A DNA stretch of 64,000 nucleotides from Selaginella moellendorffii. Its lineage: Eukaryota > Plantae > Lycopodiophyta. Position 1 is the first letter of the stretch, and each line of letters opens with the position of its first letter. Of this stretch, positions 1-64,000 are shown in pieces. Under the pieces are notes generated by a model. It was not told the DNA's origin. It searched no databases and worked only from the letters and a program-made list of their open reading frames with translations. The translations under genes and the position numbers were made by a program. The DNA lies in NCBI RefSeq assembly GCF_000143415.4, contig NW_003314325.1, positions 776,086 to 840,085 of the forward strand, in the 5' to 3' direction.

Positions 1-970
1 GTTCAAGTCCTGGCAGGTTCTAGCTTCCCGATGTTTTTCATGGCATCCCCGATCGCTCAGCTGCACTCCAAATGCCGGGCGCGCTCGTCAACGACAGAAT
101 TAACTTCCTGGACACAAGTGGAAGAGAGCAGGCTGGTTTTCCGGGCGATGGATCAAAAGGATATCATCTCCTAATGTCTTGCGCAGCTTACGTTTGGGTT
201 GAGCGTCTCAGCGGCAGTGCAAGATCTATCCTATCCGGTAAGCTCTTATTCCGTTTGCTCTCTTCTTGTTTCTTCGTTTCCAGTTGTGAGTTTTCGATTA
301 TGTTGACACGGTTGTGATGATCGGACAAACCAGCACTTTCCAAAAGGACAGCACTATCCATACTTATGGAAGCATCGTCTACGTGAAATGCACATCTACT
401 ATACGATCTACATCTCGGACGACTGTCCTAAGTCCATCTACGGGTACAAGAAAACTCATTTATATTTTGGAGAGAACTAAACGAGTGAAAAATAGGTGGC
501 CATAGAGACTGGAACCCTCCAAATACGCTGCGTTCTAGCTGATAGTCGTCAGCTGCTCTATACCGATGGCTTTCCAGTAAGAAACGTGTTTAACCGTGTT
601 ATATGCGCTTGCTTCAATGGAGCGTCCAACACCGCTCAAACAGGAGGCTTGGACATGCGAGTGATAGTAAGCAAGATAAGCAGGGTCTGACCTGACCACA
701 TCCAGCAGCTGATGATATCTCCAGAGGATCTCAAGGTCTGTCAATCTTTCTCCTCGAGTTTTAACAAGTTTGTCCTTTTACTGAGATCTTGGTTATCTCT
801 TAAGGTTTCTAAGCAATGCACGGCGTTATTGCTTTCTACAAAGACACAACGAGAGTCCTTGTTAACACTCTTGGATTTCAAAGTTATGGAGGCACACGCT
901 CCATACGTCTGGGTGGGATGTTTTCTCAGAAATCCTGGAGGTCTCGAGTTTTCTTGACTTTTAGTTTTAG

Positions 971-1850
971 GGAAGGTCAGGTATGGACGTCCATGAGCAA
1001 GATGAGATAGCAGTTTCGCAATGGTTTCAAGAAGCATGAGCCGCAGGTCTTCGAGATCATAACCTTTTTAAAGTTTGGCATTGGACAGCGTGCGTTTCTC
1101 ATCCAGACTCAAGGTATGTATGTTTGGAGCTATGGCCGTTGTGCATTATTTATGGTTTTTATGTTTTTGATGGAGGGAAACATACTGTGGGACTGCATCT
1201 CATTTCTAGACGATGCCACAGTGGCGATAATCAAGTCACTAGGTGGATTGAGAGCGATTGCCACCTCTCACCCGCATTACTACAGCACAAACTCTCGATG
1301 GAGCGAGGCTTTTGGAGGCGTCCCGGTTTATATCCACGGATGGTATTGTCTACCTTTGTTTCTCTCTTTCATTTCGATCTCTCTGTATCCATACTTTTGC
1401 AGAGTGGTTTACCAGCATGAAAAGGTTAAGTTCTACTATGGGAGGGACTCACGCTTTTAGCCATTTTTCTGTTGCACAAATCCTCCACTGGTCTCATGGA
1501 GCTCAAGGGAGAGGTGTTTTATTCACTGGAGATATCTTACAGGTATAAACTTCCGTCGTTTACAAACTTTGTTTTCGTTTTGTTTTCCTCACTCCATGTT
1601 TGATTTGTAGGTGGGGATGGACAACAAAACAGTGAGCATAATGAGATCGTATCCAAGCTATATACCACTCTCGTCCATGTTTGATTTGTAGGTGGGGATG
1701 GACAACAAAATAGTGAGCATAATGAGATCGTATCTAAACTATATACCACTCTTGTCAAGCCACACTAAAAGGATAGGCCAGGTGATCGAGCCATGGGATT
1801 TTGGGAGGCTCTACGTTGTGTTTCAGGACAGAGAGGATGACGCTGCTTAA
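971..1850 (+). pseudogene. Metallo-beta-lactamase-fold hydrolase fragment, unit 1
   Basis: Spliced pieces GQVWTS..FGIGQRAFLIQTQ|EGNILWDCISFLDDATVAIIKSLGGLRAIATSHPHYYST..VLFTGDILQ|..SIMRSYP. 5' part missing, TAG at 1008-1010, deletions relative to 55926-56803. Confidence 0.85.
1593..1754 (+). repeat. 81-bp tandem duplication of an MBL intron-end/exon-start (in every unit; 79 bp in units 2, 4, 5, 6)
   Basis: TCCATGTTTGATTTGTAGGTGGGGATGGACAAC at 1593 and 1674; single copy in the solo locus (~56556). Confidence 0.95.
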
Positions 1851-2048
1851 GCATCACAATTATCGATTGACTCTCAAGTAATGAATCAGACTGAAACTCG
1901 ATATGCTTTTCTGATTATGATTTGCCATAACATTGTTTCCAAAGTTAAATTGGACATTTGTTTCTGTGAGGGAGAAAATAACTTAGAGTGAGCAGTGTTA
2001 CAGCATACACAGTGGATACATGGAGTTTCTTTTTACAAGATCTTTTGT

Positions 2049-2693
2049 CTAACCTCTAAGCTTCTCCAATGCTTGTCTTACATCTTCAACTCTTGCAATT
2101 TCCTTAAGCAGATTGCTTATCTTCTTCAATTCATCATATTTATGCCCTTTCCTGTTTTTGAATGCCCGGATGACAATTCCATTGCTGGGCTGCAAGCAAA
2201 AGGACTCTGGCTTGTCGTCCACGATCACCGTGTGTCTGAGGTCCCGCCCTAACCTTGAAAGATCTTTCACAACCTTTCTCCCTCCCACTTCCTTGGGCGA
2301 GCATGAATCTCTGTAGAGGCGATGGGTGAAGAGATTCCCAGCTGGGTCGAGCCTATCCAATATCCTGTCCGCATAAGGCTTCACCGCTCGAGTAAAAACC
2401 ACGATCTCATATATCTGACTCATCTCATTTAGAAATGTATCCACACCCGGCCGCTTTGCGACAAGGTAGCGCTGCAATGGAAGAATCTTCCCACTGAAGA
2501 GCTTGAGGGACGCTGTGGACTTGTGGGCATGGATTAGTGTCTCGTCCATGTCTAACACAAGCGTGGGTTTTTCCTCCAAAGCTGGTGGTAGTAGTGGAGA
2601 ACTGTGTGTCACCTTTACCTTTTTGTTCTTTACTTTGGTCACCATGTCGAGCGTTGCAAAACTCCAATCGCCATATTCTCTCGCCCTCTTCAT
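2049..2693 (-). CDS. SCP/FCP1-like CTD small phosphatase (NIF domain, HAD fold), copy 1, 214 aa
   Basis: LVLDMDETL (DxDxT), KRPGVDTFL, YEIVVFT, YADRILDRLDP, RLYRDSC, KDLSRLGRDL, VIVDD, QPSNGI; single uninterrupted ORF. Confidence 0.92.
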   Translation of the reverse strand: MKRAREYGDWSFATLDMVTKVKNKKVKVTHSSPLLPPALEEKPTLVLDMDETLIHAHKSTASLKLFSGKILPLQRYLVAKRPGVDTFLNEMSQIYEIVVFTRAVKPYADRILDRLDPAGNLFTHRLYRDSCSPKEVGGRKVVKDLSRLGRDLRHTVIVDDKPESFCLQPSNGIVIRAFKNRKGHKYDELKKISNLLKEIARVEDVRQALEKLRG

Positions 2694-2823
2694 CGCTCTG
2701 ATAAAAAAGAAAGAAAGAACGCAAGCCCTAATTGTAAAGGATCTTTATAAATCAAATTAAATACACTTTACTAAATATACCATAATTCTGGCCGTCGAAA
2801 ATTTCATGGATTTTTTCTCTCAG

Positions 2824-2987
2824 GCTCGCTGGTTTTGGAGGTGGGAGCGTTGTCCCGCTTAAATGGCAATCCACAGTTTGAGAGGAGTATGCGCAGTACT
2901 AGTGAACTGAACTTACTGGGAACGAACCTTGACATAACTGAGGATTTGTTCGATTGCATATTCTGGAACGCAGAGAGAGTTCAGTAG
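2824..2987 (+). pseudogene. Orphan exon fragment of a GH47 alpha-1,2-mannosidase (MNS5/EDEM-like); present in all 8 units
   Basis: After the TTTTTTCTCTCAG acceptor it reads (G)SLVLEVGALSRLNGNPQFE..SELNLLGTNLDI, resembling the MNS5-type GSLILEMGALSRLTGDPRFE..LDLLGTTLDV motif as recalled. Confidence 0.65.
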
Positions 2988-3332
2988 CTTTGGTTCTGAC
3001 CTCCAGCATGGATGTAAAGCGGATTTGAGTCACTGAAGGCGGAAGTTTGCCGGCTGAGAAAGAATCCAACAGCTCCAAATTTCCTTCTCAAGATGTTTGT
3101 CTTTCGCTGATATCTATTCTGACTTGAGCATTGAGAACGTGTGTTTCATTGTAGATCATTCCAACCATGGTGGTGAAACCATGGTTATCAACGTTAAGGT
3201 GCTACTACTGCCACTGGAGTAAAAGTTTGTGCGAGCTTTTGTGTGAGTTCCTGCTCTTGGATGTTTATCTATGGGAGATTGCCCCCTTTGTTTGCTCAAT
3301 CTATTCTCTTTTCTCTTGGCTCTCCAGAAATT

Positions 3333-3587
3333 ATGGCTCCTACTCGAAAGCTTGTGCTTGCATCGCTCCTCTAATGCCTGGTCATCACTGCGGCTTTTGC
3401 CGCTGCAGTTTTGTTTAGTTCTTTCTCCAAAATCTCGATAGTTTCTGTGTCCACACCAGCGACGACCATGGCGATCCATCAGCAAACTACAGTGCTCAAT
3501 AGTATAACTCTCTGTGTGTTTTTCATGACGTTTTTTCTGTGGATCTTAGCCTTCCTTTACACGGCTAGGCCATGTTTTGTTCTTTGA
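3333..3587 (+). pseudogene. Copy of the signal-peptide+TM microprotein gene, premature TAA (units 1-5, 7)
   Basis: MAPTRKLVLASLL*CLVITAAFAA...LCVFFMTFFLWILAFLYTARPCFVL; homologous to 40430-40695. Confidence 0.75.
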
Positions 3588-3643
3588 AGTTAAGCTTGAC
3601 TCGAGAAAATAAAATGGTCAAGAAATGGATGATCTTGCTCGCC

Positions 3644-3901
3644 GGGTCTACTCTGCTGGATTTGTCACAGTCTTTGCTGGTTGTGAATTTCGAGTCGGAG
3701 GACACGTTCATTGACCCTGAAGGCAGCGCTCGCGGCAGTGGAAGCGTATACAATTTCTAGATTTTGAAAAGCGCTGTTTTCTGCTAGATTCCAAGTGGCT
3801 TGCAGGTTGGTGGTGGTATAAACTCGGGGAACGCGAAGTCCTATCTCGATACTGGAGCAAGTCATGTGTTGTCACCTCGGTAAGTGTTTTATATCAGTCT
3901 T
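3644..3901 (+). pseudogene. HISN3 exon 3-4 fragment with intron remnants, inverted relative to the parent gene; in units 1-7
   Basis: [49 protein letters not shown] and GTAAGTGTTTTATATCAGTCTT match the reverse complement of 41562-41925. Confidence 0.88.
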
Positions 3902-3906
3902 GGAAT

Positions 3907-4979
3907 TTAACTCTTAACATTGTGTGTGTGTGAGATTAAGTTTTGCTCTGGCATTCTCTCGAGAGCGAGGAGTGCAATGCGATCGTCTGGATGGCAATGG
4001 TGCCGGATTTCGCTCACAAGGGACTCCTCTTGGAAACTCGAGTTTGGTGCCCGGAAGAGGCTCATCGCTTCTTGGAGGTGGCCAATTCCAGAGATAGGCC
4101 GAGAGGAGCACTGTGCGCGCCATCTTGCTCTTGTAAGGCATTCGATCGTAAATAAACTTTGCATTTTCAAGATGGTTTCTAGAGGTGAGCATATGGATCA
4201 TTGTTGCCCAAGAGATGAGCCATCTTTAGGAAGGAATCTAGTGCCTCGTCCAAATGCCCATTCGAGGCATATGCGCCAAGCATGGAGTTCCAGGCCACCA
4301 CGTGCCTCTCAAACAAACATTTAGCCTCCTCCAAGCAGCCATGAGGTGCATAGCCGTCGATCATAGCCGTAAATGCCACCTCATTAAGATCCGGGGCATC
4401 TTCAAAGAGATTCTTTGCTTGCTCCATATGCCCGGCCTGGTGATCATGGTCGTCCATGTTACTAGGGCATTCTATCAAAGAGATCTTTAGCTTCATCCAG
4501 CCGCTGGTTCTGGCAGTGGCCTTGGATCATGGCCGTCCACGGCGCGTGAGAGATGCCCGTTATGGGCCATGGCCGTGCTAGAAACGGGGGTTTGCTCCGG
4601 CATGGAGTGGAATACCGCCTCCGCCTCGCCGAGATTGCCACTCGGCGAGTACATCTCGATCATCGCGTTCCAGGTGATGGAATTCTTTGCAGGGATGCGA
4701 TCGAAGAGCTGCTTGGCGCGCTGCACGTCCCCGGCCGCGGCTTCAGGTCGTGGTTGCGAATGTAGGCCTGGAGGGTGAGATTCCAAGAGAAGAGATTGGG
4801 ATCCGAGGTAGAATCGAAGACCGATCGCGCTTCCTCCAGGCAGCCGCAGCGGCCATACATCTGGACGAGGAGATTTCGCAGGAAGACGCTGTTGTTGTGG
4901 TCGCTGTGAAGGATCTGGGCGATGGATCCGGCGGCCATTGTCGCAAGATGTGACGAGGGCGGCAAGCTCTTATGCGCAT
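3907..4979 (-). pseudogene. PLS-class PPR pseudogene, unit 1
   Basis: FLRNLLVQMYGRCGCLEEARSVFD, AKQLFDRIPAKNSITWNAMI and VVAWNSMLGAYASNGHLDEALDSF lie in different frames. Confidence 0.9.
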
Positions 4980-5990
4980 CGCATCATGGCCGTTGGATGA
5001 TGGGGACGTCCGAGGTTCAAGTCCTGGCAGGTTCTAGCTTCCCGATGTTTTTCATGGCACGCTGCGAGAACTCATCCCCCATCGCTCAGCTGCACTCCAA
5101 ATGCCGGGCGCGCTCGTCAACGACAGAATTAACTTCCTGGACACAAGTGGAAGAGAGCAGGCTGGTTTTCCGGGCGATGGATCAAAAGGATATCATCTCC
5201 TAATGTCTTGCGCAGCTTACGTTTGGGTTGAGCGTCTCAGCGGCAGTGCAAGATCTATCCTATCCGGTAAGCTCTTATTCCGTTTGCTCTCTTCTTGTTT
5301 CTTCGTTTCCAGTTGTGAGTTTTCGATTATGTTGACACGGTTGTGATGATCGGACAAACCAGCACTTTCCAAAAGGACAGCACTATCCATACTTATGGAA
5401 GCATCGTCTACGTGAAATGCACATCTACTATACGATCTACATCTCGGACGACTGTCCTAAGTCCATCTACGGGTACAAGAAAACTCATTTATATTTTGGA
5501 GAGAACTAAACGAGTGAAAAATAGGTGGCCATAGAGACTGGAACCCTCCAAATACGCTGCGTTCTAGCTGATAGTCGTCAGCTGCTCTATACCGATGGCT
5601 TTCCAGTAAGAAACGTGTTTAACCGTGTTATATGCGCTTGCTTCAATGGAGCGTCCAACACCGCTCAAACAGGAGGCTTGGACATGCGAGTGATAGTAAG
5701 CAAGATAAGCAGGGTCTGACCTGACCACATCCAGCAGCTGATGATATCTCCAGAGGATCTCAAGGTCTGTCAATCTTTCTCCTCGAGTTTTAACAAGTTT
5801 GTCCTTTTACTGAAATCTTGGTTATCTCTTAAGGTTTCTACGGCGTTATTGCTTTCTACAAAGACACAACGAGAGTCCTTGTTAACACTCTTGGATTTCA
5901 AAGTTATGGAGGCACACGCTCCATACGTCTGGGTGGGATGTTTTCTCAGAAATCCTGGAGGTCTCGAGTTTTCTTGACTTTTAGTTTTAG

Positions 5991-6848
5991 GGAAGGTCAG
6001 GTATGGACGTCCATGAGCAAGATGAGATTGCAGTTTCGCAATGGTTTCAAGAAGCATGAGCCGCAGGTCTTCGAGATCATAACCTTTCCAAAGTTTGGCA
6101 TTGGACAGCGTGCGTTTCTCATCCAGACTCAAGGTATGTATATGGCCGTTGTGCATTTTTTATGGTTTTTATGTTTTTGATAGAGGGAAACATACTGTGG
6201 GACTGCATCTCATTTCTAGACGATGCCACAGTGGCGATAATCAAGTCACTAGGTGGATTGAGAGCGATTGCCACCTCTCACCCGCATTACTACAGCACAA
6301 ACTCTCGATGGAGCGAGGCTTTTGGAGGCGTCCCGGTTTATACCCGGGAATGGTATTGTCTACCTTTGTTTCTCTCTTTCATTTCGATCTCTCTGTATCC
6401 ATACTTTTGCAGAGTGGTTTACCAGCACGAAAAGGTGAAGTTCTACTATGGGAGGGACTCACGCTTTTAGCCTTGCACAAATCCTCCACTGGTCTCATGG
6501 AGCTCAAGGAGAGGTGTTTTATTCACTGGAGATATCTTACAGGTATAAACTTCTGTCGTTTACAAACTTTGTTTTCGTTTTGTTTTCCTCACTCCATGTT
6601 TGATTTGTAGGTGGGGATGGACAACAAAACAGTGAGCATAATGAGATCGTACCCAAAGTATATACCACTCGTCCATGTTTGATTTGTAGGTGGGGATGGA
6701 CAACAAAATAGTGAGGATAGTGAGATCGTATCTAAACTATGTACCACTCTTGTCAAGCCACACTAAAAGGATAGGCCAGGTGATCGAGCCATGGGATTTT
6801 GGGAGGCTCTACGTTGAGTTTCAGGACAGAGAGGATGACGCTGCTTAA
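5991..6848 (+). pseudogene. MBL-fold hydrolase fragment, unit 2
   Basis: Copy of 971-1850. Confidence 0.82.
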
Positions 6849-7046
6849 GCATCACAATTATTGATTGACTCTCAAGTAATGAATCAGACTGAAACTCGAG
6901 ATGCTTTTCTGATTATGATTTGCCATAACATTGTTTCCAAAGTTAAATTGGACATTTGTTTTTGTGAGGGAGAAAATAACTTAGAGTGAGCAGTGTTACA
7001 GCATACACAGTGGATACATGGAGTTTCTTTTTACAAGATCTTTTGT

Positions 7047-7691
7047 CTAACCTCTAAGCTTCTCCAATGCTTGTCTTACATTTTCAACTCTTGCAATTTC
7101 CTTAAGCAGATTGCTTATCTTCTTCAATTCATCATATTTATGCCCTTTCCTGTTTTTGAATGCCCGGATGACAATTCCATTGCTGGGCTGCAAGCAAAAG
7201 GACTCTGGCTTGTCGTCCACGATCACCGTGTGTCTGAGGTCCCGCCCTAACCTTGAAAGATCTTTCACAACTTTTCTCCCTCCCACTTCCTTGGGCGAGC
7301 ATGAATCTCTGTAGAGGCGATGGGTGAAGAGATTCCCAACTGGGTCGAGCCTATCCAATATCCTGTCCGCATAAGGCTTCACCGCTCGAGTAAAAACCAC
7401 GATCTCATATATCTGACTCATCTCATTTAGAAATGTATCCACACCCGGCCGCTTTGCGACAAGGTAGCGCTGCAATGGAAGAATCTTCCCACTGAAGAGC
7501 TTGAGGGACGCTGTGGCCTTGTGGGCATGGATTAGTGTCTCGTCCATGTCTAACACAAGCGTGGGTTTTTCCTCCAAAGCTGGCGGTAGTAGTGGAGAAT
7601 TGTGTGTCACCTTTACCTTTTTGTTCTTTACTTTGGTCACCATGTCGAGCGTTGCAAAACTCCAATCGCCATATTCTCTCGCCCTCTTCAT
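7047..7691 (-). CDS. SCP/FCP1-like NIF phosphatase, copy 2
   Basis: Intact 214-aa ORF, same motifs; S31N, A118V, D204N. Confidence 0.92.
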   Translation of the reverse strand: MKRAREYGDWSFATLDMVTKVKNKKVKVTHNSPLLPPALEEKPTLVLDMDETLIHAHKATASLKLFSGKILPLQRYLVAKRPGVDTFLNEMSQIYEIVVFTRAVKPYADRILDRLDPVGNLFTHRLYRDSCSPKEVGGRKVVKDLSRLGRDLRHTVIVDDKPESFCLQPSNGIVIRAFKNRKGHKYDELKKISNLLKEIARVENVRQALEKLRG

Positions 7692-8904
7692 CGCTCTGAT
7701 AAAAAAGAAAGAAAGAACGCAAGCCCTAATTGTAAAGGATCTTTATAAATCAAATTAAATACACTTACTAAATATACCATCGTAGAAAATTTCATGGATT
7801 TTTTCTCTCAGGCTCGCTGGTTTTGGAGGTGGGAGCGTTGTCCCGCTTAAATGGCAATCCACAGTTTGAGAGGAGTATGCGCAGTACTAGTGAACTGAAC
7901 TTACTGGGAACGAACCTTGACATAACTGAAGATTTGTTCGATTGCATATTCTGGAACGCAGAGAGAGTTCAGTAGCTTTGGTTCTGACCTCCAGCATGGA
8001 TGTAAAGCGGATTTGAGTCACTGAAGGCGGAAGTTTGCTGGCTGAGAAAGAATCCAACAGCTCCAAATTTCCTTTAGCTCCAATCTAAACTCGCCTCAAG
8101 ATGTTCGTCTTTCGCTGATATCTATTCTGACTTGAGCATTGAGAACGTGTGTTTCATTGTAGATCATTCCAACCATGGTGGTGAAACCATGGTTATCAAC
8201 ATTAAGGTGCTACTACTGCCACTGGAGTAAAAGTTTGTGCGAGCTTTTGTGTGAGTTCGTGCTCTTGGATGTTTATCTATGGGAGATTGCCCCCTTTGTT
8301 TGCTCAATCTATTCTCTTTTCTCTTGGCTCTCCAGAAATTATGGCTCCTACTCGAAAGCTTGTGCTTGCATCGCTCCTCTAATGCCTGGTCATCACTGCG
8401 GCTTTTGCTGCTGCAGTTTTGTTTAGTTCTTTCTCCAAAATCTCGATAGTTTCTGTGTCCACACCAGCGACGACCATGGCGATCCATCAGCAAACTACAG
8501 TGCTCAATAGTATAACTCTCTGTGTGTTTTTCATGACGTTTTTTCTGTGGATCTTAGTCTTCCTTTACACGGCTAGGCCATGTTTTGTTCTTTGAAGTTA
8601 AGCTTGACTCGAGAAAATAAAGTGGTCAAGAAATGGATGATCTTGCTCGCCGGGTCTACTCTGCTGGATTTGTCACAGTCTTCGCTGGTTGTGAATTTCG
8701 AGTCGGAGGACACGTTCATTGACCCTGAAGGCAGCGCTCGCGGCAGTGGAAGCGTATACAATTTCTAGATTTTGAAAAGCGCTGTTTTTCTGCTAGATTC
8801 CAAGTGGCTTGCAGGTTGGTGGTGGTATAAACTCGGGGAACGCGAAGTCCTATCTCGATACATGTGTTGTCACCTCGGTAAGTGTTTTATATCAGTCTTG
8901 GAAT

Positions 8905-9965
8905 TTAACTCTTAACATTGTGTGTGTGTGAGATTAAGTTTTGCTCTGGCATTCTCTCGAGAGCGAGGAGTGCAATGCGATCGTCTGGATGGCAATGGTG
9001 CCGGATTTCGCTCACAAGGGACTCCTCTTGGAAACTCGAGTTTGGTGCCCGGAAGAGGCTCATTGCTTCTTGGAGGTGGCCAATTCCAGAGATAGGCCGA
9101 GAGGAGCACTGTGCGCGCCATCTTGCTCTTGTAAGGCATTCGATCGTAAATAAACTTTGCATTTTCAAGATGGTTTCTAGAGGTGAGCATATGGATCATT
9201 GTTGCCCAAGAGATGAGCCATCTTTAGGAAGGAATCTAGTGCCTCGTCCAAATGCCCATTCGAGGCATATGCGCCAAGCATGGAGTTCCAAGCCACCACG
9301 TGCCTCTCAAACAAACATTTAGCCTCCTCCAAGCAGCCATGAGGTGCATAGCCGTCGATCATAGCCGTAAATGCCACCTCATTAAGATCCGGGGCATCTT
9401 CAAAGAGATTCTTTGCTTGCTCCATATGCCCGGCCTGGTGATCATGGTCGTCCATGTTACTAGGGCATTCTATCAAAGAGATCTTTAGCTTCATCCAGCC
9501 GCTGGTTCTGGCAGTGGCCTTGGATCATGGCCGTCCACGGCGCGTGAGAGATGCCCGTTATGGGTCATGGCCGTGCTAGAAACGGGGGTTTGCTCCGGCA
9601 TGGAGTGGAATACCGCCTCCGCCTCGCCGAGATTGCCACTCGGCGAGTACATCTCGATCATCGCGTTCCAGGTGATGGAATTCTTTGCAGGGATGCGATC
9701 GAAGCGCTGCACGTCCCCGGCCGCGGCTTCAGGTCGTGGTTGCGAATGTAGGCCTGGAGGGTGAGATTCCAAGAGAAGAGATTGGGATCCGAGGTAGAAT
9801 CGAAGACCGATCGCGCTTCCTCCAGGCAGCCGCAGCGGCCATACATCTGGACGAGGAGATTTCGCAGGAAGACGCTGTTGTTGTGGTCGCTGTGAAGGAT
9901 CTGGGCGATGGATCCGGCGGCCATTGTCGCAAGATGTGACGAGGGCGGCAAGCTCTTATGCGCAT
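8905..9965 (-). pseudogene. PPR pseudogene, unit 2
   Basis: As unit 1, with an extra 12-bp deletion. Confidence 0.88.
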
Positions 9966-10988
9966 CGCATCATGGCCGTTGGATGATGGGGACGTCCGAG
10001 GTTCAAGTCCTGGCAGGTTCTAGCTTCCCGATGTTTTTCATGGCATCCCCGATCGCTCAGCTGCACTCCAAATGCCGGGCGCGCTCGTCAACGACAGAAT
10101 TAACTTCCTGGACACAAGTGGAAGAGAGCAGGCTGGTTTTCCGGGCGATGGATCAAAAGGATATCATCTCCTAATGTCTTGCGCAGCTTACGTTTGGGTT
10201 GAGCGTCTCAGCGGCAGTGCAAGATCTATCCTATCCGGTAAGCTCTTATTCCGTTTGCTCTCTTCTTGTTTCTTCGTTTCCAGTTGTGAGTTTTCGATTA
10301 TGTTGACACGGTTGTGATGATCGGACAAACCAGCACTTTCCAAAAGGACAGCACTATCCATACTTATGGAAGCATCGTCTACGTGAAATGCACATCTACT
10401 ATACGATCTACATCTCGGACGACTGTCCTAAGTCCATCTACCGGTACAAGAAAACTCATTTATATTTTGGAGAGAACTAAACGAGTGAAAAATAGGTGGC
10501 CATAGAGACTGGAACCCTCCAAATACGCTGCGTTCTAGCTGATAGTCGTCAGCTGCTCTATACCGATGGCTTTCCAGTAAGAAACGTGTTTAACCGTGTT
10601 ATATGCGCTTGCTTCAATGGAGCGTTCAACACCGCTCAAACAGGAGGCTTGGACATGCGAGTGATAGTAAGCAAGATAAGCAGGGTCTGACCTGAGGTTC
10701 TGCTCCGCCTCCACCACATCCAGCAGCTGATGATATCTCCAGAGGATCTCAAGGTCTGTCAATCTTTCTCCTCGAGTTTTAACAAGTTTGTCCTTTTACT
10801 GAGATCTTGGTTATCTCTTAAGGTTTCTAAGCAATGCACGGCGTTATTGCTTTCTACAAAGACACCACGAGAGTCCTTGTTAACACTCTTGGATTTCAAA
10901 GTTATGGAGGCACACGCTCCATACGTCTGGGTGGGATGTTTTCTCAGAAATCCTGGAGGTCTCGAGTTTTCTTGACTTTTAGTTTTAG

Positions 10989-11867
10989 GGAAGGTCAGGT
11001 ATGGACGTCCATGAGCAAGATGAGATTGCAGTTTCGCAATGGTTTCAAGACGCATGAGCCGCAGGTCTTAGAGATCATAACCTTTCCAAAGTTTGGCATT
11101 GGACAGCGTGCGTTTCTCATCCAGACTCAAGGTATGTATGTTTGGAGCTATGGCCGTTGTGCATTTTTTATGGTTTTTATGTTTTTGATAGAGGGAAACA
11201 TACTGTGGGACTGCATCTCATTTCTAGACGATGCCACAGTGGCGATAATCAAGTCACTAGGTGGATTGAGAGCGATTGCCACCTCTCACCCGCATTACTA
11301 CAGCACAAACTCTCGATGGAGCGAGGCTTTTGGAGGCGTCCCGGTTTATATCCACGGATGGTATTGTCTACCTTTGTTTCTCTCTTTCATTTCGATCTCT
11401 CTGTATCCATACTTTTGCAGAGTGGTTTACCAGCATGAAAAGGTTAAGTTCTACTATGGGAGGGACTCACGCTTTTAGCCATTTTTCTGTTGCACAAATC
11501 CTCCACTGGTCTCATGGAGCTCAAGGAGAGGTGTTTTATTCACTGGAGATATCTTACAGGTATAAACTTCTGTCGTTTACAAACTTTGTTTTCGTTTTGT
11601 TTTCCTCACTCCATGTTTGATTTGTAGGTGGGGATGGACAACAAAACAGTGAGCATAATGAGATCGTATCCAAGCTATATACCACTCTCGTCCATGTTTG
11701 ATTTGTAGGTGGGGATGGACAACAAAATAGTGAGCATAATGAGATCGTATCTAAACTATATACCACTCTTGTCAAGCCACACTAAAAGGATAGGCCAGGT
11801 GATCGAGCCATGGAATTTTGGGAGGCTCTACGTTGCGTTTCAGGACAGAGAGGATGACGCTGCTTAA
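10989..11867 (+). pseudogene. MBL-fold hydrolase fragment, unit 3
   Basis: Copy of 971-1850 (TTG instead of TAG). Confidence 0.82.
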
Positions 11868-12074
11868 GCATCACAATTATCGATTGACTCTCAAGTAATG
11901 AATCAGACTGAAACTCGAGATGTCTTTCTGATTATGATTTGCCATAACATTGTTTCCAAAGCTAAATTGGACATTTGTTTTTGTGAGGGAGAAAATGCCA
12001 CAATCAACTTAGAGTGAGCAGTGTTACAGCATACACAGTGGATACATGGAGTTTCTTTTTACAAGATCTTTTGT

Positions 12075-12719
12075 CTAACCTCTAAGCTTCTCCAATGCTT
12101 GTCTTACGTCTTCAACTCTTGCAATTTCCTTAAGCAGATTGCTTATCTTCTTCAATTCATCATATTTATGCCCTTTCCTGTTTTTGAATGCCCGGATGAC
12201 AATTCCATTGCTGGGCTGCAAGCAAAAGGACTCTGGCTTGTCGTCCACGATCACCGTGTGTCTGAGGTCCCGCCCTAACCTTGAAAGATCTTTCACAACC
12301 TTTCTCCCTCCCACTTCCTTGGGCGAGCATGAATCTCTGTAGAGGCGATGGGTGAAGAGATTCCCAGCTGGGTCGAGCCTATCCAATATCCTGTCCGCAT
12401 AAGGCTTCACCGCTCGAGTAAAAACCACGATCTCGTATATTTGACTCATCTCATTTAGAAATGTATCCACACCCGGCCGCTTTGCGACAAGGTAGCGCTG
12501 CAATGGAAGAATCTTCCCACTGAAGAGCTTGAGGGACGCTGTGGCCTTGTGGGCATGGATTAGTGTCTCGTCCATGTCTAACACAAGCGTGGGTTTCTCC
12601 TCCAAAGTTGGCGGTAGTAGTGGAGAACTGTGTGTCACCTTTACCTTTTTGTTCTTTACTTTGGTCACCATGTCGAGCGTTGCAAAACTCCAATCGCCAT
12701 ATTCTCTCACCCTCTTCAT
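12075..12719 (-). CDS. SCP/FCP1-like NIF phosphatase, copy 3
   Basis: Intact 214-aa ORF; A4V, A38T. Confidence 0.92.
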   Translation of the reverse strand: MKRVREYGDWSFATLDMVTKVKNKKVKVTHSSPLLPPTLEEKPTLVLDMDETLIHAHKATASLKLFSGKILPLQRYLVAKRPGVDTFLNEMSQIYEIVVFTRAVKPYADRILDRLDPAGNLFTHRLYRDSCSPKEVGGRKVVKDLSRLGRDLRHTVIVDDKPESFCLQPSNGIVIRAFKNRKGHKYDELKKISNLLKEIARVEDVRQALEKLRG

Positions 12720-13951
12720 CGCTCTGATAAAAAAGAAAGAAAGAACGCAAGCCCTAATTGTAAAGGATCTTTATAAATCAAATTAAATACACATTACTAA
12801 ATATACCATAATTCTGGCCGTAGAAAATTTCATGGATTTTTTCTCTCAGGCTCGCTGGTTTTGGAGGTGGGAGCGTTGTCCCGCTTAAATGGCAATCCAC
12901 AGTTTGAGAGGAGTATGCGCAGTACTAGTGAACTGAACTTACTGGGAACGAACCTTGACATAACTGAAGATTTGTTCGATTGCATATTCTGGAACGCAGA
13001 GAGAGTTCAGTAGCTTTGGTTCTGACCTCCAGCATGGATGTAAAGCGGATTTGAGTCACTGAAGGCGGAAGTTTGCTGGCTGAGAAAGAATCCAACAGCT
13101 CCAAATTTCCTTTAGCTCCAATCTAAACTCGCCTCAAGATGTTCGTCTTTCGCTGATATCTATTCTGACTTGAGCATTGAGAACGTGTGTTTCATTGTAG
13201 ATCATTCCAACCATGGTGGTGAAACCATGGTTATCAACATTAAGGTGCTACTACTGCCACTGGAGTAAAAGTTTGTGCGAGCTTTTGTGTGAGTTCGTGC
13301 TCTTGGATGTTTATCTATGGGAGATTGCCCCCTTTGTTTGCTCAATCTATTCTCTTTTCTCTTGGCTCTCCAGAAATTATGGCTCCTACTCGAAAGCTTG
13401 TGCTTGCCTCGCTCCTCTAATGCCTGGTCATCACTGCGGCTTTTGCTGCTGCAGTTTTGTTTAGTTCTTTCTCCAAAATCTCGATAGTTCCTGTGTCCAC
13501 ACCAGCGACGACCATGGCGATCCATCAGCAAACTACAGTGCTCAATAGTATAACTCTCTGTGTGTTTTTCATGACGTTTTTTCTGTGGATCTTAGCCTTC
13601 CTTTACACGGCTAGGCCATGTTTTGTTCTTTGAAGTTAAGCTTGACTCGAGAAAATAAAGTGGTCAAGAAATGGATGATCTTGCTCGCCGGGTCTACTCT
13701 GCTGGATTTGTCACAGTCTTCGCTGGTTGTGAATTTCGAGTCGGAGGACACGTTCATTGACCCTGAAGGCAGCGCTCGCGGCAGTGGAAGCGTATACAAT
13801 TTCTAGATTTTGAGAAGCACTGTTTTCTGCTACATTCAAGTGGCTTGCAGGTTGGTGGTGGTATGAACTTGAGGAACGCGAAGTCCTATCTCGATACTGG
13901 AGCAAGTCATGTGTTGTCACCTCGGTAAGTGTTTTATATCAGTCTTGGAAT

Positions 13952-15023
13952 TTAACTCTTAACATTGTGTGTGTGTGAGATTAAGTTTTGCTCTGGCATT
14001 CTCTCGAGAGCGAGGAGTGCAATGCGATCGTCTGGATGGCAATGGTGCCAGCTTTTGCTCACAAGGGACTCCTCTTGGAAACTTGAGTTTGGTGCCGGGA
14101 AGAGGCTCATCGCTTCTTGGAGGTGGCCAATTCCAGAGATAGGCCGAGAGGAGCACTGTGCGCGCCATCTTGCTCTTGTAAGGCATTCGATCGTAAATAA
14201 ACTTTGCATTTTCAAGATGGTTTCTAGAGGTGAGCATATGGATCATTGTTGCCCAAGAGATGAGCCATCTTTAGGAAGGAATCTAGTGCCTCGTCCAAAT
14301 GCCCATTCGAGGCATATGCGCCAAGCATGGAGTTCCAGGCCACCACGTGCCTCTCAAACAAACATTTAGCCTCCTCCAAGCAGCCATGAGGTGCATAGCC
14401 GTCGATCATAGCCGTAAATGCCACCTCATTAAGATCCGGGGCATCTTCAAAGAGATTCTTTGCTTGCTCCATATGCCCGGCCTGGTGATATGGTCGTCCA
14501 TGTTACTAGGGCATTCTATCAAAGAGATCTTTAGCTTCATCCAGCCGCTGGTTCTGGCAGTGGCCTTGGATCATGGCCGTCCACGGCGCGTGAGAGATGC
14601 CCGTTATGGGTCATGGCCGTGCTAGAAACGGGGGTTTGCTCCGGCATGGAGTGGAATACCGCCTCCGCCTCGCCGAGATTGCCACTCGGCGAGTACATCT
14701 CGATCATCGCGTTCCAGGTGATGGAATTCTTTGCAGGGATGCGATCGAAGAGCTGCTTGGCGCGCTGCACGTCCCCGGCCGCGGCTTCAGGTCGTGGTTG
14801 CGAATGTAGGCCTGGAGGGTGAGATTCCAAGAGAAGAGATTGGGATCCGAGGTAGAATCGAAGACCGATCGCGCTTCCTCCAGGCAGCCGCAGCGGCCAT
14901 ACATCTGGACGAGGAGATTTCGCAGGAAGACGCTGTTGTTGTGGTCGCTGTGAAGGATCTGGGCGATGGATCCGGCGGCCATTGTCGCAAGATGTGACGA
15001 GGGCGGCAAGCTCTTATGCGCAT
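13952..15023 (-). pseudogene. PPR pseudogene, unit 3
   Basis: As unit 1. Confidence 0.88.
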
Positions 15024-16061
15024 CGCATCATGGCCGTTGGATGATGGGGACGTCCGAGGTTCAAGTCCTGGCAGGTTCTAGCTTCCCGATGTTTTTCATG
15101 GCACGCTGCGAGAACTCATCCCCCATCGCTCAGCTGCACTCCAAATGCCGGGCGCGCTCGTCAACGACAGAATTAACTTCCTGGACACAAGTGGAAGAGA
15201 GCAGGCTGGTTTTCCGGGCGATGGATCAAAAGGATATCATCTCCTAATGTCTTGCGCAGCTTACGTTTGGGTTGAGCGTCTCAGCGGCAGTGCAAGATCT
15301 ATCCTATCCGGTAAGCTCTTATTCCGTTTGCTCTCTTCTTGTTTCTTCTTTTCCAGTTGTGAGTTTTCGATTATGTTGACACGGTTGTGATGATCGGACA
15401 AGCCAGCACTTTCCAAAAGGACAGCACTATCCATACTTATGGAAACATCGTCTACATGAAATGCACATCTACTATACGATCTACATCTCGGGCGACTGTC
15501 CTAAGTCCATCTACCGGTACAAGAAAACTCATTTATATTTTGGAGAGAACTAAACGAGTGAAAAATAGGTGGCCATAGAGACTGGAACCCTCCAAATACG
15601 CTGCGTTCTAGCTGATAGTCGTCAGCTGCTCTATACCGATGGCTTTCCAGTAAGAAACGTGTTTAACCGTGTTATATGTGCTTGCTTCAATGGAGCGTCC
15701 AACACCGCTCAAACAGGAGGCTTGGACATGCGAGTGATAGTAAGCAAGATAAGCAGGGTCTGACCTGAGGTTCTGCTCCGCCTCCACCACATCCAGCAGC
15801 TGATGATATCTCCAGAGGATCTCAAGGTCTGTCAATCTTTCTCCTCGAGTTTTAACAAGTTTGTCCTTTTACTGAGATCTTGGTTATCTCTTAAGGTTTC
15901 TAAGCAATGCACGGCGTTATTGCTTTCTACAAAGACACAACGAGAGTCCTTGTTAACACTCTTGGATTTCAAAGTTATGGAGGCACACGCTCCATACGTC
16001 TGGGTGGGATGTTTTCTCAGAAATCCTGGAGGTCTCGAGTTTTCTTGACTTTTAGTTTTAG

Positions 16062-16929
16062 GGAAGGTCAGGTATGGACGTCCATGAGCAAGATGAGATT
16101 GCAGTTTCGCAATGGTTTCAAGACGCATGAGCCGCAGGTCTTAGAGATCATAACCTTTCCAAAGTTTGGCATTGGACAGCGTGCGTTTCTCATCCAGACT
16201 CAAGGTATGTATGTTTGGAGCTATGGCCGTTGTGCATTTTTTATGGTTTTTATGTTTTTGATAGAGGGAAACATACTGTGGGACTGCATCTCATTTCTAG
16301 ACGATGCCACAGTGGCGATAATCAAGTCACTAGGTGGATTGAGAGCGATTGCCACCTCTCACCCGCATTACTACAGCACAAACTCTCGATGGAGCGAGGC
16401 TTTTGGAGGCGTCCCGGTTTATACCCGGGAATGGTATTGTCTACCTTTGTTTCTCTCTTTCATTTCGATCTCTCTGTATCCATACTTTTGCAGAGTGGTT
16501 TACCAGCACGAAAAGGTGAAGTTCTACTATGGGAGGGACTCACGCTTTTAGCCTTGCACAAATCCTCCACTGGTCTCATGGAGCTCAAGGAGAGGTGTTT
16601 TATTCACTGGAGATATCTTACAGGTATAAACTTCTGTCGTTTACAAACTTTGTTTTCGTTTTGTTTTCCTCACTCCATGTTTGATTTGTAGGTGGGGATG
16701 GACAACAAAACAGTGAGCATAATGAGATCGTACCCAAAGTATATACCACTCGTCCATGTTTGATTTGTAGGTGGGGATGGACAACAAAATAGTGAGGATA
16801 GTGAGATCGTATCTAAACTATGTACCACTCTTGTCAAGCCACACTAAAAGGATAGGCCAGGTGATCGAGCCATGGGATTTTGGGAGGCTCTACGTTGCGT
16901 TTCAGGACAGAGAGGATGACGCTGCTTAA
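16062..16929 (+). pseudogene. MBL-fold hydrolase fragment, unit 4
   Basis: Copy of 971-1850. Confidence 0.82.
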
Positions 16930-17127
16930 GCATCACAATTATTGATTGACTCTCAAGTAATGAATCAGACTGAAACTCGAGATGCTTTTCTGATTATGAT
17001 TTGCCATAACATTGTTTCCAAAGTTAAATTGGACATTTGTTTTTGTGAGGGAGAAAATAACTTAGAGTGAGCAGTGTTACAGCATACACAGTGGATACAT
17101 GGAGTTTCTTTTTACAAGATCTTTTGT

Positions 17128-17772
17128 CTAACCTCTAAGCTTCTCCAATGCTTGTCTTACATCTTCAACTCTTGCAATTTCCTTAAGCAGATTGCTTATC
17201 TTCTTCAATTCATCATATTTATGCCCTTTCCTGTTTTTGAATGCCCGGATGACAATTCCATTGCTGGGCTGCAAGCAAAAGGACTCTGGCTTGTCGTCCA
17301 CGATAACCGTGTGTCTGAGGTCCCGCCCTAACCTTGAAAGATCTTTCACAACCTTTCTCCCTCCCACTTCCTTGGGCGAGCATGAATCTCTGTAGAGGCG
17401 ATGGGTGAAGAGATTCCCAGCTGGGTCGAGCCTATCCAATATCCTGTCCGCATAAGGCTTCACCGCTCGAGTAAAAACCACGATCTCGTATATTTGACTC
17501 ATCTCATTTAGAAATGTATCCACACCTGGTCGCTTTGCGACAAGGTAGCGCTGCAATGGAAGAGTCCTCCCACTGAAGAGCTTGAGGGACGCTGTGGCCT
17601 TGTGGGCATGAATTAGTGTCTCGTCCATGTCTAACACAAGCGTGGGTTTCTCCTCCAAAGCTGGCAGTAGTAGTGGAGAACTGTGTGTCACCTTTACCTT
17701 TTTGTTCTTTACTTTGGTCACCATGTCGAGCGTTGCAAAACTCCAATCGCCATATTCTCTCGCCCTCTTCAT
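17128..17772 (-). CDS. SCP/FCP1-like NIF phosphatase, copy 4
   Basis: Intact 214-aa ORF; P36L, K69R, I70T. Confidence 0.92.
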   Translation of the reverse strand: MKRAREYGDWSFATLDMVTKVKNKKVKVTHSSPLLLPALEEKPTLVLDMDETLIHAHKATASLKLFSGRTLPLQRYLVAKRPGVDTFLNEMSQIYEIVVFTRAVKPYADRILDRLDPAGNLFTHRLYRDSCSPKEVGGRKVVKDLSRLGRDLRHTVIVDDKPESFCLQPSNGIVIRAFKNRKGHKYDELKKISNLLKEIARVEDVRQALEKLRG

Positions 17773-18971
17773 CGCTCTGATAAAAAAGAAAGAAAGAACG
17801 CAAGCCCTAATTGTAAAGGATCTTTATAAATCAAATTAAATACACTTTACTAAATATACCATAATTCTGGCCGTAGAAAATTTCATGGATTTTTTCTCTC
17901 AGGCTCGCTGGTTTTGGAGGTGGGAGCGTTGTCCCGCTTAAATGGCAATCCACAGTTTGAGAGGAGTATGCGCAGTACTAGTGAACTGAACTTACTGGGA
18001 ACGAACCTTGACATAACTGAAGATTTGTTCGATTGCATATTCTGGAACGCAGAGAGAGTTCAGTAGCTTTGGTTCTGACCTCCAGCATGGATGTAAAGCG
18101 GATTTGAGTCACTGAAGGCGGAAGTTTGCCGGCTGAGAAAGAATCCAACAGCTCCAAATTTCCTTCTCAAGATGTTCGTCTTTCGCTGATATCTATTCTG
18201 ACTTGAGCATTGAGAACGTGTGTTTCATTGTAGATCATTCCAACCATGGTGGTGAAACCATGGTTATCAACGTTAAGGTGCTACTACTGCCACTGGAGTA
18301 AAAGTTTGTGCGAGCTTTTGTGTGAGTTCGTGCTCTTGGATGTTTATCTATGGGAGATTGCCCCTTTTGTTTGCTCAATCTATTCTCTTTTCTCTTGGCT
18401 CTCCAGAAATTATGGCTCCTACTCGAAAGCTTGTGCTTGCATCGCTCCTCTAATGCCTGGTCATCACTGCGGCTTTTGCTGCTGCAGTTTTGTTTAGTTC
18501 TTTCTCCAAAATCTCGATAGTTTCTGTGTCCACACCAGCGACGACCATGGCAATCCATCAGCAAACTACAGTGCTCAATAGTATAACTCTCTGTGTGTTT
18601 TCCATGGCGTTTTTTCTGTGGATCTTAGCCTTCCTTTACACGGCTAGGCCATGTTTTGTTCTTTGAAGTTAAGCTTGACTCGAGAAAATAAAGTGGTCAA
18701 GAAATGGATGATCTTGCTGGCCGGGTCTACTCTGCTGGATTTGTCACAGTCTTCGCTGGTTGTGAATTTCGAGTCGGAGGACACGTTCATTGACCGTGAA
18801 GGCAGCGCTTGCGGCAGTGGAAGCGTATACAATTTCTAGATTTTGAGAAGCACTGTTTTCTGCTACATTCAAGTGGCTTGCAGATCCGTGGTGGTATGAA
18901 CTTGAGGAACGTGAAGTCCTATCTCGATACTGGGGCGAGTCATGTGTTGTCACCTCGGTAAGTGTTTTACA

Positions 18972-20055
18972 TCAGTCTTGGAATTTAACTCTTAACATTG
19001 TGTGTGTGAGACTAAGTCTTGCTCTGGCATTCTCTCGTGAGCAAGGAGCGCGATGCAATCGTCTGGATGGCAATGGTGCCAGCTTTTGCTCACAAGGGAC
19101 TCCTCTTGGAAACTTGAGTTTGGTGCCGGGAAGAGGCTCATCGCTTCTTGGAGGTGGCCAATTCCAGAGATAGGCCGAGAGGAGCACTGTGCGCGCCATC
19201 TTGCTCTTGTAAGGCATTCGATCGTAAATAAACTTTGCATTTTCAAGATGGTTTCTAGAGGTGAGCATATGGATCATTGTTGCCCAAGAGATGAGCCATC
19301 TTTAGGAAGGAATCTAGTGCCTCGTCCAAATGCCCATTCGAGGCATATGCGCCAAGCATGGAGTTCCAGGCCACCACGTGCCTCTCAAACAAACATTTAG
19401 CCTCCTCCAAGCAGCCATGAGGTGCATAGCCGTCGATCATAGCCGTAAATGCCACCTCATTAAGATCCGGGGCATCTTCAAAGAGATTCTTTGCTTGCTC
19501 CATATGCCCGGCCTGGTGATCATGGTCGTCCATGTTACTAGGGCATTCTATCAAAGAGATCTTTAGCTTCATCCAGCCGCTGGTTCTGGCAGTGGCCTTG
19601 GATCATGGCCGTCCACGGCGCGTGAGAGATGCCCGTTATGGGCCATGGCCGTGCTAGAAACGGGGGTTTGCTCCGGCATGGAGTGGAATACCGCCTCCGC
19701 CTCGCCGAGATTGCCACTCGGCGAGTACATCTCGATCATCGCGATCCAGGTGATGGAATTCTTTGCAGGGATGCGATCGAAGAGCTGCTTGGCGCGCTGC
19801 ACGTCCCCGGCCGCGGCTTCAGGTCGTGGCTGCGAATGTAGGCCTGGAGGGTGAGATTCCAAGAGAAGAGATTGGGATCCGAGGTAGAATCGAAGACCGA
19901 TCGCGCTTCCTCCAGGCAGCCGCAGCGGCCATACATCTGGACGAGGAGATTTCGCAGGAAGACGCTGTTGTTGTGGTCGCTGTGAAGGATCTGGGCGATG
20001 GATCCGGCGGCCATTGTCGCAAGATGTGACGAGGGCGGCAAGCTCTTATGCGCAT
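18972..20055 (-). pseudogene. PPR pseudogene, unit 4
   Basis: As unit 1. Confidence 0.88.
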
Positions 20056-21093
20056 CGCATCATGGCCGTTGGATGATGGGGACGTCCGAGGTTCAAGTCC
20101 TGGCAGGTTCTAGCTTCCCGATGTTTTTCATGGCACGCTGCGAGAACTCATCCCCCATCGCTCAGCTGCACTCCAAATGCCGGGCGCGCTCGTCAACGAC
20201 AGAATTAACTTCCTGGACACAAGTGGAAGAGAGCAGGCTGGTTTTCCGGGCGATGGATCAAAAGGATATCATCTCCTAATGTCTTGCGCAGCTTACGTTT
20301 GGGTTGAGCGTCTCAGCGGCAGTGCAAGATCTATCCTATCCGGTAAGCTCTTATTCCGTTTGCTCTCTTCTTGTTTCTTCGTTTCCAGTTGTGAGTTTTC
20401 GATTATGTTGACACGGTTGTGATGATCGGACAAACCAGCACTTTCCAAAAGGACAGCACTATCCATACTTATGGAAACATCGTCTACATGAAATGCACAT
20501 CTACTATACGATCTACATCTCGGACGACTGTCCTAAGTCCATCTACCGGTACAAGAAAACTCATTTATATTTTGGAGAGAACTAAACGAGTGAAAAATAG
20601 GTGGCCATAGAGACTGGAACCCTCCAAATACGCTGCGTTCTAGCTGATAGTCGTCAGCTGCTCTATACCGATGGCTTTCCAGTAAGAAACGTGTTTAACC
20701 GTGTTATATGTGCTTGCTTCAATGGAGCGTCCAACACCGCTCAAACAGGAGGCTTGGACATGCGAGTGATAGTAAGCAAGATAAGCAGGGTCTGACCTGA
20801 GGTTCTGCTCCGCCTCCACCACATCCAGCAGCTGATGATATCTCCAGAGGATCTCAAGGTCTGTCAATCTTTCTCCTCGAGTTTTAACAAGTTTGTCCTT
20901 TTACTGAGATCTTGGTTATCTCTTAAGGTTTCTAAGCAATGCACGGCGTTATTGCTTTCTACAAAGACACCACGAGAGTCCTTGTTAACACTCTTGGATT
21001 TCAAAGTTATGGAGGCACACACTCCATACGTCTGGGTGGGATGTTTTCTCAGAAATCCTGGAGGTCTCGAGTTTTCTTGACTTTTAGTTTTAG

Positions 21094-21961
21094 GGAAGGT
21101 CAGGTATGGACGTCCATGAGCAAGATGAGATTGCAGTTTCGCAATGGTTTCAAGAAGCATGAGCCGCAGGTCTTCGAGATCATAACCTTTTTAAAGTTTG
21201 GCATTGGACAGCGTGCGTTTCTCATCCAGACTCAAGGTATGTATGTTTGGAGCTATGGCCGTTGTGCATTTTTTATGGTTTTTATGTTTTTGATAGAGGG
21301 AAACATACTGTGGGACTGCATCTCATTTCTAGACGATGCCACAGTGGCGATAATCAAGTCACTAGGTGGATTGAGAGCGATTGCCACCTCTCACCCGCAT
21401 TACTACAGCACAAACTCTCGATGGAGCGAGGCTTTTGGAGGCGTCCCGGTTTATACCCGGGAATGGTATTGTCTACCTTTGTTTCTCTCTTTCATTTCGA
21501 TCTCTCTGTATCCATACTTTTGCAGAGTGGTTTACCAGCACGAAAAGGTGAAGTTCTACTATGGGAGGGACTCACGCTTTTAGCCTTGCACAAATCCTCC
21601 ACTGGTCTCATGGAGCTCAAGGAGAGGTGTTTTATTCACTGGAGATATCTTACAGGTATAAACTTCTGTCGTTTACAAACTTTGTTTTCGTTTTGTTTTC
21701 CTCACTCCATGTTTGATTTGTAGGTGGGGATGGACAACAAAACAGTGAGCATAATGAGATCGTACCCAAAGTATATACCACTCGTCCATGTTTGATTTGT
21801 AGGTGGGGATGGACAACAAAATAGTGAGGATAGTGAGATCGTATCTAAACTATGTACCACTCTTGTCAAGCCACACTAAAAGGATAGGCCAGGTGATCGA
21901 GCCATGGGATTTTGGGAGGCTCTACGTTGCGTTTCAGGACAGAGAGGATGACGCTGCTTAA
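21094..21961 (+). pseudogene. MBL-fold hydrolase fragment, unit 5
   Basis: Copy of 971-1850. Confidence 0.82.
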
Positions 21962-22159
21962 GCATCACAATTATTGATTGACTCTCAAGTAATGAATCAG
22001 ACTGAAACTCGAGATGCTTTTCTGATTATGATTTGCCATAACATTGTTTCCAAAGTTAAATTGGACATTTGTTTTTGTGAGGGAGAAAATAACTTAGAGT
22101 GAGCAGTGTTACAGCATACACAGTGGATACATGGAGTTTCTTTTTACAAGATCTTTTGT

Positions 22160-22804
22160 CTAACCTCTAAGCTTCTCCAATGCTTGTCTTACATCTTCAA
22201 CTCTTGCAATTTCCTTAAGCAGATTGCTTATCTTCTTCAATTCATCATATTTATGCCCTTTCCTGTTTTTGAATGCCCGGATGACAATTCCATTGCTGGG
22301 CTGCAAGCAAAAGGACTCTGGCTTGTCGTCCACGATAACCGTGTGTCTGAGGTCCCGCCCTAACCTTGAAAGATCTTTCACAACCTTTCTCCCTCCCACT
22401 TCCTTGGGCGAGCATGAATCTCTGTAGAGGCGATGGGTGAAGAGATTCCCAGCTGGGTCGAGCCTATCCAATATCCTGTCCGCATAAGGCTTCACCGCTC
22501 GAGTAAAAACCACGATCTCGTATATTTGACTCATCTCATTTAGAAATGTATCCACACCTGGTCGCTTTGCGACAAGGTAGCGCTGCAATGGAAGAGTCCT
22601 CCCACTGAAGAGCTTGAGGGACGCTGTGGCCTTGTGGGCATGAATTAGTGTCTCGTCCATGTCTAACACAAGCGTGGGTTTCTCCTCCAAAGCTGGCAGT
22701 AGTAGTGGAGAACTGTGTGTCACCTTTACCTTTTTGTTCTTTACTTTGGTCACCATGTCGAGCGTTGCAAAACTCCAATCGCCATATTCTCTCGCCCTCT
22801 TCAT
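22160..22804 (-). CDS. SCP/FCP1-like NIF phosphatase, copy 5
   Basis: Intact 214-aa ORF; protein identical to copy 4. Confidence 0.92.
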   Translation of the reverse strand: MKRAREYGDWSFATLDMVTKVKNKKVKVTHSSPLLLPALEEKPTLVLDMDETLIHAHKATASLKLFSGRTLPLQRYLVAKRPGVDTFLNEMSQIYEIVVFTRAVKPYADRILDRLDPAGNLFTHRLYRDSCSPKEVGGRKVVKDLSRLGRDLRHTVIVDDKPESFCLQPSNGIVIRAFKNRKGHKYDELKKISNLLKEIARVEDVRQALEKLRG

Positions 22805-24036
22805 CGCTCTGATAAAAAAGAAAGAAAGAACGCAAGCCCTAATTGTAAAGGATCTTTATAAATCAAATTAAATACACTTTACGAAATATACCATAATTCT
22901 GGCCGTAGAAAATTTCATGGATTTTTTCTCTCAGGCTCGCTGGTTTTGGAGGTGGGAGCGTTGTCCCGCTTAAATGGCAATCCACAGTTTGAGAGGAGTA
23001 TGCGCAGTACTAGTGAACTGAACTTACTGGGAACGAACCTTGACATAACTGAGGATTTGTTCGATTGCATATTCTGGAACGCAGAGAGAGTTCAGTAGCT
23101 TTGGTTCTGACCTCCAGCATGGATGTAAAGCGGATTTGAGTCACTGAAGGCGGAAGTTTGCCGGCTGAGAAAGAATCCAACAGCTCCAAATTTCCTTTAG
23201 CTCCAATCTAAACTCGCCTCAAGATGTTTGTCTTTCGCTGATATCTATTCTGACTTGAGCATTGAGAACGTGTGTTTCATTGTAGATCATTCCAACCATG
23301 GTGGTGAAACCATGGTTATCAACGTTAAGGTGCTACTACTGCCACTGGAGTAAAAGTTTGTGCAAGCTTTTGTGTGAGTTCGTGCTCTTGGATGTTTATC
23401 TATGGGAGATTGCCCCCTTTGTTTGCTCAATCTATTCTCTTTTCTCTTGGCTCTCCAGAAATTATGGCTCCTACTCGAAAGCTTGTGCTTGCATCGCTCC
23501 TCTAATGCCTGGTCATCACTGCGGCTTTTGCTGCTGCAGTTTTGTTTAGTTCTTTCTCCAAAATCTCGATAGTTTCTGTGTCCACACCAGCGACGACCAT
23601 GGCGATCCATCAGCAAACTACAGTGCCCAATAGTATAACTCTCTGTGTGTTTTCCATGGCGTTTTTTCTGTGGATCTTAGCCTTCCTTTACACGGCTAGG
23701 CCATGTTTTGTTCTTTGAAGTTAAGCTTGACTCGAGAAAATAAAGTGGTCAAGAAATGGATGATCTTGCTGGCCGGATCTACTCTGCTGGATTTGTCACA
23801 GTCTTCGCTGGTTGTGAATTTCGAGTCGGAGGACACGTTCATTGACCGTGAAGGCAGCGCTTGCGGCAGTGGAAGCGTATACAATTTCTAGATTTTGAGA
23901 AGCACTGTTTTCTGCTACATTCAAGTGGCTTGTAGATCCGTGGTGGTATGAACTTGAGGAACGCGAAGTCCTATCTCGATACTGGAGCAAGTCATGTGTT
24001 GTCACCTCGGTAAGTGTTTTATATCAGTCTTGGAAT

Positions 24037-25087
24037 TTAACTCTTAACATTGTGTGTGTGTGAGATTAAGTTTTGCTCTGGCATTCTCTCGAGAGCGAGG
24101 AGTGCAATGCGATCGTCTGGATGGCAATGGTGCCGGATTTCGCTCACAAGGGACTCCTCTTGGAAACTCGAGTTTGGTGCCCGGAAGAGGCTCATCGCTT
24201 CTTGGAGGTGGCCAATTCCAGAGATAGGCCGAGAGGAGCACTGTGCGCGCCATCTTGCTCTTGTAAGGCATTCGATCGTAAATAAACTTTGCATTTTCAA
24301 GATGGTTTCTAGAGGTGAGCATATGGATCATTGTTGCCCAAGAGATGAGCCATCTTTAGGAAGGAATCTAGTGCCTCGTCCAAATGCCCATTCGAGGCAT
24401 ATGTGCCAAGCATGGAGTTCCAGGCCACCACGTGCCTCTCAAACAAACATTTAGCCTCCTCCAAGCAGCCATGAGGTGCATAGCCGTCGATCATAGCCGT
24501 AAATGCCACCTCATTAAGATCCGGGGCATCTTCAAAGAGATTCTTTGCTTGCTCCATATGCCCGGCCTGGTGATCATGGTCGTCCATGTTACTAGGGCAT
24601 TCTATCAAAGAGATCTTTAGCTTCATCCAGCCGCTGGTTCTGGCAGTGGCCTTGGATCATGGCCGTCCACGGCGCGTGAGAGATGCCCGTTATGGGCCAT
24701 GGCCGTGCTAGAAACGGGGGTTTGCTCCGGCATGGAGTGGAATACCGCCTCGGCGAGTACATCTCGATCATCGCGATCCAGGTGATGGAATTCTTTGCAG
24801 GGATGCGATCGAAGAGCTGCTTGGCGCGCTGCACGTCCCCGGCCGCGGCTTCAGGTCGTGGCTGCGAATGTAGGCCTGGAGGGTGAGATTCCAAGAGAAG
24901 AGATTGGGATCCGAGGTAGAATCGAAGACCGATCGCGCTTCCTCCAGGCAGCCGCAGCGGCCATACATCTGGACGAGGAGATTTCGCAGGAAGACGCTGT
25001 TGTTGTGGTCGCTGTGAAGGATCTGGGCGATGGATCCGGCGGCCATTGTCGCAAGATGTGACGAGGGCGGCAAGCTCTTATGCGCAT
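24037..25087 (-). pseudogene. PPR pseudogene, unit 5
   Basis: As unit 1, with a 22-bp deletion. Confidence 0.88.
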
Positions 25088-26104
25088 CGCATCATGGCCG
25101 TTGGATGATGGGGACGTCCGAGGTTCAAGTCCTGGCAGGTTCTAGCTTCCCGATGTTTTTCATGGCATCCCCGATCGCTCAGCTGCACTCCAAATGCCGG
25201 GCGCGCTCGTCAACGACAGAATTAACTTCCTGGACACAAGTGGAAGAGAGCAGGCTGGTTTTCCGGGCGATGGATCAAAAGGATATCATCTCCTAATGTC
25301 TTGCGCAGCTTACGTTTGGGTTGAGCGTCTCAGCGGCAGTGCAAGATCTATCCTATCCGGTAAGCTCTTATTCCGTTTGCTCTCTTCTTGTTTCTTCGTT
25401 TCCAGTTGTGAGTTTTCGATTATGTTGACACGGTTGTGATGATCGGACAAACCAGCACTTTCCAAAAGGACAGCACTATCCATACTTATGGAAACATCGT
25501 CTACATGAAATGCACATCTACTATACGATCTACATCTCGGGCGACTGTCCTAAGTCCATCTACCGGTACAAGAAAACTCATTTATATTTTGGAGAGAACT
25601 AAACGAGTGAAAAATAGGTGGCCATAGAGACTGGAACCCTCCAAATACGCTGCGTTCTAGCTGATAGTCGTCAGCTGCTCTATACCGATGGCTTTCCAGT
25701 AAGAAACGTGTTTAACCGTGTTATATGTGCTTGCTTCAATGGAGCGTCCAACACCGCTCAAACAGGAGGCTTGGACATGCGAGTGATAGTAAGCAAGATA
25801 AGCAGGGTCTGACCTGAGGTTCTGCTCCGCCTCCACCACATCCAGCAGCTGATGATATCTCCAGAGGATCTCAAGGTCTGTCAATCTTTCTCCTCGAGTT
25901 TTAACAAGTTTGTCCTTTTACTGAGATCTTGGTTATCTCTTAAGGTTTCTAAGCAATGCACGGCGTTATTGCTTTCTACAAAGACACCACGAGAATCCTT
26001 GTTAACACTCTCGGATTTCAAAGTTATGGAGGCACACGCTCCATACGTCTGGGTGGGATGTTTTCTCAGAAATCCTGGAGGTCTCGAGTTTTCTTGACTT
26101 TTAG

Positions 26105-26981
26105 GGAAGGTCAGGTATGGACGTCCATGAGCAAGATGAGATAGCAGTTTCGCAATGGTTTCAAGAAGCATGAGCCGCAGGTCTTCGAGATCATAACCTT
26201 TCCAAAGTTTGGAATTGGACAGCGTGCGTTTCTCATCCAGACTCAAGGTATGTATGTTTGGAGCTATGGCCGTTGTGCATTTTTTATGGTTTTTATGTTT
26301 TTGATAGAGGGAAACATACTGTGGGACTGCATCTCATTTCTAGACGATGCCACAGTGGAGATAACCAAGTCACTAGGTGGATTGAGAGCGATTGCCATTT
26401 CTCACCCGTATTACTACAGCACAAACTCTCGATGGAGCGAGGCTTTTGGAGGCGTCCCGGTTTATACCCGCGAATGGTATTGTCTACCTTTGTTTCTCTC
26501 TTTCATTTCGATCTCTCTGTATCCATACTTTTGCAGAGTGGTTTACCAGCACGAAAAGGTGAAGTTCTACTATGGGAGGGACTCACGCTTTTAGCCATTT
26601 TTCTGTTGCACAAATCCTCCACTGGTCTCATGGAGCTCAAGGAGAGGTGTTTTATTCACTGGAGATATCTTACAGGTATAAACTTCTGTCGTTTACAAAC
26701 TTTGTTTTCGTTTTGTTTTCCTCACTCCATGTTTGATTTGTAGGTGGGGATGGACAACAAAACAGTGAGCATAATGAGATCGTACCCAAAGTATATACCA
26801 CTCGTCCATGTTTGATTTGTAGGTGGGGATGGACAACAAAATAGTGAGCATAATGAGATCGTATCTAAACTATATACCACTCTTGTCAAGCCACACTAAA
26901 AGGATAGGCCAGGTGATCGAGCCATGGGATTTTGGGAGGCTCTACATTGCGTTTCAGGACAGAGAGGATGACGCTGCTTAA
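26105..26981 (+). pseudogene. MBL-fold hydrolase fragment, unit 6
   Basis: Copy of 971-1850; SHPYYY variant. Confidence 0.82.
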
Positions 26982-27188
26982 GCATCACAATTATCGATTG
27001 ACTCTCAAGTAATGAATCAGACTGAAACTCGAGATGTCTTTCTGATTATGATTTGCCATAACATTGTTTCCAAAGTTAAATTGGACATTTGTTTTTGTGA
27101 GGGAGAAAATGCCACAATCAACTTAGAGTGAGCAGTGTTACAGCATACACAGTGGATACATGGAGTTTCTTTTTACAAGATCTTTTGT

Positions 27189-27834
27189 CTAACCTCTAAG
27201 CTTCTCCAATGCTTGTCTTACGTCTTCAACTCTTGCAATTTCCTTAAGCAGATTGCTTATCTTCTTCAATTCATCATATTTATGCCCTTTCCTGTTTTTG
27301 AATGCCCGGATGACAATTCCATTGCTGGGCTGCAAGCAAAAGGACTCTGGCTTGTCGTCCACGATCACCGTGTGTCTGAGGTCCCGCCCTAACCTTGAAA
27401 GATCTTTCACAACCTTTCTCCCTCCCACTTCCTTGGGCGAGCATGAATCTCTGTAGAGGCGATGGGTGAAGAGATTCCCAGCTAGGGTCGAGCCTATCCA
27501 ATATCCTGTCCGCATAAGGCTTCACCGCTCGAGTAAAAACCACGATCTCATATATCTGACTCATCTCATTTAGAAATGTATCCACACCCGGCCGCTTTGC
27601 GACAAGGTAGCGCTGCAATGGAAGAATCTTCCCACTGAAGAGTTTGAGGGACGCTGTGGCCTTGTGGGCATGGATTAGTGTCTCGTCCATGTCTAACACA
27701 AGCGTGGGTTTTTCCTCCAAAGCTGGCGGTAGTAGTGGAGAACTGTGTGTCACCTTTACCTTTTTGTTCTTTACTTTGGTCACCATGTCGAGCGTTGCAA
27801 AACTCCAATCGCCATATTCTCTCACCCTCTTCAT
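27189..27834 (-). pseudogene. SCP/FCP1-like NIF phosphatase, copy 6, frameshifted
   Basis: 1-bp insertion at ~27484 (GCTAGGGTCG vs GCTGGGTCG) splits the ORF; possibly a sequencing error. Confidence 0.8.
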
Positions 27835-28493
27835 CGCTCTGATAAAAAAGAAAGAAAGAACGCAAGCCCTAATTGTAAAGGATCTTTATAAATCAAATTA
27901 AATACACATTACTAAATATACCATAATTCTGGCCGTAGAAAATTTCATGGATGTTTTCTCTCAGGCTCGCTGGTTTTGGAGGTGGGAGCGTTGTCCCGCT
28001 TAAATGGCAATCCACAGTTTGAGAGGAGTATGCGCAGTACTAGTGAACTGAACTTACTAGGAACGAACCTTGACATAACTGAAGATTTGTTCGATTGCAT
28101 ATTCTGGAACGCAGAGAGAGTTCAGTAGCTTTGGTTCTGACCTCCAGCATGGATGTAAAGCGGATTTGAGTCACTGAAGGCGGAAGTTTGCCGGCTGAGA
28201 AAGAATCCAACAGCTCCAAATTTCCTTTAGCTCCAATCTAAACTCGCCTCAAGATGTTCGTCTTTCGCTGATATCTATTCTGACTTGAGCATTGAGAACG
28301 TGTGTTTCATTGTAGATCATTCCAACCATGGTGGTGAAACCATGGTTATCAACGTTAAGGTGCTACTACTGCCACTGGAGTAAAAGTTTGTGCGAGCTTT
28401 TGTGTGAGTTCGTGCTCTTGGATGTTTATCTATGGGAGATTGCCCCCTTTGTTTGCTCAATCTATTCTCTTTTCTCTTGGCTCTCCAGAAATT

Positions 28494-28748
28494 ATGGCTC
28501 CTACTCGAAAGCTTGTGCTTGCATCGCTCCTCTCATGCCTGGTCATCACTGCGGCTTTTGCCGCTGCAGTTTTGTTTAGTTCTTTCTCCAAAATCTCGAT
28601 AGTTTCTGTGTCCACACCAGCGACGACCATGGCGATCCATCAGCAAACTACAGTGCTCAATAGTATAACTCTCTGTGTGTTTTTCATGACGTTTTTTCTG
28701 TGGATCTTAGCCTTCCTTTACACGGCTAGGCCATGTTTTGTTCTTTGA
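28494..28748 (+). CDS. Open 84-aa copy of the microprotein (intron read through), unit 6
   Basis: TCA replaces TAA; two hydrophobic segments; ends ARPCFVL. Confidence 0.4.
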   Translation: MAPTRKLVLASLLSCLVITAAFAAAVLFSSFSKISIVSVSTPATTMAIHQQTTVLNSITLCVFFMTFFLWILAFLYTARPCFVL

Positions 28749-29069
28749 AGTTAAGCTTGACTCGAGAAAATAAAGTGGTCAAGAAATGGATGATCTTGCT
28801 CGCCGGGTCTACTCTGCTGGATTTGTCACAGTCTTCGCTGGTTGTGAATTTCGAGTCGGAGGGACACGTTCATTGACCCTGAAGGCAACGCTCGCGGCAC
28901 TGGAAGCGTATACAATTTCTAGATTTTGAAAAGCGCTGTTTTCTGCTAGATTCCAGTGGCTTGCAGGTTGGTGGTCGGTATAAACTCCGGGGCACGCCGA
29001 AGTCCTATCTCGATACTGGAGCAAGTCATGTGTTGTCACCTCGGTAAGTGTTTATATCAGTCTTGGAAT

Positions 29070-30119
29070 TTAACTCTTAACATTGTGTGTGTGTGAGATT
29101 AAGTTTTGCTCTGGCATTCTCTCGAGAGCGAGGAGTGCAATGCGATCGTCTGGATGGCAATGGTGCCAGCTTTTGCTCACAAGGGACTCCTCTTGGAAAC
29201 TTGAGTTTGGTGCCGGGAAGAGGCTCATCGCTTCTTGGAGGTGGCCAATTCCAGAGATAGGCCGAGAGGAGCACTGTGCGCGCCATCTTGCTCTTGTAAG
29301 GCATTCGATCGTAAATAAACTTTGCATTTTCAAGATGGTTTCTAGAGGTGAGCATATGGATCATTGTTGCCCAAGAGATGAGCCATCTTTAGGAAGGAAT
29401 CTAGTGCCTCGTCCAAATGCCCATTCGAGGCATATGTGCCAAGCATGGAGTTCCAGGCCACCACGTGCCTCTCAAACAAACATTTAGCCTCCTCCAAGCA
29501 GCCATGAGGTGCATAGCCGTCGATCATAGCCGTAAATGCCACCTCATTAAGATCCGGGGCATCTTCAAAGAGATTCTTTGCTTGCTCCATATGCCCGGCC
29601 TGGTGATATGGTCGTCCATGTTACTAGGGCATTCTATCAAAGAGATCTTTAGCTTCATCCAGCCGCTGGTTCTGGCAGTGGCCTTGGATCATGGCCGTCC
29701 ACGGCGCGTGAGAGATGCCCGTTATGGGCCATGGCCGTGCTAGAAACGGGGGTTTGCTCCGGCATGGAGTGGAATACCGCCTCGGCGAGTACATCTCGAT
29801 CATCGCGTTCCAGGTGATGGAATTCTTTGCAGGGATGCGATCGAAGAGCTGCTTGGCGCGCTGCACGTCCCCGGCCGCGGCTTCAGGTCGTGGTTGCGAA
29901 TGTAGGCCTGGAGGGTGAGATTCCAAGAGAAGAGATTGGGATCCGAGGTAGAATCGAAGACCGATCGCGCTTCCTCCAGGCAGCCGCAGCGGCCATACAT
30001 CTGGACGAGGAGATTTCGCAGGAAGACGCTGTTGTTGTGGTCGCTGTGAAGGATCTGGGCGATGGATCCGGCGGCCATTGTCGCAAGATGTGACGAGGGC
30101 GGCAAGCTCTTATGCGCAT
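29070..30119 (-). pseudogene. PPR pseudogene, unit 6
   Basis: As unit 5. Confidence 0.88.
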
Positions 30120-31142
30120 CGCATCATGGCCGTTGGATGATGGGGACGTCCGAGGTTCAAGTCCTGGCAGGTTCTAGCTTCCCGATGTTTTTCATGGCAT
30201 CCCCGATCGCTCAGCTGCACTCCAAATGCCGGGCGCGCTCGTCAACGACAGAATTAACTTCCTGGACACAAGTGGAAGAGAGCAGGCTGGTTTTCCGGGC
30301 GATGGATCAAAAGGATATCATCTCCTAATGTCTTGCGCAGCTTACGTTTGGGTTGAGCGTCTCAGCGGCAGTGCAAGATCTATCCTATCCGGTAAGCTCT
30401 TATTCCGTTTGCTCTCTTCTTGTTTCTTCGTTTCCAGTTGTGAGTTTTCGATTATGTTGACACGGTTGTGATGATCGGACAAACCAGCACTTTCCAAAAG
30501 GACAGCACTATCCATACTTATGGAAGCATCGTCTACGTGAAATGCACATCTACTATACGATCTACATCTCGGACGACTGTCCTAAGTCCATCTACGGGTA
30601 CAAGAAAACTCATTTATATTTTGGAGAGAACTAAACGAGTGAAAAATAGGTGGCCATAGAGACTGGAACCCTCCAAATACGCTGCGTTCTAGCTGATAGT
30701 CGTCAGCTGCTCTATACCGATGGCTTTCCAGTAAGAAACGTGTTTAACCGTGTTATATGTGCTTGCTTCAATGGAGCGTCCAACACCGCTCAAACAGGAG
30801 GCTTGGACATGCGAGTGATAGTAAGCAAGATAAGCAGGGTCTGACCTGAGGTTCTGCTCCGCCTCCACCACATCCAGCAGCTGATGATATCTCCAGAGGA
30901 TCTCAAGGTCTGTCAATCTTTCTCCTCGAGTTTTAACAAGTTTGTCCTTTTACTGAGATCTTGGTTATCTCTTAAGGTTTCTAAGCAATGCACGGCGTTA
31001 TTGCTTTCTACAAAGACACCACGAGAGTCCTTGTTAACACTCTTGGATTTCAAAGTTATGGAGGCACACGCTCCATACGTCTGGGTGGGATGTTTTCTCA
31101 GAAATCCTGGAGGTCTCGACTTTTCTTGACTTTTAGTTTTAG

Positions 31143-32021
31143 GGAAGGTCAGGTATGGACGTCCATGAGCAAGATGAGATAGCAGTTTCGCAATGGTTTC
31201 AAGAAGCATGAGCCGCAGGTCTTCGAGATCATAACCTTTTTAAAGTTTGGCATTGGACAGCGTGCGTTTCTCATCCAGACTCAAGGTATGTATGTTTGGA
31301 GCTATGGCCGTTGTGCATTTTTTATGGTTTTTATGTTTTTGATGGAGGGAAACATACTGTGGGACTGCATCTCATTTCTAGACGATGCCACAGTGGCGAT
31401 AATCAAGTCACTAGGTGGATTGAGAGCGATTGCCATTTCTCACCCGTATTACTACAGCACAAACTCTCGATGGAGCGAGGCTTTTGGAGGCGTCCCGGTT
31501 TATACCCGCGAATGGTATTGTCTACCTTTGTTTCTCTCTTTCATTTCGATCTCTCTGTATCCATACTTTTGCAGAGTGGTTTACCAGCATGAAAAGGTTA
31601 AGTTCTACTATGGGAGGGACTCACGCTTTTAGCCATTTTTCTGTTGCACAAATCCTCCACTGGTCTCATGGAGCTCAAGGAGAGGTGTTTTATTCACTGG
31701 AGATATCTTACAGGTATAAACTTCTGTCGTTTACAAACTTTGTTTTCGTTTTGTTTTCCTCACTCCATGTTTGATTTGTAGGTGGGGATGGACAACAAAA
31801 CAGTGAGCATAATGAGATCGTATCCAAGCTATATACCACTCTCGTCCATGTTTGATTTGTAGGTGGGGATGGACAACAAAATAGTGAGCATAATGAGATC
31901 GTATCTAAACTATATACCACTCTTGTCAAGCCACACTAAAAGGATAGGCCAGGTGATCGAGCCATGGGATTTTGGGAGGCTCTACATTGCGTTTCAGGAC
32001 AGAGAGGATGACGCTGCTTAA
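31143..32021 (+). pseudogene. MBL-fold hydrolase fragment, unit 7
   Basis: Copy of 971-1850; SHPYYY variant. Confidence 0.82.
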
Positions 32022-32228
32022 GCATCACAATTATCGATTGACTCTCAAGTAATGAATCAGACTGAAACTCGAGATGTCTTTCTGATTATGATTTGCCATA
32101 ACATTGTTTCCAAAGCTAAATTGGACATTTGTTTTTGTGAGGGAGAAAATGCCACAATCAACTTAGAGTGAGCAGTGTTACAGCATACACAGTGGATACA
32201 TGGAGTTTCTTTTTACAAGATCTTTTGT

Positions 32229-32873
32229 CTAACCTCTAAGCTTCTCCAATGCTTGTCTTACATCTTCAACTCTTGCAATTTCCTTAAGCAGATTGCTTAT
32301 CTTCTTCAATTCATCATATTTATGCCCTTTCCTGTTTTTGAATGCCCGGATGACAATTCCATTGCTGGGCTGCAAGCAAAAGGACTCTGGCTTGTCGTCC
32401 ACGATAACCGTGTGTCTGAGGTCCCGCCCTAACCTTGAAAGATCTTTCACAACCTTTCTCCCTCCCACTTCCTTGGGCGAGCATGAATCTCTGTAGAGGC
32501 GATGGGTGAAGAGATTCCCAGCTGGGTCGAGCCTATCCAATATCCTGTCCGCACAAGGCTTCACCGCTCGAGTAAAAACCACGATCTCATATATCTGACT
32601 CATCTCATTTAGAAATGTATCCACACCCGGCCGCTTTGCGACAAGGTAGCGCTGCAATGGAAGAATCTTCCCACTGAAGAGTTTGAGGGACGCTGTGGCC
32701 TTGTGGGCATGGATTAGTGTCTCGTCCATGTCTAACACAAGCGTGGGTTTTTCCTCCAAAGCTGGCGGTAGTAGTGGAGAACTGTGTGTCACCTTTACCT
32801 TTTTGTTCTTTACTTTGGTCACCATGTCGAGCGTTGCAAAACTCCAATCGCCATATTCTCTCACCCTCTTCAT
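32229..32873 (-). CDS. SCP/FCP1-like NIF phosphatase, copy 7
   Basis: Intact 214-aa ORF; A4V, Y107C. Confidence 0.92.
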   Translation of the reverse strand: MKRVREYGDWSFATLDMVTKVKNKKVKVTHSSPLLPPALEEKPTLVLDMDETLIHAHKATASLKLFSGKILPLQRYLVAKRPGVDTFLNEMSQIYEIVVFTRAVKPCADRILDRLDPAGNLFTHRLYRDSCSPKEVGGRKVVKDLSRLGRDLRHTVIVDDKPESFCLQPSNGIVIRAFKNRKGHKYDELKKISNLLKEIARVEDVRQALEKLRG

Positions 32874-34086
32874 CGCTCTGATAAAAAAGAAAGAAAGAAC
32901 GCAAGCCCTAATTGTAAAGGATCTTTATAAATCAAATTAAATACACATTACTAAATATACCATAATTCTGGCCGTAGAAAATTTCATGGATTTTTTCTCT
33001 CAGGCTCGCTGGTTTTGGAGGTGGGAGCGTTGTCCCGCTTAAATGGCAATCCACAGTTTGAGAGGAGTATGCGCAGTACTAGTGAACTGAACTTACTGGG
33101 AATGAACCTTGACATAACTGAGGATTTGTTCGATTGCATATTCTGGAACGCAGAGAGAGTTCAGTAGCTTTGGTTCTGACCTCCAGCATGGATGTAAAGC
33201 GGATTTGAGTCACTGAAGGCGGAAGTTTGCCGGCTGAGAAAGAATCCAACAGCTCCAAATTTCCTTCTCAAGATGTTTGTCTTTCGCTGATATCTATTCT
33301 GACTTGAGCATTGAGAAGGTGTGTTTCATTGTAGATCATTCCAACCATGGTGGTGAAACCATGGTTATCAACGTTAAGGTGCTACTACTGCCACTGGAGT
33401 AAAAGTTTGTGCGAGCTTTTGTGTGAGTTCGTGCTCTTGGATGTTTATCTATGGGAGATTGCCCCCTTTGTTTGCTCAATCTATTCTCTTTTCTCTTGGC
33501 TCTCCAGAAATTATGGCTCCTACTCGAAAGCTTGTGCTTGCATCGCTCCTCTAATGCCTGGTCATCACTGCGGCTTTTGCTGCTGCAGTTTTGTTTAGTT
33601 CTTTCTCCAAAATCTCGATAGTTTCTGTGTCCACACCAGCGACGACCATGGCGATCCATCAGCAAACTACAGTGCTCAATAGTATAACTCTCTGTGTGTT
33701 TTTCATGACGTTTTTTCTGTGGATCTTAGCCTTCCTTTACACTGCTAGGCCATGTTTTGTTCTTTGAAGTTAAGCTTGACTCGAGAAAATAAAGTGGTCA
33801 AGAAATGGATGATCTTGCTCGCCGGGTCTACTCTGCTGGATTTGTCACAGTCTTCGCTGGTTGTGAATTTCGAGTCGGAGGACACGTTCATTGACCCTGA
33901 AGGCAGCGCTCGCGGCAGTGGAAGCGTATACAATTTCTAGATTTTGAAAAGCGCTGTTTTCTGCTAGATTCCAAGTGGCTTGCAGGTTGGTGGTGGTATA
34001 AACTCGGGGAACGCGAAGTCCTATCTCGATACTGGAGCAAGTCATGTGTTGTCACCTCGGTAAGTGTTTTATATCAGTCTTGGAAT

Positions 34087-35137
34087 TTAACTCTTAACAT
34101 TGTGTGTGTGTGAGATTAAGTTTTGCTCTGGCATTCTCTCGAGAGCGAGGAGTGCAATGCGATCGTCTGGATGGCAATGGTGCCGGATTTCGCTCACAAG
34201 GGACTCCTCTTGGAAACTCGAGTTTGGTGCCCGGAAGAGGCTCATCGCTTCTTGGAGGTGGCCAATTCCAGAGATAGGCCGAGAGGAGCACTGTGCGCGC
34301 CATCTTGCTCTTGTAAGGCATTCGATCGTAAATAAACTTTGCATTTTCAAGATGGTTTCTAGAGGTGAGCATATGGATCATTGTTGCCCAAGAGATGAGC
34401 CATCTTTAGGAAGGAATCTAGTGCCTCGTCCAAATGCCCATTCGAGGCATATGCGCCAAGCATGGAGTTCCAGGCCACCACGTGCCTCTCAAACAAACAT
34501 TTAGCCTCCTCCAAGCAGCCATGAGGTGCATAGCCGTCGATCATAGCCGTAAATGCCACCTCATTAAGATCCGGGGCATCTTCAAAGAGATTCTTTGCTT
34601 GCTCCATATGCCCGGCCTGGTGATCATGGTCGTCCATGTTACTAGGGCATTCTATCAAAGAGATCTTTAGCTTCATCCAGCCGCTGGTTCTGGCAGTGGC
34701 CTTGGATCATGGCCGTCCACGGCGCGTGAGAGATGCCCGTTATGGGTCATGGCCGTGCTAGAAACGGGGGTTTGCTCCGGCATGGAGTGGAATACCGCCT
34801 CGGCGAGTACATCTCGATCATCGCGTTCCAGGTGATGGAATTCTTTGCAGGGATGCGATCGAAGAGCTGCTTGGCGCGCTGCACGTCCCCGGCCGCGGCT
34901 TCAGGTCGTGGTTGCGAATGTAGGCCTGGAGGGTGAGATTCCAAGAGAAGAGATTGGGATCCGAGGTAGAATCGAAGACCGATCGCGCTTCCTCCAGGCA
35001 GCCGCAGCGGCCATACATCTGGACGAGGAGATTTCGCAGGAAGACGCTGTTGTTGTGGTCGCTGTGAAGGATCTGGGCGATGGATCCGGCGGCCATTGTC
35101 GCAAGATGTGACGAGGGCGGCAAGCTCTTATGCGCAT
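34087..35137 (-). pseudogene. PPR pseudogene, unit 7
   Basis: As unit 5. Confidence 0.88.
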
Positions 35138-36160
35138 CGCATCATGGCCGTTGGATGATGGGGACGTCCGAGGTTCAAGTCCTGGCAGGTTCTAGCTTCC
35201 CGATGTTTTTCATGGCATCCCCGATCGCTCAGCTGCACTCCAAATGCCGGGCGCGCTCGTCAACGACAGAATTAACTTCCTGGACACAAGTGGAAGAGAG
35301 CAGGCTGGTTTTCCGGGCGATGGATCAAAAGGATATCATCTCCTAATGTCTTGCGCAGCTTACGTTTGGGTTGAGCGTCTCAGCGGCAGTGCAAGATCTA
35401 TCCTATCCGGTAAGCTCTTATTCCGTTTGCTCTCTTCTTGTTTCTTCGTTTCCAGTTGTGAGTTTTCGATTATGTTGACACGGTTGTGATGATCGGACAA
35501 ACCAGCACTTTCCAAAAGGACAGCACTATCCATACTTATGGAAGCATCGTCTACGTGAAATGCACATCTACTATACGATCTACATCTCGGACGACTGTCC
35601 TAAGTCCATCTACCGGTACAAGAAAACTCATTTATATTTTGGAGAGAACTAAACGAGTGAAAAATAGGTGGCCATAGAGACTGGAACCCTCCAAATACGC
35701 TGCGTTCTAGCTGATAGTCGTCAGCTGCTCTATACCGATGGCTTTCCAGTAAGAAACGTGTTTAACCGTGTTATATGCGCTTGCTTCAATGGAGCGTCCA
35801 ACACCGCTCAAACAGGAGGCTTGGACATGCGAGTGATAGTAAGCAAGATAAGCAGGGTCTGACCTGAGGTTCTGCTCCGCCTCCACCACATCCAGCAGCT
35901 GATGATATCTCCAGAGGATCTCAAGGTCTGTCAATCTTTCTCCTCGAGTTTTAACAAGTTTGTCCTTTTACTGAGATCTTGGTTATCTCTTAAGGTTTCT
36001 AAGCAATGCACGGCGTTATTGCTTTCTACAAAGACACCACGAGAATCCTTGTTAACACTCTCGGATTTCAAAGTTATGGAGGCACACGCTCCATACGTCT
36101 GGGTGGTATGTTTTCTCAGAAATCCTGGAGGTCTCGAGTTTTCTTGACTTTTAGTTTTAG

Positions 36161-37030
36161 GGAAGGTCAGGTATGGACGTCCATGAGCAAGATGAGATAG
36201 CAGTTTCGCAATGGTTTCAAGAAGCATGAGCCGCAGGTCTTCGAGATCATAACCTTTTTAAAGTTTGGCATTGGACAGCGTGCGTTTCTCATCCAGACTC
36301 AAGGTATGTATGTTTGGAGCTATGGCCGTTGTGCATTTTTTATGGTTTTTATGTTTTTGATGGAGGGAAACATACTGTGGGACTGCATCTCATTTCTAGA
36401 CGATGCCACAGTGGCGATAATCAAGTCACTAGGTGGATTGAGAGCGATTGCCACCTCTCACCCGCATTACTACAGCACAAACTCTCGATGGAGCGAGGCT
36501 TTTGGAGGCGTCCCGGTTTATACCCGGGAATGGTATTGTCTACCTTTGTTTCTCTCTTTCATTTCGATCTCTCTGTATCCATACTTTTGCAGAGTGGTTT
36601 ACCAGCACGAAAAGGTGAAGTTCTACTATGGGAGGGACTCACGCTTTTAGCCTTGCACAAATCCTCCACTGGTCTCATGGAGCTCAAGGAGAGGTGTTTT
36701 ATTCACTGGAGATATCTTACAGGTATAAACTTCTGTCGTTTACAAACTTTGTTTTCGTTTTGTTTTCCTCACTCCATGTTTGATTTGTAGGTGGGGATGG
36801 ACAACAAAACAGTGAGCATAATGAGATCGTACCCAAAGTATATACCACTCTCGTCCATGTTTGATTTGTAGGTGGGGATGGACAACAAAATAGTGAGGAT
36901 AGTGAGATCGTATTTAAACTATGTACCACTCTTGTCAAGCCACACTAAAAGGATAGGCCAGGTGATCGAGCCATGGGATTTTGGGAGGCTCTACATTGCG
37001 TTTCAGGACAGAGAGGATGACGCTGCTTAA
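36161..37030 (+). pseudogene. MBL-fold hydrolase fragment, unit 8
   Basis: Copy of 971-1850. Confidence 0.82.
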
Positions 37031-37237
37031 GCATCACAATTATCGATTGACTCTCAAGTAATGAATCAGACTGAAACTCGAGATGTCTTTCTGATTATGA
37101 TTTGCCATAACATTGTTTCCAAAGCTAAATTGGACATTTGTTTTTGTGAGGGAGAAAATGCCACAATCAACTTAGAGTGAGCAGTGTTACAGCATACACA
37201 GTGGATACATGGAGTTTCTTTTTACAAGATCTTTTGT

Positions 37238-37882
37238 CTAACCTCTAAGCTTCTCCAATGCTTGTCTTACATCTTCAACTCTTGCAATTTCCTTAAGCAG
37301 ATTGCTTATCTTCTTCAATTCATCATATTTATGCCCTTTCCTGTTTTTGAATGCCCGGATGACAATTCCATTGCTGGGCTGCAAGCAAAAGGACTCTGGC
37401 TTGTCGTCCACGATCACCGTGTGTTTGAGGTCCCGCCCTAACCTTGAAAGATCTTTCACAACCTTTCTCCCTCCCACTTCCTTGGGCGAGCATGAATCTC
37501 TGTAGAGGCGATGGGTGAAGAGATTCCCAGCTGGGTCGAGCCTATCCAATATCCTGTCCGCATAAGGCTTCACCGCTCGAGTAAAAACCACGATCTCGTA
37601 TATTTGACTCATCTCATTTAGAAATGTATCCACACCTGGCCGCTTTGCGACAAGGTAGCGCTGCAATGGAAGAGTCTTCCCACTGAAGAGCTTGAGGGAT
37701 GCTGTGGCCTTGTGGGCATGAATTAGTGTCTCGTCCATGTCTAACACAAGCATGGGTTTCTCCTCCAAAGTTGGCGGTAGTAGTGGAGAACTGTGTGTCA
37801 CCTTTACCTTTTTGTTCTTTACTTTGGTCACCATGTCGAGCGTTGCAAAACTCCAATCGCCATATTCTCTCGCCCTCTTCAT
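37238..37882 (-). CDS. SCP/FCP1-like NIF phosphatase, copy 8
   Basis: Intact 214-aa ORF; A38T, T44M, I70T, R153K. Confidence 0.92.
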   Translation of the reverse strand: MKRAREYGDWSFATLDMVTKVKNKKVKVTHSSPLLPPTLEEKPMLVLDMDETLIHAHKATASLKLFSGKTLPLQRYLVAKRPGVDTFLNEMSQIYEIVVFTRAVKPYADRILDRLDPAGNLFTHRLYRDSCSPKEVGGRKVVKDLSRLGRDLKHTVIVDDKPESFCLQPSNGIVIRAFKNRKGHKYDELKKISNLLKEIARVEDVRQALEKLRG

Positions 37883-38541
37883 CGCTCTGATAAAAAAGAA
37901 AGAAAGAACGCAAGCCCTAATTGTAAAGGATCTTTATAAATCAAATTAAATACACTTTACTAAATATACCATAATTCTGGCCGTAGAAAATTTCATGGAT
38001 TTTTTCTCTCAGGCTCGCTGGTTTTGGAGGTGGGAGCGTTGTCCCGCTTAAATGGCAATCCACAGTTTGAGAGGAGTATGCGCAGTACTAGTGAACTGAA
38101 CTTACTGGGAACGAACCTTGACATAACTGAAGATTTGTTCGATTGCATATTCTGGAACGCAGAGAGAGTTCAGTAGCTTTGGTTCTGACCTCCAGCATGG
38201 ATGTAAAGCGGATTTGAGTCACTGAAGGCGGAAGTTTGCTGGCTGAGAAAGAATCCAACAGCTCCAAATTTCCTTTAGCTCCAATCTAAACTCGCCTCAA
38301 GATGTTCGTCTTTCGCTGATATCTATTCTGACTTGAGCATTGAGAAGGTGTGTTTCATTGTAGATCATTCCAACCATGGTGGTGAAACCATGGTTATCAA
38401 CGTTAAGGTGCTACTACTGCCACTGGAGTAAAAGTTTGTGCGAGCTTTTGTGTGAGTTCGTGCTCTTGGATCTTTATCTATGGGAGATTGCCCCCTTTGT
38501 TTGCTCAATCTATTCTCTTTTCTCTTGGCTCTCCAGAAATT

Positions 38542-38805
38542 ATGGCTCCTACTCGAAAGCTTGTGCTTGCATCGCTCCTCTCATGCCTGGTCATCACTGC
38601 GGCTTTTGCCGCTGCAGTTTTGTTTAGTTCTTTCTCCAAAATCTCGATAGTTTCTGTGTCCACACCAGCGACGACCATGGCGATCCATCAGCAAACTACA
38701 GTGCTCAATAGTATAACTCTCTGTGTGTTTTCCATGACGTTTTTTCTGTGGATCTTAGCCTTCCTTTACAGTACAGATCCTGCCCGAGTGTACTCAAAAC
38801 AGTAA
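38542..38805 (+). CDS. Open 87-aa copy of the microprotein, unit 8, fused across the array end
   Basis: TCA allele; the C-terminus STDPARVYSKQ comes from sequence beyond 38770. Confidence 0.35.
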   Translation: MAPTRKLVLASLLSCLVITAAFAAAVLFSSFSKISIVSVSTPATTMAIHQQTTVLNSITLCVFSMTFFLWILAFLYSTDPARVYSKQ

Positions 38806-39079
38806 GAAACTATCAAGATTCTAGGGAAGAAAACTGCTACCTTCATTTCCAGCAGGAAAAGCAGAAGTGATGAGCAAGCACAAGGTAAAGCTCCATGAGA
38901 CACAGTGTGAAGTGTTGGTCACTGAATGGTAGCTACTGGAGTTATTGTTGATTACCGTTACCATGAACATAATTATGCTTGGAATCCTGATCCACATTTC
39001 CCTGCTCCCCAAGTGGGGAGTACATCACAACCAAAAATGTGATATAGACAAAGGTTATGACAAGTAAATCAACAGTTTT

Positions 39080-40020
39080 TTTGCTGATTTCTGTCCCAAC
39101 TCAAGACATCGCAATATGAAACATTGCCTCCAAATATGTCGAGAGAAGAGCCAGCAGTCCAGCATTTCTGTTGAGATCCAGATCTTCGAGCGATGTTACT
39201 GCACCAGCATACGTAACCGGGAGCTACACCAATAGTCACTCACAACTAAGCATGAAGAGTCCAAGATGATACGTACTGGAAACCAAGATGTTGACAAGCT
39301 CCTCATCGATTCCCGGCCTGGTGTGGTGGTAAGATTCCAGCTTAAACTATTCTACTTGTCTTACGTTTTCCTTCCGAGATCCACCTCATGGACATGAAAG
39401 TTAAGATTGCGCTAAACCAGCTAGAGTTTCTATCAATGATTGGCAGATCACTAAACTTTTTGCCACCAGTCAGTATACTCCATCCTGACAAGACATTTTC
39501 TTTTAGATATGTTACTACAAGGAATTTACTCGCCTTCTTGCTGCAACTCAGGTCCAAAACAAGCCTCTTCCAACCTAAGACGATCAAGCACTGGCAATCA
39601 CATGACTCGCTCTAGCATCGAGTCGTGTTCCACAAGTTGACACCACCACCGATCTGCAAGCCAGCAGAAGATCAATGTAATAGAAAGAAACATTTTCTAA
39701 ACATTACTTGCCCAACAGTGCCGTGAGCGCTGCTTTCAAGCTCAAAGAATCTCCCCGGTTTTGAACTCATTGGTGCTCCTGGGATTGCAATTCACATGGG
39801 AGAATTCCAGCGGATCGTCAAGCTGTGCGGTTTCACCCCTGCATACAATGTAAGGGTTATTTATGGAGTGTAGAGATAATACAATGAGTAAGGAAGCAAC
39901 TGATGGGGTCTACTCTGATGGATTCAGTGGTTGTGAATTTTGAGTCAGAGAAATCGGCTGCCAAGTTTGTTGGAATGTACCTACGGGTGATCTTCCCTGC
40001 GAACTTGTGTTCATAGCAAG
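39080..40020 (-). pseudogene. Degenerate HISN3 duplicate; its 5' part (~39780-40020) is inverted to the + strand
   Basis: 39080-39757 aligns with 40905-41797 ([16 protein letters not shown]) with deletions. 39820-40015 on + gives [25 protein letters not shown]. Confidence 0.85.
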
Positions 40021-40429
40021 GAGTTCAAATGGCATTGCAGCAGTAGGATCAGTATTTAACATTGTAATGCCTTATGCCATGTTATGTTCTTTGAGAGTTC
40101 ACAACTAAAGATGACTCCACCTTAATAGTGCCTGGCCAGTATTAATAAGACCTGGCCAAATTGCGATAGGCACTAGGCAGTTCCAGCCATGGTTTTCGGC
40201 ACTCTTTCTAAAAGCGAAGTTGCAAATGTTTTGGCACTGGTTGGTATAGACTGGCCTGGGTTGTAAATGAAAGTCTCGGTTCTTGGCCTTGAATTGTCCA
40301 GCCACCTTGGCCAGTCTTTGCGCTACAATGGCAGGCATTTCCAAGTAATGTTTTACAATGAGTGTGTTCTTGGACTTGTGGAAGTGAAAAAAACTTGTTT
40401 AGGTTAAGTTCTCAAAGAACAGAACATCG

Positions 40430-40695
40430 CTAGGGAAGAACATAACATGGCCTAGCCTTGAAAAGAAATACAAAAAACATCCAACCAAAAATCATGGAAA
40501 ACACGCACAGAGCTCTATCGAGCCCACAAGTGTTTGTTTGATCCATCGCATGGTCTGTAAATCCAGCTCAAACAGTAAGAAACTATCAAGATTATAGAGA
40601 AGAAAACTGCTACCTTCATTTCCAGCAGCAAAAGCAGCAGTGATGCGCAGGCACGATAGGAGCAATGCAAGCAGAAGCTTTTGAGAAGGAGCCAT
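40430..40695 (-). CDS. Two-exon 68-aa microprotein: signal peptide, short polar linker, hydrophobic TM/GPI-like tail
   Basis: Exons 40695-40614 and 40554-40430 with a 59-bp GT-AG intron: MAPSQKLLLALLLSCLRITAAFAAGNE|DHAMDQTNTCGLDRALCVFSMIFGWMFFVFLFKARPCYVLP*. The array paralog keeps both ends in frame. Confidence 0.62.
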
Positions 40696-40901
40696 TTCTC
40701 CACAACAGGAGCAAAAGGAATGAGGAAACAGAAGGGGCAGCCATAGGTAAAGCTCCACGAGCAGAGACTCACACAGAAGCTCCCACCGACTTTTAGAATG
40801 CGAAGTGTTGGTCACTGAATGGTCATAGCGTTTACAATTTAGGGTGGATCAAAAGACGACCTAACCTCGGAAATGAATTCAGGATTAATATTATACAAAG
40901 A

Positions 40902-42169
40902 TTAAGATTGCTGATCTCTGTGCCAACTCAAGACATCGGAATATGAAACATTGCCTCCAAATATGTCGAGAGCAGAGCCAACAGTCACGTCTACAACGCC
41001 TCGCCCAGCATTTTTTATGAGATCCAGATCTTCGAGCGATGTTACCCCACCAGCATACGTAACCGGGATCTACACCAATAGTCACTCACAAGTAAGACAC
41101 CCAGATCATGAAGAGTCAAAGATGATACGTACTGGAGACCATTGGCCCAAGATCTTGACAAGCTCCTCGTCGATTCCCAGCCTGGGGTAGCAGCGGTGGC
41201 GATAAGATTCCAGCTTAAACTATTCTTACTACTTGTCTTACCGCTTTCCTTCGACGTCCACCCCATGGACAAGAAACTCGTCAGCTGATTGCGCCAAACC
41301 GGATAGAGTTCCTTCAGTGATAGGCAGATCACTGAACTTTTGCCACCGGTCGGTCACGACCATGTACACTCCATCCTGGTAAAGTTTCAGATGTTACAAG
41401 CTATCCATAGCATTGCGTTTTACTCACCTTCTTTCTGCAACTCAGGTCCAAAACGAGCCTCTTCCGGCCAACTAGGCGTACTAGCCGCTGGAGCCTTTCA
41501 GTGTCGACCTTGCCGTCCTTAAACACGAACTAGAAAAACCAAAGTTGGAGTTATTCCCTCATAAGACTGATATAAAACACTTACCGAGGTGACAATCACA
41601 TGACTCGCTCCAGCATCGAGATAAGACTTCGCGTTCCCCAAGTTGACACCGCCACCGATCTGCAAGCCACCTGAAATCTAGCAGAAACGAGAGCTGTCAA
41701 AACCTAGAAACAAATGCAATAGTAAGAAAAAAACATCACTTGCCCGGATACGCTTCCAGTGCCGCGAGCGCTGCTTTCAGGCTCAAAGAATCTCCCCCGA
41801 GCATGATCACGTGTCCACCGGGAAGATCATCGCGGCGATACATTCCAGCAAACTCGGCAGCCGATTTCTCCGACTCGAAATTCACAACCAGCGAAGACTG
41901 CGACGAATCCAGCAGAGTAGATCCCACGATTTGCTTCACCTTTCCCTACAAAAAAACGCACACATCCAGCATTGTATCTCTCTCTCTCTGAAACCCTTAC
42001 ATTGTGGATGTCAATGCAGGGCCTAAAGCGCACAGCTCGACGATCGACTGGAAATCTCCAAGAACACGGTCAATCCCGATCACATTCGCGGATTACCTTG
42101 CTGCTGCTGGCCGATCGGACGAGATGGAGAGAAGGAAGAAGAAGAAGACGAAGCAAACGCGCGCTCCAT
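40902..42169 (-). CDS. HISN3: ProFAR (BBM II) isomerase, histidine biosynthesis (HisA/HIS6 family), 8 exons
   Basis: Ser-rich N-terminus; [10 protein letters not shown]|[69 protein letters not shown]; the exons join in frame. Confidence 0.93.
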
Positions 42170-42259
42170 CCTCGAAATAGTTTTGCCCTAGCGAACGGTT
42201 TAGGGCTTATGCGGGGCTTTAACGGCCTTGACAGAATATCCCTAGACGGAATGTCCATT

Positions 42260-42329
42260 CCGCGTGGACCCCCTAAAGCGCGCCAGCGCGGCAATGCGAC
42301 AGCCGCATCAACGCGGAAACGCAGCGCGT
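42260..42329. promoter_or_regulatory. Cluster of five CGCG boxes in the divergent HISN3/calmodulin promoter
   Basis: CCGCGT 42260, GCGCGC 42278, GCGCGG 42286, ACGCGG 42311, GCGCGT 42324. Confidence 0.4.
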
Positions 42330-42676
42330 TCTTTACCAAAGCGCCTTTACACTGGCGCTTTGGAGCTACCAAACCGCTAACCACGCCCTTCCCCACTGCG
42401 CCTCCCGTTACGCTATGGATGCCGCAATGGTTTTTTAAAAATAAGAAATTCTCGCGATTTTCTTGCTTCTTCGCCGCAGGATCACAGCACCAAGCTTGGA
42501 GCTTCGTCTCGGACTTCCATCGCTTCTTCGCAGGTAAATCTCCAAACTCTCTAGATCTGGGCCTTGAATTCGTAGCTTAAGCGCTTGGATTTTGCCCGTG
42601 TCTCCCGGACGGAAAAATGAAATGGTTTCCAGTGCAGGGCTCTTGGCGGCTCGAGAAGAGAGAGAGAGAGTGAGCG

Positions 42677-43239
42677 ATGGCAGCCGCGGCCGAGCAGCTC
42701 ACACAGGAGCAATTGGCGGAGTTCAAGGAAGCCTTCAGCTTGTTCGACAAAGATGGTGATGGTAAGAAGATGAAAACTCTTTCTTCCTCGTGTTCTTCCT
42801 TCGCGTTCTTCCTAGTTCTTAGATCATTCCTCTAAATCCTTTGATACAATCGGGGAATCCGCCAGGCTGCATTACAACCAAGGAGCTGGGCACGGTGATG
42901 AGATCCCTGGGACAGAACCCAACCGAGGCGGAGCTGCAGGACATGATCAACGAGGTGGACGCCGACGGCAATGGAACCATCGATTTCGCCGAGTTCTTGA
43001 GCCTCATGGCGCGCAAGATGAAGGACACGGACTCGGAGGAGGAGCTCAAGGAGGCGTTCCGGGTGTTCGACAAGGACCAGAACGGATTCATCTCCGCGGT
43101 GGAGCTGCGGCACGTAATGACGAATCTGGGCGAGAAGCTCACGGACGAGGAGGTGGACGAGATGATCCGGGAGGCGGACGTGGACGGCGACGGGCAGATC
43201 AACTACGAGGAGTTTGTCAAGATGATGATGGTCAAGTAG
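42677..43239 (+). CDS. CAM: Calmodulin, 152 aa, 2 coding exons (42677-42761, 42866-43239)
   Basis: [15 protein letters not shown]|[31 protein letters not shown]...; four EF-hands; intron at the conserved plant position in Gly of EF1; probable 5'UTR intron 42534-42638. Confidence 0.98.
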
Positions 43240-43861
43240 GACGGATCTCGAGGTTTCAAGACCTCTAGATCAAGCTCGAGAGAAATCAAGAGTGAGAAAG
43301 AGAAAGTTTAACATTTATATATAGGTTTTTTTCGTTGATCATCGCCTCTTTCTTTGCTTTGTGATCATGGTCCGCATTATGCAGAAATATCTTTCTCTCC
43401 TCTCTCTCTTAGATCGATCGATTGACGTCCGCGAATATGCTTGATATAATCCGACCACGTATTTGACCACATGCTTGTACCCGCCACCTTTTGTCATGCG
43501 TGCAATTCGTATCGTTTTCCTTGCATCCCATCGTCTATGGACTAGAATTCTTGTTTTTTTCCCCCTCAGTTTTCAATGCTGAGCGGATAATGCCCAGCTT
43601 GCGAGGCAAGGAAAAACAAAATACATAAAAAAAGCATCAATTCAACCACGTACCCTTATGAATCCTCGACACTTGGCTAGTCTGCATATTCCTTGACAGG
43701 AATATTTTCTCATCTTCCTTGCATTCATACAAGCTTCGAAGGGGCAGAAAAATAAGAAGTTCCGCAGATCCCGCTCTCCGCACCTGAACTCAACACCTGC
43801 AGCACCTGCACTCAGTCCGCACCGCACTCAGCACCTGCACACACCCCAAGCCAGTAAGATC

Positions 43862-44682
43862 ATGCAAAGCCTTGCCTCGTGTCAGCTGCTCCACTACCCC
43901 CACAGCGTTGGAGTCTTGGGCGGAGGATTCCACTCCGTCCCGACCCTGCAATTCCTCAAGAGGCTCCGGGAGGCCACAGCGGCCGAGGGCGACCTCCTCC
44001 GCATCCCCCTCGTGCTCTGCGGCGATCCAAACGCCTCCCACCACCTCGGCGCTCTCATCCAGCAGCGAGAGTTTCTCGAGGACGCCGGCGCCAAATGCAT
44101 TGCGCTGCCCTGCCCCTCGTCCCTCCGCTGGTTTACGTGCCTCGACTCGGGCTCCTCCGCCAAGCTGCTCAACGTCGTCGATTCCCTCGTCGAGGAGCTC
44201 CACCGCGCCGAGCTGCGGCCGCTCCAGGGCGCCGCCAGGCCCAGGATTGGGATCCTCACTTGCCAGGGCCTCGAGTTCTACCAGGAGAAGCTTGAGCAAG
44301 AGGTGATGTCCTCGAAGAGCTAGCAGCTTCTGATGACATAAGTTGGATCTTCCTTCTCTTTTTCCCACAGGGATTCGAGGTTGTGCTGCCAGACAAGGCC
44401 TCCAAGGATCGTCTCATCGTTCCAGCCATGGCGGCTCTCGAGAGGAGAGACTTCCAGGGACACCGGAGCCTCATTCGCGTCGCGATCCATATGCTGCTCG
44501 TGAATGCCGTCAACCGGGTCATCGGGGACGATCTCACGGCTGCGCTGTGGGCCGATGATCCTTTACTCCTCCAGTGCATCGATCCGGCAAACTCGCTGGC
44601 CAAAGCTACGGTGAATTGGGCCAAGCAGCAGATCCAAACTCACGATATCAAGTGTCGGGGACGACGAGCTTGCGATCTCTGA
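43862..44682 (+). CDS. Aspartate/glutamate racemase family protein (At1g15410-like); intron 44303-44370; true start may be upstream
   Basis: VGVLGG, PLVLCGDP, FLEDAGAKCIALPC, FYQEKLEQE|GFEVVLPDKA, LLVNAVN, DDPLLLQCIDP. Confidence 0.85.
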
Positions 44683-44786
44683 TATAAGAACTTAGCGAGC
44701 TTTGAGCTGGAAAATAACTTTATACACAAGTGTTAATATACACAAATAGATTCAATCGACAAACCCGGAGAGAGTTGCTCTGTGGA

Positions 44787-46108
44787 TCACAGCTTCATCA
44801 CGCACATCGCTCCCCACGGTGGATTGTGCTGGTGATCCAGCGGAGGCTTGGTTACCACGGCTCGCCATGTCCGCTTCACCGGATGGTAAATCTGGAATAG
44901 AATGTTACACCTTCTCGTGGTGCTCCGGGACCACGAACGAGGACTCCTCTCGTATCGCTGCTCGTTCACGCCGCCAGGAATCACGTAAACTTCCCCGTCC
45001 AGTCCTACCAATCGGCAGGAGCTCTCGGCGGCCAGCGGCGATGGAAGCTCGGACTCTGGATACCACCGGTTGGATCCAAAGTCATATCTAGAAAGCCAAG
45101 AACAATCGATGTTACGCGAGAAAACAAAGAAACCACTCAACCATACCTGAGAAGCTTCGAGTTCTCCAGCATGAAAACGCTGGGAAGACCGTCAACATCT
45201 CCATACAACACGGCAATCCTCCCGAGACGAAGCCTCTCTCCATCCTCCCACATCGCCTCGAGCTTCCTCCAGCTCCCACTACCAAAGCTGAAAACCTCTC
45301 CATCGTTGTAGTGCTCGTCAACCGGCAGGACCCCGGAAATGGTCCGAGCCTCGCCATAGCCACCGATCACCCAAAACTCGTCCCCTACAAAAAATCCCGA
45401 GCACCCGGCCCGGATGCTGTGGAGCCCCGGAAGACTCTCCCACGAATCTCTTGCCAGATCGTACTTCTCCGCCTCGCAAATCCTGTCACCGCCAGCTCGA
45501 AACTGGGCGTGACGCGATCCACCGCCAGCCACGATCAAGCACCCCTGGAAGATCCCACACGCAAAGCTCCCCCTGGGAGTTTTCATGTCCTGGCACTGCT
45601 CCCACTGTGATCTCACCGGATCATACTTGAAGACCGAGGAGGAAGCCACAGGACGATCCATGGGAAAGTTCCTGGCGTCGAAGAGCGATCCGCCAAGCAC
45701 GTAGAGCTGCTGCCCCGCGGCCACGCACTCGAAGTTGCTCATGCTGTAGCGCGAGGGATTGCACGGCATCGGCGAGAATGTGCTCCATAGCTGCGCGCGC
45801 GGATCAAACACCTCGCCGCGGCAGAGCGACGGATCGTCGCGGAAGAGGTAGAGGAACTCCTCGCCCTTGCCCAGCTTCCGGCGGAGCTGGATGATGAAAT
45901 CGCCCGACAGCGCCGCGTTCCAGGATCGGCACACGGATCTCAAGCGGCCGTGCTGCCAAAGCGGCACGCACGCCAGGCACACGCAAGCCAGATCATTCGG
46001 GAGCCCTGGAATGAGATTGCGGATGCCGAGCGTCGAGAATTCCAGCCACAGGCTGCTCGCGGAGGATCCACTGGCGCCATTGACGATCCTGCCCCTGCTC
46101 CTAACCAT
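44787..46108 (-). CDS. F-box/kelch-repeat protein, OR23-like (exons 46108-45147, 45087-44787)
   Basis: F-box LIPGLPNDLACVCLACVP; kelch YVLGGS, PRGSFAC, IVAGGG, FWVIGGYG; ISGVLPVDEHY; C-terminal TWRAVVTKPP. Confidence 0.92.
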
Positions 46109-46727
46109 CAAATCCTCTACCTGGACGACGCGAAGACCCCGCCCCAGGCCCCAAGAACCCTAATCTGGCATTTCCCAACAAAAGGTGTGACCGGTCGGAT
46201 GTGCGACAAGTGGCACGATCCTAACCGTTGGCATAATGCCTTTTAAATTAACGTAAAGTAGATATATAGATAATACAAACCGGCAGCCTCTTTTCCAGTC
46301 GAGAGCGTCGTCTCGAAAATTTCCATCTCGACTTGGTCACTGTTGCTGGCCTCTAGAACAATCACCGGAACGAAAAAACTTTGAGCCCCGGTGCTAAGTA
46401 AGTAGTTGTCACTTCTCCAATTCTCGAATCAATTTCACGGCTTTCCAATTCCCAGATCATTCCACCACCTACACACCACGAGAGCAATCCATTAGAACAA
46501 ATCGAGAAGCGAGAGAGCTCTTCGAGACATTACCCCTGCGAGCCCGAAAAATCTCTAAGTCGTTCAAGTCGAGCGATGGCTGTGGCCTTCATCGCTTGAG
46601 CTGTTCGAAGACCTTCTAGCCGTGGGTGGGAACGGTTCATACATCCTACTAGAAAGGAAAAACACAAAACCATTTCTCTCGTCAGTTCGCTACGCACGAA
46701 GAAAGAAGGCGAAAACGAGAAACTAGC

Positions 46728-48799
46728 TTACCCCAAGTGCAGTGATGTCTGCAGCATCTGTGGGTGGTGTTCCACAAACGCTGGCAATGGAGCTAACTGG
46801 CCATGAATCGAGAATGGCAAAGTTACAGACGGAGGTTCCCTTGTCTCCAGTGGAGTTGCTACCACGTTGAGGGTAGCCAACGGCTTTCCACCACTATCAA
46901 TTACGCTGTGGATGCCATTGAGCTGCGTGAGGAAAAAAAAAAGAGAAAATTTAGAAGAAACTTGTTAACAAAACACGAAAAGAAAAGAAAAAACGTTACC
47001 TTCCGCCTCAGATGGTCATTTTCTCTCTGCAGATGAAGCTCCTGTAAGAAAATGTGTTAGTTTCACCTTGCATACACGAGACAAAAGAGAAAATGAGAAT
47101 TTACCTTCCTACGGAGCTCGTCGAGCTGTTCGGCAATGAGCTGATCCTGTTAAAACGCACAACCCCATGGTTACGGATAGATTCAGACAAGCTTTTGTTT
47201 GAACTCACCTTTCTAGCGCGGATACGTTCAAGTCCACTCAGCAGTCGGTGCTCTAGCTGCTGTAGATCCTTGATGCCTAAGTGTATGAGATCCTCGCCAA
47301 CCATGTGGCTGCAGACAATCGCAAACAAACTTTAGAGAGTTTTGCTTTTCTGATGCTGCAAGCAGAAGCATACCGGTGAGTCTGCTGCAGCTGTTCTATT
47401 TGTTGCTTGAGACGAATGAGCTCTCGACCCCAGCGCTACAATAAAAGACACACCAAAGCTTTCAGTACAGAGAAACTACAAAAGAGACTTCATCTCAACT
47501 CACCTCATTATCGTGATCGACGATACTGGTGTTATGGTTTCCCTCGGGGTACCTCCCATAGCGATCCAGTATCTCCTTCATGCTTCATTTGGAACCAAAA
47601 GAAACAAAGGTGAGTGAACGAGTTTCCAAGCTCTCTACGGCGAGAGAAAAAAGTACCACCAAGTCAAGGAGAGAAAAAAAAAAAACAAAACCGCACAAAA
47701 ACGCAAATAAACACGACGAAAATGACATGCAACACAAACAACTGGGAATTAACTTCCCTTCCGACCCGCAGTCTCAATCCCCACTTTATCTGACGCGTCA
47801 GATTACCCAGCAAGCCATGGCAAACTGTACTAAACCAATGCAGACAAACTAGATCCGGCCATTGGATCCACACACCACCCGAATCCATCCACGGCCACAA
47901 TTGGCTCCCTCACGTACCTTATCCAGATTTTCCCGCAGCAAAGACCATTCCTTTGGGAAAGAAGAAGAAGGAACTCACAAAAACAAACAAGACAAACCAC
48001 CCGAGACTGAGAAGAGAGAGAGAGAGAGAGGCAAAAAAGAAATTGCAGAAAGAGCGACTCCATCCATCCATCCAACCATCGCACAGATTCTACGGCAAGC
48101 ATCAATTTCAGGACAGATGCAACTTGCGTTTAGCCGCATTTACAGCCACCGATTGGCTCGCAGAATCTGCTCACGCGATGTCCAGCAAAAAGAAAGGCAA
48201 GAAAAATATCGTACCACAAGTAGTTAACAGACGTAAACACGCCATCAAACTCAGTTTTCAATCAGGAAACCACAACGAGAAAACGATGTTTAACGCAGCC
48301 AACCAAAAACCGGCAAATCGAAGCCACAGAGGGAAAGAAAAAACAGGAGGAAGCACGAATCAGCAAACTTTTTTCTGAAAAGGGTAATGCAGAAACCACA
48401 CCAACAAGCCAAAACAAACAATATGCTGCCTCTCCTTTCGATGGCTTTTATCTCCTTCTCTCCAGGACTGACTGCCAAGAACACGATACGGCGCCCAAAC
48501 AACCATGCAATCGATCCGTCCGAGAGAGCCCAGGCAATGCCAGCTCGCAAATTCCAAAAGAAAGCAAACCAGCCAGCTACCGCTCGATGGATTCTCGCGG
48601 AGAACACGTACCTGGTGCTGCTGGAGGAGTACTCAAAGAGCTTGCCGGTGCTGGAGAAGATGATGAGCGCAATCTGGGCATCGCACAGCACCGACAGCTC
48701 GTGCGCCTTCTTGAGCAGGCCACCGCGGCGCTTGGAGAAGGTAACCTGCCGATTCGTGGCATTCTCTATCCGCTTGATCTCGATTTTCCCGCGGCCCAT
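46728..48799 (-). CDS. MIKC(c)-type MADS-box transcription factor, 7 coding exons (alternative end at 46564)
   Basis: [41 protein letters not shown]; ~1 kb intron 1; I exon SMKEILDRY; K-box [27 protein letters not shown], two 42-bp exons; C-terminal LQTSLHLG. Confidence 0.95.
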
Positions 48800-49401
48800 T
48801 GGAAAGAAGAAATCTCGGCGCCGCGGGTGGGAAAGAGAGATAGGGAGGGAGATCCTTGGCGAGGCAATGCTTACTGCGTCGCGGCTCCCACGTCCGGGCT
48901 TCCACTTCCGGCTTCCACTTCGAGCTTCTAGCGCTTTTTAGAGCTCGTCCGCCCCTGCTTTTAAGCCCCCTTTCCTATTCCGGCGCCGCCGCCCTATACA
49001 TGCACACACACAGCACGACGAAGGCGGAGAAGAAGAAATCTTCCGCCATAGCCAGCGCGCCCCGCCCAGCGCCGCGCGCTCGCCTCAAAGAAACCTAAAA
49101 TATTATCGCGCCCAAGAGCGCGATCTAGAGGAAGAAGAAGAAGAAGAAGAGAAGCTCCTTCGTCATTCCTATGGAGTTTTATCCCCACTTCTCATTTGAA
49201 AAATTGCCCCCATTGCTCGTTGAAGGGCGTGCACGTAAAATCTAATCCCCTGTACTGCATTTTTACTTTTCGGGCCTACGCTATGCCCGTCAACGCCCGT
49301 CGGCGCCCGTCACGGGCATACGGTGGCTATTCCGAGGCTGTGCACCGTATCTCGTATGCCCCGTTTAGCTTAGGGCTTTCTATAATTAGCGTTGGCCTTT
49401 G

Positions 49402-49411
49402 CCAATTTTGG
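49402..49411. promoter_or_regulatory. Perfect CArG box ~600 bp upstream of the MADS ATG
   Basis: CCAATTTTGG fits CC(A/T)6GG. Confidence 0.35.
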
Positions 49412-50248
49412 AAGCCTTCGCCGCCGGGTCCGCGAGGAGGTAATTATTGCAAATGTGGCCCGTACAGGCCCGCGGTAAATGGGAGAATTGGGCATCGCAT
49501 TGGGGGGACTTAACCTTGCGGCGTGGGGTGAAAAAAGTTAATATTTGGCTATACGAGCCGCGGTAAATGCTGGCTAAATGGGACGGGTAACATCTGGCGC
49601 GGCACCTTCCATTACCTTCGATGGGCGCGCCAGCCAATGGGCGCGTTTTCACCCCACTCCCGAGTGTTTTTTACGGCCGCGGTAAGAAGGCGCCGCGGGA
49701 ACGGGAAAAGAAGGAAAAGGACGGACGCCAGAGGCGTGTTCGATTCCCCTCCAGATTTTTTTTCTTTCCAGATTTTTCTTTTACCCCACTTTTTTGCTAT
49801 TTCCTGTTATTTTTAGCGGGAATCATTGCCTAGCCTACGAGGAATATGCCACCGATTCCAATTCGAATTTGAAAAGCTAGGGTTCTTACGACTTCTTTTG
49901 GAAAGGCTGTGTGGAGCCACCATAGCTCTTTCCGTCCCAGATGGAAGAATTGCCTTTCATTATTGTACTTGGTGATTAGTGTCGTTGTCACCAAAAACAA
50001 TGCCTTTCTTTTTCTTCCACTGTGGAGGGCGGGGACTCGTCGGTCCCTCCTCGGGGCCCCCATTCCTCTTTTCTCCTCTGATTCCACGCACGCAAGGCGG
50101 AAAAGGAGAGAGTTTTCTAGCTGGGAAACAGTGTAGAAGAGAGAGAGAGGGAAAGTGAAAGTGAGAGGAGCGAGCTCCAAGTACCTTTGGAGCAGCAGCC
50201 CAGGGCCATCAGATCAGACATCCCTGCGTTCCTGCCGACCCTGTCGCT

Positions 50249-50340
50249 GGTTTGATTTGATTTCTCGTCGCCAAGTTGCTCTCAATCCATTTCAATCCCC
50301 AGGGAGTAACTTAAGGCGCTGAGAAAATCCTGGAATCACC
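50249..50340 (+). ncRNA. Candidate miRNA-like stem-loop
   Basis: TTTCTCGTCGCCAAGTTGCTCTC (50261-50283) pairs with GGGAGTAACTTAAGGCGCTGAGAAA (50302-50326); G:U wobbles favour the + strand; 18-nt loop. Confidence 0.4.
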
Positions 50341-51671
50341 CCGGCCAACAAGCATCTCTCAGACTTTAATGCGAAATGGAAGGGACGCCAGCGTCAAAAG
50401 AGAAAGGCTGCCTGTCGGTTACTTGCCTGAGGTAGCGGAAAACTCTGGGCTTTTGGCGCACTTCTTTCGTATCTTCGACCATTTCCAGCAAAGCCTCGAC
50501 TGCAGCGGAAGGAAAACACGGAAACAAGAGTGAGAAAACAATTCAATGACGTCGGCCAACTGTGACAAGTTGGGCATTTTCTTGTGTCACGTACCTTTGT
50601 ACCTCCGGATACCTCCGTGGCTTCTCTCCGTCCACATAAGAGATCTCTGCGTGCTGCAGCGCTCTAAAATGCGAGAAGATCACTGCTTAGATCCTGCTTG
50701 ACCGTCCACCACATTCTTGTGTCAGGGACCAACAAGCGGGATCTTCCCAATATAAGGAAATCTCTCCAAAAGTTTGCTTGCAGAGCACCCCCTGGAAAAA
50801 GGCTACTGTAAGCATAGCGGGAAACAAATTATTGTGGAAATGGAAAGTAGAAGCTGAGGTGACTACATTAACTACGGTGGAGCATATAAACTAGAGTAAA
50901 ATGTGCAAGGACATGATACCTCTTGAGCATCGTAACAGCATTCCTTCTTCCGTCGTCCTTTTTCGACTTATCTTGGTGTTGTGGCTTGCACAGAGCTGGA
51001 CTCCACGCTCACTCGGTACAATGCTTTCTTGAGAGTTTGGAGCCGCTATTGTCCTTGACTGTGGTTGTTTCCTTTGTGTCCTGTGCATGACAACGCCAGA
51101 ACAAAGTTAGAGATCGTAAATCTGACAGATTACCTCCTTATAGATACAGACCACCAAAGTGCACATTTGATCTGGTTGCAGCGTCCGGCCCTTCGAAAGG
51201 CAAGCCGAGAGAAAAACAAGCACTATACAACAAAACAGATAACTTTATCGATTGCTTTTCGGGCGACCTGCAAGCGCAAATTAAACTCGACCGCGTTACC
51301 CTTCAGGATATTAGTTTAATCGCTTGCAGTTCCGGCTAAAAAATGCTTTCCTAAAAGACAACCAACGCGCAAGTCCCTGCAAGCACACAATTTCAGTAGT
51401 TTCCGCGAGCAAGTTGAGCACCGACACCGTACCTTCGAGTTACTAAAAGACGACAACGATGATCGGATTCTTCATGACAACGGCAACACATTCACCCTAC
51501 TGCCTGGAAAAAATGAGTGTGCACAACAGGGAGCAAAAGAAAGAGAAAATAAAGCCGCAATTGAGGTCATTCCTAAAGCAGAGCAGACATTAGAAATGAT
51601 ACCTCTCACTCTTCTTTCGCTCTCTTTTTGCGTTGTTGTTTGTGTTTTCCTTGCCTTGAATATAGTCGTGT

Positions 51672-53060
51672 TCACTTTCCTTGTAACACTGGAAGTAATT
51701 CCTCTTGCGAGGCTGCCTGTACTGGTTTGAGTTTGTGTTTGTTGTACATCACAACGCCAAAGATAGCTGACATAGGAAGTTAAGTCATAACGGTTGTATG
51801 AGAAAAGAACGATTGGTTCCTTACCGATAACATAGCCAATGATGTTGATGGGAGTAAGTGTCGTGTCTAGGAATACTAGTCCAGAGACCAGCACAACTAT
51901 CCAATCTCTCACAACGCCAGCCACACGGATAGTGAGCGCGCTCGTAGACGATATCACCAGAAACACGGAGATGTTGAGCGCAAAGGTGCACAGGGCGTTG
52001 AGAGACACAACAACGACATCAAAGTTCCAGTGCGTTGAGCTGTCCATCTTCGGCTTCTCTAGCAACAACCAGGGTATGAAGAGGCAAAACGCGCTGAAAC
52101 AAGAACAAAAACAAGAATGGTCATTCTTGGTAGAACGGAAGTACAGGCCTACCTGCAAGGACTCACGTAGTACATCATCGTCAGAGGATCTAGCTTCAAT
52201 CCCTTCCTCTTCAGCATGATCTCGATCAGTATGAGCCGCATTGACTCCCCAACAACCCCGCCAAGCTGATAAATCACTCCAATCCAGTTGAAGTTGATCT
52301 CGCCGTAAGATGCAACCAGCACACCGAAGCTTATTACCGACATGATGAACATCATGCGAAGAGTAAGACTTTCAAGACCAAATGCGGCTCCAAGGAGAAA
52401 AACGGAAACGGGCACTGCAAATACAGCATCAGCACCTTTCGACTACAAAAGATCTATAAGCTTCTTACTTATGGCTTTCAGCATCTGAGCAAAAGCCACG
52501 GAGATATAAAGGTAGGCCGAGTTCCCGAGCCACAAAGTCATCGCAAACATTGCTCCGATGGGAAAAACCGAGGTAGCGTATCTGCGGTTTTGAGAGTTAC
52601 AACACAAAGATTGAAATTCCAAAAACTTTCTTACATTTCCAAAGTCATTCCTTGAGGCAGGGGCACTAGCTGTGCATTCTCATTCTTAGAATTCGAAGAA
52701 CTAACTCAATTTTTTTTTAAAAAAACTCTTACCTTAAAGACATGGATCACAACGAAGCAAAGCACCGATGAGAACACCATGTGTATGAGCGTGAGAGACA
52801 CCGGGAATGGGAAATTGAAATGGTTGGAAGACAGCAGCCACTGCAAATGGAAGAAGGAGAAAAAAAAATTACCAGTCACGGATCGAAGGGAAATTGCGCT
52901 ACCCTGCATTGGAAATTTTCTAAGCTGATCAAACCTTGTTGAAGAAGATCTGGCCGCTGGAAATCACAATGTAGAGAAGAATGTACATGTAGCTCGCGAA
53001 TGCGATCCTCTTCCGCTGCATCGCCGGCGCCTCGCGAGGCGCCAAAGCATCCTTCTCCAT
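51672..53060 (-). CDS. Sugar-phosphate/phosphate translocator (TPT/NST family, At3g14410-like), 7 exons
   Basis: SSGQIFFNK|[71 protein letters not shown]. Confidence 0.93.
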
Positions 53061-53159
53061 CGCAAACAAAAACTATTAGGGTTCTTCCCCACGAGATCTT
53101 TGCCGTTGGTTTCCTTAATCAACTTTTTTTTATCTTTTTTATTGTTTTTTAAACAGAAA

Positions 53160-54407
53160 ATGCGGGGTTCTAATGGGGTTAGGGCTTTGCTCGCGAGATG
53201 GCATTCTTCGCGTTTCATGGCGATGGCGGGAGCTGGCGGCAATGGAGCCGATGTCGCAGCCCTCAATCCCGAGCATGCGATCCGCCAGGAGAAGCGTCAG
53301 ATGCGTACCGCTGTCCGGCGCAAATTGAGGGAATTCGCGGCAGCGCAGCGGCAGATCGAAGGTGAGAAATATTTCTTTACAGGGAAACCCGCTAGGCCTG
53401 CTCTCTAGTCTCACAAATCTGGAAATCTTCTCGATCTTGCAGATGCGGCTATCCAGCACCACGTCCTCGACGCTCCCTGGTTTAAGAACAGTAAAAGACT
53501 GTGCGCCTATGTGAGCTGTGCCGCACTGAGAGAGGTGGACACCACAAAAATCGTCGCTCACATTTTTAATCCCGATGATCCAGGTACGCTCTCTTCTTTT
53601 TCTTTTGTTTTCTCTCTTCGATCTGAGTCCTCTCATCGTGGTCAGGGCAAGCCAAGAAGCTTTATCTCCCCCGTGTACAAGACAAGCAAAGCCATATGCA
53701 AATGCTTCACGTGAAGAGCTACGATGATCTGGTACCGAATTCCATGACGATCCTCGAGCCGGAGCCAGTCGATAAATCTGGAAGCCCAAGAGAAGATGGT
53801 GAGTTCTATTTATTTTTCTTGTTCTTTCTATCAAAACTTTTGTTGTGTGTTTGCAGTTCTAGACACGGATGAGCCTTTAGATCTTCTCCTTTTGCCCGGT
53901 ATGCTTGAAACATCACTATACTTCTTTATTGTTTCGATTCTCTCTTTTTCCTCGGTGTGATGAATTCTCTGTCACTGCAGGCTTGGCTTTCGATTTATCC
54001 GGGCGACGTCTTGGTCGTGGTGGAGGGTAAGAATGTGCATGCATCAATCGTTCGCTCCGTGCTCACGCCGTGCTAACACCGAGCTGTATCGTGTGATCAG
54101 GTACTACGACTGTTTGCTTTCGAAAATACTCGAGTCGAACGAATCAAAAGGCTGGAAACGTCCGTTGCTAGGTACTGAAACCTCTTACGATTGACACTTT
54201 TCTTTTCTTTCAATGATCTCACAAACTTTTTTGCTCGTTTCTCTGCGCCTCGCAGTGGCTCTGGCGTACTCTCCTCAAATCGTCGATGGCTCTGTACCCG
54301 TGGACGAGACCGATGTTCCCGTGGATGCTCTCGTACGAGCCTCTGGCGTGACGGCGATATCGCCATACGCCCGGCAACAAATTCTCACGGACGAAGCAAA
54401 GTTTTAG
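53160..54407 (+). CDS. 5FCL: 5-formyltetrahydrofolate cyclo-ligase, 7 exons, N-terminal targeting-like peptide
   Basis: EKRQMRTAVRRKL, CAYVSCAALREVDT, KLYLPRV, ILEP, LDLLLLP|GLAFDLSGRRLGRGG|GYYD, VPVDETDVPVDALV. Confidence 0.93.
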
Positions 54408-54629
54408 GCTCTGGTGGTACGTTTTTCTTTGAGGCAAACTCTTCGTTGTTTGTTGAGTTTAAATGCATAGGAAATCTCGAATCGACAAAGCAAACTTTAG
54501 AGAATCGCGATTTTAAAGCATCGATTATCAACCATCTTGTTGGTAGATCGCTTGCTTGAAATTTCATGAGTTTAATAGTTTTGCCCTATGGTATTTTACT
54601 ATCGAGTTTTTTAGGGTTTTGGAAATGCC

Positions 54630-55128
54630 ATGGCTGCTGGTGGCGCATTTGGAGGGAGCAGGGGAGTGAAGCCCGTGCCGCCAGAGAAGGGAGTATTTCC
54701 ACTGGATCACTTCCACGAGTGCAAGCCGGTAATTGATCGATCACCATGCCCAATTTCGAGCAAACTTTCTTTCTTCTCTTCTCTTCCAGGCAATGCAAGA
54801 GTATATGCAGTGCTTGAAAAACAACCAAATGCTGGCCGATCGCTGCAAGCATCTTTCGAAGAAATACCTGGAATGCCGCATGGAGAGGTAAGAGATTTCT
54901 CTCGTTTTGTCGTGAATGGTGGCCGAGAGAAGGAAGAATTCTAGGAACTTGATGTGCAAACAGGACCTCAAGGAGCTGGGATTTAGCGAGAACGATGAGA
55001 TTTACGCCAGGCGAGACGACGATCCCGTCGGTGGCGATGGTGGGCTATTTGCTTTCATGAATCAGCCACGAAAAGAAGAAGCCCACATCGCTGGGATTCG
55101 AAGAAAACGCGGCGAGAATCCCCCCTAG
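54630..55128 (+). CDS. COX19: Cytochrome c oxidase assembly protein COX19 (twin CX9C), 3 exons
   Basis: PPEKGVFPLDHFHECKP|AMQEYMQCL..CKHLSKKYLECRMER|NLMCKQDLKELGF. Confidence 0.93.
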
Positions 55129-55347
55129 ATCTTTTATTTCGATCTTTTGCTCTTTCGGTCGAGCAAAGAGGCAAGAACACCAGGAACTCTAGACAATGCA
55201 CAGCGAATTTCTTTCTCTATACAGCATCGTCGGCGTTAAGTCTTTAGTGGATCATCAAAAGCTTTTCTCTTTCTTTTTTTGTGGATTTTCTCTCTCTTTT
55301 TTTTCTTACGGTATGGTGGTGGAGATGATCAGCTTGATCCTCCCCTT

Positions 55348-55713
55348 CTAGCTCTTAAGATGTGGAAAACAAGCGTGAAGATCGACCTTGGGATGCTTCG
55401 CTTCGGCGTGCTCTTTGCATTTCACCTCACTCGTCGTGCACATAAACGTTTGCATACAAATCTTGCACTGCCAAGAGGAAAGATTGGCACGAAAATCCAT
55501 CAAGCGCATCGAGCAATCCAGAAGGAAGAGTTCTCATACCTGGATGTTCATAGCTTTCTTATTGGAATCGAGTTGGCTACCTGCCAGAAACGAGATGGAA
55601 ATCAAGCAAAATTCTTTTCCGAGAAGAAATTGCCCACCTTTGCCGCTCGCCTTGGCCTTCTCCAAGTTCCGATCGCGGGCCATCTTCGATTTCTGCGCAT
55701 TGCCTCCGCCCAT
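55348..55713 (-). CDS. Small 4F5/C2H2 zinc-finger protein (At2g23090/ZNF706-like), 3 exons; not in the ORF track as such
   Basis: MGGGNAQKSKMARDRNLEKAKASGK|GSQLDSNKKAMNIQ|CKICMQTFMCTTSEVKCKEHAEAKHPKVDLHACFPHLKS*. Confidence 0.92.
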
Positions 55714-55925
55714 AGCTGCCGCCGCTCGATCGACCGCTCGCTCCGTCCGCCAATCAAAACCCTAGAACCATGGAGCATCCGCCTTGCCAGGATTTGAGCC
55801 TTGGACGTCCCGGACATGGCATCCGTCCGATCTCGTCCTTCATCCAACGGCCATGATGCAATGCGCATTTCTTGGTGGCGTGGACGGCCATGATCCAAGG
55901 CCGCTGCCAGAACCAGCGGTTGGAT

Positions 55926-56803
55926 ATAAAGGCCAGGCATGGACGTCCATGAGCAAGATGAGATTGCAGTTTCGCAATGGTTTCAAGAAGCATGAGCCCC
56001 AGGTATTTGAGATCATAACCTTTCCAAAGTTTGGCATTGGACAATGCATTTCTCATCCAGACTCAAGGTATGTTTGGAGCTATGGCATTGCGCATTTTTT
56101 ATGGTTTTTATGTTTTTGATAGAGGGAAACATACTGTGGGACTGCATCTCATTTCTAGACAATGCCACACTGGAGATAATCAAGTCACTAGGTTGAGAGC
56201 GATTGCCATCTCTCACACTACAGCACAAACTCTCGTGGGGGCGAGGATTTTGGAGGTGTCCCTGTTTATATCCACGAATGGTATTGTCTACCTTTGTTTC
56301 TGTCTTTCATTTCGATCTCTCTGTATCGATACTTTGGCAGGGATAAGAAATACCAGCACGAAAACGTGAAGTTCTGGGAAGGCAAAACATTCCAGCTACA
56401 GGAGGGGCTCATGCTTTTACATTTAGGTGACCATTCTGCTAGTGCTCAAATCCTCCACTGAACCTCAAGGGAGGGGTGTTTTATTCACTGGAGATATCTT
56501 ACAGGTATAAACTTCTCTCGTTTACAAATTTTTTTTTCATTTTGTTTTCCTCAGTCCATGTTTGATTTGTAAGTGGGGATGGACAACAAAACAGTGAGCA
56601 TAATGAGATCATATCCAAACTATGTACCACTCTTGTCGAGCCATGCTAAAAGGATAGGCCAGTTAATTGAGCCATGGGATTTTGAGAGGCTCTACAGTGT
56701 GTTTTATGACAGAGAGATTGAAGAGAACCCAAAGAGCTGCGTCGTATTCTCTCTGCAAAGGTATATTGATTGGCTCTCTTTGGATGATGCTGCAGCTGCT
56801 TAA
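55926..56803 (+). pseudogene. MBL-fold hydrolase pseudogene, solo copy with a more complete 3' half
   Basis: Keeps KFWEGKTFQLQEGL and SYPNYVPL..FERLYSVFYDREIEENPK..LQRYIDWL. Has frameshifts, a damaged HPHYY motif and a mutated acceptor (TAA at ~56570). Confidence 0.85.
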
Positions 56804-56937
56804 ATATCACAATTATCAATTGGCTCTCAAGTAATTAATCAGACTGAAACTTGAGATGCTTTTCTGATTATGAATTGCCATGACATTGTTTCCAAAGTTC
56901 AGTGGATACATGAGTTTCTTTTTAAGAGATCTTTTGT

Positions 56938-57577
56938 TTAACTTTTTAACTTCTCCAATGTTTATCTTACATTGTCAACTCTTGCAACTTTTTGAAGCAG
57001 ATTGCTTATCATTTTTAATTCATTATACATATGCCTTTTCCTGTTTTTGAATGTGCAGATGACAATTCCATTGTTGCAAACAAAAGGACTCTGGCTTATC
57101 ATCCATAATCACTGTGTGTTTGAGGTCCCACTTTAATCTCAAAAGATTTTTCACAACTTTTCTCCCTTTGACTTCTTTGGTGGAACACAAATCTCTATAG
57201 CAGCGATGGGTGAAGAGATTCCTAGCTGGGTCAAGTTTATCCAAAATCTTGTTTGCATATGGCTTTACTGCTCAAGTAAAAACCATGATCTTTTATATCT
57301 TACTCATCTCATTTAAAAATGTATTCACACCTGGCCTCTTTGCCACAAAGTAGTTCTTCAGTGGAATAGTTTTCCCACTGAAAAACTTGAAGGACATTAT
57401 GGCCTTGTGGGCATGGATTAGTGTCTCCTCTATGTCCAACATAAGCATGGGTTTCTCCTCCAAAGCTGATAGTAGTAATAGAGAATTGTGTGTCACTTTT
57501 ACCTTCTTGTTCTTGTCTTTGGTGGTGATGTCAAACATTGCAAAACTCCAATTTCCATATTCTCTTGCCCTCTTCAT
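56938..57577 (-). pseudogene. Diverged NIF phosphatase pseudogene
   Basis: MKRAREYGNWSF..DIEETL (second Asp lost); in-frame stops and a frameshift split it into 94- and 73-aa ORFs. Confidence 0.9.
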
Positions 57578-57809
57578 GACTCTTGAAAAAAGAAAAGAAA
57601 AGAATGCAAGCCCTAAGTTAAAGAATCTTTGTTAATACACTTTAGTATCATTCTAGCCGAGCAGCACATAGAAATTAGACCGTGATGCCAACTCCAGCAC
57701 TGAGAGTCGACTTGGTGTCATGGGCCAGTGCCAGCACATCGCAAGCACGCTCGTAAAGACGACATTGCACTCTCCAGGATGATCCTATGGAGTTATGTGC
57801 CACCAAGTC

Positions 57810-59140
57810 TCACTCTGGCATTCTCTCGAACCAAACTTGAAGGAGTCCCTTGCGAGCAAGGCCTGCCACCATTGCCATCCAGGCGATTGCATCACGCTCC
57901 TTGATCGCCTGGAAGAGGCTTATCACTTCTTGTTCCAGAGATGAGCATTGTGCTTGCTATCGTAAGGCATTCAATAGAAAATAAACTTTGAATTTTAAAC
58001 ATGGAGCATATGAATCATTGTCGCCCAAGAAATCTCGTTGCAGTGAGCCATCCTTTGGAATGAATCTAGTGCCTTGTCAAATGCCAATTTGCACAAAGCA
58101 CAAGGCCACCACTGTTAGAGGTAGAGATGATGTGGCATCTAGTTATGCCTACATGGTAGTAGTTTCATCCATATACACTTGAATACATAGAGAAAGTTCT
58201 TCCTTGTGTGCATCTCTCTGCTGCTAACAACCACATCTTTGTTTGCCAGCCTCTCAAACAAAGCTTAAGCCTCTTCCACAGTCATGAGATGCATAGGTGT
58301 CAATCATAGCCGTAAATGCCACCTCATTACGATCCGGGGCATCTTCAAAGACTCTTTGCTTTCTCCATATGCCCTGCCTGGGCATATGCTGTGACCATGG
58401 TCGTCCATGTTACTACATTCCCTGTGGGCATTCTATCAAAGAGATCTCTAACTTCATCCAGCCGCTGGTTCTGGCAGTGTTCTTGGATCATGGCCGTCCA
58501 CGCCACCACGTCCTTTTGGGGCAGGGAATCGAACACCTCACGCGCGCGCCTGAGAGATGCCCGTTATGGGCATATACCACGATCGTGGCCGTGCTAGAAA
58601 CGAGGGTTTGCTCCGGCATGGAGTGGAATACCGCTCCGCCTCGCCGAGATGGCCTCTCTGCGAGTACATCTCGATCATCGCGTTCCAGATGATGGAATTC
58701 TTGGCAGGGATGCGATCGAAGAGCTGCTTGGCGCGCGGCACGTCCCCGGCCGTGGCGTATGCCGAGATCATGGCGTTGCTGGACACAATCTCCTGCCGCG
58801 GCATGCTTTCCAGGACCGATCGCGCCTGCTCCAGGTCGTGGTTGCGAATGTAGGCCTGGAGGATGAGAATCCAAGAGGAGAGATTGGGATCCGAGGTAGA
58901 ATCGAAGACCGATCGCGCTTCCTCAGGCAGCCGCAGCGGCCATACATCTGGACGAGGAGATTTCGCTGGAGGACGCTGTTCTTGTGGTCGCTGTGAAGGA
59001 TCTGGGCGTGGATTCCATCGCTGGGATTGTCGCAAGATCTGACGAGGGCGGCAAGCAGTTAGACGCCAGGAACGCGCATCGCATCATGGCCGTTGGATGA
59101 TGGACGGGGTGGGACGTCCGAGGTTCAAGTCCTGGCTTCA
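57810..59140 (-). pseudogene. PPR pseudogene, solo copy, less deleted than the array copies
   Basis: LEQARSVLESMPRQEIVSSNAMISAYATAGDV, FDSLPQKDVVAWTAMIQ, NVVTWTTMVTAYAQAGH; frameshifted. Confidence 0.9.
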
Positions 59141-59800
59141 ATGCTCCAGCCAAGAATCGAATGAGGATGTTTTTGTGTCATATATGAACATCTTGCAAGA
59201 CTCACATTGTCAAATTCACACTAAGCTGTGCCTCTACATCTTTTGATTGAGTTTACATCTCGAGCAGAATCCCTCCCATTGCATTGCCATCAAATTCCAG
59301 TGTTTGAAGTTTTAGCATACATTAACTTTGATACCAACCGATAATTGTGATACTTGAGCAGCAGAGTCTTCCAAAGAGAGCCAATCGCTATATCTTTGGC
59401 GACGGAGCTCTTTGCGTTATCCCTGTCTTGATTGAAACGCTAGAGCCTCCCAAAATCCCATGGCTCGATTAGCTGTAGCATGGCTTGCCTAGAAGAGGTA
59501 TCGACGTTGAAGGGAAGGACGTGGTGGCCTGGAACTCTATGCTGTGCGCATATGCCGCGAATGGTTTCTTCGAAATGATAGTTCACCACGACAAGATATT
59601 TTGGGCAACACTAGAAACCATTTTGAAAATCCAAAGTTTCTCTTTGATATCCTCTGCCACCTCCAATCCTCTCCAGGGCATGATGCAATCGCCTGGACGG
59701 CAGTGGTGGCGGGCTTAAAGTTGGTTCGAGAGAATGCCACTGCGAGACTTACAAAAAAAAAACACTTTTTTACTCAAACAGTAGATCCCAAGCCTTACAG
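58578..59800. repeat. Left arm of a long imperfect inverted repeat
   Basis: Reverse complement of 62922-64000 (e.g. ACTCAAACAGTAGAT..AAGCCTTACAG vs CTGTAAGGCTT..ATCTACTGTTTGAGT). Confidence 0.9.
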
Positions 59801-61134
59801 TCTAGATCAAAATATGAACACTCCTTACATGCCATTCTACTATGGATTTTTCAGTTCACTATAGCTCACTACTTTTGTATGTTCCTTACCCTGGTAGATT
59901 TATTTACAAATCAAGAGAATACAACATGGCAACCATGTGCATCCCGCTTGTATATCCCTTAATCCTGGCTCTTAGTTGCAAGAGAAGTCTTACCTTCTAG
60001 CTAGCTGCTAGCTTCTTTGAGGAGTCCTCTCTCGACATACCCATTCAGCAAAGAAATCCATGAGATTGAGTTCCTCAATGTCAAAGGTGTTATCTTCGGA
60101 AATAATGTTGAGATTTGCCTTGGTAATCAAGTAGATTTGAGACATAAATTCCATCAAAGCATTAACCAAGAAACCACTGTGTGCATGAGCTCATTCACTT
60201 AAACAATAAGATTATTAAAATCTTAAATTAGTGGAAACTAGACAAATTTGAAGTTGTTTAGCCACTTTATTATACACCTCCTCTTTTTGTGCATGTAACT
60301 CTCATTGGAAGTGTCACCAGGTTTGGGCTTGCCTTATCTTTGGAGTGCCTCCAATATGTACTCTTCTCTATGCACTATCATATTCATCTCAGGCTGTTCA
60401 AGTGAAGAATTGTGCTATAAGAATGATCAGTTTGTTTAGAAAATAGCAAATGCTCCTCAATTGTGAATTAACTATATCTTAATTATCTTACCTGTTGAAT
60501 CACAAGAGTTTAGTGGTTTTTTTTCTTCCACTTCAAGTCTCTTCAGTTTTCTTCAACTAGACCTCAACCTCAACTTTTACATAGGTAGTCTTGAATATCT
60601 TGATCGTAGTTTCAAGAGCTGCTTCATTACTAACCTTAAATGATCAACATCCTCATTGTCCGCATAGTTTTTTAGCCAATGCAGCCTTTGTCTTGACGTA
60701 CAGTACATCACTGGTCGAACATCCAGCTGAGACATCTTGTTCTGATTGCAATGAGGATAATCATGTCATAATTTGTTGAAGTTTATAACAACAAATTAAT
60801 AAGTTGTTAAGAGAAAAAAAAACATTTTGATCAAGATTTTTAAACCATAGTTTTTAATAAAATAAATCACGACCATCAAAAATTTAAAAAACCTAAAATC
60901 TAAACCAAACAAAAAAAATATACTTCTTATGAAAAAGAATAAGCAGCCGATTCACTAATCAGAATTAGTCTGGGAGTTGATCCTGGAAGTTACCTGATTG
61001 CATAGCATTTTTCAGTACATATAAGCTCCTAACCAAAGCCGTTTTGTGTGGGCGAAATCTGTGATCGAGCCTTGGAACCAAAAGATTTTTCTTTCCAGCT
61101 AGCTTTTTTACATAAAACTCTACCTATTTAGTGG

Positions 61135-62415
61135 TCAGTCGTCATATTCGTCTTCCTCGTCTTCATCAGGATCGTCTTCTTGTTTCCTGGATTTGGTGCT
61201 CAAAACCTCCTTGCCTCCTTTCGACTCTTCAATGTCCTTGCGGAGCCGATCCATGTCTGCTTGACGGCGCTTCTCTTCAAGCCTCGCTTTCTCGGCTTTC
61301 TTCTTCTCGAGCTCCACCCTACTCAAGCATGCTCGTTTGATAAACCCGAAGAGCGAAAAAAAAAAAAAAACAAACACCAAGAAAGACTTACAAGTAGCCT
61401 GTCCTGTACTCCTCGGCACTCTCCTTCACCGCCTTGAAAAACTCCACCATTCCGGATCCAGTGATGGCTGAAACCCCCACCGATCGAAGGTTGTTGTAAA
61501 ACTCGTCCAAGACCAAGCACAGGCTCTTGCTGAGAGACGCAGCATACGAAGTGTCCGACTCGACTGCTAACTGAAAAGCCTCGAAGTCTTTCATCCACTG
61601 CACCGAGAAAAGCTCTTTGAAACACGCGTCTCAACCTGGCAAGCAGAAAGGTACCTCGAGAGCGAACTGGTGCTTCACCACGTCCGTCTTGTTAAACGTG
61701 ACAATGAACGGCAGCTGCGTCTTGTAGAGAATGCTGCAGGCGTAGAGCATGTTGCTCATGAACGTAACTGGGCTGACGGAGCGAGACGTGTCCACAACGT
61801 AGATCACGGACGTCGGAAAGGTGCACGCAAAGGCCTCCGTGACGATCGCGCCCGACGCCGACCAAGTGAAAATCTCGATCTGTCCGGGTGTGTCGATGAG
61901 CACGTAGTCCACTTCGTTGGCTCTCTTCTCCACAAGGCTCACGATCTAAGAACAAAACCAGCAAGTATGATCCGCGAACTCCTTTCGTTTTCAACGCAAG
62001 AAAAAGCACTAGCTCACCTCATCGATCTTCGTCGCGAAGAGATTGAGCGATGTGAGAATCGCTCCATTCGGTCCGAGGCGGTACTCTTTCATCACATTCT
62101 TGTAGTTGACAGTGTCACGGATGTCGATGTTACAGCCGTAAGGTACCGACGGCACCGCGGGATCGAGATTAAGAACGTAGGGCCGCTGCTTCATGGCGTG
62201 GATCTCCCCGACAAGGCGCTGCATCAGCGTCGTCTTCCCACTGCCTACGCAAGGGAGGAGGAGAAAGAGGGAATTTCTCGGCCTGGTGGGAGAGCAATGC
62301 ACTCACCGGCCATTCCGATGACGATCAGCACCACTGGCCTCTTGTCCGACACCTCCATTCTTTCCATCTTGTCGCGCACATCCTCCTCCTCCTCGTCCAT
62401 TCGCTCCTCCTCCAT
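61135..62415 (-). CDS. GPN1: GPN-loop GTPase 1 (XAB1/QQT2-type), 5 exons
   Basis: IVIGMA|[71 protein letters not shown], acidic tail. Confidence 0.96.
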
Positions 62416-62462
62416 CGCTAAAACCCTAGACCTAAAAACCCAGATGACCTAAATCACAAGCT

Positions 62463-62470
62463 CTATAAAT
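62463..62470 (+). promoter_or_regulatory. TATA box of the Gly-rich gene
   Basis: CTATAAAT ~30 bp upstream of ATG 62499. Confidence 0.45.
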
Positions 62471-62498
62471 CCAGCAAAGTTTCCTTTTAAAAACAGCC

Positions 62499-62927
62499 AT
62501 GGCTCAGGTCAAGATGTTAATGGTGGTGGTGGTGATGGTGGCGCTACTGTTGCTCGCAGAGGGAATTGAAGGAAGGAGAGATCCTCTAAGCAGGGGAGGT
62601 GGAGGATCCAAAGGAGGCGATGGATCAAAAGGAAGCGGTGGAGGGTTGAAAGGAGGTGGTGGATCAAAAGGAAGCGGTGGAGGATCCAAAGGAAGCAGTG
62701 GAGGATCGAAAGGAGGCGGTGGATCGAAAGGAAGCGGTGGAGGATCCAAAGGAAGCGGTGGAGGATCGAAAGGAGGCGGTGGATCAAAAGGAAGTGGTGG
62801 AGGGATCTTCCCAAACTGCCCAGTCTGTTCACAAATCATATTTGACGACAGTGGTTCTTCTCGGTGCTCCGCCACCTCCACCGCCACTGCCATCGCTGCC
62901 GCCGCCGCAGCTTTGGCTGTCCTGTAA
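62499..62927 (+). CDS. Secreted Gly/Ser/Lys-rich repeat protein, probable GPI anchor, 142 aa
   Basis: Signal peptide; ~10 GSKG(S)GG repeats with 60-bp higher-order periodicity; CPVC; small-residue and hydrophobic C-terminal tail. Confidence 0.8.
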   Translation: MAQVKMLMVVVVMVALLLLAEGIEGRRDPLSRGGGGSKGGDGSKGSGGGLKGGGGSKGSGGGSKGSSGGSKGGGGSKGSGGGSKGSGGGSKGGGGSKGSGGGIFPNCPVCSQIIFDDSGSSRCSATSTATAIAAAAAALAVL

Positions 62928-64000
62928 GGCTTGACATCTACTGTTTGAGTTAAAAAGTGTTGTTTTTTATTTTGGTAAGTCTCGCACTGACCATTCTCTC
63001 GAACCAACCTTCCACCACTGCCGTCCAGGCGATCGCATCACGCCCTGGAAGAGGCTTGGAGGAGCCTCTTAATCCTATCCAAGAGAAACTTTGGATTTTC
63101 AAGATGGTTTCTAGTGTCGTCCAAAAGATCTCGTTGCGGTGAGACATCTTTTTGAAGAGATCATTCGCGTCATATGCGCCGCCACCACGTCTTTCTTTGG
63201 GAGCTTCTCAAAGCCTCTAAAACGTCGATACCTCTTTTTGGCAAGCCATGCTACAGTTAATCGAGCCATGGGATTTTGGGAGGCTCTAGCGTTTCAATCA
63301 AGACAGGGATAACGCAAAGAGCTGCGTCGTCAAAGATATGGCGATTGGCTCTCTTTGGAAGACTCTGCTGCTCAAGTATCACAATTCTCGACTGGTATCA
63401 AAGTTAGTGAATGATATTAATGCGACTAAAACGTCAAACACTGGAATATGGATGGCAATGCAATGCCTCGGGAGATTCTGCTCAAGATGTATAAAGATGG
63501 TATCTGGGAGTTGAAGAGGCACAACTTGGTGTGCTACGTGAATTTGACAATGTGAGTCTTTTATATATGACACAAAAACACCCTCGTTCCCGGACCATGG
63601 TGCTTGACATGGAAGCCAAGAGCTTGCCGCCCTCGTCAGATCTTGCGACAATCCCAGCGATGGCTGCCGGATCCATGCCCAGATCCTTCACAGCGACCAC
63701 AAGAACAGCGTCTTCCTGCGAAATCTCCTCGTCCAGATGTATGGCCGCTGCGGCTGCCTGGAGAAAGCGCGATCGGTCTTCGATTCTACCTATCTCTTCT
63801 CTTGGAAGCAGGCGGTCCTGGGCGGCAAGAGATTGTGTCCAGCAACGCCATGATCTCGGCATACGCCGCGGCCGGGGACTCTTCGATCGCATCCCTGCCA
63901 AGAATTCCATCACCTGGAACGCGATGACCGAGATGTGCTCGCAGAGTGGCAATCTCGGCGAGGCGGAGGCGGCATAGCAAACCCTCGTGCCATGATCGTG
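62922..64000. repeat. Right arm of the inverted repeat (PPR pieces plus MBL last-exon fragment); runs off the window
   Basis: 63260-63385 matches the MBL 3' exon; 63620-64000 is a + strand PPR fragment. Confidence 0.9.

What the first reader, a model, noticed from the sequence alone, without database searches (positions are those of the whole stretch)
1..38770. 5-kb tandem array whose only maintained cargo is an intronless CTD-type phosphatase
Seen: at least 8 units. The 645-bp NIF ORF is intact in 7 with no shared indel, while the other recognisable pieces are broken or truncated and carry more than 10 polymorphic indels. By eye the copies differ at about 12 amino-acid-changing and about 12 silent sites, fewer replacements than neutral change would give (~2.5-3:1). 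Established: SCP/FCP1 DxDxT enzymes dephosphorylate pSer/pThr substrates such as the RNA Pol II CTD and are usually multi-exon, low-copy genes. Inference: a dosage-amplified, lineage-specific phosphatase locus under purifying selection, possibly retro-derived. This is the best candidate for an undescribed system here.
Basis: partly seen in the sequence, partly recalled or inferred. Interest (0 to 1): 0.85.

Follow-up and report, generated by a model that had tools for sequence, protein, structure and literature searches.

The report
Spikemoss tandem array of divergent phosphatase
In the spikemoss Selaginella moellendorffii, a 5-kb patchwork of neighbouring gene scraps has been copied head-to-tail about ten times, and only one gene in it, a small phosphatase of a known family with an unusually altered surface, shows signs of being kept by selection; whether the extra copies matter is not shown.

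Summary
The array is real: 8 units of about 5.0 kb in the window, two more NIF copies to its left (10 in all), and an array on the allelic scaffold. The genome is Selaginella moellendorffii, and the ORFs are already annotated as probable CTD small phosphatases. The NIF ORF is under purifying selection (12 copies: 21 N/28 S, omega 0.31), whereas the other reading frames in the same units vary as if neutral (46/19; Fisher p=0.004). Dosage selection is not shown: private new changes look neutral (8 N/3 S) and include a frameshift. A recent retro-origin is unlikely: Selaginella paralogues and the closest angiosperm homologues are also intronless in the CDS. CTD specificity is doubtful: first-shell catalytic residues are intact, but Scp1 Phe106 is absent, a near-invariant Asp is Tyr, and the core is basic. 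The scan holds a same-window note on the patchwork, and my look-ups found no earlier report of this array on other DNA. Verdict: an ordinary tandem amplification carrying a lineage-specific variant of a known enzyme family.

The parts
1..38770 (.). Head-to-tail array, units U1-U8 (about 5.0 kb each); continues about 9.5 kb to the left of the window with two more NIF copies
2049..2693 (-). NIF/SCP-fold phosphatase ORF, unit 1 (214 aa)
7047..7691 (-). NIF ORF, unit 2
12075..12719 (-). NIF ORF, unit 3 (the copy that was folded)
17128..17772 (-). NIF ORF, unit 4
22160..22804 (-). NIF ORF, unit 5 (CDS identical to unit 4)
27189..27834 (-). NIF ORF, unit 6, frameshifted by a 1-nt insertion near 27484
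32229..32873 (-). NIF ORF, unit 7 (Y107C at a 99/102 conserved Tyr)
37238..37882 (-). NIF ORF, unit 8
2694..2770 (-). About 75-nt AT-rich element directly upstream of the NIF ATG (TGTATT, TATAAA, TAGGGCT, pyrimidine tract); homology to dispersed paralogues begins here; putative core promoter/leader, or the end of a 5' intron; present in every unit
972..1835 (+). Broken multi-exon metallo-beta-lactamase-fold gene (unit 1): no N-terminal CxxC exon match, frameshifted exon, duplicated 79-81-bp piece at 1593-1756, 3' end missing
3333..3587 (+). 84-codon hydrophobic small ORF (unit 1; in-frame stop in U1-5 and U7, open in U6 at 28494-28748 and in U8 at 38542-38805 with another end); inverted copy of 40436-40795
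3644..3901 (+). Fragments of the neighbouring HISN3/HisA-like gene (donor at 41563-41924, minus strand), unit 1
3960..5014 (-). PPR gene fragments, unit 1
55929..59136 (.). Older, degenerate MBL-NIF-PPR copy (about 82% identical); NIF remnant at about 56930-57577 (-) with stops and a 5-nt deletion; the allelic copy on the other scaffold is intact

Best explanation
A short cassette (about 75-nt leader plus a 645-bp intronless ORF) of an old Selaginella-specific SCP-fold subfamily lay next to an MBL-fold gene and PPR sequence. DNA-level segmental duplications copied this block locally and to another scaffold (shown by shared flanks). One copy was joined to inverted pieces of the neighbouring HISN3 region, plausibly by template switching (inferred), giving a 5-kb unit. 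Unequal crossing-over expanded it to about 10 copies, and exchange between units keeps them about 1% apart (recombination shown; mechanism inferred). Only the NIF frame shows purifying selection (shown); the rest is neutral passenger DNA. The protein most likely works as a Mg-dependent DxDxT phosphatase through a phospho-Asp48 intermediate (inferred from intact first-shell residues and fold, about 70%). Its remodelled, basic substrate surface points to an acidic or multiply phosphorylated target rather than Scp1-style CTD pSer5 recognition (inferred, weak). Copy number is most likely drifting, with selection keeping some working copies rather than all ten.
For: Array and mosaic; at least 17 recombination events among 7 units. 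Both scaffolds carry it. Selection: 21 N/28 S, omega 0.31, p=4e-5; lineage omega 0.21-0.28 for array stem and two paralogues; in-unit control 46 N/19 S, Fisher p=0.004. Catalytic set D48, D50, T52, R81, T101, K143, D159, D160 conserved; model pLDDT 91, best match Scp1, E=3e-18. Private derived changes 8 N/3 S, omega about 1.1, plus a frameshift and Y107C.
Against: No expression, read-depth or activity data. Private versus shared contrast is not significant (p=0.14), and young variants look neutral under any slow selection. N-site variation equals the non-ORF background; the signal is an excess of silent changes. Placement beside the AT5G45700-like clade (98/88) has a long stem, and an alternative grouping is not rejected (p-AU 0.25).
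Confidence: 0.6

Rival explanations
1. The amplification is selected for dosage: most copies are expressed and more enzyme is advantageous.
For: 9 of 10 copies on this scaffold keep the frame; arrays on both scaffolds; 70-nt upstream element nearly invariant in 12 copies; no strong C>T decay on the array lineage (7 of 17 changes).
Against: Neutral-looking private changes and lesions at conserved sites; low omega is also expected from inherited variants and conversion; the region is full of unselected duplications.
Confidence: 0.17
2. The array is now silent or redundant and starting to decay; the low omega is inherited from functional ancestors before amplification, and dispersed paralogues do the job.
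For: 8 N/3 S among private derived changes; 12 of 16 minor alleles that match an outgroup base are silent; neighbouring older copies decayed with 87% and 74% C>T/G>A changes.
Against: The array stem itself has omega 0.28; across 12 copies singletons are also silent-rich (11 N/15 S); RefSeq lists several transcript variants for MBL-derived models in the array, which hints at transcription of the region (inference).
Confidence: 0.12
3. The protein is a conserved pseudo-phosphatase or a basic binding module (Tim50-like loss of activity).
For: Near-invariant Asp of the DxEL motif (100/102) is Tyr; Ala after the motif II Thr (97/102) is Arg; core net charge +4 to +10 against a median of -6.
Against: All first-shell residues are retained across paralogues at about 60% identity. 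In Fcp1 the residue after the motif II Thr is Met244 and the described contact is through its main-chain amide (PMC4436666), so a large side chain there is compatible with activity.
Confidence: 0.07
4. The array is an assembly artefact.
For: A third unit on the other scaffold groups with this scaffold's units and lies among gaps, so some haplotype mixing is possible.
Against: Every unit differs from every other by 0.7-1.7% with shared, recombined variants; no N in the window; two units on the allelic scaffold form their own clade.
Confidence: 0.02
5. The NIF ORF is a recent retrocopy or cargo of a transposon.
For: Intronless CDS; short cassette; the genome has a NIF-bearing TIR transposon family according to unchecked scan notes.
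Against: No poly(A) remnant after the stop; the dispersed copy brought MBL-side flanking DNA; intronless CDS in a paralogue with 53% of four-fold sites changed and in angiosperm homologues; no transposase-like Pfam match in the unit ORFs scanned; no long fusion protein among the top hits.
Confidence: 0.02

Closest known systems
FCP/SCP (Pfam NIF, PF03031) aspartate phosphatases; human Scp1/Scp2 (PDB 1t9z, 2q5e)
   Same: Fold (TM 0.70 by query, 0.83 by target), DxDxT and the other first-shell residues, single small catalytic domain.
   Different: About 34% identity; Phe106, the reported pSer5 determinant (PMC4163886), is Lys; shorter insertion sheet lacking the xDF motif; acidic D-D-x-x-D loop replaced by a basic loop; Thr-Arg at motif II.
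Plant AT5G45700-like NIF proteins (FTAG motif; Hibiscus, Theobroma, rice)
   Same: Best non-Selaginella hits (43-49% identity), intronless CDS in the two tested, grouped together at 98/88; signs of local gene clusters in other plants.
   Different: The Selaginella proteins are shorter (214-225 aa against about 280-340), lie on a long stem, and carry the Asp-to-Tyr and basic-loop changes. The function of AT5G45700 is unstudied in the searchable literature (one table mention).
Arabidopsis SSP4/SSP4B/SSP5 (the SSPs with shown CTD phosphatase activity, PMC8774115)
   Same: Same family of single-domain SCP-like enzymes.
   Different: Not the nearest hits. The CTDSPL2-type (FTASQ) group, to which I recall SSP4/5 belong, is separate in the best tree, though joining it is not rejected.
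Tandemly arrayed genes in segmental duplications under concerted or birth-and-death evolution
   Same: Head-to-tail near-identical units, mosaic variants, pseudogenised older copies nearby.
   Different: The unit is 13% gene and 87% scraps of adjacent genes, unusual in degree only; the scan notes similar patchworks elsewhere in this genome (unchecked).

Membership tests
FCP/SCP (NIF) phosphatase family | Pfam NIF domain above curated cut-off | tested here: met
   168 bits against cut-off 21.8, full model covered
FCP/SCP (NIF) phosphatase family | DxDxT motif with motif II Thr, Lys and DD/DN | tested here: met
   D48-M-D50-E-T52, T101, K143, D159-D160
FCP/SCP (NIF) phosphatase family | SCP fold | tested here: met
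   pLDDT 91; Foldseek Scp1 E=3e-18
FCP/SCP (NIF) phosphatase family | Mg-dependent phosphatase activity | not testable with these tools
   needs an assay
Scp1-type CTD pSer5 phosphatases | Phe106 equivalent in the Pro3 pocket | tested here: not met
   position 58 is Lys (Glu or Arg in paralogues) (role from PMC4163886)
Scp1-type CTD pSer5 phosphatases | Dephosphorylates the CTD | not testable with these tools
   needs an assay
FCP1/CPL3-4 | BRCT domain and helical insert | tested here: not met
   214-aa single domain; no BRCT hit
AT5G45700-like plant clade | Groups with the clade in a tree | tested here: inconclusive
   98/88 support but long stem; alternative p-AU 0.25
AT5G45700-like plant clade | Intronless CDS | tested here: met
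   gene span equals 3x(length+1) in Hibiscus, rice and Selaginella
Recent retrocopy | Poly(A) remnant, homology limited to the mRNA, intron-bearing close parent | tested here: not met
   no close intron-bearing parent among hits
Dosage-selected gene amplification | Most copies expressed and loss-of-function copies purged | tested here: inconclusive
   9 of 10 frames open, private changes neutral-like; expression untested

The most novel reading that the evidence does not exclude
A lycophyte-specific branch of SCP-fold phosphatases has rebuilt its substrate surface (basic loop, Thr-Arg at motif II, loss of the DxEL Asp and of the Pro pocket Phe) for a new acidic, chromatin- or nucleic-acid-associated target, travels as a self-contained cassette of under 1 kb, and is being amplified for dosage in S. 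moellendorffii.
Probability: 0.12. Interest if true: 0.55.

Novelty: new variant of a known kind. Interest (0 to 1): 0.3.

Why it matters
It points to an unstudied, selection-maintained subfamily of plant SCP-like phosphatases whose active-site surroundings depart from near-invariant family positions, giving natural variants for testing what sets substrate choice in this family. The array also offers a clean internal control (one constrained ORF among neutral gene scraps in the same unit) for studying how tandem amplifications are kept or lost. It does not amount to a new kind of system.

Tried and rejected
The expression-atlas supplement held (10.1101/744326, stored cut short) has none of six gene numbers searched; uninformative. 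I first took the 3644-3901 pieces for BRAP2; translation showed HISN3/HisA motifs (Pfam only E=0.013, the rest from my own knowledge). My idea that singletons are neutral and shared variants constrained did not hold over 12 copies (11/15 against 10/13) and is only a trend on one scaffold (p=0.14). Loci for P0003, P0126, P0145, P0131 and P0004 were not on record, so the other haplotype's array was only partly seen. No Rfam match in a unit. The 84-aa small ORF has no Pfam or Atlas hit. I could not map Fcp1 Asp323 (a second-shell Mg-water ligand, PMC4436666) onto the lost Asp. No paper on this Selaginella family was found. Spliced models were not joined for any search: the MBL piece was searched as an unspliced ORF by reference, and the joined step was left out.
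Full report
Identity of the window. The NIF ORF's best hits are Selaginella moellendorffii proteins on a 1,143,871-bp contig. A fetched locus is identical to the first 2660 bases and places window position 1 at GL377629.1:776,086. The ORFs are already modelled by JGI and RefSeq as FCP1-homology or probable CTD small phosphatases.

The array. Self-comparison gives a period of about 5.0 kb from 1 to 38770. Eight units differ by 0.7-1.7% at SNPs, with 143 variable columns and 25 indel events. Two more NIF copies lie left of the window, so this scaffold has 10. The allelic scaffold GL377635.1 has at least three at the same place, with the same left neighbours; spacing between shared landmarks suggests about one unit fewer there if its gaps are sized correctly. 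Two of its units form their own clade, while a third, partial one among gaps groups with this scaffold's units, so per-haplotype copy number is uncertain. Of 2701 pairs of informative sites, 1273 fail the four-gamete test (minimum 17 recombination events).

Anatomy of a unit (U1 numbering). 972-1835 (+): a broken copy of a multi-exon MBL-fold gene. Its parent, with an N-terminal CxxC region, lies on the allelic scaffold just beyond the window's right end. All array copies examined share a frameshifted exon, and those aligned lack a match to the N-terminal exon and the last codons and carry a duplicated 79-81-bp piece. 2049-2693 (-): the NIF ORF. 2694-2770: an AT-rich leader. 3220-3584: an inverted copy of 40436-40795, holding an 84-codon hydrophobic ORF. 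3644-3901: pieces of the HISN3-like gene at 41.6-41.9 kb. 3960-5014: PPR fragments. Older MBL-NIF-PPR blocks lie at 55.9-59.1 kb and, inverted, beyond 64 kb. A dispersed copy on GL377604.1 carries the ORF with MBL-side flanking pieces, which shows DNA-level duplication.

Selection. In the window the count is 12 N and 12 S; with the array's own mutation spectrum omega is 0.41 (p=0.025). With 12 copies it is 21 N and 28 S, omega 0.31, p=4e-5. For the 10 copies of this scaffold with a CpG-aware expectation it is 0.44, p=0.02. The best control is internal: MBL, PPR and small-ORF frames in the same units give 46 N and 19 S, the neutral ratio, and differ from NIF at p=0.004. Over longer times the array stem and two paralogues have omega 0.21-0.28. 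Caveats: N-site variation is at the non-ORF background and silent variation is above it, so the segment has deeper ancestry than the unit average. Private derived changes on this scaffold are 8 N and 3 S (omega about 1.1; contrast p=0.14) and include Y107C, P106L and D144N; U6 also has a frameshift. The gene lineage is therefore constrained, but selection for ten copies is not shown. The degenerate neighbours changed mostly by C>T/G>A (58 of 67; 40 of 54) in CG, CHG and CHH contexts, as methylated DNA would (inference); the array lineage did not (7 of 17). The 56.9-kb copy is dead on this scaffold and intact on the allelic one.

The protein. The model is confident (pLDDT 91) and matches Scp1/Scp2 best. 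D48, D50, T52, R81, T101, K143, D159 and D160 are conserved; the corresponding Fcp1 residues bind Mg and phosphate or tether the active-site loop (PMC4436666). Departures are as follows. Arg102 stands where 97 of 102 homologues have Ala; this is probably tolerated, since Fcp1 has Met there and the described contact is the backbone amide. Tyr186 stands where 100 of 102 have Asp, in all six Selaginella proteins, inside a basic loop that replaces an acidic one. Lys58 stands at Scp1 Phe106, the reported pSer5 determinant (PMC4163886). The insertion sheet is shorter, and the core net charge is +4 to +10 against a median of -6. I infer an active phosphatase with altered specificity; 'CTD-type' holds for the fold only.

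Family position and introns. The Selaginella proteins form a 100/100 clade with three older branches and group with seed-plant AT5G45700-like proteins at 98/88, on a long stem (54 rows chosen from 271 domains, the rest left out for run time). Joining them to the CTDSPL2 group instead is not rejected (p-AU 0.25). Hibiscus and rice homologues and a 61%-identical Selaginella paralogue are intronless in the CDS, so intron absence is old and needs no recent retroposition. Arabidopsis has 16 SSP genes, only three with shown CTD activity (PMC8774115). Close-numbered paralogues on single contigs in Cryptomeria and Rubroshorea suggest that local expansions recur.

Leader. Homology among the dispersed copies starts about 75-100 nt above the ATG. 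TGTATT and TAGGGCT persist in the distant paralogue, whose four-fold sites are 53% changed, although whole-leader similarity beats shuffles only weakly (16, 68 and 417 of 1000). The last 70 nt are identical in all ten copies here and differ at one base on the other scaffold. A compact promoter is my reading. RefSeq models instead splice into this tract, and I cannot decide between them without reads.

Verdict. This is an ordinary tandem amplification in a duplication-prone region, carrying one constrained gene from a divergent, unstudied Selaginella branch of a known phosphatase family. Interest 0.3. Spliced models were not joined for searches.

Noticed in passing
L001:1374-2450: Parent MBL-fold gene with an N-terminal CxxC...CxxC region; most top hits are bacterial or metagenomic, plus Marchantia, Riccia and Psilotum, and no named seed-plant protein among the 120 listed. 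Possible ancient bacterial origin in seed-free plants.
   Followed up: partly
window:55929-59136 against L001:9000-12000: Allelic segments are only 80-88% identical here while flanks are 97-98%; this scaffold's copy decayed by C>T/G>A changes and the other allele's NIF ORF is intact.
   Followed up: yes
window:58634-59800 and 62922-63968: Long inverted-repeat arms around a GPN-type GTPase gene; a possible source of hairpin RNA and methylation (speculation).
   Followed up: no
window:38797-40014: Degenerate direct duplicate of the HISN3-like region at 40570-41797, with short inverted pieces, abutting the array's right end.
   Followed up: partly
window:40436-40795: Small hydrophobic ORF region with a signal-peptide-like start, donor of the unit's 84-codon ORF; no Pfam hit for it, and no Pfam or Atlas hit for the 84-aa copy.
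   Followed up: partly
L002:12182-14490: The array's left end on this scaffold is a scramble of five short, partly inverted unit pieces followed by a 1.3-kb AT-rich insert missing from the other scaffold.
   Followed up: no
window:42677-54944: Ordinary genes: calmodulin, Asp/Glu racemase-like, F-box/Kelch, MIKC MADS-box, TPT transporter, 5-FTHF cyclo-ligase, COX19-like (some names from my own knowledge).
   Followed up: no
window:62499-62927: Gly/Ser/Lys-repeat protein with a signal-peptide-like start and a Cys-containing tail.
   Followed up: no
proteins P0262, P0263, P0265: Proteins with two to four NIF domains in tandem; P0262 and P0265 belong to close-numbered genes on one Cryptomeria chromosome.
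   Followed up: partly
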